From NCBI GenBank assembly GCA_965203465.1, contig CBDBCR010000001.1:962306-1026305 (forward strand): a stretch of DNA of 64,000 nucleotides. Direction: 5' to 3'. The notes under the pieces are model-generated. The model was given only the letters and a program-made list of their open reading frames with translations. It made no database searches and was not told the origin of the DNA. Origin of the DNA: Nitrosopumilaceae archaeon. GTDB lineage: Archaea > Thermoproteota > Nitrososphaeria > Nitrososphaerales > Nitrosopumilaceae. Position 1 is the first letter of the stretch, and the number at the start of each line of letters is the position of its first letter. Positions 1-64,000 of the stretch are shown here, one piece after another. The position numbers and the translations under genes are program-made.

Positions 1-471
1 GATCTTTAGCGCAGAGGCCGCGTCCCATATGCGGTCCGAGACGTAGTGTATGTTTTTGACGACCTCGCCCCTGCCGCTGGCCTCGGCGTCGGCAGAGGAC
101 AAGCTCGCGGTGCCGACCGCCAGGTGCTTGCCGTGGCGCTCCTCGCGCACGCACACCACCCCGCCCGCGTCGAACTCGCCCATCCGGGTGATGCCGGGCC
201 GCATGACGTTGGCACCCTTGCAGACGAACTTGACGGCGCCCATGTCGACGGTCACGGAAGGGAACCTTGAGAGCAGATCCGCCTGCGTGAGGAGCGGCAC
301 GTACCGCCCCCCCGCCTGGGCTAGGGCCAGGCCGCCGCCGGCCATTATGCGCGCGCCCTCCAGCTCGTGGACCATCAGGTTCTTGACACGCGGCACCTCG
401 AACCCCCACGCCTCGCTCACCTCGCGCAGTATCTGGCCGGTCTGGCTCTTGGAGGCGGGGCTGGACTTCAC
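1..471 (-). CDS. PUA-domain RNA-binding protein (3' end runs off the window)
   Basis: Manual translation from GTG 471: ...VTVDMGAVKFVCKGANVMRPGI...VVKNIHYVSDRIW, a typical archaeal PUA protein. GTGA overlap with the hom stop codon. Confidence 0.85.
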   Translation of the reverse strand, partial: MKSSPASKSQTGQILREVSEAWGFEVPRVKNLMVHELEGARIMAGGGLALAQAGGRYVPLLTQADLLSRFPSVTVDMGAVKFVCKGANVMRPGITRMGEFDAGGVVCVREERHGKHLAVGTASLSSADAEASGRGEVVKNIHYVSDRIWDAASALKI

Positions 472-1472
472 GCCGGCACCGTCCTGCCGCGTATGTCCAG
501 CAGGTCGCGCAGCACCGCGCTGGCCGTCTCGGTGCCGCCCGCGCCCCTGCCTATCACGGTCTGCGTGCCAGAGTGCTCGGACGTGAACGAGATGGCGTTG
601 AGCGTGCCGTCGACGCAGAGCGGATCGTCGTTGGGCACCTCCCGGGGGCCCACCGAAAGATCCCCGTCGCAGGACGCGACCAGCTTTACCGAGCGCCCTT
701 TTCCGGCCGCGGCCCTGATCCGGGCCGGGGTCATGCCGCGTATGCCATCCCTCTTTATGTCGCCGAGCACCACCTTCCTGCCCATTATCCAGTTGGCCAG
801 TATCACCAGCTTTGCCGCCGCGTCGATGCCGTCGAGGTCGAGGGATTCGTCGGCCTCCACGTAGCCCAGCTTTCTTGCCTCTGCCAGGGCCGACTTGAAC
901 GTCATGCCTGACCCCATCCGCGTCAGTATGTAGTTGGTCGTGCCGTTGAGTATGCCCGAGAACGAGGTTATGTGCTCGCCGCGCAGGCTGTTCTTGGCGT
1001 AGTCCAGTATGGGGGTGCCGCCGCCGACGGTCCCGCTGAAGCGCAGCATCACGCGGTTGTAGCCGGCAAGCTCCGTGAGCGAGGGGAACGCCAGGGCCAG
1101 CGGCCCCTTGTTGGCCGTGACCACGTGCATGCCGCGCCTCATGGCCGCCATGATGTGCGACATGCCCGGCTCGGCGTCCCGGTAGTTGCTAGGCGTCGTC
1201 TCCACCAGGACGTCCGCGTCCAGGCTCTCTGCAAGCTCCAGGGCCGGGCGCCCGTCGGCGCCGGGGTACGCGGACACGCCCCCGCGCCTCTTTGCCTCCG
1301 CCAGGCGGGCCGGATCCAAGCCGCCGGGGTCGGAGGCCGAGCCGGTGCTGTCGGCCGCGCCGACTATCCTGACCTTTAGGCCGTAGCGCGAGTACAGCTC
1401 GTCGCCGCGCGATTCGAGCAGCCCGGCCAGGCCCCTGCCGACGGCCCCAAAGCCGCACAGTATGGCCCTCAT
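468..1472 (-). CDS. hom: Homoserine dehydrogenase
   Basis: [12 protein letters not shown] Rossmann motif, [27 protein letters not shown]. True start is ATG 1472, overlapping the msrB stop. Confidence 0.93.
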
Positions 1473-1837
1473 GCCTTCTCCAGGGCCAGCGAGGCCGAAT
1501 TTATGCAGTAGCGCAGGCCCGTGGGCCGGGGCCCGTCGCCGAAGACGTGGCCCAGGTGCGCCCCGCACGAGCAGAGCGCCTCGGTCCTGGCCATGCCCAT
1601 GCTGAGGTCCTCCCTTGTTTTTACGGCGCCGCCGGCCCGCCAAAAGCTGGGCCACCCGGTGCCGGAATCGAACTTTGAGGACGAATCGAACAGCGCCGCG
1701 CCGCAGCAGGCGCACCTGTACGTGCCCTTTTCCTTGCAGCCCAAGTACGCGCCGGTGAACGGGGGCTCGGTGGCCCCGTTGACGCACACGTCGTACTGCT
1801 CCGGCGAGAGCCTCGAGCGCAACTTTTCGTCGTCCAC
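1469..1837 (-). CDS. msrB: Peptide-methionine (R)-S-oxide reductase MsrB
   Basis: [34 protein letters not shown] motifs. Confidence 0.95.
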
Positions 1838-1864
1838 TGCCCCGGCCCGCGCGGCTCGCTATAT

Positions 1865-3463
1865 TTACCTGCGCCGCTTTTTGTACTCTGCTCCTTTTTC
1901 GGATTCCAGCCTGCCGAGCTGGGCGCCGGCGCCGGCGAACCTGACTATCCTGGCCAGGGACGGGTTGACCCTGCGTATGTGGCCGTGCATCAGGGCCGCC
2001 GCGCGCCGGTAGTCCTCGTGGCCCTGCTGCGTGGTGCGTAGCTCTATGAGGTGGACCGCCTCGCGCAGGTTCATGCGGATCATGTACCGGTAGTTGAACG
2101 CGAAATTGACCACGTACTGCGCCTGCTCGGGCATGCGCTTCTCGAGCCTCTTGTGGACGGACCTGGTGTCCCTCATGCACTCGCGGAACCTCTTTTCGAC
2201 GCCGGCCTCCCTTATGCCCGGCGGCACGTAGTAGCCCAGATCTGTGCCGAGCAGCTGCCTGTGCAGGGTGAGCAGGCGGTGGCGGTGCAGGTCGCGGAAC
2301 GCGCCAAAGTTGGTCACCAAGTCGAACGCGTACCCGGCCGCCTCGAAGGCGCGCGGGGGCCGGTGGCGCCTGCTGCCGCGCAGGGCCGCCACGCCCGATA
2401 TGAGGGCGGACTTTTGGCCCTGCGTCATGGCGCCGGCGCGCTTTTTGTTCTCGCGGTACGGCGCGCCCGAGTGCTCGTAGAGCAGGGCGGCCACGACCGA
2501 ATCGAGCGCCTCTTTTTCGGGCCGCCAGTCGGCCAGCCGAACCGATTCGCCTGCCCTGCCCGGCCCCGCGCCGCCGGCCCTCCTGTTGCACAGCTCGGAG
2601 GCGGCCGACATGTACTTTCTTACCGAGTCGCCGTGCGGGCCGTCCGACCTTTTTATGAACGGGCCGATGATGCCGTCCATCTCCTCGCGCAGTTGCCCGC
2701 CTACCCGCCGCTCCTCCTCCAGGCGGGATCCGAGCAGCACCGTGATGAGGTACTCGAAGGCGCGCCCGTTGCCGGTGATTCCGAGGTTGGTCAGCGCCGA
2801 GGCGGGCAGCAGGCCGCGCAGCAGGTCCAGCGCCCTGGCCGTCGAGGCTCTCTTGTAGGCGGATTCGGCCGCGCGCGCGTCGGCCTCGGAGAGCCTGCCG
2901 AACTTTTTGTCCCTGCCGGTCTCGGAGCTGCGAAACGACATCCGCTCTATGGGGCTGGAGCGCGTCACGTATTCGAGCACGGGTTGGAACAGCTCAGAGT
3001 ACGTATCAAAGTCGGCGTTGCACGCGTCCTCGTACTCGGAGGCCAGGGCCGAGCCCTCGACGAGCGGATCCCTGTGGAACCTATACTTGCCTCCCTCCTT
3101 TTGATCCCAGCGCACGTAGCGCGTGGACTTTTCTAGGAACGACAGCCCTATGCGCCTGTCCTGCATCTTCTTGACCGCGATGTTGGATATCCCTTCCACG
3201 GCCACCTGAGCCTCGCCAAGCTCGGCCACCGAGTCGTCGCCGTACTCGCCGAGCACGCGCCCGTAGAACTTTGCCCCGCGCGAGGCGTCGCCGGCAAACT
3301 CGTCCAGGAAGACGCGGCGCATGCTCTTCGACGTCCGGCTGTACCGCGACATGAGGGCCCCGCGATCGGCCTGGCTTGGAGTCGTTATGACGAAGACGGG
3401 ACTGTCGTGGTTGCTGAAATGCCCCGCTAGGGCGCGCCGCTCGTTGCGGGTGAACTTTTCCAT
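1865..3463 (-). CDS. thyX: FAD-dependent thymidylate synthase (long, two-domain ThyX type)
   Basis: ALMSRYSR, EKSTRY, FRDLHRHR, MNLREAVHLIELRT motifs. Confidence 0.88.
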   Translation of the reverse strand: MEKFTRNERRALAGHFSNHDSPVFVITTPSQADRGALMSRYSRTSKSMRRVFLDEFAGDASRGAKFYGRVLGEYGDDSVAELGEAQVAVEGISNIAVKKMQDRRIGLSFLEKSTRYVRWDQKEGGKYRFHRDPLVEGSALASEYEDACNADFDTYSELFQPVLEYVTRSSPIERMSFRSSETGRDKKFGRLSEADARAAESAYKRASTARALDLLRGLLPASALTNLGITGNGRAFEYLITVLLGSRLEEERRVGGQLREEMDGIIGPFIKRSDGPHGDSVRKYMSAASELCNRRAGGAGPGRAGESVRLADWRPEKEALDSVVAALLYEHSGAPYRENKKRAGAMTQGQKSALISGVAALRGSRRHRPPRAFEAAGYAFDLVTNFGAFRDLHRHRLLTLHRQLLGTDLGYYVPPGIREAGVEKRFRECMRDTRSVHKRLEKRMPEQAQYVVNFAFNYRYMIRMNLREAVHLIELRTTQQGHEDYRRAAALMHGHIRRVNPSLARIVRFAGAGAQLGRLESEKGAEYKKRRR

Positions 3464-3464
3464 G

Positions 3465-3794
3465 TCACTTCTTTATCTGGATCAGATCGGAGCTGCTGCG
3501 CGAGACGCCGGCCGACTGCCACTTTAGCAACACCTCCTTGAACGCCTCGGCCTGGGCCTTGTCTTCGGTGTACATGAGGGCAGTGATCCAGTAGCCCTCG
3601 CCGGCCCTGCCGCCAACCGAGTTCATCCAGAATTTGTCGGGCAGGGTGCTCATGGCCTTGTTGGACGGATCGCCGCACATAGACGACCAGCGCTCCGAGA
3701 CGAAGCGGAGGACGGACTCCATCTGGCTGCGGCCGATCACGGTTCGGCCCCGGAGCACCGTGATTTTAACCTCGCGGCCGGAACATGCCGGCAA
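3465..3794 (-). CDS. Hypothetical protein (start uncertain)
   Basis: 109-aa ORF with protein-like composition abutting thyX. No recognisable motif. Confidence 0.5.
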   Translation of the reverse strand: MPACSGREVKITVLRGRTVIGRSQMESVLRFVSERWSSMCGDPSNKAMSTLPDKFWMNSVGGRAGEGYWITALMYTEDKAQAEAFKEVLLKWQSAGVSRSSSDLIQIKK

Positions 3795-3929
3795 GGCTTC
3801 TTGAAGACAGGTCGGACGCTTGTGTTTATGTACGGTACGCCCATGTCACGAATATGCGAACTGGCCGATCACGGCCGTGCCTAGACGGTGGCGGTACCCA
3901 AACACAGACCATTGAGCGCTTGGCAAATG

Positions 3930-3935
3930 TTATAA
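3930..3935 (+). promoter_or_regulatory. Putative TATA box (TTATAA) for the mod-res operon
   Basis: AT-rich hexamer about 30 nt upstream of ATG 3961. GAGGGG at 3981-3986 precedes ATG 3993. Confidence 0.5.
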
Positions 3936-3992
3936 TTGAGGTGTGTGGACGCGTGCGCACATGGCTACGCCCGTTTGCGTGAGGGGTTTGCA

Positions 3993-6528
3993 ATGAGCCA
4001 CAAGACTCCTCGCACGGGGGGGGGGGGGGCGGAAACCTCGTAAACCTCGTCGGCACAAACCTGCCAAACAAAGTTCTGTAACGGTCGAGCAATACACGCA
4101 CGGCGATCAGAGACCCAATAACCCACCTGTGGGTTTGGTAACGCCTGGCACTGATCCTGACGGCCCGCCAGCCAAATACGAACACGATCCGCGGATCAGC
4201 CCCCATCTGTCGTGGGCGGGCAAACGTGAAACGCCGGGGTTTGAGGTAGATACCGTCTCGTTGCATACACACGAGAGGGTTGATCCGTCTACTATAATAG
4301 AAAAGGCATTTAGATCAGAACCTACATCTGCACAGCGTACGTTGTTTTTTGACCAGCCTGAAAACAACCCGCCGTTGAGAGATGCAGTCGACTTTTACCA
4401 ACACGATCAAAATTGGACGAACAGGCTGATCGCCGGAGATTCGCTTCTTGTGATGAATTCGTTGTTAGAAAAGGAGGGTATGGAGGGTAAGGTTCAAACA
4501 ATATACATAGATCCGCCATATGGAATAAAATATCATTCAAACTTTCAACCGTTTGTTAGCAAAAAGAGCGCCAGGGATGGCAACGACAAAGACATGACAC
4601 AGGAACCAGAAATGATCAAGGCTTTTAGGGATACTTGGAAACTCGGGATTCATTCGTACCTTTCCTATTTGAGAGATCGGTTATTGTTGGCAAAAAAACT
4701 CCTAGCTGACAGTGGGAGTATATTTGTTCAGATATCGATTGAGAACCTACACCACGTTCGAGAGGTTATGGACGAAGTGTTTGGCAACGCCAACTTCTGC
4801 TCTATGATTGTGTTTGCCACTACTACCGGCAAGGGTTCAAAACTACTTGATACTGTAAACGATTTTATTTTGTGGTACGCGAAGGACAAAAAACAAGTCA
4901 AATATAGGCAATTGTACGCCAAAAAAACACTCTCTGACACACAATCCTATGATTTTGTTGAGGATGAAGATGGTGGACGACATGATCTGTCAGATGCCGA
5001 AAAACAGGACATCGCAACCTACAAAAACCTCAAAGTATTTTGCATCGGTGACACAACATCTGCGTCGTCTAGCCCAAGCACTGTTTTTGAATTTGAATTC
5101 GATGGTGAAAAATTCAACCCTAAACCCCCGAGTGGTTGGAAAACAAACCTACAAGGCATGCAAAATCTAGAGCGCAAGAATAGATTGAGAAAAAAGGGCA
5201 GCAAGCTAGGATATGTTAGATTTTGGAGTGATTTTCCTTTTAAGCGTTTAGATCACATGTGGTCTGACACAAGCCTAGGGTTTGCGAAAAAACTATATGT
5301 TGTTCGTACCAGTACCAAAGTAATCAAGCGGTGCATTTTGATGACAACTGATCCTGGCGATCTCGTATTGGATCCCACATGCGGTTCAGGCACAACGGCG
5401 TTCGTGGCAGAAGACTGGGGTAGAAGATGGATCACTTGCGACACGTCTCGGATAGCAATAGCAATTACTCGAAAACGATTGATGACTGCGTTTTACAAAT
5501 ACTACAAGCTAGCATACCCCAACACTGGAGTCTCTGCAGGCTTCATATACAAGCAAGCCAAACACGTCACTCTAGAGTCGGTAGCGCAAGACAAAGAGCC
5601 AGAAATTGAAACTTTGTATGATTGCCCAGATCTAGACAACACGCGACATCGTGTATCTGGTCCGTTTACCGTCGAGGCTGTCCCTTCTCCGACCGCAGTA
5701 TCGATCGATGCTTTGAATCAACAGGTGGATGGAGAACAACAGGGGGACGGCAGTGCTAACGCTACGCGCCAACAAGAGTGGCGTGACAGTCTACTAAGGA
5801 CTGGCATTAGAGGCAAGGGTGGCGATCGAACTCATTTTTTACGCGTCGAGCCACACCCTGTCACAAAACACCTTCACGCTAAGGCTGATACTGGATCCGG
5901 GGATTTGGCGGTAGTCTCTTTCGGCCCAGAGCATGCGCCATTGGAACAGAGACAGGTGGCGCGCGCACTTGAAGAGGCGGAAAGCTTAGTACCCAAGCCA
6001 AAGATCGTAGTGTTTGCAGCAATGCAGTTTGATCCGGAGGCGGCCAAGGACATAGACGAGACTCGATGGCCGGGCGTGCGAATAATGCGAGCTGAAATGA
6101 ACAAGGATCTGCTTACCGCGGATCTCAAAAAAGGCAAGATTAGCGACGACCTATTTTGGCAGGTTGGACGTCCAGATGTAGATCTAGAAACAAGGAACGG
6201 AATGAATGTGGTGACGGTGCGCGGGTTTGATTTCTTTAACGCTGACGGCAAAATTGTCTCGGGAGATGCATCCAACATAGCAATGTGGATGCTCGACGAG
6301 GATTATGACGGACGTAGTATCTATCCGGGGCAGGTGTTCTTTCCTATGCAAGATGGGGGATGGGAAAAGCTGGCCAAGACGCTTAGGACAAAAATTGATC
6401 TAGATCTGATCAAAAAATACGCAGGAACTGAATCCATACCATTCAAGACTCGGGACAACAAGCGAGCAGCCGTCAAGATAATCGATGACAGGGGCATTGA
6501 ATCCGTCAGGATATTAGATCTGGAATGA
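3993..6528 (+). CDS. mod: Type III R-M adenine DNA methyltransferase Mod (frameshifted at the poly-G tract as assembled; uninterrupted ORF is 4129-6528)
   Basis: YIDPPY (motif IV) precedes VLDPTCGSGTT (motif I), the beta-class order. The frame stays open upstream of GTG 4129 (YTHGDQRPNNPPVGLV) back to the G tract. ATGA overlap with res. Confidence 0.9.
4016..4029 (+). repeat. G14 homopolymer in the 5' coding region of the type III mod gene
   Basis: Directly counted 14 G. ATG 3993 reaches TAA 4041-4043 with G14 but is in frame with mod at G13 or G16. Confidence 0.9.
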
Positions 6529-9371
6529 AAGGCATCGGCAATCTTGTTATTTGTGGTCCGTATGATGAGCCTGACAGACACTGGAAGTACGATCGCGTTA
6601 GGCGGGAGTTTGAACTTGTTAAGGAAAGACGTGCGGCTGGGTTTCTCATCGCGTCAAAGAACAGCCAGTCATTTGATGACCCTGGCAGGTTTGTTCCTAT
6701 AGATGCGGTCAACCGCATACGGGATAGAGTGCGGATGTGGAGAAAATCTGGATACCCACACGTTACCGGTATTACCAAGAGTCTGTTGGAGTTTTGGCAC
6801 AACAGTGACATCCGCGAAAACAATCTTTTTTTCTGTCAGCTTGAGGCAATCGAGACGCTGATCTGGATGGTGGAGGTGCCTGAAGCACAACGTCAAGGAC
6901 TTGGACTGGTTCAGGACGGCGGGGAGTTTGAGCGCTTGTGCTGCAAGATGGCGACCGGAACTGGAAAGACTGTCGTTATGGGAATGCTCGTGGCATGGCA
7001 GGTGATCAACAAGGCCACATACCCACAAGATGCTCGGTTCTCGAGGCACATACTTGTCATGGCGCCTGGACTGACTGTCAAATCTAGGCTTCAAGTGTTG
7101 TTACCGGATTCTCCAGACAGCATATACGCGGAGTTTGGCCTCGTGCCGGAATCGTTGTATCAAAAACTCAGAAAAGGCCACGTTGTGGTGCACAACTGGC
7201 ACAAGCTCGTTCCGGAACAGGATACCCCAAAGAGCGTAGTAAAACTAGGAAATGAAAGTCACACCGCGTTTTCTAGAAGAATACTGGAGCATGATTATGA
7301 TCGGATCGTAGTAATAAACGACGAAGCTCACCACGCTTACAGGGCTGGACAGGCCAAGAATGTGTTAAAATCTGAACTCGATCAAGATCGGAAATGGATG
7401 GAAGGCCTTGACCTAATACACAAGGCACGGACTGTAGTGAGATGTTTTGACTTCTCTGCTACTCCGTTTGTTCCATCTGGCAACGCCGCCATCGAATCAG
7501 CGCTATTTGGATGGATAGTTTCGGACTTTTCTCTCAACGATGCTATCGAGTCGGGCCTTACAAAGACACCGAAAATAGTTGTAAAGGACGACGCTAGGCA
7601 GTTTGACGAAGAATATAGATCTCGGTTCTATCACATTTACATGGATCGCGAAGTAAACGCAGACATTAACCGTAAGGCAAAGCCTGAAGAACCGTTGCCA
7701 GACCTTATTCACAATGCGTACATGCTGCTGGGAAAAGACTGGGATCAGCGGCGACGCGTGTGGGAGGAGAACGGTTCGGTAGTGCCGCCGGTCATGATCA
7801 CGGTCTGCAACAGGACGGAGACTGCGGCCAGGATAATGCACTCGTTCCAAAATGGCAAGTTTGAGGTAGGAGGCATGTCGGATCCGGTGCACACAGTGCA
7901 CATCGATACAAACACACTCAAAAAAGCCGAAGGATCTGTAGGCGACAAGGCATCTGAGCGCCTGCGGCGCAAGGTCAACACGGTCGGCAAGCGCGGGGAG
8001 CCGGGAGAGCAGGTTCGCAACGTCGTTGCAGTACAGATGCTCACAGAGGGCTGGGACGCAAAAAACGTCACGCACATAATGGGTCTGCGGGCCTTTGCCA
8101 GCCAGCTCCTCTGCGAGCAGGTGGTCGGGAGGGGGCTACGTAGAACATCGTACGTGGTAGATCCGGCCACGGGCCTGCTGCCTACCGAGCATGTGAACGT
8201 CTTTGGCGTGCCGTTCACGTTCCTTCCGCACGAGGATGGGGGAGACGACGGGCCTCCCCCGCCGCCCACCACCTTGATAGAGCCGGATCCGGCCAAGGCC
8301 GAGCACGAGATCTCGTGGCCCAACGTGGAGAGGATAGATGTGGTCTTTTCACACGTGCTACGGGTGGACTGGAGCCGTGCGCGGCGCTTGGAGCTGAGTA
8401 GCGACAAGACGGCCACCATCGCGAGCTTGGCGCCTGTCATTGCCGGCAAACCTGCTGTCAGCGGCATGTCGGATCTAGATCTCCGTAACCTCTGCACGGA
8501 TCTGAGAATGCAGCGCGTTATGTTCATGACTGCTCGGAACATCTATGATTCCATTGGCGGAGGCTGGACGGGGGGGTCGACATCACTTCTGGCACAGCTA
8601 GTCGTACTGGTAGAAGAGTACATGGCACGAGGGCTGGCATCCGTGCCCGACGCCAAAGGAGATCTTTTGCGGACGCGCATGACGCTGATATTCAACATGA
8701 AGAAGATATCTGCCGAGCTTGAAAGGATCATAAAGACTGACAGCACCGAGAAAAGAGAGATCGTCCTGGGTCAAGTCAAGCATAAATCGACTGCACACAT
8801 GCAGAGGTGGTACACACCAAAGCACGCGATGCACGCATTAAAATGTCACGCCAATCTTGCGGTATACGACTCGTCGTGGGAGGCTGGCGCCGGCGAAGAG
8901 ATGGAGCGCAGCGATTTGGTGATCTCGTGGGCCCGCAACTTCAAGATAGGGTTTGTCATAAAGTACCTGTACCGGGGAGTCACGCACGACTACTATCCGG
9001 ACTTTCTGGTGCGCCTTGCCAACGGCGTGACGCTGATCCTGGAGATCAAGGGACGGGACGACGAGCAGAACCGCCGAAAGAGAGAATCCCTCCAAGAATG
9101 GGTGGACGCAGTCAACGAGACCGGCGCGTACGGCGCGTGGGCTTGCGACGTGGCGTTCAGCCCAGGCGATGTCGGCGCGATCCTCAAAAAACACGCAACC
9201 TCCGACATATCATCAAAAGAACGAGCAAAGTGCCCTCGGTGCCTCAGGACTGCCCTCACCAGGCAGGAGGTCGAAAGCGCGTTTGGGTTCCGCAACGCGG
9301 GCGGGATCGTCAGGCCGCAGTCGTGGTGCCGGGACTGCCGGGCCGGACAGCCTACAGGCAGCGCGGGCTGA
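6525..9371 (+). CDS. res: Type III restriction endonuclease Res subunit (SF2 helicase plus PD-(D/E)xK nuclease) with C-terminal Zn-ribbon
   Basis: MATGTGKT Walker A, DEAHH, SATP, QVVGRGLRR, YYPDF...LEIKG, then C-terminal CPRC...CRDC. Confidence 0.92.
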   Translation: MKGIGNLVICGPYDEPDRHWKYDRVRREFELVKERRAAGFLIASKNSQSFDDPGRFVPIDAVNRIRDRVRMWRKSGYPHVTGITKSLLEFWHNSDIRENNLFFCQLEAIETLIWMVEVPEAQRQGLGLVQDGGEFERLCCKMATGTGKTVVMGMLVAWQVINKATYPQDARFSRHILVMAPGLTVKSRLQVLLPDSPDSIYAEFGLVPESLYQKLRKGHVVVHNWHKLVPEQDTPKSVVKLGNESHTAFSRRILEHDYDRIVVINDEAHHAYRAGQAKNVLKSELDQDRKWMEGLDLIHKARTVVRCFDFSATPFVPSGNAAIESALFGWIVSDFSLNDAIESGLTKTPKIVVKDDARQFDEEYRSRFYHIYMDREVNADINRKAKPEEPLPDLIHNAYMLLGKDWDQRRRVWEENGSVVPPVMITVCNRTETAARIMHSFQNGKFEVGGMSDPVHTVHIDTNTLKKAEGSVGDKASERLRRKVNTVGKRGEPGEQVRNVVAVQMLTEGWDAKNVTHIMGLRAFASQLLCEQVVGRGLRRTSYVVDPATGLLPTEHVNVFGVPFTFLPHEDGGDDGPPPPPTTLIEPDPAKAEHEISWPNVERIDVVFSHVLRVDWSRARRLELSSDKTATIASLAPVIAGKPAVSGMSDLDLRNLCTDLRMQRVMFMTARNIYDSIGGGWTGGSTSLLAQLVVLVEEYMARGLASVPDAKGDLLRTRMTLIFNMKKISAELERIIKTDSTEKREIVLGQVKHKSTAHMQRWYTPKHAMHALKCHANLAVYDSSWEAGAGEEMERSDLVISWARNFKIGFVIKYLYRGVTHDYYPDFLVRLANGVTLILEIKGRDDEQNRRKRESLQEWVDAVNETGAYGAWACDVAFSPGDVGAILKKHATSDISSKERAKCPRCLRTALTRQEVESAFGFRNAGGIVRPQSWCRDCRAGQPTGSAG

Positions 9372-9490
9372 CTGGCCGGTTTCGAGTAGCCCGGAACGGC
9401 CGCCTGCGAGGCGCGGGGTCTATTTATTATGACCAAGCATCCAACAATACTGACACGCGGGCGGTTATACCCTTTTGGCGATGCCCGTCC

Positions 9491-10234
9491 ATGAACAACA
9501 CCGAGACCGAGCTCGTAGCAAAGCCGGTCAAGGACATGTACGGGACGCCCATGGGTACCATCCTTGGCACGATCACCGACATCGACGGCAGCATCCAGAC
9601 GGTCGCCATAGACTGCGGGTCTGCCGGCCTGCTCCAGGTGCCCTTCGAGCAGCTGGTGGTGCAGGGCGACGTGGTGGTCTTTGTGCCAAAGTGGCGGCTC
9701 GACTCCCAGAGGCTCATCCGGGAGAAGGGCCTGGTGCTCAGGAGGCTCAAGGCGCTTCTGGGCATAGTGGCAGAAGACGACGAGATGAAGCAGGACGCCG
9801 AGGTCATACACGGCAGGTACCGCGACAGGCTCTCCTCGCTGGAAGAGTCCGAGCGCTCCATCTGCGCCGTGCTCGAATCGCGCCTTGCAGAGCTGGACTC
9901 GCAGATGAGGGCGGCAAAGACCGTCGTCTTCGACGCGAAAGTCCAGTTCCGCAGCGGCGAGATAGGCGAGGCCGCCTTTGAGCGCGTCCGCAAGCAGTCC
10001 GAGTCGCTGGTCGACCACATCGTCCACGAGCGCGCCGAGATAGCCAACGTCCAGAGGCGCATAGCCGACCTGGACATGGAGATCAAGGATGCCACCTCGA
10101 CGCCCCCGGTGCAGGAGTCGGCTGCCGGCTACATCGCCCAAGAGCCGACCGCCCCGCTGCCCGAGGCGCCCACCGGCGAGCCCGAAGCGCCCGCGCAGGA
10201 CTGGCTTTCCAGGATGGAAGCGCAGCAGGCCTGA
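9491..10234 (+). CDS. cdvA: CdvA-like cell division protein
   Basis: PRC-barrel-like N-terminus (KPVKDMYGTPMG) followed by coiled coil. Start ATG 9491, with TTATA about 25 nt upstream. Confidence 0.78.
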   Translation: MNNTETELVAKPVKDMYGTPMGTILGTITDIDGSIQTVAIDCGSAGLLQVPFEQLVVQGDVVVFVPKWRLDSQRLIREKGLVLRRLKALLGIVAEDDEMKQDAEVIHGRYRDRLSSLEESERSICAVLESRLAELDSQMRAAKTVVFDAKVQFRSGEIGEAAFERVRKQSESLVDHIVHERAEIANVQRRIADLDMEIKDATSTPPVQESAAGYIAQEPTAPLPEAPTGEPEAPAQDWLSRMEAQQA

Positions 10235-10308
10235 GGCGCGGTTTCTCCATTTTTTCGCAGCCACCGCGGGGGCGATACCGTTTTTTATGGCGCGCCGCCA
10301 CGCCTCCC

Positions 10309-12165
10309 GTGGGGTACGTGCGCGGGCTGGGCCGCAGCGGCGGGGGCGTGCGGGAGCTGGCCGGGCGCGACAGCGCCTCGTTCTGGGAGGGGCAGGCGCG
10401 CCTGCTCGACTGGCACGCCCCGTGGGACAGGGCGCTGCGGTGGGATCCGCCGCGCGCAAGGTGGTTCGAGGGCGGGCGCATCAACGCGTGCTACAACGCG
10501 CTGGACAGGCACGCCGACAAGTCAAAGACGGCGATACTGTGGGAGGCAGAAGACGGGAGCTCGCGCTCTTTTTCGTACTCGGATCTCTTGTCGGAGGCCG
10601 AGCGCGTGGCAGGCGCGCTCTCCTCCATGGGGGTCTCAAAGGGGGACAGGGTGGCCATATACCTGCCCATGGTGCCCGAGCTGCCCGTATCGATGCTGGC
10701 ATGCGCCCGGATAGGGGCCGTCCACGCGGTCGTCTTTTCGGGGTTCGGCGCGGCGGCCCTCAGGCAGAGGCTGGAGGATTCGGGCGCGAGGGCGCTGATC
10801 ACGGCCGACGGCATGTACAGGCGCGGCAGGGCGATCCCGCTAAAGCCGGCCGCCGACGAGGCCGCGCGCGGCCTGCCCGTCGAAAGCACGGTGGTGGTGC
10901 GCAGGACCGGCCAACAGACGCGGATGGGCCAGCGCGACCTGTGGTGGGACGAGCTTGAGGGGAGAGCGCCGGCCCTCCCCGTCGAGAGCTCGCACCCGCT
11001 CTTTATACTGTACACGTCCGGGACCACCGGCAAGCCCAAGGGAATACTGCACGGGACCGGCGGGTACCTGACGCACGTCCACTCTACGTTCAGGTGGGCG
11101 TTCGACCTACGGGACGGGGACGTGTACTGGTGCACGGCCGACATCGGGTGGGTGACAGGGCACAGCTACGTGGTGTACGGGCCGCTCATGTGCGGGGCCA
11201 CGCAGGTGATCTACGAGGGGGCCCCCGACCACCCGACGCCGGAGCGCCCGTGGCAGATAGCCTCAAAGCGCGGGGCCACGATACTGTACACCACGCCGAC
11301 GGCGCTGCGGATGCTCATGCGCCGCGGCGATCCGCCCGCCGGCTGCGACCTGTCGGCGCTGCGCCTGCTGGGGACCGTTGGCGAGCCGATAAACCCGGAG
11401 GTCTGGCGTTGGTACCACGATTCGGTCGGGGGCCGGCGCTGCCCCGTAATAGACACGTGGTGGCAGACCGAGACGGGCGGCATGATGGTCTCGGCGCTGC
11501 CCGGCATCGAGGACGCGGATCCGAAGCCGGGCTCGGCCGGGTTCCCGGTGCCGGGCGTGCGCCTGTCGGTGCTGGACGGGGACGGCGCCGAGGCCGGGCC
11601 GGGCGAGCGCGGGTACCTGACGATAGACGGCCCGTGGCCGGGCATGATGCTGACGGTGTGGGGCGACGAGGAGAGGTACGAACAGTACTGGTCAAAGTAC
11701 CCGGGCAGGTACTACGCGGGCGACTATGCGGTGCGCGACCAAGACGGGTACTTTTGGGTGCTGGGCCGCGCCGACGACGTCCTGAAGGTCTCGGGCCACC
11801 GCCTGGGGACCGCCGAGCTCGAATCCGCGCTGGTCTCGCACCCCGGCGTGGCAGAGGCGGCCGTGTGCGGGGTGCCCGACGAGGTGCGCGGCGAGGCCAT
11901 AGCCGCGTTCGCGGTGCTGCGCGAGGGCGCCTCGTGCACAGGCGAAGAGCTGGTCGAGTGGGTGCGTCAAAAGATGGGCGCCGTGGCCGCCCCGTCGCGC
12001 ATGCACATAGTGCCCCGCCTGCCAAAGACGCGCAGCGGCAAGATAATGAGGAGGCTGCTGCGCGATCTGGCCGAGGGCAGAGAGGCCGGCGATACGAGCA
12101 CCATCGAGGATCCGGGGGCCGTCTCGGACGTGCGCGCGGCGATAAAGGGGCGCGATCGGGCCTAG
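10309..12165 (+). CDS. acs: Acetate-CoA ligase / acyl-CoA synthetase (AMP-forming)
   Basis: [46 protein letters not shown]. Confidence 0.92.
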
Positions 12166-13178
12166 AACCACTTTTCGAGCGTCTGGCTCTTTTTTTCGTG
12201 CGCCTTTCTGAGCCTGTTGAGGGCAGAGCCTGCCCTCTCCTGCGAAAAGTCCCTACCGGCCAGGTAGTCCGAGAGCCTTTCGTAGTCGGGCGAGCCGAAC
12301 TCGAACTCCGGCTCCCCTACTTCCGGCTCTAGGAATATCCTCCTTATCTGCCCGTAGTCGGTCTGCTCCAGCTTGCCCTCGAGGGAGGGTATGTCCTCGA
12401 GGCGGCCGTGCTTTTTGATCAGCTTTAGGGCCGTCTTGGGGCCTATGCCCCTGAACCCGTCGGGGTTGAAGTCGGTGCCGATCAGTATCCCCACGTCGAC
12501 GAGCTGCTCGCGGGTTATGCCCAGCGCGTCGGTGCACTTTGCCGACTCTATGATCTCGGGCTCGACATCGACGTACGCGTTGCGGTTGGGGATCTTGCGC
12601 CTGCCGGCTGTCGTAAAGTTGCGCACCAGGCGCCTCGCGCCGAACAGCACCGAATCGAAGTCCTGGCTGGCAGAGGCGAACGCGGCGCCGGTCTGCGTCA
12701 TGCGGGCCGCGGTGGCCTCGCCCTCGGAGGGCGCATCGACGTGGGGTATGCCCATCATGGAGAGCACCTCCTTTGACTCTTCTACTATCTGCTCGGTCAG
12801 GCTGGTCGTCTGCTGCGCGTACTTTTTGGCGTCCTCGCGGCGGCCCTCGCGCACGGCCGCCTCGTACTTTACCGACGCGTCGCGCTTTATCCTCCTCCTG
12901 CGCTCTATCTCGGCCGACTTTAGGTGCGGCGGCCTGCCGTCGAAGACGTAAACCGGCTTTATGCCAAGCGAGACGTAGTTTACGTTGCGGTACAGCAGGC
13001 CGCTGACGTGGCTGGTCACCCTGCCGCGCGAATCGGTCAGGCTCGTCCCGTCCTGGCCCCTGATGGTGGAGAGGAACTGGTATATGGCGTTGTACGCGTC
13101 TATGGCCACGACGCGCGAGGCGAACGATTCGAGCCTGGTCCTGTCCCTGACCACAAGGTCCTTGAGGTTGAGCCCCAC
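12162..13178 (-). CDS. fen: Flap endonuclease 1
   Basis: [29 protein letters not shown]-terminal PIP box QTLEKWF. Confidence 0.96.
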
Positions 13179-13250
13179 GCTTGGCGCCCGGCCCCGCCGT
13201 ATTTGTTGCTACCCCACAGCTAATATAGAGCGCGCCGGGGGGCGCGGGCC

Positions 13251-14354
13251 GTGAGGCTCTTGGAGTTCCAGGCAAAGGAGCTGTTCTCCGAGTACGGGAT
13301 ACCGGTGCCGCCGAGCAGGGCCTCCAGGGACGTAGGCGAGGGGCGCCGGCACGCGCAGGACTTGGGCTTTCCGTTCGTCGCAAAGATACAGGTGCCGGTC
13401 GGCGGCAGGGGCAAGGCCGGCGGCATACAAAAGTGCTCGAGCATGGACGAGTTCGAGATAAAGTACCCGCAGGTGCTCGGCATGGAGATAAAGGGCGAAA
13501 AGGCGCGCGCGGTCCTGCTCGAGAGGATGGTCGAGGCCGAGCGCGAGCTGTACCTTTCGGTGTTTTTGAACAGGAGCAAGAGGTGCTACACGGTCATCGC
13601 CTCGGCCGAGGGGGGCGTGGAGATAGAATCCGTGAAAAACCAGACCATCCGCGAGGTCGGCTTGGGGGAAGTCGATCCCGAGACCGCCCGCTCGGTGGCC
13701 TCGGAGATGGGCCTGGACGGCGAGCAGGCGGAGCAGCTCTCCGACATACTACAGAAACTTGGCAGGCTGGCGGCCGAAAAGGAGGCAGAACTGGTCGAGA
13801 TAAACCCGCTGGGCGCCCTAAAGGACGGCCCGCTGGTGGCCCTCGACGGCAAGCTGGTGACGGACGACAACGCCTCGTTCCGGCACCCCGAGCTGGAAAA
13901 GTACCGCGAGGTCTCCGAGGTCGAGGAAAAGGCGGAAAAGGCCGGGTTCAGCCTCGTGGAGCTGGACGGCAACGTGGCCGTGGTGGGCAACGGCGCCGGG
14001 CTGGTCATGTCCACGCTGGACATGCTCTCGGACAACGGCGGCAGGCCCGCCTGCTTTCTGGACGTGGGCGGCGGGGCCACCACCGAATCGGTGCGCGAGG
14101 CGCTCTCTTTGATAGGCAGGATGGGGCGCGTGCGCGCCATACTGGTGAACCTGTACGGGGGGATTGTAAAGACGACCACGGTGGCCTCGGCCTTTTTGCA
14201 GGCCTACGAGGAGGGGATGCTGGACGTGCCCGTCCACGCCCGCCTGAAAGGGGCAGAATCGGAGGAAGCGCGCCGGATGCTCTCCGGCTCGCGCACGCAG
14301 ATGCACGAGACGGTGGAATCTGCCATAAACGCGGCGGTGATGGCGGCAAGATGA
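13251..14354 (+). CDS. sucC: Succinyl-CoA synthetase beta subunit
   Basis: GGRGKAGG, EINPL, GNGAGLVMST, FLDVGGGA. Confidence 0.94.
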   Translation: MRLLEFQAKELFSEYGIPVPPSRASRDVGEGRRHAQDLGFPFVAKIQVPVGGRGKAGGIQKCSSMDEFEIKYPQVLGMEIKGEKARAVLLERMVEAERELYLSVFLNRSKRCYTVIASAEGGVEIESVKNQTIREVGLGEVDPETARSVASEMGLDGEQAEQLSDILQKLGRLAAEKEAELVEINPLGALKDGPLVALDGKLVTDDNASFRHPELEKYREVSEVEEKAEKAGFSLVELDGNVAVVGNGAGLVMSTLDMLSDNGGRPACFLDVGGGATTESVREALSLIGRMGRVRAILVNLYGGIVKTTTVASAFLQAYEEGMLDVPVHARLKGAESEEARRMLSGSRTQMHETVESAINAAVMAAR

Positions 14355-15253
14355 GCATATTCGAGCTGCTGCGCGGGAGGCCCGGCGAGCCGCACTACGG
14401 CAAGATGCCGGTGATAGTGCAGGGCATGACCGGCGCGTACGGCTCGGTGCACACGCGCAGCATGGTCTCGTACGGGACCAACGTGGCCGGCGGCGTCACG
14501 CCCGGCAAGGGCGGCCAGGAGTTCGACGGGATACCGGTGTACGGCTCGGCGCGCGAGGCGGTCTCGGAGACCGGCGCCCGGATATCGGCGGTGTTCGTGC
14601 CGGCCAAGTTCTTCCTGGGCGCGGCCACCGAAGCTCTGGAGGCGGGCATCAAACTCTTGGTGGCCATACCGGAGCACGTGCCGGTGCGCGACACGCTAAA
14701 GGTGCTAGAGCTCGCGCGCCAAAAGAACGCCGTCGTGATCGGCCCCAACACGCCCGGCGTGATGATACCGGGGACGATAAAGGTGGGCATAATGCCGGCG
14801 AGCCCGTTCAAGCCGGGCCGCATAGCGGTGCTCTCGAAGAGCGGCACGCTGCTCTACGAGATATCCGACGCGCTGAGCAGCGCAGGATTCGGGCAGGCCA
14901 TCACCATAGGCATAGGCGGCGATCCGGTCAACGGGACGCGGCTCGTGGACGCCTTCGAGATGGTGCGCGAATCGGACATCGAGGGCATGGTGGTGGTAGG
15001 CGAGATAGGCGGGGATTCGGAAGAGGTGCTGGCCGAGCGCATAACCGAGACGGGGTTCTCAAAGCCGACGGTGGCGTACATCGCCGGGCGCGCGGCCCCC
15101 AAGGAGAAGCGCATGGGCCACGCGGGGGCCATAGTGATGGGCTCGTACGGCTCGGCAGAATCAAAGATATCTATGTTCAACAGGGCCAACATACCGGTGG
15201 CAAAGAGGCCCGACGAGGTGCCCGTGCTCTTGGCCGGCAAGATGAAGGGCTAA
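14351..15253 (+). CDS. sucD: Succinyl-CoA synthetase alpha subunit
   Basis: VIVQGMTG, GVTPGKGG, IGPNTPG, RMGHAGA. ATG 14351 overlaps the sucC stop. Confidence 0.94.
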   Translation: MSIFELLRGRPGEPHYGKMPVIVQGMTGAYGSVHTRSMVSYGTNVAGGVTPGKGGQEFDGIPVYGSAREAVSETGARISAVFVPAKFFLGAATEALEAGIKLLVAIPEHVPVRDTLKVLELARQKNAVVIGPNTPGVMIPGTIKVGIMPASPFKPGRIAVLSKSGTLLYEISDALSSAGFGQAITIGIGGDPVNGTRLVDAFEMVRESDIEGMVVVGEIGGDSEEVLAERITETGFSKPTVAYIAGRAAPKEKRMGHAGAIVMGSYGSAESKISMFNRANIPVAKRPDEVPVLLAGKMKG

Positions 15254-15278
15254 ATACGAGTGCCCGGGAGGGGGGGCC

Positions 15279-15446
15279 GTGCCGATAACGGATCCGGAAA
15301 AGAAGCGCATAGCGCAGCAGGCGCGACTGCACATGCGCATATGCTTCAACTGCGGGGCGCGCAACGACATATCGGCCACGCGCTGCCGCAAGTGCAAAAA
15401 CCCCCACCTGCGCCTCAAGAACAGGACGCTGGGCGCCAAAAAGTAA
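15279..15446 (+). CDS. rpl40e: 50S ribosomal protein L40e
   Basis: Manual translation: MPITDPEKKRIAQQARLHMRICFNCGARNDISATRCRKCKNPHLRLKNRTLGAKK. Confidence 0.92.
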   Translation: MPITDPEKKRIAQQARLHMRICFNCGARNDISATRCRKCKNPHLRLKNRTLGAKK

Positions 15447-15478
15447 GGTACAAAAGGCATCGCCCGGCCCGCTACGCC

Positions 15479-15573
15479 GGACCGGTCGTCTAGCCTGGTT
15501 TGGATGACGCACTCACACTGCGTAAGGGGCCCTGCCCCCGCAAAGGTCGCGGGTTCGAATCCCACCCGGTCCA
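15479..15573 (+). tRNA. tRNA-Val(CAC) with 20-nt non-canonical intron (15525-15544, position 44/45)
   Basis: Acceptor GGACCGG/CCGGTCC-A, anticodon arm ACGCA-CTCACAC-TGCGT, TTCGAAT T-loop, and a complete bulge-helix-bulge around the insert. Confidence 0.88.
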
Positions 15574-15652
15574 CACTCTATCTTGTCCCTTTTGTCGGAA
15601 CCGGAGGCGCGACGTCCCGTGAAGACGACGCGCGCCGGGTTAAGGGCGTGGC

Positions 15653-16510
15653 TCAAAAGCGATCAAGCCGGGTCTGCGTCTCGTACTTTTTGATCAAGTC
15701 GGCGCATATTCTTTCCATGCTTTTGAGCGTGGATCGGTTCCATCCGTCGGCAAGCTTTGACAGGCAGTCCTACAACTCTCGGTTTTCCCTCATGACGTAT
15801 TTCAGGATACCTCTTATCTTTTCTGCGAGATCGTGCTGGTGCTTGGCGGAGATCAGATCTGCGTACCTGTGTATGGCTTTGAGCACGGCCATGTGAGTGT
15901 CTGGATTGCTTATGTCGAAGTCTTTGATCGGGGGCCGGAAGATGCAGCCGAGCAGGCCGCGCAACATGTGCGGGATCACCACGTAGTCTTTGTCTTCGTG
16001 CGAAAACGGGTAAAGATACGTCGGCTCTTTCATTCCGGCAAGAGATATTCTGCCTAGGGCTTTGTCAAGATCGTCGAGCTCGAAACTCCCGTGTAGTTCG
16101 CAGTCTCTGCCGAACGTGATAAACGGGAACGCCGTGTGCTCCCGTAGGCGATCGTGATTGTCGGCCGTGTCGACATAACATACGGCGTGTCTTAGCCCGC
16201 CCTTGTCATGAAATGCTACGTGGCGTAGAAGATCATTCGGGGTGAGCAGTCTGTACCACTCGTCCTGATCGACTTTTATGTTGTTCCCGCTCTTGCAGTC
16301 CGCCACTATGGCATGGGACAGCTTGTCCGATACGGAAACCACATCGGGCACTATCTTTTGCGCAGACTGCAAACTGATGGACTGCTCTACAAGCTGAACT
16401 TTGTATAGCCCAAATCGTAGAGGGCGCTGGGCCAGCGGCGGGTTTCTATGCAAAGCCCCAGGAACATGTTCGCCAGCCTGGTGTGCGGGCCCGCAACCGG
16501 GTCAGTCCAC
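15653..16510 (-). pseudogene. Disrupted PD-(D/E)xK-like nuclease with C-terminal PIP-box-like motif
   Basis: VPDVV...VADCKSG motif. In-frame TAG at 15770-15772 is followed by 38 more sense codons ending QTRLDRF-TGA. Apparent 2-nt frameshift near 16404 joins an upstream frame (HTRLANMFLGLCIETRRWPSALYDLGY) to KVQLVEQ. Confidence 0.6.
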
Positions 16511-17614
16511 CTGATCGCACGTGTCTTTTGCGTCGTGGTGCATTTGTAGGTTGGTCAGTAGCCGCAGTATGGTGCTTCCGCAATTGCCCTGATCTAGGTA
16601 CACCCTCATCGTGTCGCTGACTATCTCGAAATCGACCGGACTGCCGGTGTGCAGGTCGATGGCCAACACCCCAAAGTAGTCGGCGCTGATTCTGGACTTT
16701 ATGCCCCACAAGTTGAACGGAGCAGAAGAATTGAACATCTTTGATACGAACAGCTCCAAATCCCCGATCTCAGAGTTGAACGCAAAGTCAAACGGCCTTC
16801 CGTCGAACAGCGTCCTTCCGTGCGCCAGTTTCGTCCCGATGCGGAGGCTTTCCACTTTCCTTATCGTCTTTGAGTACTCTTCGCGGCACATTTCTATCAG
16901 GGCCAAGTGGTCGTCGATCGACTTGCCTCGCTTTAGCGCGAAATGTCCGTCGTAGTGGATCTCGTCCTGCACGTAGTTTTCTGCAGAGGACGCGGTGCCC
17001 CGCATGATTCTGACCATGCTGTGCGCGCAGGCGCTGCTTATACGGGGGTGTTGTTGGACTATTTTCTTCATGTCTTCTGCCATGGAGCCGCTGATGATCA
17101 GCTTTAGATCATCGCTGTCCGTATCGTCGGACTCTGCCGATCTCAGGCACCGATCCGAATACGACACGCCAAAGCCCCGGAAACTGTTGCCATCCATCCC
17201 GACTATCCGCTTGAGCATGCTCGAATAGAACCACGCATGATCGAACGCGTGGTGCATGTCGCGCGTCATCTTTTCTATTATTCTGCCCACATCGTCGGAC
17301 TTTTCGTTTGTGTGCAGGACAAAGAATCTCGGATCGCTCTTGTCCAGGTAAAATTCGTACGATCTTTCGCCGTCGTTTGCGCGCAGTATTTTGATGTGAT
17401 CCAGATCCGTACCCAGTAGGTCGCACTTCAGGCCTGACGCCGTAAATTTGGGCTCAAGCTCCGCGTCGGACTCTATTATGTACGACTTTAGTTCGCGCAT
17501 GCGCCCGGGCGACGGGCCCCCGTCGTCGGCTTTGGAAGGCACAACCATGTCCTCCAGCACGTTCATGAACTCTTGCTGCGTCCCGACCGCGGGGAGCTTC
17601 TGGATTTCAGACAC
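16502..17614 (-). CDS. Hypothetical protein (370 aa) in tRNA-Val island
   Basis: Long ORF with lower GC and normal globular composition. TTTTA element about 25 nt upstream of GTG. Confidence 0.8.
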   Translation of the reverse strand: MSEIQKLPAVGTQQEFMNVLEDMVVPSKADDGGPSPGRMRELKSYIIESDAELEPKFTASGLKCDLLGTDLDHIKILRANDGERSYEFYLDKSDPRFFVLHTNEKSDDVGRIIEKMTRDMHHAFDHAWFYSSMLKRIVGMDGNSFRGFGVSYSDRCLRSAESDDTDSDDLKLIISGSMAEDMKKIVQQHPRISSACAHSMVRIMRGTASSAENYVQDEIHYDGHFALKRGKSIDDHLALIEMCREEYSKTIRKVESLRIGTKLAHGRTLFDGRPFDFAFNSEIGDLELFVSKMFNSSAPFNLWGIKSRISADYFGVLAIDLHTGSPVDFEIVSDTMRVYLDQGNCGSTILRLLTNLQMHHDAKDTCDQVD

Positions 17615-17657
17615 GGGCTGAATCCGACTTTTGTGTGTAAAAGTGTTTGTCCGGTTA

Positions 17658-17820
17658 CAGTTAACCCAAAAGTTTCGCCGGCAGGCGGATGATTTCCGAT
17701 CGCGAATCGGTCAAAATGGGCAAAACTGAGCAAAGCGGCGGCGGTATCCAAAAGACTGGCGCGTCCAGCTCCGTCCTGCGCGCGGCCCGGGCAGCGGCGG
17801 CGCTCGCGTCGGCCGCCCAG
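17658..17820. mobile_element. Degenerate remnant of one end of the ISH3-like IS
   Basis: Starts with the same TIR CAGTTAACCCAAAAGT and aligns by eye with about 34273-34430. No second TIR or transposase nearby. Confidence 0.8.
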
Positions 17821-17987
17821 GTTGCTTACGCAACGCCGTTTTTTGGACAGCAATCCGGCGCTACACGCGTCTTCTTCCAGGGCCGGCACTGCGGCAACCG
17901 GAAACACCGATCGCCAGAATCCGGCGCTCCTGCACGGCCCGAGCAGATTTGCAGGCTGGCCGCGGAACCAACCCCGCGTATTGCACA

Positions 17988-18788
17988 TTATGCCGTAGCG
18001 GACACGATTCTGTGTATCTTGTCAAGCTCGTACACGTGGTCTTTTCTGTACACGGTCTGGATGCCTGAAAGTTCCAGCACTTCCAGGCTCTTCCGGACGA
18101 GGCCGTTTGACGCGTCGACTTCGTCTCTGTCCTGTTCGGAGAACAGCTTGAAGTCGGTCTGGAAAATGCCGGATTTTCTCTGCGATTTGCGTATGAGTTC
18201 GACGTCCAAAAACGTGTTCCTGGTCATGTCCAGCACGTTGCTCTTGGAAAAGGACAAGTAGTCGATGCATAGATGGGGGAATCTGTCTTTGAAAAACGCG
18301 TACGGGAACCTCCTATCCACCACGGTCGCCTCGAACACGTACCTCCGTTCGTACGACTGTCTCGGAAACCCCATTTTTTGGATTGTGGCGTCCAGCGAAC
18401 GGCGGAATTTTTGGAGCGTGCCGCCTTTGGCCGATCTTTTCGCCGAACCTCTTTCGGGCAGGCTGATCTGGACTTTGAACAGGGCATCCAGAGTCTCCTG
18501 CGGCGTGTTGATTGGCGAGACTGGCTTGGGTTTTGTGACCACTAGGTTGTTCTTGCCCGCCTTGGCCGACAGGGCATCCAGAAATTCCTTGTTCTCTATT
18601 GACGCCGGGCCGTTGGCGTGGGGCAGGCGTTCTATGCCTGCCCGGCGCTTGACTTCGATCCAGTTTTTCGTGAACCTTCGGTAGATCGTGTTGTTGTCCA
18701 CGTCGTGTAGTATTACCCCTATGTTCAGGGGCTCGCCTCTGATCAGATCGGGGATTATTTTGACGGTTGAAAACCTGTAGTCGCTCAT
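17988..18788 (-). CDS. DUF3037-like protein (partner of HipA-like kinase)
   Basis: N-terminal YRFSTVKIIPDLIRGEPLNIGVIL resembles the DUF3037 signature. ATGA overlap with the upstream kinase. Confidence 0.78.
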   Translation of the reverse strand: MSDYRFSTVKIIPDLIRGEPLNIGVILHDVDNNTIYRRFTKNWIEVKRRAGIERLPHANGPASIENKEFLDALSAKAGKNNLVVTKPKPVSPINTPQETLDALFKVQISLPERGSAKRSAKGGTLQKFRRSLDATIQKMGFPRQSYERRYVFEATVVDRRFPYAFFKDRFPHLCIDYLSFSKSNVLDMTRNTFLDVELIRKSQRKSGIFQTDFKLFSEQDRDEVDASNGLVRKSLEVLELSGIQTVYRKDHVYELDKIHRIVSATA

Positions 18789-19591
18789 TGCGCCACGCCC
18801 TCCATCGGGCCGCTTTTATTTATGGCGGCCGCCAAATCGGCCTTGGACGTGCCCCTGATGGATTCTTCAAGCTGGTTTAGATCGGGCGTCGCCTGCGCCC
18901 TCCATTCGCTCGGAATCTCTTGGAAGATTCTGCCGATCTCTTTCTTGAGGAGCGTGTCGAAAATTCCCAAGAACTTTTCAAACTGCTCAAACCTGGCGAT
19001 CGTGGACGTGATCATGCAGAAAATCGACACGGGTTGCATGTTCTGGTACCTTTTTCGCACCGACCGCGCGTTCCAGCGCCGTCCGCCGAAGGCGTGCCCG
19101 TGGTCGAATATATGGTAGCAAAGCCCGTCCCGGTTTTGCACGCCTATGACGCACACGTTGTTGCAGTGCCTGTCGCCGTTTTGTACAAGTGAGTCGAAGC
19201 CCAGAATGTCGGGAACTTGGTGCAGGTTGATTATGTCGTCCTTGGTTATGGCGCCGAACGTCTCTTCGTATTCATCCGCCGTGTAGAAAGGCCGCCGGAA
19301 CCGGGTTCCGAAGTGATCGCCCGACTCGATTCGCTCCATTCCGTTGGCCGCTCTGTCTTCGTTGATTAGATCGCACTGTGCGTCGTTCAGGCTCACCAAA
19401 AACGCCTCAAACACTGGCAGCTCAAAGCACTCGGCTATCTGGTTGCAGACCAGCTCGTTTATCGCCGTACGATCTTGGCCGGTGTTGAATTTTACCAGAT
19501 ATCTGTTACCGTCCTTTCCGACGATCCTCCACGAATGCGACACGCCCGATTCATGGGGCGCTTCGACGTACAGGCAGTCTATTTTTTGCAT
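18785..19591 (-). CDS. HipA-family (PI3/4-kinase-like) protein kinase
   Basis: YLVKF, AINELVCNQIA, FDSLVQNGDRHCNN, IFDHGHAF. Start ATG 19591 has TTTATA about 26 nt upstream. Confidence 0.82.
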   Translation of the reverse strand: MQKIDCLYVEAPHESGVSHSWRIVGKDGNRYLVKFNTGQDRTAINELVCNQIAECFELPVFEAFLVSLNDAQCDLINEDRAANGMERIESGDHFGTRFRRPFYTADEYEETFGAITKDDIINLHQVPDILGFDSLVQNGDRHCNNVCVIGVQNRDGLCYHIFDHGHAFGGRRWNARSVRKRYQNMQPVSIFCMITSTIARFEQFEKFLGIFDTLLKKEIGRIFQEIPSEWRAQATPDLNQLEESIRGTSKADLAAAINKSGPMEGVAQ

Positions 19592-19728
19592 CGGCGTTTT
19601 TGGCTTCGGCCTCAATATAAATCCGTAATGCTGGGGGCGCCGCGCACGCTCGGGCAGGCCCGTGCCCGGCCGGCTCCGGCCGGGCGCCTCCCGCAACGCT
19701 GTTTAACCCGCCCGCAGTGCGCGCAACC

Positions 19729-20259
19729 GTGGAGCTGGCCTGCCCGGTACGATGCGCGTGCCTCGCCGCGATCGCATCTGCCGCGCTGGTAGTCCCCGGC
19801 GCCCTCGTGCACGAGGCCGGCCACGCCGCGGCCTGCCTCGCCGAAAACCCGGAGGCCGAATGGACGGCCCAAATAGGCCTGGACGGCGCGAGGGCCGAGT
19901 GCCCCGGCGCGCAGAACCTGCCCGCGCTGTACGCGTCCGGCGGCCTCGCGGCGGCCGGCGCCGCCCTGGCCTCTGCTGCCGCCCCGCAGGTCAGGCGGAG
20001 GCCGTTCCTGCTGGCCGCGGCCCTGGCCACCTGCTCGTGGCAGCTGCTCACCGCGGCGGCCGAGACGCTGGCCCACACTTGGTACATGACGTCGGGGGCC
20101 TGGCCGTGGCTCATGCCGCCGGTCTTTGCCGCCGCGGCCGCGCTGGTCTGCTTCAGGCAGCGCGGCGCCGCCGGCGCGGATCCCGGAAAAACGCGATCCC
20201 GCCCATCTAACGTTTATAAGAGCATTGGCGAGGCCGCGCCCTACGATGGGCCACTCTAG
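19729..20259 (+). CDS. Small membrane protein with HExxH (peptidase M50B-like)
   Basis: LVHEAGH inside a hydrophobic segment, several TM-like stretches, TTTAA about 26 nt upstream of GTG 19729. Confidence 0.55.
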   Translation: MELACPVRCACLAAIASAALVVPGALVHEAGHAAACLAENPEAEWTAQIGLDGARAECPGAQNLPALYASGGLAAAGAALASAAAPQVRRRPFLLAAALATCSWQLLTAAAETLAHTWYMTSGAWPWLMPPVFAAAAALVCFRQRGAAGADPGKTRSRPSNVYKSIGEAAPYDGPL

Positions 20260-20725
20260 GATACTGCGCAGGCTCGCCGAGGAAAAGACCAACTACCGCA
20301 GGCGCGCCTCCATGCTGGTCGGCAGGCGCGACTTTGTGACCGTCACGATATCGAACGAAAACACGCAGGTGCAGATCCTAAAGCCCGAGATCGACGGCGA
20401 CAAGGTGCTGGCTTCTGCCCACTCGCGCCGCCTGCTGGCCGGGGGCTGGAAGGGCTCGCGCAAGAGCATACCGGCCGCGTACCTGACCGGGTACATGGCC
20501 GGCAAAAAGGCGGTCGGCGCCGGCGCAAAGGGGGCGGTCCTGTACACGGGCACGCGCCGCTACACGCAGAGGATGGCCGCGGCGCTAAAAGGGGTCATAG
20601 ACGCGGGCCTCGAGGTGCCGGCCGACACGGGCACGTTCCCGCCCGAAGAGCGCATACGCGGCGACCACCTGAGGGTAAAGAACGACGTGCAGGCGGCAAA
20701 GTCCGCCATAGACGGGGGCCTCTGA
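20246..20725 (+). CDS. rpl18: 50S ribosomal protein L18 (uL18)
   Basis: KTNYRRR, SIPAAYLTG, GVIDAGLEVP. Start ATG 20246. Confidence 0.93.
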   Translation: MGHSRILRRLAEEKTNYRRRASMLVGRRDFVTVTISNENTQVQILKPEIDGDKVLASAHSRRLLAGGWKGSRKSIPAAYLTGYMAGKKAVGAGAKGAVLYTGTRRYTQRMAAALKGVIDAGLEVPADTGTFPPEERIRGDHLRVKNDVQAAKSAIDGGL

Positions 20726-21354
20726 TGAGCAAGGTGCAGCGCGACAGGCGCAGGCGCGACGAAAAGCCGCCTTGGGTGCCAAAGACCGATCTCGGCAAGC
20801 GCGTCCACTCCGGCGCGATCACCTCGATGGCCGACATATTCGAGGGCGGCATGAGGATACAGGAGGCCGGCATCGTCGAAAAACTCCTGCCGGGCCTAAA
20901 GTCCGAGGTCGTCGACGTCGGGATGATACAGAAAATGACGTCCAACGGCCAGTCCACGCGGTTCAAGGCCATAGTGGCGGCGGGCGACGGCGACGGCTGG
21001 CTCGGCATCGGCCAGGGCAAGTCCAAGCAGATGCGCGTGGCCATAGAAAAGGCCACCAACCAGGCGTACCTCAACGTCAACCCGGTGAAGATGGGGTGCG
21101 GAAGCTGGGAGTGCAGGTGCGACCAAAAGCACTCGGTGCCGTTCAAGGTCAGGGGCAAGGGCGGCAGCGTCGTGATAGAGATACTGCCGGCGCCGCGCGG
21201 CCTCGGGCTGGTCGCCGGCGGCAAGATAAAGCGGCTGCTCGAGCTTGCCGGCCTGAAAGACGCGTGGACCACGGCAAAGGGCTCGACTGCCACCATGAAC
21301 TCCACCTCAAAGGCGGTAATGCAGTGCCTCCGCCACACGTTCAGCCAGGGATGA
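20725..21354 (+). CDS. rps5: 30S ribosomal protein S5 (uS5)
   Basis: WVPKTDLG, GCGSWEC, HSVPFKVRGKGGSV, PAPRGLGL. Confidence 0.95.
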   Translation: MSKVQRDRRRRDEKPPWVPKTDLGKRVHSGAITSMADIFEGGMRIQEAGIVEKLLPGLKSEVVDVGMIQKMTSNGQSTRFKAIVAAGDGDGWLGIGQGKSKQMRVAIEKATNQAYLNVNPVKMGCGSWECRCDQKHSVPFKVRGKGGSVVIEILPAPRGLGLVAGGKIKRLLELAGLKDAWTTAKGSTATMNSTSKAVMQCLRHTFSQG

Positions 21355-21357
21355 GAG

Positions 21358-21831
21358 ATGCCGGCCTACCTCGTAGTCAGAATAAAGGGGACGGCCGACG
21401 TGCCCCACTGGGCCTCGACTACCCTGCGCCTGCTGCGGCTGGAAAAAAAGTACCGCGCCACCATCGTGCCCGAAAAGCCGGGCACGCTCGGCATGCTCAA
21501 AAAAGTCCAGCACTACGTCGCCTGGAAGGCGCTGGACGGGGAACTCGCCGGCGACCTGATGGCCAAAAAGGCGCGCGGGCCCGGCTACCGCCCCGTCTCG
21601 GACGGGGACATGGCCTCGGTGGCCGGCGGCAAATTCGGCACGCTAAAGCAGGTGGCCGCCTCGCTGGCCTCGGGCGAATCGTCGATGTCTGATCTGTCCC
21701 CGCTAAAGCCGTGGTTCGCGCTCTCGCCCCCGCGCGGCGGATTCCGGCGCAGCACAAAGAGGCTGTACGGCCAAAAGGGCGTGCTCGGCCACAACCCGGG
21801 GCTCGACTCGCTGGTCAGGAGCATGATCTAA
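21358..21831 (+). CDS. rpl30: 50S ribosomal protein L30 (uL30)
   Basis: VVRIKG, TLRLLRL, FALSPPRGG, and operon position. Confidence 0.93.
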   Translation: MPAYLVVRIKGTADVPHWASTTLRLLRLEKKYRATIVPEKPGTLGMLKKVQHYVAWKALDGELAGDLMAKKARGPGYRPVSDGDMASVAGGKFGTLKQVAASLASGESSMSDLSPLKPWFALSPPRGGFRRSTKRLYGQKGVLGHNPGLDSLVRSMI

Positions 21832-21832
21832 G

Positions 21833-22240
21833 ATGGCCACGCGCCTGCGCAAGACCCGCAGGCAGCGCGGATCGCGCTACTGCGGGTGGGGCCAAGTGGG
21901 GCAGCACCGCGCCAGCGGGCACAAGGGGGGCCTCGGCGTCTCGGGCCAGCTAAAGCACCACTACAGCAGCATGCTAAAGGACGACCCGGGCCATTTCGGC
22001 CACGGCTCTATGCGGCCGCCGCGCAGCAGCGACGCCAAAAAGTGGGCCGCGGTCAGGGACTTGGACGCCATGGCCGAGGGCGGCAGGGTGGACCTGACGG
22101 CGCGCGGGGTGGAAAAGCTGCTCGGCGGGGGCAGCGTCTCGGGGGCCTACGAGGTGACCGTGGCGCGCTCGACGCCATCTGCTCGCGCAAAGGTCGAAAA
22201 GGCCGGCGGCAGGATGGCCGGGGGCGGGCCCGATGGCTGA
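21833..22240 (+). CDS. rpl15: 50S ribosomal protein L15 (uL15)
   Basis: RGSRYCGWGQVGQHRASGHKGG, KLLGGG. Confidence 0.93.
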   Translation: MATRLRKTRRQRGSRYCGWGQVGQHRASGHKGGLGVSGQLKHHYSSMLKDDPGHFGHGSMRPPRSSDAKKWAAVRDLDAMAEGGRVDLTARGVEKLLGGGSVSGAYEVTVARSTPSARAKVEKAGGRMAGGGPDG

Positions 22241-23663
22241 GGGAACAGCGACCGCGTTCATACGCAAGGTGGTCTTCAAGGTAGAGCCGTACCTGCCGCA
22301 GGTGCCGAAACCGAAGAAAAAACTCCAGCTCCAGACGCGCCTGCTCTGGACCGGCCTCGCGCTTCTGATCTACCTGGTCATGGCCCAGACGCCCCTTTTC
22401 GGGGCGACCACGCCCGAGTTCGACTTTCTGCAGTTCGCCCGCGTCATATTCGCCTCGCAGCAGGGCACGCTCGTGGAGCTTGGCATAGGGCCGATAGTGA
22501 CCGCCGGCCTGCTCATGCAGCTGCTGCGCGGCTCCGAGATACTAAAGTTCAACTTTAAAAAGCCCGAGGAGCGCGGCATATTCCAGACGGCCACCAAGCT
22601 GGTCACGTACGTAGTCATCGTGGCAGAATCGGTGGTGTACGGCTTTGCGGTGTACGGCCCGCAGATAACCGATCCGTCCGTGCTGATGATACTTGTCGGG
22701 CAGCTGATGGCCGCCTCCGTCATAATCATGTTCCTCGACGAGCTGATACAGAAGGGGTGGGGGCTTGGCAGCGGCATCAGCGTCTTCATCATGGCCGGCG
22801 TGGCGCAGACCATACTGTGGAACATATTCAGCCCCCTGCCGGCCGGCGACGGCGGCTCCATCGGGATACTGACGTACCTCGGCCAGTCCGTCGCGGCCGG
22901 CGACCTGTCCAACGTCATGTTCCGGGCGAACCAGCTGCCCAGCATATTCGGCCTGTCGCTGACGGCCGCGGTGCTGCTCGTGCTGGTGTACATACAGGGC
23001 ATGAAGGTCGAGATACCCATAGTGTCCACAAAGTACCGGGGCTTTTCCGCGGTATACCCGATAAAGCTAATGTACGTCTCCAACATACCGGTGATACTGG
23101 CCTCGGCGCTGACCGCCAACGCCATATTCATCGGGCAGATGTTCTGGGCCAACTTCAACCCGCGCAACGCCAACGAGCTGCTCAACGTGCTCGGCATGTT
23201 CGATCCCACCAGCCCGTCGACGCCCATCGGCGGCCTCATCTACTACGTCACGCCGCCGCGGGGCCTGGACGTGGTGGCCCTCGACCCGCTCCGGGCCGTC
23301 TTTTACGTGCTCTTCATGATGGGCATAGTGCTCATATTCGGGCGCCTCTGGGTGGAGCTGGGGGGCCTCTCGCCAAAGAGCGCCGCGCAGAACCTGCTCG
23401 ACGCCGACGTGCAGATACCCGGGTTCCGGCGCTCCAACAAGCCGGTAGAATCGATGCTCAACAAGTACATACCGTCGGTGACCATCATCGGCTCGCTGAT
23501 ACTCGGCGCGCTCGCCGGCGTGTCGGACGTGCTCGGGGTGTTCGGCTCCGGCATCGGGATACTGCTCATGGTGGACATCCTCATCAACTATTATAACCAG
23601 CTCGTAAAGGAGCAGGTCGAGGTAGTGATGCCTAGGCTGGGTGCCCTTCTTGGAAGGGGATAG
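22233..23663 (+). CDS. secY: Preprotein translocase subunit SecY
   Basis: GTLVELGIGPIVTAG, GWGLGSGIS, YPIKLMYVSNIP, multiple TM helices. Confidence 0.96.
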   Translation: MAEGTATAFIRKVVFKVEPYLPQVPKPKKKLQLQTRLLWTGLALLIYLVMAQTPLFGATTPEFDFLQFARVIFASQQGTLVELGIGPIVTAGLLMQLLRGSEILKFNFKKPEERGIFQTATKLVTYVVIVAESVVYGFAVYGPQITDPSVLMILVGQLMAASVIIMFLDELIQKGWGLGSGISVFIMAGVAQTILWNIFSPLPAGDGGSIGILTYLGQSVAAGDLSNVMFRANQLPSIFGLSLTAAVLLVLVYIQGMKVEIPIVSTKYRGFSAVYPIKLMYVSNIPVILASALTANAIFIGQMFWANFNPRNANELLNVLGMFDPTSPSTPIGGLIYYVTPPRGLDVVALDPLRAVFYVLFMMGIVLIFGRLWVELGGLSPKSAAQNLLDADVQIPGFRRSNKPVESMLNKYIPSVTIIGSLILGALAGVSDVLGVFGSGIGILLMVDILINYYNQLVKEQVEVVMPRLGALLGRG

Positions 23664-24231
23664 CAAAAAGGTCGTCATCGTCGGGATACCCGGCGTGGGC
23701 AAGACCACGCTGGTCTCCCGGGTGGTCGAGGACCTGGGCTCGCAGAGCGTCAGCGTCAGCATGTACAGCTTTGGCTCCATCATGTTCGCCCAGGCGCAGG
23801 CCGACGGGATAGCCGACCGCGACCAGCTGCGCAAGCTGCCCGTCTCGCGGCAGCAGGGCTACCAGCGCAACGCCGCCGAGCAGCTGGCGCAGGTATCGGA
23901 CGCCGTGGTATTGGTGGACACGCACGCGTTCGTATCGACGCCGTCGGGGGCCTACCCCGGCCTGCCCGCGCCGGTCCTGGAGATACTGCGGCCCTCGTTC
24001 TTCATCTCGGTCATAGCCCCGCCCGAGGAGATCTACGCGCGGCGCGTCAACGACGAGACGCGCCGGCGCGACAAGATATCGATAGCCAACATAAAGAAGG
24101 AGCTGTCCATGCAGGAATCGATGCTGGCCACCTGCTCGGTGATGTCCGGCGCGCCCATAAAGCTGGTCAGCAACCTGGAGGGCAAGGTGGACGAGGCGGC
24201 GGCCCGCGTGGTCAGGGCGATAGGTGCCTGA
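23650..24231 (+). CDS. adkA: Adenylate kinase (archaeal type)
   Basis: VGIPGVGKTT P-loop, VDTH, PGLP. Follows secY. Start TTG 23650 or GTG 23641. Confidence 0.9.
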   Translation: MEGDSKKVVIVGIPGVGKTTLVSRVVEDLGSQSVSVSMYSFGSIMFAQAQADGIADRDQLRKLPVSRQQGYQRNAAEQLAQVSDAVVLVDTHAFVSTPSGAYPGLPAPVLEILRPSFFISVIAPPEEIYARRVNDETRRRDKISIANIKKELSMQESMLATCSVMSGAPIKLVSNLEGKVDEAAARVVRAIGA

Positions 24232-24838
24232 CATGGAAGTCCTCGTAGATCTGGCCCTGCAGTTCGACTTTCTGGGGGGCGAGCGCGGCGCGCTGGGCAG
24301 CGACGATCCGCTCGTCAAGGGGGTCATCGCCTCGATGCTGGGCGTGACCGGCTTCGGGGTGCTGCTCAACGTGTTCAACGCGGCGGTGCGCAAAAAGATG
24401 GTCGACGCCGTAAAGCTCAAGCGCATAATGCGCGAGACGCGCGCCTGGCAGAAGGAGCGCATGGCCGCCTTCCGCGCAAAGGACCAGGACAAGATAGCGC
24501 GGCTCAACCAAAAGTCGTCGTACATGAACAAGATGAACATGGAGATAATGCAGATGAACATGAGGCCCATGCTGATAACGTTCGTGCCGCTCATACTGAT
24601 ATTCTACCTCGTGCTGCCGCAGATGTTCGCCTACACCGTCGCGCTCTCGCCGGTGCCGCTCAACGTGATACCCGGCGACCTGTTCCAGCTCACGTGCACC
24701 GCCGAGCAGGCCGCCGATCCCGATCACGTCTGCGAGGCGGAGAACGCGCTGTACCTGTGGGCTTGGTACTTTCTGTCCTCTATAGCGTTCAGCGGCATCG
24801 TAATGAAGGTCACGCGGACCTCGATGGATCTGGGTTGA
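24224..24838 (+). CDS. DUF106 / EMC3-TMCO1 family membrane protein
   Basis: TM, coiled-coil, TM architecture, MNMRPMLITFVP, WYFLSS, conserved position after adk. Confidence 0.85.
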   Translation: MPDMEVLVDLALQFDFLGGERGALGSDDPLVKGVIASMLGVTGFGVLLNVFNAAVRKKMVDAVKLKRIMRETRAWQKERMAAFRAKDQDKIARLNQKSSYMNKMNMEIMQMNMRPMLITFVPLILIFYLVLPQMFAYTVALSPVPLNVIPGDLFQLTCTAEQAADPDHVCEAENALYLWAWYFLSSIAFSGIVMKVTRTSMDLG

Positions 24839-25395
24839 ACGGATCGGTGGTCATATCGGGGCCGCCGGCGGTGGGCAAGACCACGCTGGCCCGCTCGCTG
24901 GCCGGCAGGCTGGGCCTGAGGTACGTCAGCGGCGGCGACATACTCAAGGAGATGGCCTCCGAGCGCGGGTTCGGCTCGGGGGGCGAGGACTGGTGGGACA
25001 CGGCCGACGGCATGCGGTTCCTGTCGATGCGCGACGAGGATCCGAGCATGGACCGCGAGGTGGACCGGCGGCTGCTGGAGCTGTGCCGCGCGGGCGGCGT
25101 GGTGGTGACAAGCTACACGCTGCCGTGGCTGGGCGCCGGCTGCACCAGCATATGGCTGGACGGCTCGCACGAGAACAGCGCGAGGAGGATGCGCGCGCGC
25201 GACGACATGAGCCAGGCCGAGGCGCTCTCGGTCACGCGCGACAGGTACGAGCGCAACCGCACGCTGTACCGGAGGATATACGGGTTCGAGTTCGGCTGCG
25301 ACCGGTCCGTCTTCGACGGCGTCATACGCACCGACGGGATGGACGCGCGGCAGGTGCTCGACGAGGCACTCGAGCTGGTGGGGCGGCGTGGCTGA
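24835..25395 (+). CDS. cmk: Cytidylate kinase
   Basis: ISGPPAVGKTT, YVSGGDILKE, DREVD. TTG 24835 overlaps the upstream stop. Confidence 0.87.
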   Translation: MNGSVVISGPPAVGKTTLARSLAGRLGLRYVSGGDILKEMASERGFGSGGEDWWDTADGMRFLSMRDEDPSMDREVDRRLLELCRAGGVVVTSYTLPWLGAGCTSIWLDGSHENSARRMRARDDMSQAEALSVTRDRYERNRTLYRRIYGFEFGCDRSVFDGVIRTDGMDARQVLDEALELVGRRG

Positions 25396-26374
25396 GGACG
25401 GCCTGGCCGAGCTCGACCAGGACGTGACGGATCCGTCGGCGGGCACGCCCCCCGGGGAGCGCACGCTGGAGCAGATGATGCGCTACGGAATAATACTGCT
25501 GGACAAGCCGCCTGGCCCGACGAGCCACGAGACGGTCGCCTGGGTCAAGCGGATGCTGGGGGTCGAAAAGGCCGGCCACAGCGGCACGCTCGACCCGCAG
25601 GTCTCCGGCGTGCTGCCCCTCGGCCTGGGCGAGGCCACCAAAGCTTTGGGGGTGCTGCTCTTGGATTCCAAGGAATACCACGCGGTGGGCCGCTTCCACT
25701 CGATGCCGGCGCCGGGCCAGCTGGAAAAAGTGGTCTCTGAGTTCACCGGGCCGATACACCAAAAGCCGCCGCAGCGCTCGGCGGTGCTGCGCCGCACCCG
25801 CACGCGCACCATATACGAGCTGGAGGTGGTCGAGCGCAAGGAGCGGCTGGCGCTGCTGCGCGTCCTGTGCGAGTCGGGCACGTACGTGCGCAAGCTGCTC
25901 TACGACATGGGCGAGGTGCTCGGGCCGGGGGCGACCATGATAGAGCTGCGCCGCACGCGCGTGGCCCACTTTGACGAGTCGCGCCTAGTCACGATGCACC
26001 AGCTCGCCGACGCTGCGGCCTCGCTCAGGGAGGGGGATCCGGGGCCGCTGGCCTCGCTCGTGCTGCCCGTCGAGGAGGCCCTTTCGGGGCTAAAGACCGC
26101 CGTCGTGCGCGATTCGGCCGTCGACGCGCTCTGCCACGGCGCGCAGCTGGCCGTGCCCGGCGTGCTGCGCGTCTCGCCCGGCCTTGCGCGCGGCGACCAG
26201 ACGGCCGTGTACACCATGAAGGGCGAGGCCGTCGCGCTAGCCGAAGCTGTCATGTCCGAGCAGCAGATGCGCGACGCGGCAAAGGGGCAGGCGTTCATGA
26301 CAAAGAGGATAATCATGCAGCCGGGCACCTACCCGCGTGGGTGGCGATCGAGGAAGAGTGCGGATGGTGCCTAG
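25388..26374 (+). CDS. cbf5: H/ACA pseudouridine synthase Cbf5 / TruB
   Basis: LDKPPGPTSHE, GHSGTLDPQVSGVLP, CESGTYVRKL, PUA domain. Confidence 0.95.
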   Translation: MAEDGLAELDQDVTDPSAGTPPGERTLEQMMRYGIILLDKPPGPTSHETVAWVKRMLGVEKAGHSGTLDPQVSGVLPLGLGEATKALGVLLLDSKEYHAVGRFHSMPAPGQLEKVVSEFTGPIHQKPPQRSAVLRRTRTRTIYELEVVERKERLALLRVLCESGTYVRKLLYDMGEVLGPGATMIELRRTRVAHFDESRLVTMHQLADAAASLREGDPGPLASLVLPVEEALSGLKTAVVRDSAVDALCHGAQLAVPGVLRVSPGLARGDQTAVYTMKGEAVALAEAVMSEQQMRDAAKGQAFMTKRIIMQPGTYPRGWRSRKSADGA

Positions 26375-26768
26375 GTCGCTGGCGGTGGCCATAGCGGTCG
26401 GCGCGGCCTCGGGGGCAGCTGCCGCGCTGGCGCTGTCCGACGTGCGCGACGGCCAGGACGGCCCGCTGGAGCTGGAGCCGGGCTCGGACAGGTACGCGCC
26501 CGGCTCGCCTGTGCTGCTGCGGCTTACCAACGGCTCGGACGCGCCGCTGCCAATGGGCCGCCTGGAGGTCTCGGGGCTTGCCGGCATGCCCGTGTACGGC
26601 AGGGATCTTGCCGGGGAGCTGGAGCCGGGCGGCTCTGCCGACATAGTGTGGGAACAGGAGGGCTCGGACGGCGAGCCCGTCTTTGCCGGCATCTACAGGG
26701 TGCGCGCGGGCATGCCGCCGGCCTCGGCGACGGTCGAGATATCGGGTGCGGGCCTGCGCGGCGACTAG
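26364..26768 (+). CDS. Hypothetical secreted or membrane-anchored protein
   Basis: N-terminal hydrophobic segment followed by a beta-rich Ig-like region. ATG 26364. Confidence 0.6.
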   Translation: MVPRSLAVAIAVGAASGAAAALALSDVRDGQDGPLELEPGSDRYAPGSPVLLRLTNGSDAPLPMGRLEVSGLAGMPVYGRDLAGELEPGGSADIVWEQEGSDGEPVFAGIYRVRAGMPPASATVEISGAGLRGD

Positions 26769-26800
26769 TTATTATACGCAAAAGCCGCCGGGCATTCCGT

Positions 26801-26899
26801 GCCGGGATCGCCTAGCCTGGTAGGGCGCGCGCCTGGAATCTGTGCCATATAGCGCGTTCTCGCAAGGGATCGGGAGTTCGAATCTCCCTCCCGGCGCCA
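26801..26899 (+). tRNA. tRNA-Ser(GGA) with 12-nt canonical intron (26839-26850) and encoded CCA
   Basis: Acceptor GCCGGGA/TCCCGGC-G-CCA, anticodon arm CGCGC-CTGGAA[intron]A-GCGCG, long variable arm, GGGAG-TTCGAAT-CTCCC. Confidence 0.9.
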
Positions 26900-27205
26900 C
26901 ATCTAACGCCGCTCAGATGTATTTCCCCACCATGGCCTGCGCCAGAAGGACGGGAGGGAAATTGCTTCGGTGTGGTGTTATCCGATCCTGCCGTGAGCGC
27001 ACAACGACTTCCTAGGGCACTGCTCCGGCCCTAGCTCGTCTTTACGGATCGCCGGGTGGAACGCGCGCACCTCCGGCTTGTGGACTTTTGCAGGCCGGGG
27101 CTACAGTGGGACAAAACCCGCGATCGTCAGGACGGATGTGACAGCTGCCAAGAACCGGGGCGAGAGCTACCAGACAGACTGCGCGTCGCAGATTTCCGAG
27201 GCCGT

Positions 27206-30040
27206 TCATTCCACGAGCAGCGCTGGCTTGAACGGCCTCGCGTGGGCCGCCTTGCCGCCGGGTTCGGCGTCTTCGGCGACCACGGCAAACTCGGAGCCGA
27301 ACTCGGCGCGCACCATGGGGCCCATCTGATCCGCAAGGAAGCGGGCCTCGTCGAAGCCGCCAGCGAGGCGCGCCTCCCTGACGGGGACTGGATCCGAGAG
27401 TATGTCCTTTACGATCTTTTGGACCAAGGCGGGGCATTTTTTCGCGCCGGCCGTCTTTGGATCCGACACGAGCTTTTTCATCACCTGCCCCATCGAGGTG
27501 TCGCCCGAGCAGACGCAGCGAAGCACGGCCCCGTACAGATCCCGCTTTTCCGAGCTTGCCACGTACGCGGTCACCGAGCGCGGCGAGATCTTCGTCACCT
27601 TGAGTATGCGGGCGATGTCGCCGAGCGTGGAGCGCAGCAGCTCCTCCGCCTGGAACGCCTCGACGTCGCGCCATTCCTCGGGCGGCTCGGGCCACGCGCC
27701 GCCCGCCGAGCCCGAATTGCCCAGCTTTTCCCAGATCTCCTCTGCGGCGTGGGGCGCGAACGGCCAGAGCATGGACGCCCTCATGCCGCGTATCGCGTGG
27801 ACCAGCCCTGCGTCCTCGCCCGCGCCGGCGGCGCCGGCCCTCTTGCGGTACCAGGCAAGGTCGGCCTCGAGCGAGTACAGTATACCGTGGAGCGCCTCGC
27901 GCAGCCTCATCTTTTCCATCGACGCGGCGGTGTCATTTACCAGCGCCAAGGCCCGGTCTGCGAGCCACCTCGATTCTTGGCGGGGCCCCGGGCCGCCCCC
28001 GCCCGGGGCCGCCTCGGCCATCATGGCCTCGAGCCTGGCCCTGATGCCGGCCACCGACTCTTCCCTAAAGTCCGCGTCCTGCAGGAGCTCGGCCGATATG
28101 ACGATGGCTAGCCGTATGGGATCGGCGCCGTGCCTGCGTACGGCCGAGCGCAGCGGGATGATGTTGCCCATGCTCTTCGACATCTTTGCGCCGTCCATCA
28201 GCACCGACCCGTTGACCACTATCTGGGCGGGCCACATGCCCTCGGGGAACATGGCCACGTGGTTGAGAACGAAGAAAGTCAGGTGGTTGGGGACGAGGTC
28301 GCGCCCCGAGTGCCTGGAATCGACCGGATAAAAGTAGCAGAACTGCCTCCTTGCCTCCTCCAGCGCGCCGCGCTCTAGGCCGGCCTCGGCCGCCACCCGG
28401 GCCGGATCCCCCTCGCCGAGGAACGCGTAGTCGAAGAAGCCGCGCGTCATGGAATCGGGGCTTATGCGCCCGGATCCGACCAGGCCGGCTATCGTATAAT
28501 ACGACATGTATATGACCGAATCCGAGAGGCTCTCGACTATCCATCCGTCGTCCCACGGCAGCTTTGTGCCCATGCCGTGCTGGCGCGCGCAGGCCCTCTC
28601 GCGCAGCCACCCCAGCACGTTGGAAAACTCCTGGTGCAGCTCGGGGGGCAGCACCGACATCGATTCCATGCACGAGGCCGCGCGCGCCTTCCACCCTTCG
28701 TCGGCGTAGTTGAGGAACCACTGGTCGGTGAGCACCTTTACGACGCACTCGGCCCCGCACCTGCACCGCACCCTCGGTTCCTGGGCCAGCTCGAGCATCG
28801 AGGCCGCGCCGCCCTCTGCCAGCAAAAGCTCCCTGACCGCGGACTTTGCCTCCGCGACGGGCATGCCGGCGAACCTGCCGGCCTTTTCGTTCATGGAGCC
28901 GCCGTAAAACTCCGCGTTGTACACCTCCTTGGTGGCATCTTCGATGCGCGGATCGTCCTGGTCCTTTACGCCGCGGGACCTGAGCGCCTCGGAGGCGGGC
29001 AGCGCGCCCCCGCCGCCTATGACGCGCACCGGCTCCACGTCTCCTGCGCCGGCCACGCCGTCCCTCTTGGCGTCTAGCAGCGCCTGCATGTCGAACGGGG
29101 CGTGCGCCGGCACCGACATGACGATGCCGGTCCCGGTCCCCTGCTCTACGAACCTTGCGGGCAGCACCGGCACGGCCCTGCCGACCTGGGGGGCCTCGGC
29201 CGACATTTCCAGTATCTCGGCGCCCTTTACGGAGCCGCGCCCCCCCGAGGCCATGCCCAGAAACTTCATCTTGCAGAGGCACTCGGCGCTTGTCAGCCAC
29301 GTCTCGCCGCCCACGTCGACCTTTTGGTACTCGGCGTCGGGGTCCACCCACAGGTTGGTCACGCCGAACAGCGTCTCGGGCCTGAGGGTGGCCGCCGGCA
29401 GCACGTACCGGCCGGCGCGGAACTTGATTACCGTGTATTCGACGATCTCGGGCTCCACGTCGCCCATGGTGTCGTGCTGCGATACGGGGTTTTCGTCGCG
29501 CGGGCACCACCCGACCGGGTGCGAGCCCTGTATTATGAGGCCCTTTCGGCGCAGCGTCTCGACCTGCCAGCCGATGAACTTTTTGTACCCCGGATCGACG
29601 GTGGTGAACTCCCTCCTCCAGTCTATCGAGTACCCCATCTCGTCCATGCCGCTCTTTATCTCGTCGCGGAAATAGTCGGCTATCTTTACCGGCTCTTCAA
29701 AGTCGCGTATCGTGCCTTCCGGCACGCCGTACAGCTCCTTGAGGTTCGATATTATCTCGGCATCCCCCGCGGCCACCCTCCTAGCCATGCCCAGTATGGG
29801 GGTGCCCGTGTAGTGGAAGGCCATCGGAAAGAGCACGTTGTACCCGCGCATCCTCAAAAACCGCGCGTGCGCGTCGGCCAGCGTGTACGTCCTGCCGTGC
29901 CCGACGTGCTGCGGCGAGTTGGGGTACGGATACGCGACGGTGACGAACTTTTTCTCCCGCCCGTCCGGATCCGACTCGAAGGCGCGCGCCTCCTTCCACC
30001 TCGAGCGCCACTTGGCCTCGAGGGCGGGCCAGTCGGTCAT
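27206..30040 (-). CDS. leuS: Leucine-tRNA ligase
   Basis: YPYPNSPQHVGH (HIGH), ATLRPET, KMSKS. True start is ATG 30040 (MTDWPALE). Confidence 0.95.
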   Translation of the reverse strand: MTDWPALEAKWRSRWKEARAFESDPDGREKKFVTVAYPYPNSPQHVGHGRTYTLADAHARFLRMRGYNVLFPMAFHYTGTPILGMARRVAAGDAEIISNLKELYGVPEGTIRDFEEPVKIADYFRDEIKSGMDEMGYSIDWRREFTTVDPGYKKFIGWQVETLRRKGLIIQGSHPVGWCPRDENPVSQHDTMGDVEPEIVEYTVIKFRAGRYVLPAATLRPETLFGVTNLWVDPDAEYQKVDVGGETWLTSAECLCKMKFLGMASGGRGSVKGAEILEMSAEAPQVGRAVPVLPARFVEQGTGTGIVMSVPAHAPFDMQALLDAKRDGVAGAGDVEPVRVIGGGGALPASEALRSRGVKDQDDPRIEDATKEVYNAEFYGGSMNEKAGRFAGMPVAEAKSAVRELLLAEGGAASMLELAQEPRVRCRCGAECVVKVLTDQWFLNYADEGWKARAASCMESMSVLPPELHQEFSNVLGWLRERACARQHGMGTKLPWDDGWIVESLSDSVIYMSYYTIAGLVGSGRISPDSMTRGFFDYAFLGEGDPARVAAEAGLERGALEEARRQFCYFYPVDSRHSGRDLVPNHLTFFVLNHVAMFPEGMWPAQIVVNGSVLMDGAKMSKSMGNIIPLRSAVRRHGADPIRLAIVISAELLQDADFREESVAGIRARLEAMMAEAAPGGGGPGPRQESRWLADRALALVNDTAASMEKMRLREALHGILYSLEADLAWYRKRAGAAGAGEDAGLVHAIRGMRASMLWPFAPHAAEEIWEKLGNSGSAGGAWPEPPEEWRDVEAFQAEELLRSTLGDIARILKVTKISPRSVTAYVASSEKRDLYGAVLRCVCSGDTSMGQVMKKLVSDPKTAGAKKCPALVQKIVKDILSDPVPVREARLAGGFDEARFLADQMGPMVRAEFGSEFAVVAEDAEPGGKAAHARPFKPALLVE

Positions 30041-32691
30041 GCCCGCTCCGCCAGGGCCCTGGCAGCGGCGGCCGCCGCGGCCGGCGAGCCCTTCTGCCCG
30101 CCGCCGCGCGCGTGGAGCCGGTCGCCGCCGCCGGATCCGCCAAGCGCCGCCGCGGCCTCCCTCGCTATCAGATCGGCCGCCAGCGGGGACTCTTTTCCGG
30201 CGTACGCCACGACGCGCACCCCGCCACCCGATTCGAATATCCCGCAGTAGGCGAGGCGCGGCTCCGACGATATCTTTTTGCCCAGCGCCTCGTGCGTCCT
30301 TTCGGCGTGCCCCGCCACTATGCAGAGGCGCCCGCCGCCGGCCCTGACAACCTCGACGCCGTCCCCGCACGGGCCCTGCTCGCACGCCAGTATCTGCTCG
30401 AGCATCAGCGGCACCTCGCGGCGCGCCTCGTCCCTTTCGGAGCTGCGCTGCCGCTCGAGCTCGGCCCTCGCGCCCTCTCGCTCTTCCTGCGCGGCGCGCC
30501 TGCGCTCCAAGTCCTCGTCCCACTTTCGCGCGCCCCTGCCCGAGACGAACTCTATGCGCACCACGCCGTCCTGCACGCGCTTGGTGTGCGTTATCCTGAT
30601 GGCCCCTATCTCGGACGTGTTCGAGACGTGCGTGCCGCCGCACGCCTCGGTGTCGTATCTTCCGACAGAGACGGTCCTGACCGTGCTGACCGGCACCACG
30701 CCGCCCTGGTATATGCGGAAGCCGTGCCTCTTTTCGGCCTCGCCCCTGCTCGTCTCGAGCACGGTCACCGGGACGGCCTCTTTGACTATGCGGTTGGCCT
30801 CCTCCTCTATGGCGCGCACCTCGCCGGCGCTCGGGTGCGAGTGGTGCGTCACGTCGAGCCTGGCGTGATCGGCCTCCTTGAAGGCCGAGTGCTGCCAGAT
30901 CCAGGATCCGAGCACGCTGCGGCACGCCGCGTTGACTATGTGGGTGCTCGTGTGGTTCCTCGTCACGTCGGCCCTGCGCTCGGAGTCTATGCGGCACTCC
31001 ACCGCGGAGCCGGCCTCGGGGCAGCCGCCCTCGGTCCTGTGCAGTATCACGCCGCCCTCCTTTACGACGTCCGAGACGGCAAAGCCGCCGAGCGTGCCGC
31101 GATCCGGCTCCTGCCCGCCGCCGCGCGGGTAGAACGAGGTGCGGTCGAGGGCGGCCCAGCCTCCCGAGGCCCAGAGCACGCGGGCGCCGAAAGCGTGCGG
31201 GTCTTCGCCGTAGTACAGCGGCTCGGTGTCTGGCACGCCCTCGAGGCCGGCCGGCGCGGGGCCCTCTTTGCGCCTCTTTGAGGACTGGTGGATCTCTTCG
31301 AGCCGCTCGTAAAACTCGGCGGGCGCCTCGTCTATGACTCCTTCCCTTTTGAGGTAGTGCGGGGTCACGCCCTCGGATTCGTACATTGTGACCATCTCCT
31401 GGACGGTCGGGGCCCTGCCCCTCGAGCGCGCGCGCGAGACCACCTTCGCCATCCTCTCGCGCGACCTGTCGTACCTCTCCGATTCGACGCGCAGTATCTT
31501 CTTGACGTCCGAGCGCGCCCCGTCCAGCTCGGGGTACGTGCCGGCAAGATAGTCCACGTGCGCGTCCACCATCCAGTCCATGCCGCGCAGGCCCAGCCTG
31601 TCCATGGACACGATGGCGCGCCGCAGTATTATCCGCAGGTTGTACCCGCCGCCCACGTTGCTGGGCAGCGCCCCGTCGGCAATGGCAAAGACCAGCGTGC
31701 GCAGGTGGTCTGCCACCACGTATGCGTCCTCCACGGGCGAGACCGACGAGCGCTCTATGCCGGAGGCCAGCGCGGCGGCAGCCGACTTTTCGGCCACGGT
31801 GCCGGGCCCCCCGAGGTTCCTGGCCAGGTGCGCGTAGTAGTCGCCGAGGCCCCGGGGCGCGCCGCCGGCCTCGCGGACGAGCTGCCCGGCGACGGGGCCG
31901 AACGAGCAGTCGTAGGCGGTCGGCGTGCCCGAGGTCATCCACGCGAACCTCTCGAGCCCCGCGCCCATGTCGATCACGCGCTGCTCGAGCGGCCTGTGGC
32001 TTCCGAGCTTGCCGGAAAACTCGGTGAAAACGGCGTTGCCCATCTCGAGGCCGCGCACGTGGTATTCCAGCGAGGGCCCGAACGACCCGCCGCCGGCCCA
32101 CACGTCCTCGACGAACGTGATCTCCGAGCCGGGTATGCCCAGCTGCTCCACCAGGAGCCGGTAGTCCAGCTCCACGCACCTGTCCTTGCCGTACCCGCCC
32201 TTTTCCAGGCTGTGCTGGCCCACCATGCAAAAGCTCGAAAAGTGCCTGCCGGTCACGCCCACGTTGCCGAGGTCGCTGAACCGCAGGCACGTCTGGGGCA
32301 CCACCAGGGGGTTTGCGGGGAACTCGAACGCGACGCTCGACCCCGAGACCCTCTGAAAGTCCACGATGGACGCTATGGTAAAGTACAGGTCGTCGCGCCA
32401 CCTGCACACGACGGGGTACCTGCCGACGGCCTCGTGCCCGTTGTCGACGAAGAACGACCTGACCTTCTGCCAGGCCCGCACGTAGTCGAGCTTTTCGGCG
32501 CACGGGGGGCTGCCTATGAACGAGAACGCGTCGGGCCCGTCGTCGGGGCAGAAAGCGCGCTCGGCCGACGACCAGAAGAACCTGCCGCACTTTTGGCAGG
32601 CGCGCCTCTCAAAGCCGCGCTCCTCAAAGAGGCCCACCCTGTAGTAGCGGTCGGGATCGGCGGAGAACTCCCTCTGTATCTCCTGCTTCAC
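30037..32691 (-). CDS. alaS: Alanine-tRNA ligase
   Basis: RWRDDLYFTIASI, TGRH, IDMGAGLER, NHTSTH, EACGGTH, DHHA1 tail. Confidence 0.95.
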   Translation of the reverse strand: MKQEIQREFSADPDRYYRVGLFEERGFERRACQKCGRFFWSSAERAFCPDDGPDAFSFIGSPPCAEKLDYVRAWQKVRSFFVDNGHEAVGRYPVVCRWRDDLYFTIASIVDFQRVSGSSVAFEFPANPLVVPQTCLRFSDLGNVGVTGRHFSSFCMVGQHSLEKGGYGKDRCVELDYRLLVEQLGIPGSEITFVEDVWAGGGSFGPSLEYHVRGLEMGNAVFTEFSGKLGSHRPLEQRVIDMGAGLERFAWMTSGTPTAYDCSFGPVAGQLVREAGGAPRGLGDYYAHLARNLGGPGTVAEKSAAAALASGIERSSVSPVEDAYVVADHLRTLVFAIADGALPSNVGGGYNLRIILRRAIVSMDRLGLRGMDWMVDAHVDYLAGTYPELDGARSDVKKILRVESERYDRSRERMAKVVSRARSRGRAPTVQEMVTMYESEGVTPHYLKREGVIDEAPAEFYERLEEIHQSSKRRKEGPAPAGLEGVPDTEPLYYGEDPHAFGARVLWASGGWAALDRTSFYPRGGGQEPDRGTLGGFAVSDVVKEGGVILHRTEGGCPEAGSAVECRIDSERRADVTRNHTSTHIVNAACRSVLGSWIWQHSAFKEADHARLDVTHHSHPSAGEVRAIEEEANRIVKEAVPVTVLETSRGEAEKRHGFRIYQGGVVPVSTVRTVSVGRYDTEACGGTHVSNTSEIGAIRITHTKRVQDGVVRIEFVSGRGARKWDEDLERRRAAQEEREGARAELERQRSSERDEARREVPLMLEQILACEQGPCGDGVEVVRAGGGRLCIVAGHAERTHEALGKKISSEPRLAYCGIFESGGGVRVVAYAGKESPLAADLIAREAAAALGGSGGGDRLHARGGGQKGSPAAAAAAARALAERA

Positions 32692-32766
32692 GCGCCGGCG
32701 GCCCGGACACCCGTATTAAATCGCTAGCGGCCACCAATTAAATACGCAGGGCGCGGGGGGCCGCCC

Positions 32767-33279
32767 GTGTTCGGAAGGAAGGAGCCCTCGCTAAAAGAGG
32801 GCGCCTACGTCTTTGCCACGCGCCCCGACGGCGAGTTCCGCACCGTGATATTCGGCATCGTCTCGGGGGTCGAGGGCAGCAGGGTGGGGGTGACCGGGAC
32901 GTCGGTCAACCCGGTGGGCCTGCGCAACAAGGTGGAGCAGGGCAAGGCCGGCCCGCGCTCCGAGGAGATACTGCGCAACCCGACCCCGGACAACTGCGTC
33001 TTTGCCCTCATCTACAGGATAGAGCACGACGACTTTGCCGGCGAGTTCGACCTGGAATCGGAGCGGCTGCTGGTGATACCGCCGCGCGTCCACGCCGTCC
33101 TGGACGGGTGGGTGCGCGAATCGATACCGGACGTGCTCAACGGGGTGCTGTCGCTGCCGTCCGGCGAGGAGCGCGACAAGGCCAAGCGGGTGCTGCGCCA
33201 GAGGATGGACACGCTCTCGGACAAGAACCTGCGGCGCACGCTGTACTCGGTGGCGCGCAGCCTCAAAGTACTCAATTGA
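32767..33279 (+). CDS. Hypothetical protein
   Basis: 170-aa ORF with host-like codon usage and TTAAAT about 27 nt upstream. Confidence 0.75.
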   Translation: MFGRKEPSLKEGAYVFATRPDGEFRTVIFGIVSGVEGSRVGVTGTSVNPVGLRNKVEQGKAGPRSEEILRNPTPDNCVFALIYRIEHDDFAGEFDLESERLLVIPPRVHAVLDGWVRESIPDVLNGVLSLPSGEERDKAKRVLRQRMDTLSDKNLRRTLYSVARSLKVLN

Positions 33280-33312
33280 TATTTATTGCATCGGGGGCCG
33301 GGCCGGCGCGCC

Positions 33313-33759
33313 TTGCGCGGATTCGACGACACCGACATGCGGATTCTGGAAGAGCTGCGCCGCGACAGCTCCGAGGCCATACCTTCGGTCTCGGCCAGGC
33401 TGGGCATAAAGGCCTCGTCGGCGTACGGGCGCATACGGCGCATGCGCGAGCGGGGCCTGATAACGGGGTATACGGTGCGCGTGGACCGCCGGCTGCTCGG
33501 CGCGGCCGTGCGCGCGCAGGTGGGCATCAACCGGGATCACGGCTTCAAGGACAAGATACGCGCCCGGCTCGCCGAGATGCCCCAAGTCGAGTCGGTCTCG
33601 GAGGTGACCGGCAGGTTCGACATGCTAGTCGGGGTGCGCGCGGGCGACCTTGCCGGCCTCCACTCGCTCGTAGTCGACGGGCTCGGGCGCATAGAGGGCG
33701 TGCACAACACCGAGACGTTCATCGAGCTGGAAAAGTCAGACCGGATCCGCGAACTTTGA
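33313..33759 (+). CDS. Lrp/AsnC family transcriptional regulator
   Basis: DDTDMRILEELRRD HTH, GLITGY, VTGRFD. TTG 33313 with TTTAT about 28 nt upstream. Confidence 0.88.
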   Translation: MRGFDDTDMRILEELRRDSSEAIPSVSARLGIKASSAYGRIRRMRERGLITGYTVRVDRRLLGAAVRAQVGINRDHGFKDKIRARLAEMPQVESVSEVTGRFDMLVGVRAGDLAGLHSLVVDGLGRIEGVHNTETFIELEKSDRIREL

Positions 33760-34227
33760 ATCCCACGCGCCGGCCTCTATCTCGGCGGTGACCTCTTTTG
33801 GGGTCTTGCCCTCTATCTTGAGGCCCAGCGGCAGGCACGTGCCCGCCACGGACTTTGCGACCTTTTTGAGCGACGTGGCGTACGAGGATTCCATCTTTGC
33901 GCCGGCCACCTTGGCCACAGCGTCCATGGTGACCTCGCCGGCCCACTCGGTGCCGGCAGCGCCGGTCCCCTTTTGGACGCCGGCCTCCTTCATCAGCAGG
34001 GCCGCGGTCGAGGGCACTCCTATCTCGATCTCGTACTTTTTGGTGTCCGGATCCACCGAGACGGTGACGGGCACCTTCATGCCCTCGAAGTCCTTGGTCT
34101 TTTCGTTTATGGCAGCTATCACCTCCATGATGTTGACGCCGAGCGGGCCCATGGCCGGGCCGAGGGGCGGGCCCGCCGAGGCGCCGCCGCCGGTGACCAG
34201 CGCCGATATCTTCTGGGGCTCTCCCAT
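33736..34227 (-). CDS. rpl11: 50S ribosomal protein L11 (uL11)
   Basis: GGASAGPPLGPAMGPLGVN, GMKVPV, VPSTAALL. Confidence 0.96.
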   Translation of the reverse strand: MGEPQKISALVTGGGASAGPPLGPAMGPLGVNIMEVIAAINEKTKDFEGMKVPVTVSVDPDTKKYEIEIGVPSTAALLMKEAGVQKGTGAAGTEWAGEVTMDAVAKVAGAKMESSYATSLKKVAKSVAGTCLPLGLKIEGKTPKEVTAEIEAGAWDSKFADPV

Positions 34228-34272
34228 GGCGCGCCGCCGCCGGCGCTGGGGATTTATGCCTTTGCCGGCTTC

Positions 34273-35780
34273 CAGTTAACCCAAAAGTTCCGCCGACGGG
34301 CGGATAATTCCCGATCGCGAATCGGGCAAAACTGGGCAAAACGGCGGCGACGTCAGAAAGACCGGCTCGTCCGGTCCCGTTCCGGGCGCGGCCCGAGCCG
34401 GCCGGCGCCCTGGCCGCCGCCCGGACGGGGGCGCAGGCGCGGGCGGGGCCGCCGCAGCGCGCAGCGTCCCCGCCCGTCCCGGGCCGCCTTGCCGGATCTC
34501 TGGATCAGTCGGGCGGCCCGGGCCCGGACTGCAGAAAGAACGGCATCGCCATCAGCGCAGAGCGCAGCGGGATCGCCGGCTCCGGGCCCTGCACTGCGCA
34601 GGCCAGGCGGTGGAGCGCGTCTATGACGATCCACACGTTGAACAACATCACCGTCAGCGCCATGTACAGCACCCTCGGGCCGTGGCGGCCGCTGCGCGTC
34701 TTTGCCCTGACGTCTTCTATCTGCCTGTACCCCGTCTCTATCCCCCACCGCTTGGCGTACTCGGCCACGTCCAGCTCGGGATCGTTGGTCGCGAACGCGA
34801 TGTACTCTTCCCACGGCTCGTACTCCTCGCCCTCTTTTTTCTCGCGCCTGGCCCTGCGCGGCACGATGATCATGTCGTACTCGCACTCGTCCTTGGCGGT
34901 GCGCGTTATGGTCGCCTTTGACTTCTCCCCATGGGAGCCCGCGGCGAACTCCGAGAGGGCGTCCTTTACGTGTGGGGTGTTGGGGCACGGCATGATCCAC
35001 TTGAAGCCGGCCTTTTGCAGGCACGAAATGACGGCCGTGGAGTAGAACCCGCGGTCGAGCGTCAGCACGCCTATCCGGAGGCCGTGCCCGGAGCATATCT
35101 CGAGCAGCTTGGAGACCGCCTCCGCGTGCGTCTGGTTCGGCACGTACGGGATCACGCCCACGACGAGCCTCTGGCCGGCCACGACGCAGTGGATCGTAGC
35201 GTACGTCTCGTAGAACGCCTTTGTCATGCTCTTCTTGTCGCCGCCCCGTATCAGCTCCTCCCCGGGCTTTTTGTCGTACCTCTTGATGCAGTGGAAGTCG
35301 ATGGCCATGTCTATCCTGCCCTTCAGCAGGCCGTGCTTTCGGAGCTCGGCTGCCAGTTCTTTGACGAACCGGTTGAGCAGTTCGACTGCCTCCTGCGCCG
35401 AGACTCCGGCCGTGCGCAGCCGCAGCCACTCGCCGGACGGCGCGTCCGACTGCCGCTTCGCGATCAGCGCGGCGTGCCTGCGGGCCTCGGCCACCGAGGC
35501 GACGTTCTTGCCGCCGATCGCGGCACGCACGACGCAGCGGGCAAGGTCTCGGGGGCCGTACCTGGCGTTGGGCGCGGCCGAGAACCCGAGGCAGTCCACG
35601 GCCCAGGTGAACCCCTCCATCATCCGTTCATATGTGGGACGGTCGTCCCTCCGAGCTCGTCCCGGGCGGTTCCTTTCCATTTCCGTTGAGGCGTCGTCCA
35701 GGACGGCCGTTTTTGGATCTTTCGGTGGGCCCTGCCGGCGATCGCTTTTCGGGCCTTGGCGGGTACTTTTGGGTTAACTG
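34273..35780 (-). mobile_element. Complete ISH3-like insertion sequence (1508 bp)
   Basis: Perfect 16-bp TIRs CAGTTAACCCAAAAGT at both ends, 5-bp target duplication GCTTC (34268-34272 and 35781-35785), single transposase ORF. Confidence 0.93.
34505..35680 (-). CDS. DDE transposase (ISH3 / IS4-like)
   Basis: AIDFH, LDRGFYS, YAKRWGIETGYR (YREK-like) motifs. Confidence 0.92.
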   Translation of the reverse strand: MERNRPGRARRDDRPTYERMMEGFTWAVDCLGFSAAPNARYGPRDLARCVVRAAIGGKNVASVAEARRHAALIAKRQSDAPSGEWLRLRTAGVSAQEAVELLNRFVKELAAELRKHGLLKGRIDMAIDFHCIKRYDKKPGEELIRGGDKKSMTKAFYETYATIHCVVAGQRLVVGVIPYVPNQTHAEAVSKLLEICSGHGLRIGVLTLDRGFYSTAVISCLQKAGFKWIMPCPNTPHVKDALSEFAAGSHGEKSKATITRTAKDECEYDMIIVPRRARREKKEGEEYEPWEEYIAFATNDPELDVAEYAKRWGIETGYRQIEDVRAKTRSGRHGPRVLYMALTVMLFNVWIVIDALHRLACAVQGPEPAIPLRSALMAMPFFLQSGPGPPD

Positions 35781-36222
35781 GCTTCCGGCGCCAGAACAGC
35801 AGGCGCCGCCGGCCGGGCGCGTAGCGCGCCGCCACTTCGCAAAAGTCGCTGTAGGCGCGCGGGTCAAATTCGGAGGACTTTACGTATTCGAACTCGCACC
35901 GCCTCCCGCCTGCCGACTCGATCTGTTCGAGGCACCGCTTTATGCCGTCGGCGGCTAGCCCGCCGCTCTCGTATTCGTGGACCGCGACTACCCGGAGCGG
36001 CTTGCAGCAGTACGCGCGCGCCACGATCTTGACGGCCTTTTCCGGAAGGGTGATGGGCGGCTCGCGCGCCTTTATTTTTTTGACGATTTTGCGGGTGCGC
36101 TCGTCGTCGAGAGACTTGAACATCGCGTCGCCGTCGTGCTCGGCCCATTTTCTGAACGGCGTCTCGATGATCCAAAAGAACTTGCCTACGGGGTCGGCCG
36201 GGCACTCGTCGTCCACGCGCAA
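35620..36222 (-). CDS. Hypothetical protein whose 3' end is interrupted by the IS
   Basis: ORF reads across the IS boundary at 35780. The reconstructed empty site ends ...WRRKPAKA-TAA. Confidence 0.6.
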   Translation of the reverse strand: MRVDDECPADPVGKFFWIIETPFRKWAEHDGDAMFKSLDDERTRKIVKKIKAREPPITLPEKAVKIVARAYCCKPLRVVAVHEYESGGLAADGIKRCLEQIESAGGRRCEFEYVKSSEFDPRAYSDFCEVAARYAPGRRRLLFWRRKPVNPKVPAKARKAIAGRAHRKIQKRPSWTTPQRKWKGTARDELGGTTVPHMNG

Positions 36223-36255
36223 AACCCGGGGGGGCGGGCAATATCAAAATTGCGG

Positions 36256-36732
36256 CTAGGCCGAGATCTTTAGGTAGTTTGCATCGACTGTCACGGGAAG
36301 CTGGTACGAGGCGTCGAGCAGCACCACGGTGGCCTCTTCCTTTTCGTGGTCTATGCGGGTTATGGTGGCCCGCATGCCCTTGAACGGCCCGCCGGTTATC
36401 TCGACTACGTGGTCCACCGCGAGCTGGGTGACGGTGGACTTTTTGACCAGGTACCCCTCGATGTCCTTGAACTCCAGCTCGCCCCTCAGCTGGCCCTTGA
36501 TGTGCCTGACGCCGTCGACGGCCATGTAGGCTGCGCTCGGATCCTCTGCCTCCATGACGACGTACCCCTTTAGGTCGTCTACCAGCAGCACCGCGCGCGT
36601 CTTGCTGGTCGCAGAGCCGGGCTCTGGCTTTTTGTTGAGCAGCTTTGCCTCGAGCATCTTCATGACCATCTTTTCCTGGCCCCCCGTCGTCCTTATGGCG
36701 AACAGGTGGGTGGGTTCTTCGGACATTGTCAT
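36256..36732 (-). CDS. spt5: Transcription elongation factor Spt5 / NusG
   Basis: AIRTTGGQE, LKGYV, KOW motif VEITGGPFKG. Confidence 0.95.
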   Translation of the reverse strand: MTMSEEPTHLFAIRTTGGQEKMVMKMLEAKLLNKKPEPGSATSKTRAVLLVDDLKGYVVMEAEDPSAAYMAVDGVRHIKGQLRGELEFKDIEGYLVKKSTVTQLAVDHVVEITGGPFKGMRATITRIDHEKEEATVVLLDASYQLPVTVDANYLKISA

Positions 36733-36902
36733 CCCTGGTACGTAAAGACGCCGAACACGAACTGGATTATAAACCCGACCGTGCCCACGGCCCCTATCCC
36801 CAAGAGCACCAGCCTGAGGTGCTGCATATAGTCCTCCTTGTCGGACTTGCGGGCCATCTTCATGGTGTTGGCCATGTTCTTCAAGGTCTGCCTCGGGTTC
36901 AT
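36729..36902 (-). CDS. secE: Protein translocase subunit SecE / Sec61-gamma
   Basis: MARKSDKEDY followed by one TM (LLGIGAVGTVGFII), upstream of spt5. ATG 36902. Confidence 0.88.
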   Translation of the reverse strand: MNPRQTLKNMANTMKMARKSDKEDYMQHLRLVLLGIGAVGTVGFIIQFVFGVFTYQG

Positions 36903-36945
36903 CTGCGCCAAGAACCTATATTGCGTCCTTATATCTCTTGCCCGG

Positions 36946-37698
36946 TTGGACTTGCTCGTGGCGCACCGCGGCGACCCCGCCGGGTTGCGCATGGCCAGGC
37001 GCGCCTCGCGGAGCGCCGAATGCGGGAGGCTCTTCGAGGTGAAGCTGGTAGAGACGCCGGCCGTCTCGGCCGACTGGCTCGACGAGCCGTTCTCGTCCTA
37101 CGTCTTTCTGTCTCGCCACGCGGCCGAATCGGGCAGGCTGGCCCTGACCTGCCACAGCACGGGCAACTTTGGCGAGGCGCGGGCCGGGGGGCGGGACAGG
37201 GAGGTGGCCCTGCCGTACCCGGCGTTCCAGAGGCAGTACATGCGCAACCTGCACGCGCGCAGCGGCGACTTTCCGGGCTTCGACATCACGATAGAGGCCA
37301 CGCACCACGGGCCCACGGCGCTGTCGAGGCCGTCGGTGTTCGTCGAGGTCGGCACCGGGCCGGAGCAGTGGAACGACGACCGGCTCTGCTCGGCGGTAGC
37401 CGACGTCGTGGTGCAGACCGTCAAGGACCGCGTGCCCGACACAGAGTACGGGATCTGCTTCGGCGGCACCCACTACCCGGCCTCGTTCACGCGCGAACTG
37501 ATCTCGGGCGGGCGGGCCCTCGGCACGGTGGTGCCGCGCCGCGCCCTGCCGCTCGTAGACGGGCCGATGATGGATCACATAGTGCATAAAAATAGGGGGG
37601 CCTCGTGCGCCATGCTGGATTGGTCCGGAATGGGATCCGAAAAGCGGCGGATATCGGAGATGCTCCGAGAGCGGGGTATAGAGACGGTTCGCCTCTGA
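36946..37698 (+). CDS. dtdA: D-aminoacyl-tRNA deacylase (archaeal DTD2)
   Basis: FLSRH, LTCHSTGN, EATHHGP, FVEVG, GGTHY. Confidence 0.9.
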   Translation: MDLLVAHRGDPAGLRMARRASRSAECGRLFEVKLVETPAVSADWLDEPFSSYVFLSRHAAESGRLALTCHSTGNFGEARAGGRDREVALPYPAFQRQYMRNLHARSGDFPGFDITIEATHHGPTALSRPSVFVEVGTGPEQWNDDRLCSAVADVVVQTVKDRVPDTEYGICFGGTHYPASFTRELISGGRALGTVVPRRALPLVDGPMMDHIVHKNRGASCAMLDWSGMGSEKRRISEMLRERGIETVRL

Positions 37699-37706
37699 GG
37701 CGCGCC

Positions 37707-37985
37707 GTGTACAGGCTGCTCATGTCGGTGCCGCCCGGCCGGGTCACCACGTACGCCGACCTTGCGCGCGCCGCTGGCGCGCCCGGCGCCCAGCGGGCCG
37801 TCGGGACCATGATGCGCGACAACCCGTACCCGGGGCTGGTGCCGTGCCACCGCGTGATCCGATCGGACGGCCGGGTCGGGGGGTACGCGTACGGCCCCGG
37901 CTCAAAGGAGGCGATGCTCTCCGGCGAGGGCGTGGAAATAAGGGACGGGCGCGTCCGGCTAGAGGATCTGCGCCACCGGTTCTAG
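37707..37985 (+). CDS. ogt: MGMT family methylated-DNA-protein-cysteine methyltransferase (start uncertain)
   Basis: VPPGRVTTYADLA, RAVG, NP..LVPCHRV active site. Confidence 0.88.
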   Translation: MYRLLMSVPPGRVTTYADLARAAGAPGAQRAVGTMMRDNPYPGLVPCHRVIRSDGRVGGYAYGPGSKEAMLSGEGVEIRDGRVRLEDLRHRF

Positions 37986-38434
37986 GCGCGCGCCTCGACG
38001 GTCTCGCGCATGAGGGATCTGAGGTGAGCCTTGTTGCGCACTGTGTTGCCGCCTATCCTCTTGTACAGCGCCCAGAATTCGGGGTTGGTTATCTCCTTGC
38101 GGTCCTTTGCTATGCGGAGTATGTACCTGAGGGCCCTGACCTTGGCCACGTAGACCTCCTTTTTGCCCACGCGCGCGCCCTTGCGCCCCTGCTTGGATCC
38201 CTGCTTGGTGCCGCGCTTCCTCTTTTGGTCCTTTTTGTGCTGCGCCCTGCCGCGCGACGTCCCCTTTACGGGGGCGAAGCTGATGCGCCCCGCCGTGATC
38301 AGGCCCCTGATGTCCTGCCGCGTGATGGCGTCGGCGATGTCCTCCAGGTGCTCGGGATCGAAGCGGACGCGGTGCACGCCGACGCCGGTCACCCTCGAGA
38401 CGAGCCTCTTTTTGGAGCGCAGGTTGACTACCAT
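37982..38434 (-). CDS. rpl19e: 50S ribosomal protein L19e
   Basis: GVGVHRVRFDP, AITRQDIRGLI, GSKQGRKGAR. Confidence 0.94.
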   Translation of the reverse strand: MVVNLRSKKRLVSRVTGVGVHRVRFDPEHLEDIADAITRQDIRGLITAGRISFAPVKGTSRGRAQHKKDQKRKRGTKQGSKQGRKGARVGKKEVYVAKVRALRYILRIAKDRKEITNPEFWALYKRIGGNTVRNKAHLRSLMRETVEARA

Positions 38435-38820
38435 CACCCGTACACCCTGGCGTTGAATATCTTGAACTTTAGCTCGGCCGCCGCGGCGGCTATCTCCCTG
38501 CGCTTCCTAGAGCCCACGCCGTGGCCCAGCCGCACCCCGTCGGTCTTGGGATCCAGGCCGTCGAGGTCGGAGAGGCTGAAGACCAGGTTGTCGGTGTAGC
38601 CGGAGGGGTGCAGGCCGCGCGAGGCCCTCGGGCCGCCGTACCCCACCTTGACGATGCCGGGCCTGCCGCGGCTCTTTTGCTTGCGCTGGTGGTTGTCCTT
38701 GCCCTTTGGCTTTCTCCACGCTTCCTTTAGGCGGTCGTACCTCCAGCTCTCCTGCCTCCTGAACTCTGGCCGCGAGTCGGACACCCTCTTGCGGGCCTCG
38801 AGCAGTTCCCGGTTTATCAC
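38434..38820 (-). CDS. rpl32e: 50S ribosomal protein L32e
   Basis: FRRQESWRYDRL..WRKPKGKD, VKVGYG, GLHPSG. GTG 38820. Confidence 0.93.
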   Translation of the reverse strand: MINRELLEARKRVSDSRPEFRRQESWRYDRLKEAWRKPKGKDNHQRKQKSRGRPGIVKVGYGGPRASRGLHPSGYTDNLVFSLSDLDGLDPKTDGVRLGHGVGSRKRREIAAAAAELKFKIFNARVYG

Positions 38821-38958
38821 GGGCTTGGGCCCAGATTTTGGAATAAATACGTTGGTCTGGGTGCTGCCGGATCGGCCCGCCCGAAGGCCGCCCGCCCGGG
38901 GCCAGATCTGATGCCTTTTTATCACATTTACCACAAGTAAAGGCGGTGACGACGAGCT

Positions 38959-39342
38959 ATGGCCGACCTTGACATCATTTACGGGCCCGGCGCCGAATCC
39001 TCCCCAGACGCCAGGCGGGTGGCTGACGTGCTTGCCCGTGACTGTGAACGGCTGCGCGCAGATCTTGCAAAATTCAGCTCCAACGCCGACTGGGTAGTAG
39101 ACAACCGCGAGTCGCTGAGGCGCGACTATGGCGGCAAGCACATAGCCGTCCGGGACGAAAAGATCTGCGCCAGCCACGAGAACCTTTCGAGATTGCTGGA
39201 AAAAGTCAGGGAAAAATACGGCGACACGAGCGACGTATTCATAGACCGCATCGAAAAGCAAAAGACCGGCATGCTTATGCGGTGCGGTTGCGACGAACGG
39301 ATCGACCGTTTTCGGGAACGCGAAAACGCAGATTCTGTATGA
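38959..39342 (+). CDS. DUF5678-like small protein
   Basis: WVVDNRESLRRDYGGKHIAV pattern. ATGA overlap with the downstream protease gene. Confidence 0.6.
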   Translation: MADLDIIYGPGAESSPDARRVADVLARDCERLRADLAKFSSNADWVVDNRESLRRDYGGKHIAVRDEKICASHENLSRLLEKVREKYGDTSDVFIDRIEKQKTGMLMRCGCDERIDRFRERENADSV

Positions 39343-39767
39343 CCATAACGGTGAAAATAGACGGCGGGCAGGTCTGGCTGGACGGCTATATTTCACACCC
39401 GTTGCTACGCGGCGGCGGTTTCACAAAGATGAGGTTCTTGGTAGATACGGGAGCTACCGCTACGACGTTATTGCAGGGTGCAGCCGAATAACTCAAAGTC
39501 GACTTCGAGTCGCTGAAGAGGTATCATGGACTGGCTGGAATCGGCGGCCCGCAAGAGGCATACGTGATGCAGAACACGTCGTTCGTGCTGTTTGATCGCG
39601 GATTCGATCCAGTCTTCTTAAACACAGACATGTACGTCTTGAAGCCGGATCCAAAGGTGGCACTTCCCCCGTCTTTTGCGCTGCTTGGCACTGACCTCCT
39701 ACAGCGTTTTCGCTTCAAATACGACTTGCCGTACGCCACGCTGGATCTGAAGCGCATCGAAGACTAG
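39339..39767 (+). pseudogene. Retropepsin-like (clan AA) aspartyl protease with internal stop
   Basis: FLVDTGATAT and LLGTDLL motifs in one frame, separated by TAA at 39489-39491. Confidence 0.8.
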
Positions 39768-39904
39768 CGCCGCCGGCATCCGCCTGGAACCGGCGACGTT
39801 TCGGGCTCGCGCGGGGTTCGTCCGGGATGGCCTCGAGCCGGCAGCGCGCCAAACGAGCCCGCGGCGAACAGCGGCGACGTTTCCGGCCGCCGACGAACCG
39901 GCGC

Positions 39905-40237
39905 CTAGCCGCCGCGGCACTTTGCTGTCTCTGCCATGTAGTCCTGCTCCACGCCGGCGGCCTCCATCGAATCGACCGCCATCTCGCACTCCGACCTGGT
40001 CTCGACGTACCCGGGGGGCGCAGGCTCGCACACGCCGCCGGACATGTAAAACCCCTCCCCGCACGGGCCGGTCCCGGCGTCCGGTCCGGGCAAGGCCGCC
40101 TCGCCGGCTTTGCCGAGCCCGCCGGCAGATCCCGCGCCGGCCTCTACTGCCGGTTCCGGCGCGGCCTGCGTCTGCCAGACTACCAGCGGGACTGCCGCGA
40201 CCACGGCGGCGATCGCGACGATCCTTGCTGCGGGCAC
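39905..40237 (-). CDS. Small secreted Cys-containing hypothetical protein
   Basis: Signal-anchor N-terminus from GTG 40237, CGEGFYMSGGVC motif, TTTATA about 25 nt upstream. Confidence 0.55.
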   Translation of the reverse strand: MPAARIVAIAAVVAAVPLVVWQTQAAPEPAVEAGAGSAGGLGKAGEAALPGPDAGTGPCGEGFYMSGGVCEPAPPGYVETRSECEMAVDSMEAAGVEQDYMAETAKCRGG

Positions 40238-40366
40238 GGCCGGCCGGGGGGCCCGCCCTGTATAAACGGGCGCCGATCCGATCGCGGCCCCGCCAAAGAG
40301 ATAAAAGACGATCTCGTGGCCCCGCGGCTCTATGGCTCCCGGCGCCGACGCTCGGAAGTGCGCGCG

Positions 40367-41959
40367 TTGACGGGCGTGCGCCCCGCCGACGCGGCGTCTA
40401 GGACGGGGCAGGTAGATCTGCGGCCGAGCGCGCTCCACCGCAACCTGCCTCCGGAAAAACTGGTCGAGGAGGCCGTGCGCCGCGGCGACGGCATCATGAC
40501 CTCGACCGGCTCGCTCTCTGTGCGCACCGGCAAGTACACCGGCCGCTCGCCCGAGGACCGCTTCATCGTGGAGGACGATCTGACCTCGTCGGCGGTGGAC
40601 TGGGGCAAGATAAACAGGCGCTTTCCGTCGGCCGCCTCGGGCGCCCTGCTAGAGCGCATGTGCAGGTACGCCGACGGGCGCGAGCTGTACGCGTTCGACG
40701 GCTACGTGGGCGCCGACCCGGAGCACCGGCTCGCGCTGCGCGTGGTAAACGACCACCCGTGGCAGAGCCTCTTTGCGCGCCAGCTGTTCATACGCCCGAC
40801 CGGCCAAGAGCTGGAATCCCACGAGCCGGACTTTACGCTCATGTGCCTCAACGACTTCGAGGCGATCCCGGAGCGCGACGGCACGCGCAGCGGCGTGTTC
40901 ATAATAATCGACCTCGGGCGCAGGGTGGTCATGATCGGCGGGACCAGCTACGCCGGCGAGATGAAAAAGGCCATGTTCTCCGTGATGAACTTTCTGCTGC
41001 CGGCGTCGGGCGTGCTGCCCATGCACTGCTCTGCCAACACCGGCCGGGACGGCCGGACCGCGCTGTTCTTCGGCCTGTCCGGGACCGGCAAGACGACGCT
41101 CTCGGCGTCTGGCGACCGGGCCTTGGTGGGCGACGACGAGCACGGCTGGTCGGACAGGGGCGTGTTCAACTTCGAGGGGGGCTGCTACGCAAAGTGCATC
41201 GGGCTGACGCGCGACTCCGAGCCGCAGATCTGGGACGCGGTAAGGTCCGGCGCGGTGCTCGAAAACGTCGTGGTCGATTCTGCCACGCTGCGCCCCGACT
41301 TTGACGACGGCAGGCTGACGGAAAACACGCGCGCGGCCTACCCGCTCGACTGCATGCAGGGGGCCGCCTCGCCCAGCCTGGGAGGGCACCCAGACGTCAT
41401 CATATTCCTGACGGCCGACGCGTACGGCGTGCTGCCGCCGGTCTCGCGCCTGACGCGCGAGGGAGCCATGTTCCATTTCATGTCGGGGTACACCAGCAAG
41501 CTTGCCGGCACCGAGCGCGGCATCAAGGAGCCGCGCCCGACCTTCTCGGAGTGCTTTGGGGCCCCGTTCATGCCGCGCCCCGCCTCGGAGTACGCGCGGC
41601 TGCTCGGGCGCAAGATAGACGAGCACCGCGCGGCCGCCTACCTGATAAACACCGGCTGGTCGGGCGGCCCGTACGGCGTGGGCAGGCGCATAGAGCTGCG
41701 CTACAGCCGCGCGATGGTCTCGGCGGCCATCGGCGGCGGGCTCGACGGCGTGCGGTACGTGCACAACGACCTGTTCAACCTCGACACGCCGTCCTCGTGC
41801 CCCGGCGTGCCGTCGGGCCTGCTCGACCCGCGCCAGACTTGGGCCGACGCGGCGTCTTACGACCAGCAGGCGCGGCGGCTGGCGCGCATGTTTTCGGAAA
41901 ACTTTGAAAAGTTCTCCGGCGCAGACAGGGCTATAGTCGAGGCCGGCCCGCGCCCCTGA
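40367..41959 (+). CDS. pckA: Phosphoenolpyruvate carboxykinase (ATP)
   Basis: TGRSPEDRF, YAGEMKK, FFGLSGTGKTTLS, GDDEHGW, FEGGCYAK, TENTR. Confidence 0.95.
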   Translation: MTGVRPADAASRTGQVDLRPSALHRNLPPEKLVEEAVRRGDGIMTSTGSLSVRTGKYTGRSPEDRFIVEDDLTSSAVDWGKINRRFPSAASGALLERMCRYADGRELYAFDGYVGADPEHRLALRVVNDHPWQSLFARQLFIRPTGQELESHEPDFTLMCLNDFEAIPERDGTRSGVFIIIDLGRRVVMIGGTSYAGEMKKAMFSVMNFLLPASGVLPMHCSANTGRDGRTALFFGLSGTGKTTLSASGDRALVGDDEHGWSDRGVFNFEGGCYAKCIGLTRDSEPQIWDAVRSGAVLENVVVDSATLRPDFDDGRLTENTRAAYPLDCMQGAASPSLGGHPDVIIFLTADAYGVLPPVSRLTREGAMFHFMSGYTSKLAGTERGIKEPRPTFSECFGAPFMPRPASEYARLLGRKIDEHRAAAYLINTGWSGGPYGVGRRIELRYSRAMVSAAIGGGLDGVRYVHNDLFNLDTPSSCPGVPSGLLDPRQTWADAASYDQQARRLARMFSENFEKFSGADRAIVEAGPRP

Positions 41960-43901
41960 CGCCGGCCAGCGCGGCCAGCGCGGCCGCGCCGGCAGCAAGC
42001 CACGCGCTCTGCGGCGCGCCCCGCCAGTACGGCCCCTCTTGGACGTCGGCCTCCGAATACGCGTATTGCGTGCCGTCCCCCGAGGCTATGCGCGCCTCTA
42101 TCCAGTACGTGCCGGGCCCGCCGACGTCGACCGCGCCGCCGGCGCCTGGCAGCAGCGAGGCCGAATAGGCCCCGCCCGAGCGCGCGTCGTAGGCTATGAC
42201 CCTGGCGTACTGCCATCCGCCCGGCTCTTGGACGCCCACCGATATCTTTCCGGGCCCGCCGCGCGCCCAGACGCTGCCGCCCGCCTCCCTCGCCAGGAAG
42301 GGGACGGTGTACTCTGTCCCCTCGTGCGATACGGCTATCCTGCCCCAGCCGCTGCCGCTGCCAGAGGCGCGCACCGACAGCGTGCCGTCCGAGTACTCGT
42401 AGCCGGCAGACCACCCGTCCGGCGCGGACACCTCTACGTCGAGCCGCTCCGGGGCACCCCCGCCCAGGCGCCCGACGCGTATGTCCGCGCGCGCCTCGGG
42501 CTCGGACGGGGACGAAGTCATCACCAGCTGGGCCGGCTCGAGCACCAGCGAGGCCTCGAGGGCGGCGCCGGCGTCTAGCCTGCCCGAGCCGGCCTCGGAG
42601 GGGCTGAACGGGATCCCGTACGAATCGGCGGCCGGCGAGGCCGTAGACGACAGTATCGCCCTGACCTTGGAGGGGGCAAGGCCCGGGTGCTTTTCGAGCA
42701 GCAGCGCGGCGGCCCCCGAGACGTGCGGGGCCGCGAAGCTGGTGCCGCTCGCAAGATCATACCGGCCGCCGGCGTGCGTCGAGTTCACGAAGGCGCCGGG
42801 CGCCACAAGATCCGGCTTTATGTAGAACGGCGAGGCGGGGCCGCGCGAGCTGAAAAAAGCCACGTGATCGGGGTTGTAAAAGACGTCCAGCGCGCCGGTG
42901 CCGCCAGAGCCGGCAAGCTCCAGGCCGTCCTGGCGGTCCATGGAGAGTATGGGTATGCGCGGCGAGTAGGCGCCGCCCGTGGGGCTGGCCGAGACATCGC
43001 CAAGGTACGGGCCCGGCTCGCTGTTGTACACCACGGCTGCCAGCGCGCCGGCGTCGGCCGCGTTGGATTCTTTTTCGGTAAAGTACACCAGCTCGCCGGC
43101 CGTGTCGCTGCCGCGCTCCATCAGGAGTATGGCGCCGCGCGCGCCGGGCCCTATGTCGCCGGGCCTGCCGTAGCCGCCGTGCACTATGGGCGCCGTTATC
43201 GGGCCGCCGGTCGGCGCGACGCCTAGCATCGGGGCCACCTCGTACTGCCTCTGGCCGACCGAGAGCGTAGAGACCAGGCTCTCGCGCACGTTGTTGTGCG
43301 TGGCCCCCACCGTTATGGCCAGCGGCGCGGCGCCCGGGCTGCCTATGGTGGCAGGCCCCGGCCCGTCGTTGCCGGCGGCCACCACGACCACGGCGCCCGC
43401 GCGCACCGCGTCGGCCACGGCCGTATCTATGACCTCGCTGCTTATCGGCACGCCGAGGCTGATGTTTATCACGTCGGCCCCGTCTTGCGAGGCGGCCCGT
43501 ATGGCGCGCTCTATCAGATCCGAGGACACAGATTCGCCGTCCTCCGAGACCCTGTACGGGACTATCACGGCGCCGGGGGCCACGCCCGAGACGGCCCCGC
43601 CGGCGGCGATTATTCCGGCCACCTGCGTGCCGTGCCCGTTGGCGTCGTGCGGCCGCCCGCCCCCCACAAAGTCGCGCCCGCCCGCCACCCTTCCGGCGAG
43701 ATCCGGGTGCGAAGCGTCCACGCCCGTGTCTATGACGGCGACCCGCACGCCGCTTCCAGTGTAGCCCAGCTCGGCCGCGCGCCCGGCTCCCACGTGCGGC
43801 GCGCTGTCCTCCAGCAGCGCGCGGCCCTCCTCGCCGGGCAGCGTAAAAAGCAGGGCGGCTGCCAGCGCCGCGCACAGGGCGGCGTACGCGGCGTGCTTCA
43901 C
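41931..43901 (-). CDS. S8 (subtilisin-like) serine peptidase with PA domain, membrane anchored
   Basis: Catalytic triad IDTG, HGT, GTSFAAPHVSG. Signal peptide and C-terminal TM. Confidence 0.92.
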   Translation of the reverse strand: MKHAAYAALCAALAAALLFTLPGEEGRALLEDSAPHVGAGRAAELGYTGSGVRVAVIDTGVDASHPDLAGRVAGGRDFVGGGRPHDANGHGTQVAGIIAAGGAVSGVAPGAVIVPYRVSEDGESVSSDLIERAIRAASQDGADVINISLGVPISSEVIDTAVADAVRAGAVVVVAAGNDGPGPATIGSPGAAPLAITVGATHNNVRESLVSTLSVGQRQYEVAPMLGVAPTGGPITAPIVHGGYGRPGDIGPGARGAILLMERGSDTAGELVYFTEKESNAADAGALAAVVYNSEPGPYLGDVSASPTGGAYSPRIPILSMDRQDGLELAGSGGTGALDVFYNPDHVAFFSSRGPASPFYIKPDLVAPGAFVNSTHAGGRYDLASGTSFAAPHVSGAAALLLEKHPGLAPSKVRAILSSTASPAADSYGIPFSPSEAGSGRLDAGAALEASLVLEPAQLVMTSSPSEPEARADIRVGRLGGGAPERLDVEVSAPDGWSAGYEYSDGTLSVRASGSGSGWGRIAVSHEGTEYTVPFLAREAGGSVWARGGPGKISVGVQEPGGWQYARVIAYDARSGGAYSASLLPGAGGAVDVGGPGTYWIEARIASGDGTQYAYSEADVQEGPYWRGAPQSAWLAAGAAALAALAGVRGAGRPRL

Positions 43902-43969
43902 GGCCCGGCGGGCGCCCCTGCGTTGTAAAAACCGCCCGGTAGGCCAACAATATATTCGGCGGGGGCCGG

Positions 43970-45307
43970 GTGCGCGCGTTGCGCAACGTGCTGTGCATCG
44001 GGGGCTCGGATCCGTCCTCCGGCGCCGGGATACAGGGGGACGTAAGAACCGTCTCGTCGCTCGGGTTCCACTGCCTGACCGCCGTCACGGCCGTGACGTT
44101 CCAGAACACGTCGGGGTACGCCGGCGCCGAACCGCTGCGGCCCAAGTGGGTCAGGCGCCAGATAGAATCGGCGCTGTCCGACTTTGAGATCGGCGCGGTC
44201 AAGATAGGGATGGTGTACAGTTCCGGCGTAATCTCTGCCGTCGCAAAGTCGCTCTCCGGCGTGGGCGCGCCGGTAGTGGCAGACCCCGTGGTGAGGTCGA
44301 GCACGGGCGGCGCGCTGATAAAAAAGGGCGCGTCTTCAAAGTACGCGAAAAAGATACTGCCCCTTGCGCGCGTTGCCACGCCCAACTTGGCCGAGGCCGA
44401 GCACTTTGGCGGCGTCGATTCGTCGGCCGACGGCGTGCGGGCCGCCGCCACGGCCCTTGCGGAAATGGGCGCGCGCAGCGTCGTGGTCACCGGCGTGCGG
44501 CGCGGCCGGCGCGTGACCGACTACCTGCTCGACGGCGGCAGGTGGGGTTCTTTCAGCTCGCCCGCGCTCGACGCCGAGGCGCACGGGAGCGGGTGCGCGT
44601 TTTCGGCCTCGATGGCCGCGTTCCTCGCCGGCGGCGACGGGCTGCGGGAATCGCTGTTAAAGGCGCGCCGGCACGCGCGTGCCGCGCTGGCCGGCGCGGC
44701 CAGGGTCGGCGGAGGAATGCCCGCCGTCTCGTCCGATCCGCTGCGCGCCGACCTTGCGGCCGCGGTCGGGCAGTTTTCCTCGTCCGGGATGGGGGACCTG
44801 ATACCCGAATGCAGGACCAACTTCGTCTTTGCCAAAGAGGGCGCGCGCTCGCGCGCCGACGTGCTCGCGGTGGACGGGCGCATAACGCAGACCACGCGGG
44901 GCCCGTCCGCCGGACGGCTTGCCTACGGCGCGTCGGGGCACGTGTCCGCCGCGCTGCTCGAGGCGGCCCGCCGGTTCCCACAGGTGCGCTCGGCTGCCAA
45001 CATCCGGTTCGACGAGCAGGTGGCCGCCCGCATGGAGGCGGCCGGGCTCTCGGTGCTGTCCTACGACCGCTCGGCCGAGCCGGAAGGCAACAAGAAAAGC
45101 GGCTCGTCGGTCCGGTGGGGCGTGCGGGCGGCCCTCGAGGGGGCCCCGGCGCCGCCCGACGCGGTGTGCCACTCGGGGGACTTCGGCAAGGAGCCGATGG
45201 CCGTCGTGTTCGGCGAGAACCCGGCCTCGGTGATGGCAAAGCTGCGCCGCCTGCAGGCCAACCCAAATATGCCGGTGCCCGGCGAGGCCGGCCCGTGCAG
45301 TCCGTGA
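43970..45307 (+). CDS. thiD: Bifunctional HMP/HMP-P kinase and thiamine-phosphate synthase ThiDN
   Basis: GGSDPSSGAGIQGD, TPNLAEA, HGSGC, plus ThiN domain (IPECRTN, GDFGKEP). Confidence 0.9.
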   Translation: MRALRNVLCIGGSDPSSGAGIQGDVRTVSSLGFHCLTAVTAVTFQNTSGYAGAEPLRPKWVRRQIESALSDFEIGAVKIGMVYSSGVISAVAKSLSGVGAPVVADPVVRSSTGGALIKKGASSKYAKKILPLARVATPNLAEAEHFGGVDSSADGVRAAATALAEMGARSVVVTGVRRGRRVTDYLLDGGRWGSFSSPALDAEAHGSGCAFSASMAAFLAGGDGLRESLLKARRHARAALAGAARVGGGMPAVSSDPLRADLAAAVGQFSSSGMGDLIPECRTNFVFAKEGARSRADVLAVDGRITQTTRGPSAGRLAYGASGHVSAALLEAARRFPQVRSAANIRFDEQVAARMEAAGLSVLSYDRSAEPEGNKKSGSSVRWGVRAALEGAPAPPDAVCHSGDFGKEPMAVVFGENPASVMAKLRRLQANPNMPVPGEAGPCSP

Positions 45308-45993
45308 TACTCGCCGGCGGCCTAGGCACGCGCCTGCGACCGTACACCATATTCACCCCCAAGCCGATGCTGCCGCTGGGCGAAAAGCCGCTGCTCGAGC
45401 ACCTGCTGGACTGGAACAAAAAGCACCGGATACGCTCGGTCGTCATGTGCGTAAGCTACCTGCGCCGGACCATAGAGGACTATTTCGGCGACGGCTCCAA
45501 CTTTGGCGTGGAAATACAGTACGCCGCCTCGCCGCGCCCGCTGGCCACGGCCGGCCAGCTGCGGACCGCGCGCGGGGCGCTGCGGGGCGACTTTGTGTGC
45601 ATGTACGGAGATTCGCTGTTCGGCTTCGACCTGGGGGCCATGATCCGCCAGCACGAAAAGCGGCGGCCGCTGATCACGATGAACCTGCACGACTACCGCT
45701 CCAGGCTGCCGTACGGCGTGATACGCACGTCGGGCAAGAAGGTCTCCGGCTGGGACGAAAAGCCGGAGATAAGGGAGCGCATAAACACGGGCTGCTACGT
45801 GATGAGCCCGCGCGTGTTCAAGTACGTGCCGTCCGGCAGGCCGTACGGCATGGATTCGGTGGTGCGCAGGGCGCTAAAGTCCGGCGAGCGCATAGACGCG
45901 TTCGTGACCGACGGCGACTTTGTAGACATCGGCGACAGGGATTCGTACCTGCGCGCGCACCGCGAGTACTCGGAGCGGCTGGGCAGGATATGA
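45295..45993 (+). CDS. Sugar-phosphate nucleotidyltransferase
   Basis: VILAGGLGTRLRP, PKPMLP, INTGCY. Confidence 0.9.
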   Translation: MQSVILAGGLGTRLRPYTIFTPKPMLPLGEKPLLEHLLDWNKKHRIRSVVMCVSYLRRTIEDYFGDGSNFGVEIQYAASPRPLATAGQLRTARGALRGDFVCMYGDSLFGFDLGAMIRQHEKRRPLITMNLHDYRSRLPYGVIRTSGKKVSGWDEKPEIRERINTGCYVMSPRVFKYVPSGRPYGMDSVVRRALKSGERIDAFVTDGDFVDIGDRDSYLRAHREYSERLGRI

Positions 45994-46418
45994 ACGTGCG
46001 CGAGCTGAGGGCCGGCGACGAGCGGCTCGGCCTGCTCGAATCGCTCGATTCGCTGCGCCCGGCAAGCGGCCTGGGGCGGGGCGCGGCGCGCGCCATACTA
46101 GAGCGGGCCGTGGCCGACCCGTCCCGCCTGATATTCGTGGCCGAGGAGGGCGGGCGCATCGTCGGGACGATCACGCTGCTGCTAGAGGAAAAGTTCATCC
46201 GCGGCGGCGCCACGGCCGCGCACATCGAGGACGTGGCCGTACAAAAGGGCGCGCAGGGGCGCGGCGTGGGGCGCATGCTCGTGGAGCGGGCCCTGAGCGA
46301 GGCGCGCGGCAGGGGATGCTACAAGACGGTGCTCGACTGCTCCGAGGAGCTGGCAGGCTTTTACGAAAAGTGCGGGTTCGCGCGGAGCGGCGTGTGCATG
46401 CGCGCCGATCACACGTAG
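45990..46418 (+). CDS. GNAT N-acetyltransferase (glucosamine-6-P N-acetyltransferase-like)
   Basis: EEKFIRGG, HIEDVAV, QGRGVG, GCYKTVLDC, FYEKCGF. Confidence 0.87.
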   Translation: MNVRELRAGDERLGLLESLDSLRPASGLGRGAARAILERAVADPSRLIFVAEEGGRIVGTITLLLEEKFIRGGATAAHIEDVAVQKGAQGRGVGRMLVERALSEARGRGCYKTVLDCSEELAGFYEKCGFARSGVCMRADHT

Positions 46419-46834
46419 CCCTTTTTGGCGCGCCGCGGCCTGGTCCTGAACAAGAGCGCCCCCGAGGCCATCACGGGAAGCGAGACGGCCGCAAAGACGT
46501 AGGGCGCGGCCTCTACGGCCGGCGTGAGCATGCCCTCCGGGATGCCGGGGGCTATCCGGGCCGCGTAGGCCACGCCGGCCAGCATGGCCGCGCCGCCGGC
46601 CGCGGTCATGGCGCCGACCCTGCGCGAGCCGTACCTGCGCGACATGATGTGCGAGACGGCCGCCATTATGCACGCGGGCGCGGCGCCTATCGATATGAAC
46701 TGGAGCAGCTTTGGCTCGGGCTCGAAGAACTCCAGGGCCGGATCGAGCATGTACGTGTACACGGTGGCCATCTCGGCCGCGAACATGACGAAGAGCCCGA
46801 GGCCGGCGGCGGCTATGTACGTCTCTACGCCCAC
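46409..46834 (-). CDS. Hypothetical membrane protein (4 TM)
   Basis: Four hydrophobic segments. TTTAAT about 27 nt upstream. Confidence 0.75.
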   Translation of the reverse strand: MGVETYIAAAGLGLFVMFAAEMATVYTYMLDPALEFFEPEPKLLQFISIGAAPACIMAAVSHIMSRRYGSRRVGAMTAAGGAAMLAGVAYAARIAPGIPEGMLTPAVEAAPYVFAAVSLPVMASGALLFRTRPRRAKKGYV

Positions 46835-46867
46835 GCCTGCGGGAGGCGGGCGCGTCCAATTAAACCG

Positions 46868-47872
46868 TTATTCTATGCCCATCATGGCGGCAAACTCCCT
46901 GCGGCACGCGGTACCGAGCCTCTGCGCGTACTCTTCGGGCCCCTCGTCGCCGAGGCATATGCCGTACCCGTGCTCCAGGCCCGTCGGCGCGCCGGTCAGC
47001 GGGCAGACTTCGATGTACCAGTGGGTGCGCGTCTTTTTCGATTCGGGCGGCAGGTGGAAGACCAGGTGGTAGGGCACGTCGCCGAGCACCGATGTCATGC
47101 CGCCGAGGGTGGAGCGCATCATGTGGGAGAGGCCCTTCATGTCCTGCTGGCCGGCCTTGCGGAAGCTGGACGAGTGCGCGGTGGGGTATATGACGAACTG
47201 GCGGGGGCGCGACGGGGCCCACGGCGCGAGGGCCACGTACCCGTGCGCCTCGAGCACCTCGCGCGGCCCGCCGCGCTCGGCCTCGACGGTCTCGCAGACG
47301 GGGCACGCGCCGCGCTCGGCCTGTATGCGGTTGCACGAGGCCTCTTCGCGCCGCACGGCGGCCGGGACGGACGGCAGCCCGACCAGGTTGACGTGCGGGT
47401 GCGAGTAGGCGTCGCCGGCGGCGGCGCCGTGGTCGGCGTACACGGCCACGTACGAGACGCCGCGCTTCGAGTACAGCCAGCGCATCCTGTCCTGTATGAC
47501 CAGCAGCACGTCGAACCACCTGTCGGCGCTCAGGGTGGCCAGCGTGTCGCCCGGATCGCGCGTGGCCACGAGCACGTAGTGGTGCCCGTAGGCCGGCTCG
47601 CTGTAGCGGGGCCTGTCGCCGTAGGCCTGATCCGCCCCGGTCGAGACCACGGGGTTGGAGCTCTCAAAGAACCTTATCGACCAGTCCCTCACGCACCCCT
47701 CCTCGCCGTCCTGCAGCCTCTGGAGCAGGCCCTCGCGAGCTACGAGCGAGAGCACCGAGGGCTTTGTCATCTTTTCGTTGCCGGGGAGGAACGGCGACTT
47801 TGCGGGGGGCCTGTCGGGATCGTGGCGGATGAACTGCCTCTCGCTCACGTAGTCTGATCTGATCCCGGCCAT
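46868..47872 (-). CDS. galT: Galactose-1-phosphate uridylyltransferase (HIT superfamily)
   Basis: SPFLPGNE, AYGHHYV, HPHVN HIT-like motif, CPVC, HWYIE. ATG 47872. Confidence 0.8.
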   Translation of the reverse strand: MAGIRSDYVSERQFIRHDPDRPPAKSPFLPGNEKMTKPSVLSLVAREGLLQRLQDGEEGCVRDWSIRFFESSNPVVSTGADQAYGDRPRYSEPAYGHHYVLVATRDPGDTLATLSADRWFDVLLVIQDRMRWLYSKRGVSYVAVYADHGAAAGDAYSHPHVNLVGLPSVPAAVRREEASCNRIQAERGACPVCETVEAERGGPREVLEAHGYVALAPWAPSRPRQFVIYPTAHSSSFRKAGQQDMKGLSHMMRSTLGGMTSVLGDVPYHLVFHLPPESKKTRTHWYIEVCPLTGAPTGLEHGYGICLGDEGPEEYAQRLGTACRREFAAMMGIE

Positions 47873-48076
47873 GCGGCGCGGGCCCTTTGTGCGTGTTAAA
47901 ACGTTTGGCATGGTGCCTGCCGGCGACATCGGACGCCCTCCGGCGCGGCCGCGCCGGGGCGATCCAAAGCGTGCTGTACCGCGGACTTTCCGGACGGCTT
48001 TAGGCGGGCGGCAATCGGGCGCCGCCAGAAGGGCAAGTATAATTACGACTGTTCGCGTTCCACGCCGTGATAAAGC

Positions 48077-51000
48077 ATGAACCGCGGGGGGGGGGGGGGT
48101 AGCAACAGGCCGGACTGCCGGGGCGCCGCAAACCCGCGCAAGCTCGATCCGTTGCGCTTGGCCCTGCTTTTGCTGCCTTTATTGTGCGCGCCGTCCGCGC
48201 TGGACGCGCACGCGGACAGCATACTCGTGCTGAACCAGCAGTCGTACCCGGAGGTCGGCGGCCCGTGGACCGTGCGGTTCGTGACCTGGGGCGCGCACGA
48301 CCTGGCAGTATCGGGAGCCGAAGGCACCACGGTAGGCGCGGGCGGCGACGTCTCGTTCGTGGGACTGCGCGACGGGGCGGGGCGGCACGTGGAGCCAGCG
48401 CACGACGGCGGCCGGCTGGTCTTTGCCGGCTACGAGGGCGGCGGCACGTCCGAGCTGACCGTGCGCGTGAACACGCCTGGCCCCCACGCGCTGCTGCTGG
48501 GTTTTGGGGGGGACGAGGCGCTGGCGCGCAACAACGCGTATCCGCGCCAGGTTACGGAGATCGCCGCGTCTGCAGGAGGCGAGCCGTTCCTGAAGGGACT
48601 TGACAATTTCGGCAGATCCGTCGCCAGAATCGGGGATCTGGACGGGGACGGCACGGCGGACTTGGCCGTGGGGACATGGGGGCGGGATCCGGCAGTCCAC
48701 ATACTGCTTCTTACTTCCACCGGCACGACAAAGCAGGCTACCAGGATAGACTCTTCGACTCCGAACGGACCGCAGCTCGCAACAACCGACAGTTTCGGCG
48801 TATCGCTTGCGGCCGTCGGGGATCTGGACGGGGACGGAACGCCTGATCTGGCGGTGGGGGCGAACGGAACCGACAGAGTCAGGGGAGCCGTCCACCTGCT
48901 GTACCTGAACTCGGACGGCACCGTGAAGAACACAGTCGAGATAAACGACTCCACGGCCAACGGCCCGCAGCTTGCACGAAACGACAATTTCGGCGTATCG
49001 CTTGCGGCCGTCGGGGATCTGGACGGGGACGGCAACATGGACTTGGCCGTGGGGGCTGGCGGAGACGACGGGAACAAGGGCGCCGTCCACCTACTGCTCC
49101 TCAACTCTACGGGGACGGTGAGGCAGACCGCAGAGATCAACGCCTCCACCCCGAACGGGCCGTCGCTGGGCGTGAACACGCGCTTTGGCTCCTCGCTTGC
49201 CGCCATGGGGGATCTGGACGGGGACGGGGTGGGAGACATGGCGGGAACCGTAGACGGCACCGCCATCTCCGTGCTGTTCCTCAACTCGGACGGCACCGTA
49301 AAGCGCACTACTGGGCTGCCTGTCACGTCCGTCGGCAGCCCGTCCCTCGCCGCCGTCGGGGATCTGGACGGGGACGGCATGACGGAGCTTGCCATTGGGG
49401 CTACGGGGGACGACACGGGCGGGACGAACGCGGGCGCAGCCTACCTGTCGTTCCTCAGTTCGGATCTCGGCATAAAGAGAACCGTCAAGATCGACGCCTC
49501 CACCGAAAACGGGCCCCAGCTTGAGGCGGGGGACCGTTTCAGCTGGTCCCTCGCCGCCGTGGGGGATCTGGACGGGGACGGCACGGCCGACTTGGCCGTG
49601 GGGGCCGTCGGAGACGACGGGAGATCTGCGGGTACGGGCGCCGTCCACCTGCTGTTCCTCAACTCGGACGGCACCGTAAAGCGAACAGCTCAGATAGACG
49701 GATCGCATCCGTACGATCTGTCTCTGGCGCGGGACGACAACTTCGGCTCCTCCCTCGCCGCCGTCGGGGATCTTGACGGTGACGGCACGGCCGACTTGGC
49801 CGTGGGGGCCGCCGGAGACGACGCGGGCGGGACGAACGCGGGCGCCGTCCACCTGATGTACTATTCGGACGGCACGGTAAGACAGACCGCCAAGATCGAC
49901 GGCTCTACGGCCAACGGGCCCCAACTCGCAGCAAACGACGAGTTCGGCTCCTCCCTCGCCGCCCTTGGGGATCTGGAACGAGACGGCACGGCGGACTTGG
50001 CCGTGGGCGCGCCCGGAGACGGCGGCGGCAAGGGCGCCGTCCACCTGCTGCTCCTCACCTCCACCGGCACGGTAAGACAGACCGTCACGATCGACGACTC
50101 TACAGCAAACGGGCCCCAACTCGCAGCAAACGACGGGTTCGGCTCCTCCCTCGCCGCCGTCGGGGATCTGGACAGGGACGGCAACATGGACCTGGCCGTG
50201 GGGGCCGCCGGAGACGACGGGAACAAGGGCGCCGTCCACCTGCTGTACCTCAACTCGGACAGCACCGTAAAGAACGCCGTCGAGATAAACGGCTCCACGG
50301 CCAACGGGCCCCAGCTTGCGGCAAACGACAACTTCGGCTCCTCCCTCGCCGCCGTCGGGGATCTGAACCGCGACGGGACGCCGGATCTCGCCGTGGGGGC
50401 CGCCGGAGACGGCGGAAACAAGGGCGCCGTCCACCTGCTGCTCCTCACCTCCACCGGCACGGTAAGACAGACCGTCACGATCGACGACTCTACAGCAAAC
50501 GGGCCCCAACTCGCAGCAAACGACGGGTTCGGCTCCTCCCTCGCCGCCGTCGGGGATCTGGACAGGGACGGCAACATGGACTTGGCCGTGGGATCGGCCT
50601 TTGACGACGCGGCAGCGGACGACGCAGGCGCCGTACACGTGATGCTTCTCACATCCACCGGCACCGTGAAACAGACCTCGGAGATCAACGCTTCTACGCC
50701 AAACGGCCCGCGGCTTGCAGCAGGCGACCGCTTCGGCTCCTCCCTCGCCGCCGTCGGGGATCTTGACCGAGACGGGACGGCGGACTTGGCGGTGGGCGCG
50801 CCCTTTGACGACGCGGGGGCGCCGAACGCAGGCGTCGTCCACATCGTCAGACTCGGGGCGACCGCTCCGTCGTGGGACGGCACCATGAGTTCCTTTGCGG
50901 AACTGGGCGGTTTGAAACTGCTCGACGACGACCGCTTCGGCTCCTCCCTCGCATCCGTCGATCTTGACGGGGACGGGATCAAAGACCTGGCTGTGGGGGC

Positions 51001-54000
51001 TATCAACGAATCCGTGGGAACAGAAACTACGGGCGCCGTCCACCTGCTGTTCATGAACGCAGACGGCACCGTAAAGCGCACCGTCGAGATAAACGGCTCC
51101 ACGGCCAACGGCCCGCAGCTTACGGAATACGACAATTTCGGCTCCTCCCTAGCCGCCGTCGATCTTGACGGGGACGGGACGCCGGATCTGGCAGTCGGCG
51201 CAACCGACGACGATGCGGGAGGGACAAACAAGGGCGCCGTCCACCTGCTGTTCATGAATTCGGACGGCACCGTAAAGAACACCGTCGAGATAAACGGCTC
51301 CACGGCCAACGGCCCGCAGCTTACGGAATACGACAATTTCGGCTCCTCCCTCGCCGCCGTCGGGGATCTGGACGGGGACGGGACGCCGGAGCTCGCCGCG
51401 GGGGCCATCTTCGACACCAGCGACATTCTTAGCGAAGGCGCCGTACACGTGATGTTCATGAATTCGGACGGCACCGTAAAGAGCACCGCAGAGATCAACT
51501 CCACCAACGGCCCGCAGATAGGGCTGTCCGACCATTTCGGCTCCTCCCTCGCCGCCGTGGGGGATCTGAACCGAGACGGAACGCCGGACTTGGCCGCGGG
51601 GGCGTACTTTACGTACGACGAGATCAGGAACGAGAACATTGGCGCCGTCCACGTGATGCTCCTCTCCTCCACCGGCACGGTGAAACAGAGCACAAAGATC
51701 GACGCATCCACCCCGAACGGGCCGTCGCTGGCAAACGGTGACTTGTTCGGCTCCTCCCTCGCCGCCGTGGGGGATCTCGACGGGGACGGCACGGTAGATC
51801 TGGCGACGGGGGCGTCGGGCAACGCCAGAGGCGCCGTCCACGTGATGCTCCTCACCTCCACAGGCACGGTGAAACAGAGCACAACGATCGACGCATCCAC
51901 CCCGAACGGGCCGTCGCTGGCAAACGGCTACTATTTCGGCTCCTCCCTCGCCGCCGTAGGGGATCTGGACGGGGACGGCACGGCAGACTTGGCCGTGGGG
52001 GCAGACGGATCCAACACACAAGGCGAGTCAGTTGCAGGCGCAGTACACTTGCTGCTCCTCACCTCCACCGGCACGGTAAAACAGAGCACGGAGATTGAAG
52101 CCTCGAATATAGGAAGGCAGCCGCCAGTAGCGCGGGGCGATCTATTCGGCTCTTCCCTCGCCGCCGTGGGAGACATCGACCGCGACGGTGTTGTGGACAT
52201 GGCCGTCGGCGCGCCCGGAGACGACGAGGGGGCGATAAACTCAGGCGCAGTACACTTGCTGCTCCTCACCTCCACCGGCACGGTGAAACAGAGCACCAAG
52301 ATCGACGCCTCCACCCCGAACGGGCCGTCTCTGACATACGGCTACTATTTCGGCGCCTCCCTCGCCGCTTTGGGGGATCTGGACGGGGACGGCACGGCCG
52401 ATTTGGCCGCCGGAGCGCCCGGAGACGACAGCGGCAAGGGAGCTGTCCACCTGCTGTTCATGAATTCGGACGGCACCGTAAAGCGCACCGCCACGATAGA
52501 CTCCTCTACCGCCAACGGACCGCAGCTTGCAGCAGGCGACCGCTTCGGCTCCTCCCTCGCCGCCGTGGGGGATCTCGACCGCGACGGAACCGCAGACCTG
52601 GCAGTGGGGGCTACTGGACGCCACGGCGCCGTCCACCTGCTGTTCATGAACGCAGACGGCACCGTAAAGCGCACCGCCAAGATAGAATCTCCGACTGACC
52701 ACGCACCGCAGCTTGTACTTTCCGACCGCTTCGGCTCCTCCCTCGCCGCCGTAGGGGATCTCGACCGCAACGGCACGGCAGACTTGGCCGTCGGCGCTCC
52801 TAGAACAACTACGGGGCAACAATACATGGGCGATGTGGTATCTTACAGTGCGGGCGCCGTCCACCTGCTGTACCTGAATTCGGACGGCACAGTAAAGAGC
52901 ACCGCCCGGATCTCCGACTCGGCTATCACCGGATTGCGGTTGGAACAAAACTACCTGTTCGGCTCCTCTGTGAGCGCCGCGGGTGACCTGGACAGGAACG
53001 GCGTGCCGGATCTCGTGGTGGGCGCGCCGGGCGCAGGTTCCGCGGGTTCGGCGTACGTGGTCCTCTTGAACACCGGCAGGTTGGTCAAAGACACGTATGT
53101 CGTGGACGGGACGGCCTTGCAGGGGATCGGGCTTGGTGCCTCGTTCGGCAGCGCGGTGGCGGGCGTGTGGGATCTGGACGGCAACGGGGCAGCCGAGATC
53201 GCGGTCGGCGCGTCCGGACACAACAGCAGGGGAACCGTCCGCATAATGTCCGAATTCAGGCCCGCGTTCGTCACGGGTGTCGGCTCTCCGAACGCCGACG
53301 GCACGTACGGCCAGGGCAGCCCCATCAACATCGACGTGGAGTTTTCCGAGCCGGTCCACGTGACCGGCGCGCCCGCGCTGCTGCTGGAGACGGGCGTCAC
53401 CGACAGGCGCGCCGCGTACGTCTCGGGATCGGGGACCGGCACGCTGAGATTCCGGTACGTGGTGCAGTACGGCGACTCGTCTCCGGATCTGCGGTACGTC
53501 GGACAGTCGTCCCTTTTGCCGATGGGGGGCGCCATAGGGGCATCCAACAAGACGACGGTGCTCGGCCTTCCCGTGCCGGGAATGCCCCAGTCGCTCTCGT
53601 TTGCAAAGAACCTGCACATAGACGGGATACGGCCCGTGCTGGAAGGCGCGTCGCCGCGCCTGCAGCTCGCCTTGGGGGTGCTGATGCTGGACTTTGACAA
53701 GCCGATCGACGTATCCGCGCTGGACGCGGGCGGCATCACCATCCGCGGCCCGTCTTACTCCACGCAGCTGACAGGGGCCACGATCCAGGGCTCGGACACC
53801 GACAGGCCCGTGCTGCGGCTCACGTCGGCTCAGGCCAGCGCCCTCAGGCAGGCCAGCGGCCCGCTGACCGTCACCATATCGGGCAGCGCGTTTGCGGACA
53901 CTGCCGGCAACTATTTTGCGGGCACGGCCGACGCGCAACTGAACGTGCAGACGACGCTGGTCTCGTCAGTCTCTTCTGCAGACGACGTCGTGTTATCCGA

Positions 54001-55423
54001 CTCTGCGCGCGCCGTCGCGTCGGGTTCTGGGCCGTCGGACTCGCCCGTCATCTCCGACTCTGCGCGCGTCCACGATCAGCGGTTCGCGCAGTCGGACTCG
54101 CCGTCGTTCTCCGACTCTGCCGCACACTTGGGCTCTTTGATGAGCTCTTCCACGGACGCCTCCATGCTCTCCGACTCTGCGCGCGCCTTCAAGTCGGCGT
54201 TTCCGGCGTCCGGCGCGCCGGCCGTGTTCGATTCTGCGCAGTGGGGGAGCGCGCGCAACGCATCCGGCTCGGACTCGCCCGTGCTGGCAGATTCGGCGCT
54301 CGCGCGCCTGTCTTCCGTGGCGGGGTCTGACTCGCCGGCCCTCTCCGACTCTGCGCGGGCCGGCGTGTCTGCGAGGCTGCTGCGCGATTCCCCCGCATTG
54401 AGCGACGGCGCCGCGACCGGCCCGCCGCGCCCGCCCGTCAGCGCCGTCGACGCGCCGTCCGTGTCGGACGGCGCGGCCTACGAGTCGGCCGCCCCGGCTC
54501 CGGCGCCTGCCCCGGCGCCTGCCCCGGCGCCGGGGCCGGCGCCAGCTCCCGCACCGGCTGGCGGCGGCGCCGATCCTGCGAGAGTCTCGGGCGGCGGTCC
54601 GTCGCGGGGATCGGGCGGCGTCGGGATCGGACTCGCCGTCGTACACGCGGTCTCTTACGACCGGTGCTCGGACGAGCCGTACGCATCGGTGACCGCCTCG
54701 CCGTCCGCGGGGATCGCTGTGACGATTGAGCAGGCAGGCGCAGCAGCCGCGGCGCGCCCCACCGGGCAGCGCGCCGACGCGCCGGATTCGGCGGTGTGGC
54801 AGGCTCCCATACTGCCCGACGCGCGCTCCCTGCACGTCAGGGCCGCAAACCAGGCGTCTTCAGACTCCCAGCGCCTGGACATGGATTCGTGCTCGGGCTT
54901 TGTCAGGTTTACGGCGTTTGGCGCGCCGACCGCCGCGCCCGGCGCCCAACAGTCGGGGCGGGATCTTGAACCCCAAGACGCCGCGCCGCCGGACGGGCGC
55001 GCGCCCCCGCTGCACGGCGAACCGGTCTCCGAGCGGCCGACTGCGCTGACCGGGCAGCAGGACGATCGCGCGCCCCCGCCGTACAGCGAACCCGTCTCCG
55101 AGCGGCCGGCAGCCGCGCCGCCGGACGGGCGCGCGCCGTTGCGCGCAGAGCCCGCGCCCGATCTGCCCGCCGTCGCCCAAAACGCGGACACTGCCGCGGG
55201 CGAGGAGCGGGCCGCGCCGGATCTGACGAGCGAGCCGCGCGCCGCAGCGCCCGCGCGGGCAGAGCCGGCCGCCAATAATGTCTGGTACGCGGCGGCCGCT
55301 GCCGCCGCTGCCGGCGCCGCCCTGCTGGCGGCGCTCGTCGCAAAGAGCCGAGCCGGCAGGCTCTGGCGCGGCGGGCCTCGGGACGCGTCCCGTCCGCGCG
55401 CAAGTTTTGGCGATCAACTTTAA
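48077..55423 (+). CDS. Giant surface protein / adhesin with 24 FG-GAP (integrin-alpha-like) repeats
   Basis: Signal peptide, 24 copies of FGSSLAAVGDLDGDG..DLAVGA, Ig-like region, SDS-rich repeats, Pro-Ala linker, C-terminal TM. Confidence 0.9.
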   Translation: MNRGGGGGSNRPDCRGAANPRKLDPLRLALLLLPLLCAPSALDAHADSILVLNQQSYPEVGGPWTVRFVTWGAHDLAVSGAEGTTVGAGGDVSFVGLRDGAGRHVEPAHDGGRLVFAGYEGGGTSELTVRVNTPGPHALLLGFGGDEALARNNAYPRQVTEIAASAGGEPFLKGLDNFGRSVARIGDLDGDGTADLAVGTWGRDPAVHILLLTSTGTTKQATRIDSSTPNGPQLATTDSFGVSLAAVGDLDGDGTPDLAVGANGTDRVRGAVHLLYLNSDGTVKNTVEINDSTANGPQLARNDNFGVSLAAVGDLDGDGNMDLAVGAGGDDGNKGAVHLLLLNSTGTVRQTAEINASTPNGPSLGVNTRFGSSLAAMGDLDGDGVGDMAGTVDGTAISVLFLNSDGTVKRTTGLPVTSVGSPSLAAVGDLDGDGMTELAIGATGDDTGGTNAGAAYLSFLSSDLGIKRTVKIDASTENGPQLEAGDRFSWSLAAVGDLDGDGTADLAVGAVGDDGRSAGTGAVHLLFLNSDGTVKRTAQIDGSHPYDLSLARDDNFGSSLAAVGDLDGDGTADLAVGAAGDDAGGTNAGAVHLMYYSDGTVRQTAKIDGSTANGPQLAANDEFGSSLAALGDLERDGTADLAVGAPGDGGGKGAVHLLLLTSTGTVRQTVTIDDSTANGPQLAANDGFGSSLAAVGDLDRDGNMDLAVGAAGDDGNKGAVHLLYLNSDSTVKNAVEINGSTANGPQLAANDNFGSSLAAVGDLNRDGTPDLAVGAAGDGGNKGAVHLLLLTSTGTVRQTVTIDDSTANGPQLAANDGFGSSLAAVGDLDRDGNMDLAVGSAFDDAAADDAGAVHVMLLTSTGTVKQTSEINASTPNGPRLAAGDRFGSSLAAVGDLDRDGTADLAVGAPFDDAGAPNAGVVHIVRLGATAPSWDGTMSSFAELGGLKLLDDDRFGSSLASVDLDGDGIKDLAVGAINESVGTETTGAVHLLFMNADGTVKRTVEINGSTANGPQLTEYDNFGSSLAAVDLDGDGTPDLAVGATDDDAGGTNKGAVHLLFMNSDGTVKNTVEINGSTANGPQLTEYDNFGSSLAAVGDLDGDGTPELAAGAIFDTSDILSEGAVHVMFMNSDGTVKSTAEINSTNGPQIGLSDHFGSSLAAVGDLNRDGTPDLAAGAYFTYDEIRNENIGAVHVMLLSSTGTVKQSTKIDASTPNGPSLANGDLFGSSLAAVGDLDGDGTVDLATGASGNARGAVHVMLLTSTGTVKQSTTIDASTPNGPSLANGYYFGSSLAAVGDLDGDGTADLAVGADGSNTQGESVAGAVHLLLLTSTGTVKQSTEIEASNIGRQPPVARGDLFGSSLAAVGDIDRDGVVDMAVGAPGDDEGAINSGAVHLLLLTSTGTVKQSTKIDASTPNGPSLTYGYYFGASLAALGDLDGDGTADLAAGAPGDDSGKGAVHLLFMNSDGTVKRTATIDSSTANGPQLAAGDRFGSSLAAVGDLDRDGTADLAVGATGRHGAVHLLFMNADGTVKRTAKIESPTDHAPQLVLSDRFGSSLAAVGDLDRNGTADLAVGAPRTTTGQQYMGDVVSYSAGAVHLLYLNSDGTVKSTARISDSAITGLRLEQNYLFGSSVSAAGDLDRNGVPDLVVGAPGAGSAGSAYVVLLNTGRLVKDTYVVDGTALQGIGLGASFGSAVAGVWDLDGNGAAEIAVGASGHNSRGTVRIMSEFRPAFVTGVGSPNADGTYGQGSPINIDVEFSEPVHVTGAPALLLETGVTDRRAAYVSGSGTGTLRFRYVVQYGDSSPDLRYVGQSSLLPMGGAIGASNKTTVLGLPVPGMPQSLSFAKNLHIDGIRPVLEGASPRLQLALGVLMLDFDKPIDVSALDAGGITIRGPSYSTQLTGATIQGSDTDRPVLRLTSAQASALRQASGPLTVTISGSAFADTAGNYFAGTADAQLNVQTTLVSSVSSADDVVLSDSARAVASGSGPSDSPVISDSARVHDQRFAQSDSPSFSDSAAHLGSLMSSSTDASMLSDSARAFKSAFPASGAPAVFDSAQWGSARNASGSDSPVLADSALARLSSVAGSDSPALSDSARAGVSARLLRDSPALSDGAATGPPRPPVSAVDAPSVSDGAAYESAAPAPAPAPAPAPAPGPAPAPAPAGGGADPARVSGGGPSRGSGGVGIGLAVVHAVSYDRCSDEPYASVTASPSAGIAVTIEQAGAAAAARPTGQRADAPDSAVWQAPILPDARSLHVRAANQASSDSQRLDMDSCSGFVRFTAFGAPTAAPGAQQSGRDLEPQDAAPPDGRAPPLHGEPVSERPTALTGQQDDRAPPPYSEPVSERPAAAPPDGRAPLRAEPAPDLPAVAQNADTAAGEERAAPDLTSEPRAAAPARAEPAANNVWYAAAAAAAAGAALLAALVAKSRAGRLWRGGPRDASRPRASFGDQL
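48086..48099 (+). repeat. G14 homopolymer at codons 4-8 of the FG-GAP gene (in frame)
   Basis: Counted 14 G. ATG AAC CGC (GGG)4 GGT gives MNRGGGGG. Confidence 0.9.
48600..53250 (+). repeat. Tandem coding repeats of about 195-205 bp (24 units)
   Basis: Recurrent TTCGGCTCCTCCCTCGCCGCCGTCGGGGATCTGGAC. Some segments are identical, e.g. about 50030-50191 and 50420-50581. Confidence 0.9.
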
Positions 55424-55450
55424 AGGCCCTCGGCGGCGCGGCCGCGCCGG

Positions 55451-56704
55451 TTGGCGCCGGTAGCGTACGTGCTCTTGGACGGGGTGGGCGATCTTGCGCA
55501 CCCCGACCTCGGGGGCCGCACCCCGCTGGAGGCCGCCTCGACGCCGGCGCTCGATTCCCTCGCGCGCGCCGGCGCGCAGGGGCGCGTGGTCTCGGTCGGC
55601 GAGGGCATCGCCCCCGAATCGGACATCGCCGTGTTCAACATGCTGGGGTACAGCTTTGAAGGGCGCACGTACCCGGGCCGCGGCGTAATAGAGGCGCTCG
55701 GGCTCGGCATGGACTTTGAGGACGGCGACTTGGCGCTGCGCGGCAACCTGGCCACGCTGGCGGCCGACGGCACCATATCGGACAGGCGCGCGGGCAGGCG
55801 CGTGTCCGCCGGCGAGGCCGAGCGGGTGGCCCGCGAGCTGTCCGGGATCGAGCTTTCGGCGCCGGGCGCCTCGGTGCTGGTCGCGCCCGCCGTCGGGCAC
55901 AGGGTGGCGGTGAGGATACGCGCGCCGGGCGGCCTCTCCGGCGGCATAACCAACACGGATCCGGCCTACGCGAGCGTGGGCGGCATGGGCGTGGCCCTCG
56001 AGGGCGCCGGGCCCCTGAGGGTGCTCGAGTCGCGCCCGCAAGGCCCGGACGGCAAGGCGGCCGCGGATCTGGTCAACGAGTTCAGCAGAAAGGCAGTCGA
56101 GACGCTGTCGCGCAGCGGCGTAAACGAGGCGCGCCGCGCGCGCTCCGAGCCCGAGATCGGGTGCGTGCTGCTGCGCGACGCGGGGAACGCAAAGCCGGAC
56201 GTGGAGCCCATACGCAGCCGGCACTCTGCAAGCTTTGCCTCTGTAGTCGACATGCCCGTCGAGGTCGGGATCGCCGGCGTGCTCGGGATGGACGCCCTCG
56301 AGGCGGGCGGGCCGTCCGACTACGGCGCCAAGGCTTCGGCAGCGGCCTCTGCGCTGGAAGACCACGACGCCGTGTACGTCCACCTAAAGGGGCCCGACGA
56401 GTACGGCCACGACGGCGACGCGGGGGGCAAGGCGCGCAGCATCGAGGAGATCGACTCGCGGTTCTTCGCGCCGCTGCTAGAAAAGATCGGAGGGCGCGCG
56501 GCGTTCGTCGTCTCTGCCGACCATTCCACGCCGTGCATCAAAAAGGCGCACACCGACGATCCGGTCCCGCTGCTCGTATCGGGCGGCGGGGCGCCGGCCG
56601 ACGGCACCTCGCGCATGACCGAATCCGAGGCGCTCTCCGGATCGCTCGGGCTGCTTGCCGGCGCCCGGGTGCTCGACGAGGCGATGCGGCTCACTAGACG
56701 CTGA
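55451..56704 (+). CDS. apgM: 2,3-bisphosphoglycerate-independent phosphoglycerate mutase (archaeal)
   Basis: LLDGVGD, TPLEAA, PESD, HLKGPDEYGHDG, ADHSTP, HTDDPVP. Confidence 0.92.
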   Translation: MAPVAYVLLDGVGDLAHPDLGGRTPLEAASTPALDSLARAGAQGRVVSVGEGIAPESDIAVFNMLGYSFEGRTYPGRGVIEALGLGMDFEDGDLALRGNLATLAADGTISDRRAGRRVSAGEAERVARELSGIELSAPGASVLVAPAVGHRVAVRIRAPGGLSGGITNTDPAYASVGGMGVALEGAGPLRVLESRPQGPDGKAAADLVNEFSRKAVETLSRSGVNEARRARSEPEIGCVLLRDAGNAKPDVEPIRSRHSASFASVVDMPVEVGIAGVLGMDALEAGGPSDYGAKASAAASALEDHDAVYVHLKGPDEYGHDGDAGGKARSIEEIDSRFFAPLLEKIGGRAAFVVSADHSTPCIKKAHTDDPVPLLVSGGGAPADGTSRMTESEALSGSLGLLAGARVLDEAMRLTRR

Positions 56705-57245
56705 ACCGCTCCAGCCTGCCCGACGACCTCATAGAATCTATGTTGCCGCGCACCGCGTCTATGTCGATGCCGTGGTACGCGCCGCTCCACCCGCCGATCT
56801 TTTCGCGCGCGCGCGCCAGCATCGCCACGCCGATGGGCGCGTCGTTTTTCTGCGCGTGCGCGAACGAGACTGCCAGCAGTATGAGGCCCTGCACCAGCAG
56901 CTTTTCGCGCCCCTCGCACTGCTTCCAGACGCCCTCCCATGCCTCGTGCGCCTCCCAGTACCTTTCGCTGTTGTAGTAAAAGATCCCCTCCTGCATGCCC
57001 TCGTCCTTGGAGACCTCCTTTTCGTCCACGCAGCGCGCATCGCGCATGGCCCCTATCCCGGACAGGGCAGCCGAGGCGGCCTCCAGGTCGTCGGTAGAGA
57101 CATCCAGCTCGACGAAATCGGAGGCCACGCGGCAGACGCGCACCGACGCGCGCTCCCCGCACAGCCTGCGGGCCCTGTGGACTAGGTGGCGCGAATCCTG
57201 GGGCGCGTACCTAGAGTTTTCCAAGTGGATCATGTACCTGGGCAT
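56694..57245 (-). CDS. DUF309 domain protein
   Basis: YWEAHEAWEGVW, QGLILLA. ATG 57245. Confidence 0.85.
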   Translation of the reverse strand: MPRYMIHLENSRYAPQDSRHLVHRARRLCGERASVRVCRVASDFVELDVSTDDLEAASAALSGIGAMRDARCVDEKEVSKDEGMQEGIFYYNSERYWEAHEAWEGVWKQCEGREKLLVQGLILLAVSFAHAQKNDAPIGVAMLARAREKIGGWSGAYHGIDIDAVRGNIDSMRSSGRLERFSV

Positions 57246-57382
57246 GCGAGCCCGCACCGCGGCCCTTTTCTTAAACCTGCGCTCGGGGTTTTGCCGAAGC
57301 GGAAATGGCGCGCCGCCGGATCTGCCCGGACGCGGGCCGCATTCAATCAAGGTTTATATCCGCTGGCCGGGCCGGCGCGTGC

Positions 57383-57805
57383 GTGTCTGGCGTAGAAGTG
57401 CTTGCGGACGTAGACAACGCCTTCCTCATGCGGCGCGAGCTTACGTGCAGGTTCGCCGGCGCGGGCGACGCGCTCAGAAAGCTCGACGCGGCCCGGCTGG
57501 TCTCTGAAAAACTGGGGCTGGCCGGCAAGACGGTGGTGCCCGTGTCCATGGGCACGCAGGTGGGCATGCCGTCCAGGACGGGGACGTTTTACGTCTACGA
57601 CGACGAAAAGCTGGCGTACAAGCAGGTGGACCCGTCGGTGATGGCCCGCCTGGACAGGGCCAGAAAGGCGGAGGCCGAAAAGGCGCAGGCTCCGGCAAAA
57701 GACGGGGAGCAGCAGGCCCCCGCCGAGGCGAAAGCGGAAGGCGCCCCGGCAGAGGCCGGCTCGGAGGATCAATCCGCGGCAGAGGACGCCGAAAAGGGTG
57801 AGTGA
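57383..57805 (+). CDS. rps24e: 30S ribosomal protein S24e
   Basis: [18 protein letters not shown], upstream of S27ae, TTTATA about 28 nt upstream. Confidence 0.82.
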
Positions 57806-57974
57806 GTTGGGCAAGAAAGGCCACAGCCCGAAGGTCTACGGGTACTTTGACGTAAAGGACGGCAAGGCCTCGCGCAACCACAACATCTGCTCGCGCTGCG
57901 GCAAGGGCGTCTTTATGGCGCAACACAAGGACAGGCGCTCCTGCGGCAGGTGCGGCCTGACCGAGTTCCTCTAG
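57798..57974 (+). CDS. rps27ae: 30S ribosomal protein S27ae
   Basis: Manual translation: ...[28 protein letters not shown]. Confidence 0.92.
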
Positions 57975-58669
57975 TATATCTGGCGGCGCCGCATCCTCTG
58001 GCTCTTTTGCTCGATCTCTTTTATCCGGCGCGCGGTATTTTCGTCCAGCCTCATCTTCGACATGGCGCCGGCCGGTATCCTCGCTGTGTTGGAGTCCAGG
58101 CTCACCGCGGTGCGCGGCAGGCCGCGGTCCAGCCAAAGCTTTTCCACCTTTTTTTCCAGCCGCGCGTCCCTGAACCCCTCGGGGAACCTCTTTGTGATGT
58201 GGTCCACCAGCGTCCTGTCCGAAAAGACGGCCCTCGGCTCGAGCAGGCGCCCCCTGTCGGCAAACGAGCTCTCGAAGAGGCTGCCGGTGATCTCGTCGGA
58301 GACTATCTCCATGCGCGAGGCCCTGCTGGCAAGCTCCAGGTAGTGGAGGAACTCGTGCGCCAGCACGGCGTGCACCGTGCCCTTCAGCCCGTAGGCCACC
58401 AGCGGCGCCGAGATCTGCACCAGCACCACGACCGAATCCCCGTGCACCACTGGGATCGTGCGCGCGAACAGTATCCCGTACCCGAACTCGGACGGGGCCA
58501 GCATAGCCGACGGCTCCACGTACGCGGGGGGGAACTGGATCCCCGACGCCTTTTCTATGCGATCTATGCCGGCCACGGCCAGCGCGAACCTCCCTTCGAT
58601 CAGGCCGTGCGTCCTTTCCGGGACGTCGCCGCGCTCGTGAGCCTCTCGGGCCTTTGAGAGCGGATCCAT
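57971..58669 (-). CDS. Hypothetical protein with HExxH motif
   Basis: [10 protein letters not shown], host-like codon usage. Confidence 0.78.
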
Positions 58670-58708
58670 GCGGGGCGCCGCGCAGGCGCCCTCGTAAAAT
58701 GTCTTGGG

Positions 58709-58801
58709 CTATCTGCGCGGCTTGCCGGACTTTGACTTTTTGGCGCGCCTGCGCTTTTCTCGCTGATCGGCCCAGCGCTCGTGCTTGCCGCGTTTCCTCA
58801 T
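58709..58801 (-). CDS. 30-aa highly basic small protein
   Basis: MRKRGKHERWADQREKRRRAKKSKSGKPRR, with AATTAA about 27-32 nt upstream of the ATG. Confidence 0.55.
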   Translation of the reverse strand: MRKRGKHERWADQREKRRRAKKSKSGKPRR

Positions 58802-58896
58802 GGGGCGGGGCGCGGGGGCGCGGCTAGTTAATTGTTGCCCCCCTGCCCGCGCCCCGGGGCCGCTGCTTTTTTATCCGGGCATCGGGCGCCGGGCCC

Positions 58897-59001
58897 GTGA
58901 ACAAGAGGTACGTCATAGTCGGGGCGGTGCTCGGGATAATCCTGGCCGCCGCGTTCTTTGCGGGCTCGCCCATGTTCGGCGGCCTGGACGGGTCGCGCTA
59001 G
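58897..59001 (+). CDS. 34-aa single-TM small protein
   Basis: MNKRYVIVGAVLGIILAAAFFAGSPMFGGLDGSR, with TTTTTAT about 25 nt upstream of the GTG. Confidence 0.55.
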   Translation: MNKRYVIVGAVLGIILAAAFFAGSPMFGGLDGSR

Positions 59002-60071
59002 AGCAGGCCGGCCCTGCGCGCCGCGCGCCTGACCGCGTCGGCGCACTCGCCCACCTGGTCTTTGGAGAGCCACGCGGTCACCGATATGCGTATCCGGGCC
59101 CTGCCGCGCGGCACCGTCGGGTGCCTTATCGGCGGCGCGAACACGCCCTGTCTTTCTAGCATGGCCGACATGCGCGCGGCCTCGCGCTCGCCGCCGACCA
59201 CGACCGGTATGATGTGGCTGCTCGAGCCGGCGAGGCCCCCCAGCTCGCGCGCCATGTACCTAGAGTTGTCGGCCAGCCTGGCCTGGTACGGCCCCCTGTC
59301 CGACCCCATGCGCCCGAGCGCGTGGAGTGCGAGCGAGGACGGGAGGGCCGTGGTGTATATGAAGGCCCTCGAAGAATCCACGCAGGTGCGGGCCGCCTCT
59401 GCGCCCATCGCGGCGTACCCGCCGAACGAGCCGAGCGCCTTGCTCAGCGATCCGGTGTGGACCCCGACCCTTTTGGAAACCTTTTGCAGGCTGGCGCTGC
59501 CCCTGCCGCCCCTGCCCACCGCAAAGTCGCCGTGCGCGTCGTCGAGGACCAGCGTGGCGCCGGCCTTTTCGGATTCCTCCGCCAGCTCCGCGAGCGGCGC
59601 CGAATCGCCGTCCATGCTAAAGACCCCCTCGGTGACGACGAATATCCTGCCGCGCGCGCCCCTGGCCGCGCGCGCCGCGGAGCCGGCGTCGTTGTGGGAG
59701 TACACGCGCACGCGCGCCCCCGACAGCCTGCACGCGTCGATGATGCTGGCGTGGTTTAGCTCGTCGCTCAGCACCGTGTCGCCATTGCCGGCCAGCGCGG
59801 CTATGGCGCCGAGGTTGGCCGCGTACCCGGTCGGGAACAGCAGGGCCTTTTGCGAGGAGCGGTGGCGGGCCAGCCTCCTTTCCAGATCAGAGTGCGCCGG
59901 ATCGCTGCCCGAGAGCAGGCGCGAGCTGGACTGCATCTGCGAGTCGGGCACCGGCGTGGGCGGCATGCCGAGGTAGTCGTTTGAGCACAGGTTTATCATG
60001 CGCCTCTTGCCGATCGTGATGTAGGCGCCCTCGACGGTGCCGGGGCGGAGGCGCCGGCGCGCCGGGCTCAT
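58998..60071 (-). CDS. bioF: 8-amino-7-oxononanoate synthase
   Basis: NLCSNDYLG, SDELNHASIID, EGVFSMDGD, DDAH, SLSKALG. ATG 60071. Confidence 0.92.
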   Translation of the reverse strand: MSPARRRLRPGTVEGAYITIGKRRMINLCSNDYLGMPPTPVPDSQMQSSSRLLSGSDPAHSDLERRLARHRSSQKALLFPTGYAANLGAIAALAGNGDTVLSDELNHASIIDACRLSGARVRVYSHNDAGSAARAARGARGRIFVVTEGVFSMDGDSAPLAELAEESEKAGATLVLDDAHGDFAVGRGGRGSASLQKVSKRVGVHTGSLSKALGSFGGYAAMGAEAARTCVDSSRAFIYTTALPSSLALHALGRMGSDRGPYQARLADNSRYMARELGGLAGSSSHIIPVVVGGEREAARMSAMLERQGVFAPPIRHPTVPRGRARIRISVTAWLSKDQVGECADAVRRAARRAGLL

Positions 60072-61042
60072 GCGCGCCCGGCGCCGGGCGTCCTGCCCAT
60101 CTGCTCGAGCATCTCCATGTCCTGGGACGCCTCGTTGCCGCCCATTGTAAGGTACCCCGAGGTTATGATGCCGTTGGCGCCGGCCTCGAGCAGCGCCCGG
60201 CCCGAGTCGCCGGTGGCAGTCTCGCGCCCGCCGGAGATCTTTATTATCGAGCGGGGCAGGGCCAGCCTCAGGACGGCAAAGACGCGCAGCGCCTCGCCGG
60301 GGGGGAGGGGCGGCTGCATCTCCAGCGGCGTGCCCGGGACCGGCACGAGCATGTTGACGGTGACCTCTTCGGGCTCGAGGGCGGCTATCTCGACTGCCAG
60401 CTCGAGCCTCTGGCGGCGCGTCTCGCCCAGGCCTATTATCCCGCCGGTGCACAGCTCCAGGCCTGCCCCGCGCGCGGCCAGCAGCGTGTCTATCCGGTCC
60501 TGGTACGAGTGGGTGGTGCAGATCTCGGCGAACTTTGAGCGCGCCGTCTCCAGGTTGTGGTTGTACCTCTTTACGCCGGCCGACTTTAGCGCGCGCGCCT
60601 CGGCCCCGTCCAGGAAGCCCAGGCTGCACTCCACCTCGATGCCGACCTCGGAGCGTATGCGGCGCGCCACGCCGCAGACTTTTTCGAGCTCGCCGGGCGG
60701 CGGCCTCCTCCAAGCGGCCACCAGGCAGTACGAGCCTGCGCCCTGCTCCTTGGCGCGCCGGGCCGCGTCGACTATCCGGTCGGCGGGGGGCAGCCGGTAC
60801 GTCTCTGTGCCGGTGTCGTACAGGGCCGATTGGGCGCAGAACGTGCAGTCCTCGCTGCACGCGTTCTTTTTGATGTTGTGCAGCTGCTCCACGTCGACGC
60901 CCGAGCCCCACACGGCCCTGGTCACGCGGCCGGCCGCGCGGGCCAGCTCCGCCTCGTCCGGATGGTACATCAGCTCTTCCATCTGTCCGGGGCCGGCGCC
61001 CCTGCCGGCAGCGGCCTCGCTGGCGCACGCCTCGAGCGTCAT
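60068..61042 (-). CDS. bioB: Biotin synthase
   Basis: CSEDCTFC radical SAM motif, YNHNLET, CTGGIIGLGE. Confidence 0.94.
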   Translation of the reverse strand: MTLEACASEAAAGRGAGPGQMEELMYHPDEAELARAAGRVTRAVWGSGVDVEQLHNIKKNACSEDCTFCAQSALYDTGTETYRLPPADRIVDAARRAKEQGAGSYCLVAAWRRPPPGELEKVCGVARRIRSEVGIEVECSLGFLDGAEARALKSAGVKRYNHNLETARSKFAEICTTHSYQDRIDTLLAARGAGLELCTGGIIGLGETRRQRLELAVEIAALEPEEVTVNMLVPVPGTPLEMQPPLPPGEALRVFAVLRLALPRSIIKISGGRETATGDSGRALLEAGANGIITSGYLTMGGNEASQDMEMLEQMGRTPGAGRA

Positions 61043-61057
61043 GGGGCCGGCGCCGCC

Positions 61058-62311
61058 TCACCCCGACTTAATTCTTGCCCGGGCCACGTCGCGCACCGTC
61101 CGCAGGGCGCGCTCCAGCATCATGTCCAGCTCGGCCCTGCCCACGGCCAGCGGCGGCACGAGCAGGACCGTATCGCCCAGCGTCCTCAGGTATATGCCGC
61201 GCCGCCTGCCGGCCAGGTACACCTGCCTGTTGGCAGAGACGCCGCCGCGGCCCGGCGCGAGATCGACTGCCAGCACCATCCCGGCCTGCCTCGCGCCCAG
61301 CACGCCGTCCGCCAGGAATTCGGGGGCCGCTGAGGCCATGGCCCTTGCCGACCTGGCCACGCGCCCGAGCAGGCGGCGCCTGGCGTACAGCTGCAGGTTC
61401 TTGTCGGCGCACGCGGCGGCCACGGGGTTGCCCGTGTACGTGTGGCCGTGGAACAGGTGCCTCTTGGAGCCGTAGCTTCCGAGGAACGACCTGTACACCC
61501 TGCCGCTGGCCAGCGTGGCGGCCATCGGCAGGTACCCCCCGGTCAGCGACTTGCCGTACACGGCGATGTCGGGCGCGCCGCCCAGGCCCTGGTAGCAGGC
61601 CATGCCGCCCATCCTGCCGAGGCCCGAGGCCACCTCGTCCAAGACGAGCAGCGCCCCGGCCTTTCTGCATATGCGGCGCACGGCGCTCTGGAACCCGCGC
61701 GGGTACGCGCGCGCGCCGCCGGCCATCTGTATGCCGCTCTCCATCAGCAGAACGGATGCGTCATTTGAGGCCGCCTCGACGGCCGCGAGCGACTCTTGGA
61801 CAGAAGAGTCCGCGGGCGCCGGCAGCCGCTTCACCGGTATGCGGTGCCCCGCAAAGCTGGAAAAAAAGTCCGAGTACCCCGCCGACATGGCGCCGAACGT
61901 GTCGCCGTGGTACCCGCCGGTGAGCGAGGCCACCGTTATTTTGCCGCGCCGGCCCTCGTTGCGCCAGTACTGTATGGCCATCTTTAGGCCTATCTCGACC
62001 GCCGCCGAGCCGCTCTCCGAGAACGAGACGGACCGCATGCCGGGCAGCGCGCCGACCAGGCGCGAGGCGAGGCGCTCGGCGGGCCCGTGCGTGAGGTTGA
62101 ACAGCGGGGAGTGTTGCAGGACTTTGGCCTGCCTGCATATCGCTTTTACCAGCTCCGGCTCGCCGTGCCCCCAGACGTTGCACCACATCGAGGCCACCCC
62201 GTCGAGCATCTTCCTGCCGCGCGAGTCGTACAGCCACATGCCCCTGCCGCGCACGATGCGGTCGAACCGGGGCCACTCGGACATCTGCGTGTTGGGGTGC
62301 CAGACCTTCAC
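61058..62311 (-). CDS. bioA: Adenosylmethionine-8-amino-7-oxononanoate aminotransferase
   Basis: VWHPNTQM, SMWCNVWGH, YHGDTFGAMS, DEVASGLGR, GKSLTGGYLP, HGHTYTGNP. GTG 62311. Confidence 0.93.
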   Translation of the reverse strand: MKVWHPNTQMSEWPRFDRIVRGRGMWLYDSRGRKMLDGVASMWCNVWGHGEPELVKAICRQAKVLQHSPLFNLTHGPAERLASRLVGALPGMRSVSFSESGSAAVEIGLKMAIQYWRNEGRRGKITVASLTGGYHGDTFGAMSAGYSDFFSSFAGHRIPVKRLPAPADSSVQESLAAVEAASNDASVLLMESGIQMAGGARAYPRGFQSAVRRICRKAGALLVLDEVASGLGRMGGMACYQGLGGAPDIAVYGKSLTGGYLPMAATLASGRVYRSFLGSYGSKRHLFHGHTYTGNPVAAACADKNLQLYARRRLLGRVARSARAMASAAPEFLADGVLGARQAGMVLAVDLAPGRGGVSANRQVYLAGRRRGIYLRTLGDTVLLVPPLAVGRAELDMMLERALRTVRDVARARIKSG

Positions 62312-62695
62312 GCGGGCGCGCGCGCCCGCGCGCAATAAAAACGGGCCTCCGGCGATGCGCGTGATCACAAAAGCGTCCCGATCCGGCACGAAAAGCGCCC
62401 GCCTGCATGAATCTCGGCGGATGGCGGCGCGCGCGCCGGCCTCGGCCGCTTCGGGGATCCGGCGCCCGGCCGCGCTCTCGCCCTTTCCGGCCTGCCGCGC
62501 CCGGCGACTGGATTCCGCGCGAATCCGCGGCCGGCAAAACGGGATTCGCGCGGGGATCTGATGGCCCACCTGCGGGACCGGCCTTGTTCGACAATTCCGC
62601 GATCCGTGCCTGAGCGGCCGTTTTTCGGCCGATCAGTCCGCGCAGGCACGAAAATACGAACTGCGCAAGCCGCCGAATCGCTATGCTCTTATACC

Positions 62696-62709
62696 GGGGG
62701 GGGGGGGGG
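62696..62709 (+). repeat. G14 homopolymer at the 5' end of the second surface-protein gene
   Basis: Counted 14 G, lying between TTATA (62689-62693) and TTG 62717, downstream of an out-of-frame ATG 62683. Confidence 0.9.
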
Positions 62710-62716
62710 TGGCAGG

Positions 62717-64000
62717 TTGGAAGCCTCACGCGCAGTCTTGCTGGCGGCGTTCTTGTCGATGGGCTTGGCGGCAGCATCTGCGGCTCCCGCATACGCTGTA
62801 AACCTGACCGACGCCGGGCCCAACCTGGTCGTAGACTGGGGCGATACGGTCACGCTCGACGGCTCGGCCTCGTTCGGCACGTCGACCAGCGTACTTCCCA
62901 CCAGCCAGACGTGGCGCCAGTATACCGGCGACACCCTGCAGGTCACCATAGACAACCCCAACGATCTGGTCACTACGTTTACCACAGACGCCGGCTCGCT
63001 GGCAGGCAGGAATCTCACCTTCTTCCTGGACGCGACTTTCGCAAGCGGCGCACAGCACACCGACCACGTAAGCGTCACGCTGCGCCCGATGCGACTCATG
63101 GCGCCCGGAGAGGAACTCACCCAGACCCTCATAACAAACATGGACACGGGCACCCTAAAGCTGTCCGACCGCACCTACACCTTTGGCGACGCCGAAAAAA
63201 GAACCATGGTGATCGACAACAGAGCGATAAAGCTGAAAGGGCCGGCCGTGATAACCGGACAAGTCGATTTCATCATAGACCGGAGCGACGTGGCGATAGA
63301 AGACATCACTTTCCGAGACATGGTCCAGCCGTCCAACACGCTGAACGCAGAGGCGAGCAACAGCGGGGTGATCACGGTGGGAAGGTACTACAACGCCGCG
63401 CCCCGGGACAACATCTCCATAACGGGAAACACATTCGACAACACTACACACAACGGCGTGGTGCTGTTTTCGCCCCAGGGTTCGCTGTTCAGGAACGTAG
63501 TCATCTCCAACAACACCCTGATAGACATCGGGCGCAACGTGGATCTTGCCCCGGGGCAGGAGATAGTGGATGCAGAACTCCGGACCGCTATCGGGGGCGG
63601 GGGGACTAGGGCAGACGGCCTCTTCATACAAAACAACGTCATACGGAACCCCACGTACGCCGGGATAAACTTGGGCGATTCGTTGCTCAGGAACACGCAC
63701 GTGAGCGGAAACACGATATCGAACATGCCCGCGTCGGGCATACAGCACGCCTCGCAGCCGGGCAGGGACTATGCGGGCGAGGTCGTGTACATTTACGAAA
63801 ACGAGATAACTGGAGCGAACAACAGCCCGTTCTACCTCAAAGTGGCCAACGTCGGCGGCGAGCTTGTATGGAGCGACAGCGAGAACCAGATACCGACTCC
63901 CAAGGCGGCGATCCTGGTCTGGGCGGCGGACAACCGCGCCACCAAGATATACGACAATGTCATACGGGACGGCCGCAACGGCCTGTTGATCTGCCAGGGC
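62717..64000 (+). CDS. Large secreted or surface protein, PKD/K319-like domain then parallel beta-helix repeats (runs off the window)
   Basis: Open frame to the window end. Signal peptide (LLAAFLSMGLAAASAAPAYA), DAGPNLVV..VTLDGSAS..WRQ, then repeated I.I.GN.F/I units. Confidence 0.82.
   Translation, partial: MEASRAVLLAAFLSMGLAAASAAPAYAVNLTDAGPNLVVDWGDTVTLDGSASFGTSTSVLPTSQTWRQYTGDTLQVTIDNPNDLVTTFTTDAGSLAGRNLTFFLDATFASGAQHTDHVSVTLRPMRLMAPGEELTQTLITNMDTGTLKLSDRTYTFGDAEKRTMVIDNRAIKLKGPAVITGQVDFIIDRSDVAIEDITFRDMVQPSNTLNAEASNSGVITVGRYYNAAPRDNISITGNTFDNTTHNGVVLFSPQGSLFRNVVISNNTLIDIGRNVDLAPGQEIVDAELRTAIGGGGTRADGLFIQNNVIRNPTYAGINLGDSLLRNTHVSGNTISNMPASGIQHASQPGRDYAGEVVYIYENEITGANNSPFYLKVANVGGELVWSDSENQIPTPKAAILVWAADNRATKIYDNVIRDGRNGLLICQG

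Follow-up and report, generated by a model that had tools for sequence, protein, structure and literature searches.

Why should a short stretch of an archaeal chromosome carry three runs of fourteen G residues, each close to a start codon? The window analysed here, 64,000 nt in length, belongs to the genome of an ammonia-oxidising Nitrosopumilaceae archaeon (2.26 Mb, 65% GC, completeness 96.9%), whose sequence is present in sponge and marine metagenome runs. The first-pass annotation of this DNA had read the runs as poly-G contingency loci, and this reading is supported by the surplus of such tracts, the sites they occupy, the kinds of genes they mark and the variation of their length. We estimate at roughly 70% the probability that the three G14 runs are part of a set of some 50 poly-G contingency loci, hypermutable and spread over the genome of an ammonia oxidiser associated with sponges. 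We further infer that changes in tract length switch expression in a reversible manner, and that cells profit from varied surface and DNA-modification systems.

All three runs were found on the + strand at the positions recorded earlier (Table 1), and they are indeed the only long homopolymers of the window, all others being no longer than 7 nt. The 18 matches to G9 in the window compare with a mean of 1.87 in dinucleotide-preserving shuffles, none of 100 reaching the observed count. A scan of the whole genome registered 52 G/C runs of at least 9 nt (span 9–18 nt) versus approximately 2.6 expected by extrapolation from the decay of shorter run counts. These counts drop steadily up to length 8 (20 runs) and climb again beyond it, with a second mode at 11–16 nt; A/T runs of at least 9 nt number only 7 genome-wide. 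The excess of simple repeats typical of contingency loci is evident in this distribution. The span of 9–18 nt, together with lengths of 11–13 nt registered for tracts 2 and 3 in other sequencing runs, speaks against the earlier suspicion that the common length of 14 is a ceiling of consensus calling or polishing. An Rfam search assigned none of the tract sites to a known RNA family, its sole match in the window being a tRNA.

Table 1. Coordinates of the three tracts, their predicted promoters and the genes behind them within the 64,000-nt window.
Feature	Position	Strand	Basis and remarks
TATA box upstream of mod (TTATAATT)	3930..3937	+	matrix score 13.0; predicted transcription start 3960/3961
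Leaderless 11-codon mini-ORF, ATG 3961 to TGA 3994-3996	3961..3996	+	read from sequence
mod DNA methylase open frame	3997..6528	+	PF01555 N6_N4_Mtase, 112.5 bits; stop-to-stop frame
Tract 1, G14, first codons of mod frame	4016..4029	+	sequence
res restriction subunit	6525..9371	+	PF04851 ResIII; 4-nt overlap with mod
TATA box of FG-GAP gene (TATAATTA)	48038..48045	+	matrix score 11.7; predicted transcription start 48067/48068
Frame of leaderless GTG 48067 (predicted)	48067..48102	+	sequence and matrix scan
FG-GAP surface protein, 2448 aa, in frame with ATG 48077 at G14	48077..55423	+	PF01839, 22 stretches, 518 bits
Tract 2, G14	48086..48099	+	sequence
TATA box (TCTTATAC)	62687..62694	+	matrix score 8.9; one base upstream of tract 3
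Tract 3, G14, spacer between TATA box and start codon	62696..62709	+	sequence and matrix scan
PKD/beta-helix surface protein, TTG start, continues beyond window	62717..64000	+	PF22352, PF13229

Placement at the 5′ ends of genes, assumed from the window, holds for a part of the tracts: 31 of the 52 have, no more than 200 nt downstream on the G strand, an open frame or called gene that spans 300 codons or more, but about 21 have no long gene starting beside them and are found at IS66 termini or in intragenic and intergenic positions. Enrichment at gene starts was nevertheless confirmed genome-wide. A same-strand tract at −250 to +60 from the start is present in 9 of 11 genes of at least 2500 aa, in 5 of 16 genes of 1500–2500 aa and, in successively smaller classes, in 1/31, 3/119, 4/489 and 6/898 genes, the last class being shorter than 300 aa, according to a tally that rests on our own crude gene caller. 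In all tract-associated genes the G residues are on the sense strand. Surface-type genes with a tract comprise three of FG-GAP and four of beta-helix/PKD type; seven giants with Ig-like/CopC/EPTP/LVIVD domains, reaching 9057 aa, are also tagged, as are DNA-modification or related genes, namely three N6_N4 methylases, DndB and one ParB-like gene. A signal-peptide-like segment opens 17 of the 24 long frames continuing from a tract. The predicted preference for genes of secreted proteins and of restriction-modification was thus observed, and none of the three tracts of the window, preceding a methylase (mod), an FG-GAP and a PKD/beta-helix gene, belongs to a housekeeping function. As in known contingency loci, the repeats mark genes for surface structures and for restriction-modification, and they occupy 5′-coding or core-promoter positions.

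In the window each run is on the coding strand near a start codon, as had been noticed, at 23, 9 (or 19) and 13 nt after the upstream starts. Tract 1 is counted from the A of ATG 3993, which is in the methylase frame only if the number of G residues (n) is 13 or 16; at G14 its frame terminates at TAA 4078–4080, and the mod frame remains open for 832 codons beyond the tract. The preceding ATG 3961 coincides with the predicted transcription start, and the stop codon of its mini-ORF overlaps ATG 3993 (ATGA), an arrangement in which translation of the two may be coupled. The mod frame lies within an island of 47–50% GC, versus 65% for the genome. The product of the adjoining res gene is a BPTD_3080-family restriction endonuclease (NF046055, 948 bits with a cut-off of 800), while its score is only 18 bits with the Type III Res model PRK15483, whose cut-off is 564. 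One feature of phasevarions, a repeat inside the reading frame of a mod methylase gene, is present at this locus. Elsewhere in the family, mod homologues of other genera have a 5′-terminal tract of G13, C11 or C26.

Tract 2 begins 9 nt past ATG 48077 and 19 nt past GTG 48067, two candidate start codons in different frames ahead of the run. At G14 the frame of GTG 48067 stops at TAG immediately behind the tract (48100–48102), and it would enter the FG-GAP frame at n = 13 or 16. The signal-peptide-like segment of the FG-GAP protein is downstream of the tract. With such coding placement, as in mod and the FG-GAP gene, a change by one base would move the start codon into or out of frame with an intact long frame.

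Tract 3 probably acts in another way, as the geometry of promoters in this genome suggests. The maximum of A+T upstream of 711 called starts is at −30 to −23, and between −22 and −1 the sequence is rich in GC throughout the genome (A+T 24–27%). Using a TATA matrix derived from promoters of the genome itself, the predictions of which may miss by a base, we examined the 584 genes that have a strong TATA box and found the predicted transcription start no more than 2 nt from the start codon in 390 of them; the genes of this genome are predicted to be mostly leaderless. At tract 3 the TATA box, 1 nt, G14 and 7 nt preceding TTG make up 22 nt, which is the canonical spacing here, and the predicted transcription start falls exactly on TTG 62717. 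This tract is indeed at the 5′ end of its gene, as annotated, but is more likely situated in the spacer between TATA and start than in codons. Its coding model from ATG 62683, 13 nt ahead of the tract, was kept as a minor alternative only, the promoter of this model scoring 4.6 versus 8.9. The PKD/beta-helix protein has a signal-peptide-like N-terminus, and a paralogue of its gene with 76% DNA identity (C3:97762) has a 5′ tract too. Within the 22-nt gap the tract would set the point of transcription start relative to the start codon.

The same arrangement recurs elsewhere. A strong TATA box ends 1–14 nt upstream of 13 of the 52 tracts in G orientation versus 2 of 52 in C orientation, 50 of 1106 G6–7 runs and 254 of 20,000 random sites (1.3%). 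A repeat between promoter and start codon is present at tract 3 and also in a relative (G001), where a TATA box (score 12.8), G13 and 9 nt precede the GTG codon of a dehydrogenase with a spacing of exactly 22 nt; the start codon is fixed in this case by the UDPG_MGDP_dh_N domain, which begins at residue 1. In one pair of paralogues G15 gives the canonical spacing and G11 is 3 nt short, which, as a sign of length-dependent expression, is only suggestive. Several spacer-type loci have their start codon 9–35 nt or more past the predicted transcription start, and a leaderless switch cannot therefore explain them.

Variability of tract length was estimated from contigs of four metagenome runs (X1, X3, X4 and X9) belonging to four independent studies, which were aligned over 17 kb and cover tracts 2 and 3; these data are assembled contigs with sequencing technology unrecorded. 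As the first-pass annotation supposed, length proved to vary both between and within samples. Tract 2 is G13 in X3, in an 800-nt contig otherwise identical to the assembly, and in one contig of X4, while contigs of X1 terminate inside it. Tract 3 is G13 in X1 and G12 in X3 and X9; in X4 it is represented by three contigs with G11, G12 and G13, whose depths of 26, 19 and 13 sum to approximately the local depth, although 1-nt differences and a part of this mixture could be technical, since library PCR and consensus calling both tend to err at long homopolymers. All 3 indels listed for X1 and X3 fall in tracts, and the tract-spanning contigs of these runs have no substitutions. Thus the length polymorphism typical of contingency loci is observed at tract 2 (13, 14) and tract 3 (11–14). 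Paralogues also differ, with G11 versus G15 and G13 versus G15. Metagenome scans for the flanks of tracts 1 and 3 with a variable gap gave 0 matches each. A DNA-level search of other species for orthologous counterparts of the genes tagged by tracts 2 and 3 returned only paralogues from the same genome and weak matches to the upstream gene, so that there was no orthologous tract for comparison.

Slippage in replication would alter the length of such tracts, and the resulting loops would stay uncorrected in cells devoid of MutS and MutL. Mismatch repair, to which attention had already been drawn, fits this expectation: neither MutS_V nor MutL domains were found in this genome, 96.9% complete, and the sole match to NucS_C is the C-terminus of an atypical 470-aa protein having no other Pfam domain, which does not correspond to canonical NucS (about 250 aa, NucS_N plus NucS_C). 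NucS_C has no match in 21 of 25 family genomes searched, and its presence does not follow tract counts across relatives; as an explanation of the tracts it was therefore rejected. Within each replichore the G run nearly always keeps to a single strand, including tracts without a downstream gene. GC skew gave no usable replication signal, and the position of Cdc6 was taken as the replication marker instead.

Tracts of at least 11 nt were found in all five genomes of the genus, this one counted, and in five further genera of the family; the majority of family genomes searched have none, and they are absent from all 16 genomes that represent other families within the order. The genes marked by tracts in relative G001 encode a methylase, a Type ISP enzyme, an MmeI-like enzyme and a sugar dehydrogenase. 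Of 39 tracts in the congener G003 only 4 are followed on the G strand by a frame that stays open for 270 codons or more, an adjacent TATA box is present at only 1–2 of the 39, and several share an unrelated repeat. The layout of TATA box, tract and giant gene thus fails as a general rule.

Based on these data one has to consider whether selection is required at all. The tracts could be unselected by-products of mutation, caused by the lack of loop repair or by a strand-biased polymerase error, and the frameshifted genes could be turning into pseudogenes. That no MutS or MutL was found, that one G strand prevails per replichore even where no gene follows and that tracts also occur at IS66 ends would all be natural consequences. 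The majority of coding-type tracts are out of frame as assembled, which is also compatible with decay; such ON/OFF calls presuppose an assembly correct to one base. However, the frames behind out-of-frame tracts are unbroken over 2438, 1361, 832, 736, 661 and 355 codons, and the placement is far from random, with 9 of 11 giants tagged and a quarter of tracts (13/52) beside a TATA box. Moreover, most family genomes searched have no tract of at least 11 nt, though 21 of 25 have no NucS_C match (MutS and MutL were checked in this genome only). We therefore regard mutational origin without selection as unlikely. It is quite improbable that the tracts are static elements of irrelevant length, whether a G-rich promoter or 5′UTR element, a non-template G-quadruplex or a poly-glycine linker before the signal peptide. 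The GC-rich composition from −22 to −1 throughout the genome and the invariable location of G on the sense strand of associated genes are in line with such a role, but lengths differ between samples with identical flanks and between paralogues, and changes that are not a multiple of 3 break the coding frame. G runs of 15 or more could form a quadruplex, yet most tracts here are shorter than 15 nt.

The remaining explanations leave DNA switching aside. RNA polymerase slippage or ribosomal frameshifting could yield some full-length protein at every DNA length. Long homopolymers provoke transcriptional slippage in other systems, and the pair of start codons in different frames ahead of tract 2 would suit such a mechanism; since slippage is best known at A/U runs and tract length differs already in the DNA, this explanation appears still less probable than static elements. 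Least credible of all are artefacts of sequencing or assembly. Homopolymer length is the weakest point on all platforms, and X1, the run of the source sample, has G13 in tract 3 where the assembly has G14, but contigs of three further studies cross these sites with 11–13 G, runs recur at comparable sites in 10 genomes, and the tracts obey promoter and frame logic.

Poly-G contingency loci, the reading that we prefer, have counterparts in host-adapted bacteria. Campylobacter jejuni and Helicobacter pylori possess dozens of poly-G/C tracts of roughly 8–13 nt per small genome, located in the 5′ coding part or the promoter of genes for surface structures and restriction-modification and polymorphic in length within populations; neither is known to have functional MutS/MutL-type repair. 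The archaeal tracts resemble them in the abundance of G/C runs, gene-start placement, target classes, length variation and in that no MutS or MutL was found. They differ in the archaeal host with 65% GC, TATA promoters and mRNAs predicted to be mostly leaderless, in the mode of 11–16 nt, in the main targets, which are secreted giants of 2000–9000 aa, and in the G strand, which with hardly an exception accords with the direction of replication. Mycobacterium tuberculosis undergoes reversible homopolymer frameshifts, for instance in glpK, and is likewise not known to possess MutS/MutL, its runs being about 7 nt long and few. Homopolymer indels stay uncorrected there for the same reason as proposed here, but in our case a separate population of long runs is clustered at gene starts.

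Phase-variable Type III mod genes of Haemophilus, Neisseria and Helicobacter control so-called phasevarions, and a survey by Atack and colleagues from 2018 reportedly concerns such genes. Similarity to them includes the repeat in the 5′ part of mod, the adjoining res and the out-of-frame state of mod at G14, while the archaeal host and a res of the BPTD_3080 family instead of a classical Type III Res equivalog are different. Promoter-spacer repeats are also familiar from bacteria, as poly-G/C of Neisseria porA and opc, TA repeats of Haemophilus hif and poly-C of Bordetella fim. In these switches, as at tract 3, the repeat lies between core promoter elements and leaves the protein sequence untouched. 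Its length there adjusts expression or turns it on and off; such a dependence is a proposal in our case. Unlike them, tract 3 is located between TATA and a leaderless start and would shift the 5′ end of mRNA rather than the −35/−10 spacing. A precedent for a repeat switch between TATA and start of a leaderless archaeal gene was not found in the literature searched, nor was any description of poly-G switching as a genome-wide system in archaea.

Repeat-based phase variation is regarded as a bacterial trait, chiefly of pathogens. In the portion available, a survey of archaeal restriction-modification names phase-variable systems for bacteria only (PMC10609329), and a 2025 review mentions archaea, in its available text, only as a future place to look (PMC11868660). 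On a practical level, tracts of this kind make giant genes of metagenome-assembled genomes appear frameshifted or truncated, and assemblies break there. Tentatively, one can go further and assume that symbiotic ammonia-oxidising archaea run a multi-locus bet-hedging, in which an archaea-specific poly-G switch between TATA and start moves the mRNA 5′ end on and off the start codon, and the replication-tied G strand points to an undescribed strand-specific slippage or selection. If the contingency reading is true, phase variation would extend to a second domain of life, and to organisms living as mutualists or commensals. The geometry of archaeal promoters and leaderless translation would then be joined with the stochastic switching of genes by a directly testable link, and symbionts without MutS/MutL could vary giant adhesin-like proteins and restriction-modification under the pressure of host and viruses.

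Exactly three G/C runs of at least 9 nt occur in the 64-kb window, all of them with G on the + strand, and every other homopolymer there is at most 7 nt long. As many G9 matches as observed were reached in none of 100 dinucleotide-preserving shuffles of the window. The first-pass annotation, which had described G14 runs at the 5' ends of a DNA methylase gene (mod), an FG-GAP gene and a second surface-protein gene, was accurate on this point. In the whole genome the number of runs drops about four- to nine-fold with each extra base up to length 8, at which 20 G/C runs are found. Extrapolation from the shorter lengths predicts about 2.6 longer ones, versus 52 registered G/C runs of 9–18 nt (mode 11–16), and A/T runs of at least 9 nt number only 7. 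The suspicion that 14 is a length ceiling was not borne out by this genome-wide range.

Coordinates of tracts and tract-associated features in the window and in contigs C1–C4 of its genome
Feature	Location	Strand	Remark
Tract 1 (mod)	window 4016-4029	+	G14
Tract 2 (FG-GAP gene)	window 48086-48099	+	G14
Tract 3 (PKD/beta-helix gene)	window 62696-62709	+	G14
Giant sharing N-terminal region	C1:505630		
Giant sharing N-terminal region	C2:85243		
Giant sharing N-terminal region	C2:92781		
Giant sharing N-terminal region	C3:193317		
Giant sharing N-terminal region	C3:442058		
Giant sharing N-terminal region	C4:5436		
IS66-family element	C1:311888-313702		copy of ~1.8 kb
IS66-family element	C1:810737-812555		copy of ~1.8 kb
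IS66-family element	C1:689350-689460		partial
IS66-family element	C3:87230-87804		partial
NucS_C-domain protein (L091)	C1:332922-333236		

Several features taken together identify the organism as an archaeon, and not a bacterium, that oxidises ammonia and occurs in sponge samples: the two tRNA genes of the window, at 96 and 99 nt, are long enough to suggest introns; its SecY has a Sec61 plug domain (Pfam) and is 82–93% identical to records of Nitrosopumilaceae, Nitrosopumilus, Nitrosarchaeum and Cenarchaeum; the genome comprises 2.26 Mb in 4 contigs with a GC content of 63–67%; and the runs containing this stretch, from 6 studies, are labelled as sponge or marine metagenomes or carry coded organism names.

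Of the 52 tracts, 31 have an open frame or called gene of 300 codons or more no further than 200 nt downstream on the G strand. We called 1564 genes with a crude codon-usage method of our own; among them, a tract on the same strand is located at −250 to +60 of the start in 9 of 11 genes of at least 2500 aa and in 5 of 16 genes of 1500–2500 aa, the successively smaller classes giving 1/31, 3/119, 4/489 and 6/898. A further, tenth giant with 3327 codons open from its tract fell outside the tally solely through its start call. A survey of 30 tagged genes with Pfam and NCBIfam, confined to at most the first 1000 residues, revealed three FG-GAP proteins, four beta-helix or PKD proteins, seven giants of up to 9057 aa with Ig-like, CopC, EPTP or LVIVD domains, two N6_N4 methylases with 5' tracts and one with an internal tract, a DndB (TIGR03233, score above cut-off) and one ParB-like protein, while twelve genes had no Pfam match in this part. 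A signal-peptide-like hydrophobic segment opens 17 of the 24 long frames continuing from a tract; the methylases, DndB and the ParB-like gene are among the 7 that do not start in this way. “Adhesion and defence genes” fairly sums up the repertoire. Six tract-bearing giants (818 to ~4800 aa) form a family with a conserved N-terminal region behind the signal peptide; within the first 1000 residues five of them have no Pfam domain, and the one at C3:442058 has a weak CopC match and nothing else.

At four sites a tract marks the end of an IS66-family element (DDE_Tnp_IS66). This terminal run of G12–13 is on the strand opposite to the transposase gene, ~160 nt ahead of its start, and the transposase may also be under tract control. 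The remaining tracts include gene-internal and intergenic ones. At C1:348613 a G10 run separates a 1863-aa called gene from 832 more open codons in a different frame, possibly a single gene of ~2700 aa split by the tract. Since stop codons right behind the run exceed chance (5/52 tracts here and 9/39 in the congener G003, versus ~5% expected), certain tracts may lie at the 3' ends of small ORFs.

Across 711 called starts, A+T content has a sharp maximum at −30 to −23, and among the 584 genes whose TATA match is strong, 390 have a predicted transcription start at most 2 nt from the start codon. Most transcripts of this organism thus appear to lack a leader. The centre of the TATA box stands 26.5 nt before the start codon, position −1 is C, and the 368 genes with a box at that spacing start with GTG (187), ATG (114) or TTG (67), GTG and TTG together being commoner than ATG. 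A strong TATA box ends 1–14 nt upstream of 13 of the 52 tracts in the G orientation, versus 2/52 in the C orientation, 50/1106 G6–7 runs and 254/20000 random sites, and in these TATA-adjoining cases the predicted transcription start falls at −4 to +8 of the tract 3' end. Among loci whose start codon is pinned down by the signal peptide, five have 21–23 nt from TATA to this codon; one with G11 has 19 nt, and its G15 paralogue exactly 22 nt. The clearest spacer case comes from a relative, G001, where a TATA box (score 12.8) is followed by G13, 9 nt and a GTG, from which a UDP-glucose/GDP-mannose dehydrogenase domain starts at residue 1. In two giant paralogues, of 7439 aa (C1:648150-648480) and 6134 aa (C3:421842), the tract (G15 and G13, respectively) lies within a short upstream ORF whose TAG stop precedes the TTG of the giant gene by 3 nt; in the 7439-aa gene this ORF is itself preceded by a leaderless one with a G9 run. 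Such an arrangement looks like termination-reinitiation coupling set by the tract phase.

The three window loci differ in how tract length would act. At tract 1 a strong promoter (score 13.0) precedes a predicted leaderless ATG 3961, which opens an 11-codon mini-ORF whose TGA overlaps ATG 3993; the latter is in the methylase frame, open for 832 codons, with 13 or 16 G, and at G14 meets a stop after 29 codons. At tract 2 (promoter score 11.7) the predicted leaderless GTG 48067 likewise needs 13 or 16 G, with TAG right after the tract at G14, and ATG 48077 is in frame with the FG-GAP gene at G14. Two of the three phases could therefore yield protein, from one or the other of these candidate starts. 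At tract 3, with G14, the transcription start predicted from the TATA box (62687-62694, score 8.9) coincides exactly with TTG 62717; the coding alternative, ATG 62683, is in frame at 13 or 16 and has a weak promoter (score 4.6). The pair of mod and the restriction subunit gene (window 4001-8000) lies in an island of 47–50% GC, against 65% for the genome. This difference suggests that the pair was acquired horizontally in recent times, yet it already bears a G14 tract.

Tract lengths were compared over window positions 47001-64000, covering tracts 2 and 3, in contigs of four metagenome runs from four studies. Tract 2 is G13 in run X3 (800-nt contig, otherwise identical) and in one contig of X4, and contigs of X1 break off within it. 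Tract 3 is G13 in X1 (10-kb contig, 0 substitutions), G12 in X3 (2.8-kb contig, 0 substitutions) and G12 in X9; in X4 three contigs carry G11, G12 and G13 at depths of 26, 19 and 13, which sum approximately to the local depth. With the G14 of the assembly counted in, the lengths seen are 13 and 14 for tract 2 and 11–14 for tract 3, the latter tract varying also within one run. Over these 17 kb, 4 of 11 indel rows fall at the two tracts, including all indels of X1 (1/1) and X3 (2/2). The compared sequences are assembled contigs with sequencing technology unrecorded, and errors are common in long homopolymers, so a discrepancy of a single base may be technical. Such an origin is less easily invoked for a 2-nt change whose flanks are identical, or for three lengths coexisting in one run. 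Copy number is also sample-dependent in a 12-nt tandem repeat (window 54494-54558, 3.7 copies) that belongs to the GC-rich C-terminal part of the FG-GAP gene: the repeat is shorter by 12 nt in X9 and by 24 nt in X4, both in frame.

As to mismatch repair, neither MutS_V nor MutL domains were found in the genome (96.9% complete). The sole NucS_C match is the C-terminal part of an atypical 470-aa protein with no other domain, whose N-terminal 360 aa belong to no known family. With the second tract-bearing methylase encoded ~4 kb away, this protein may serve as a nuclease in defence and not in repair. Only 4 of the 25 genomes searched in the family gave a NucS_C match, and NucS is not known to repair indel loops.

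The strand carrying G follows the replichore. The + strand carries G in 19/20 tracts of C1, 4/4 of C2 and 3/4 of C4, and C in 23/24 tracts of C3; the single C run of C1 is situated to the left of Cdc6, which is encoded at 114 kb of that contig. In G003 (contig C2) the tract strand flips between 636 and 924 kb, with Cdc6 at 901 kb, and again near 2.24–2.6 Mb, so that 38/39 tracts have G on the strand running with the fork. Gene orientation in the window's genome is near 50:50 overall and biased among genes of at least 1000 aa (16/21 on + in C1, 25/29 on − in C3). Orientation alone is insufficient to account for the rule, because it also holds for tracts without a gene behind them.

Tracts of at least 11 nt are present in all five genomes of the genus, this one included (45, 7, 10, 39 and 9), and in five further genera of the family (2–14 each); none was found in 16 genomes from other families of the order. 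In G003 a long frame follows only 4/39 tracts on the G strand, and few have an adjacent TATA box. G001 has tracts in a methylase (5', in frame), a Type ISP enzyme and an MmeI-like enzyme. Homologues of mod from other genera carry 5' runs of G13, C11 (two genomes) and C26, one copy shows runs of C31 and C22 where its contig ends, and three others have no tract.

No account of a system of this kind emerged from our literature search on archaea or ammonia oxidisers together with phase variation, homopolymers, phasevarions or contingency loci. The consulted portion of a 2010 survey of 18 archaeal genomes reports poly(A)/poly(T) runs of at most ~9 nt (PMC2831843), that of an archaeal restriction-modification survey cites phase-variable systems for bacteria only (PMC10609329), and that of a review from 2025 leaves archaea to future work (PMC11868660). 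The tract excess, placement, gene classes and length differences support the interpretation of the first-pass annotation, that these are poly-G contingency loci, with switching of expression itself inferred from sequence. Compared with known bacterial systems, new here are the archaeal host, the scale of the repertoire and the giant proteins as targets, as well as the placement of tracts as TATA-to-start spacers and the replication-strand rule.
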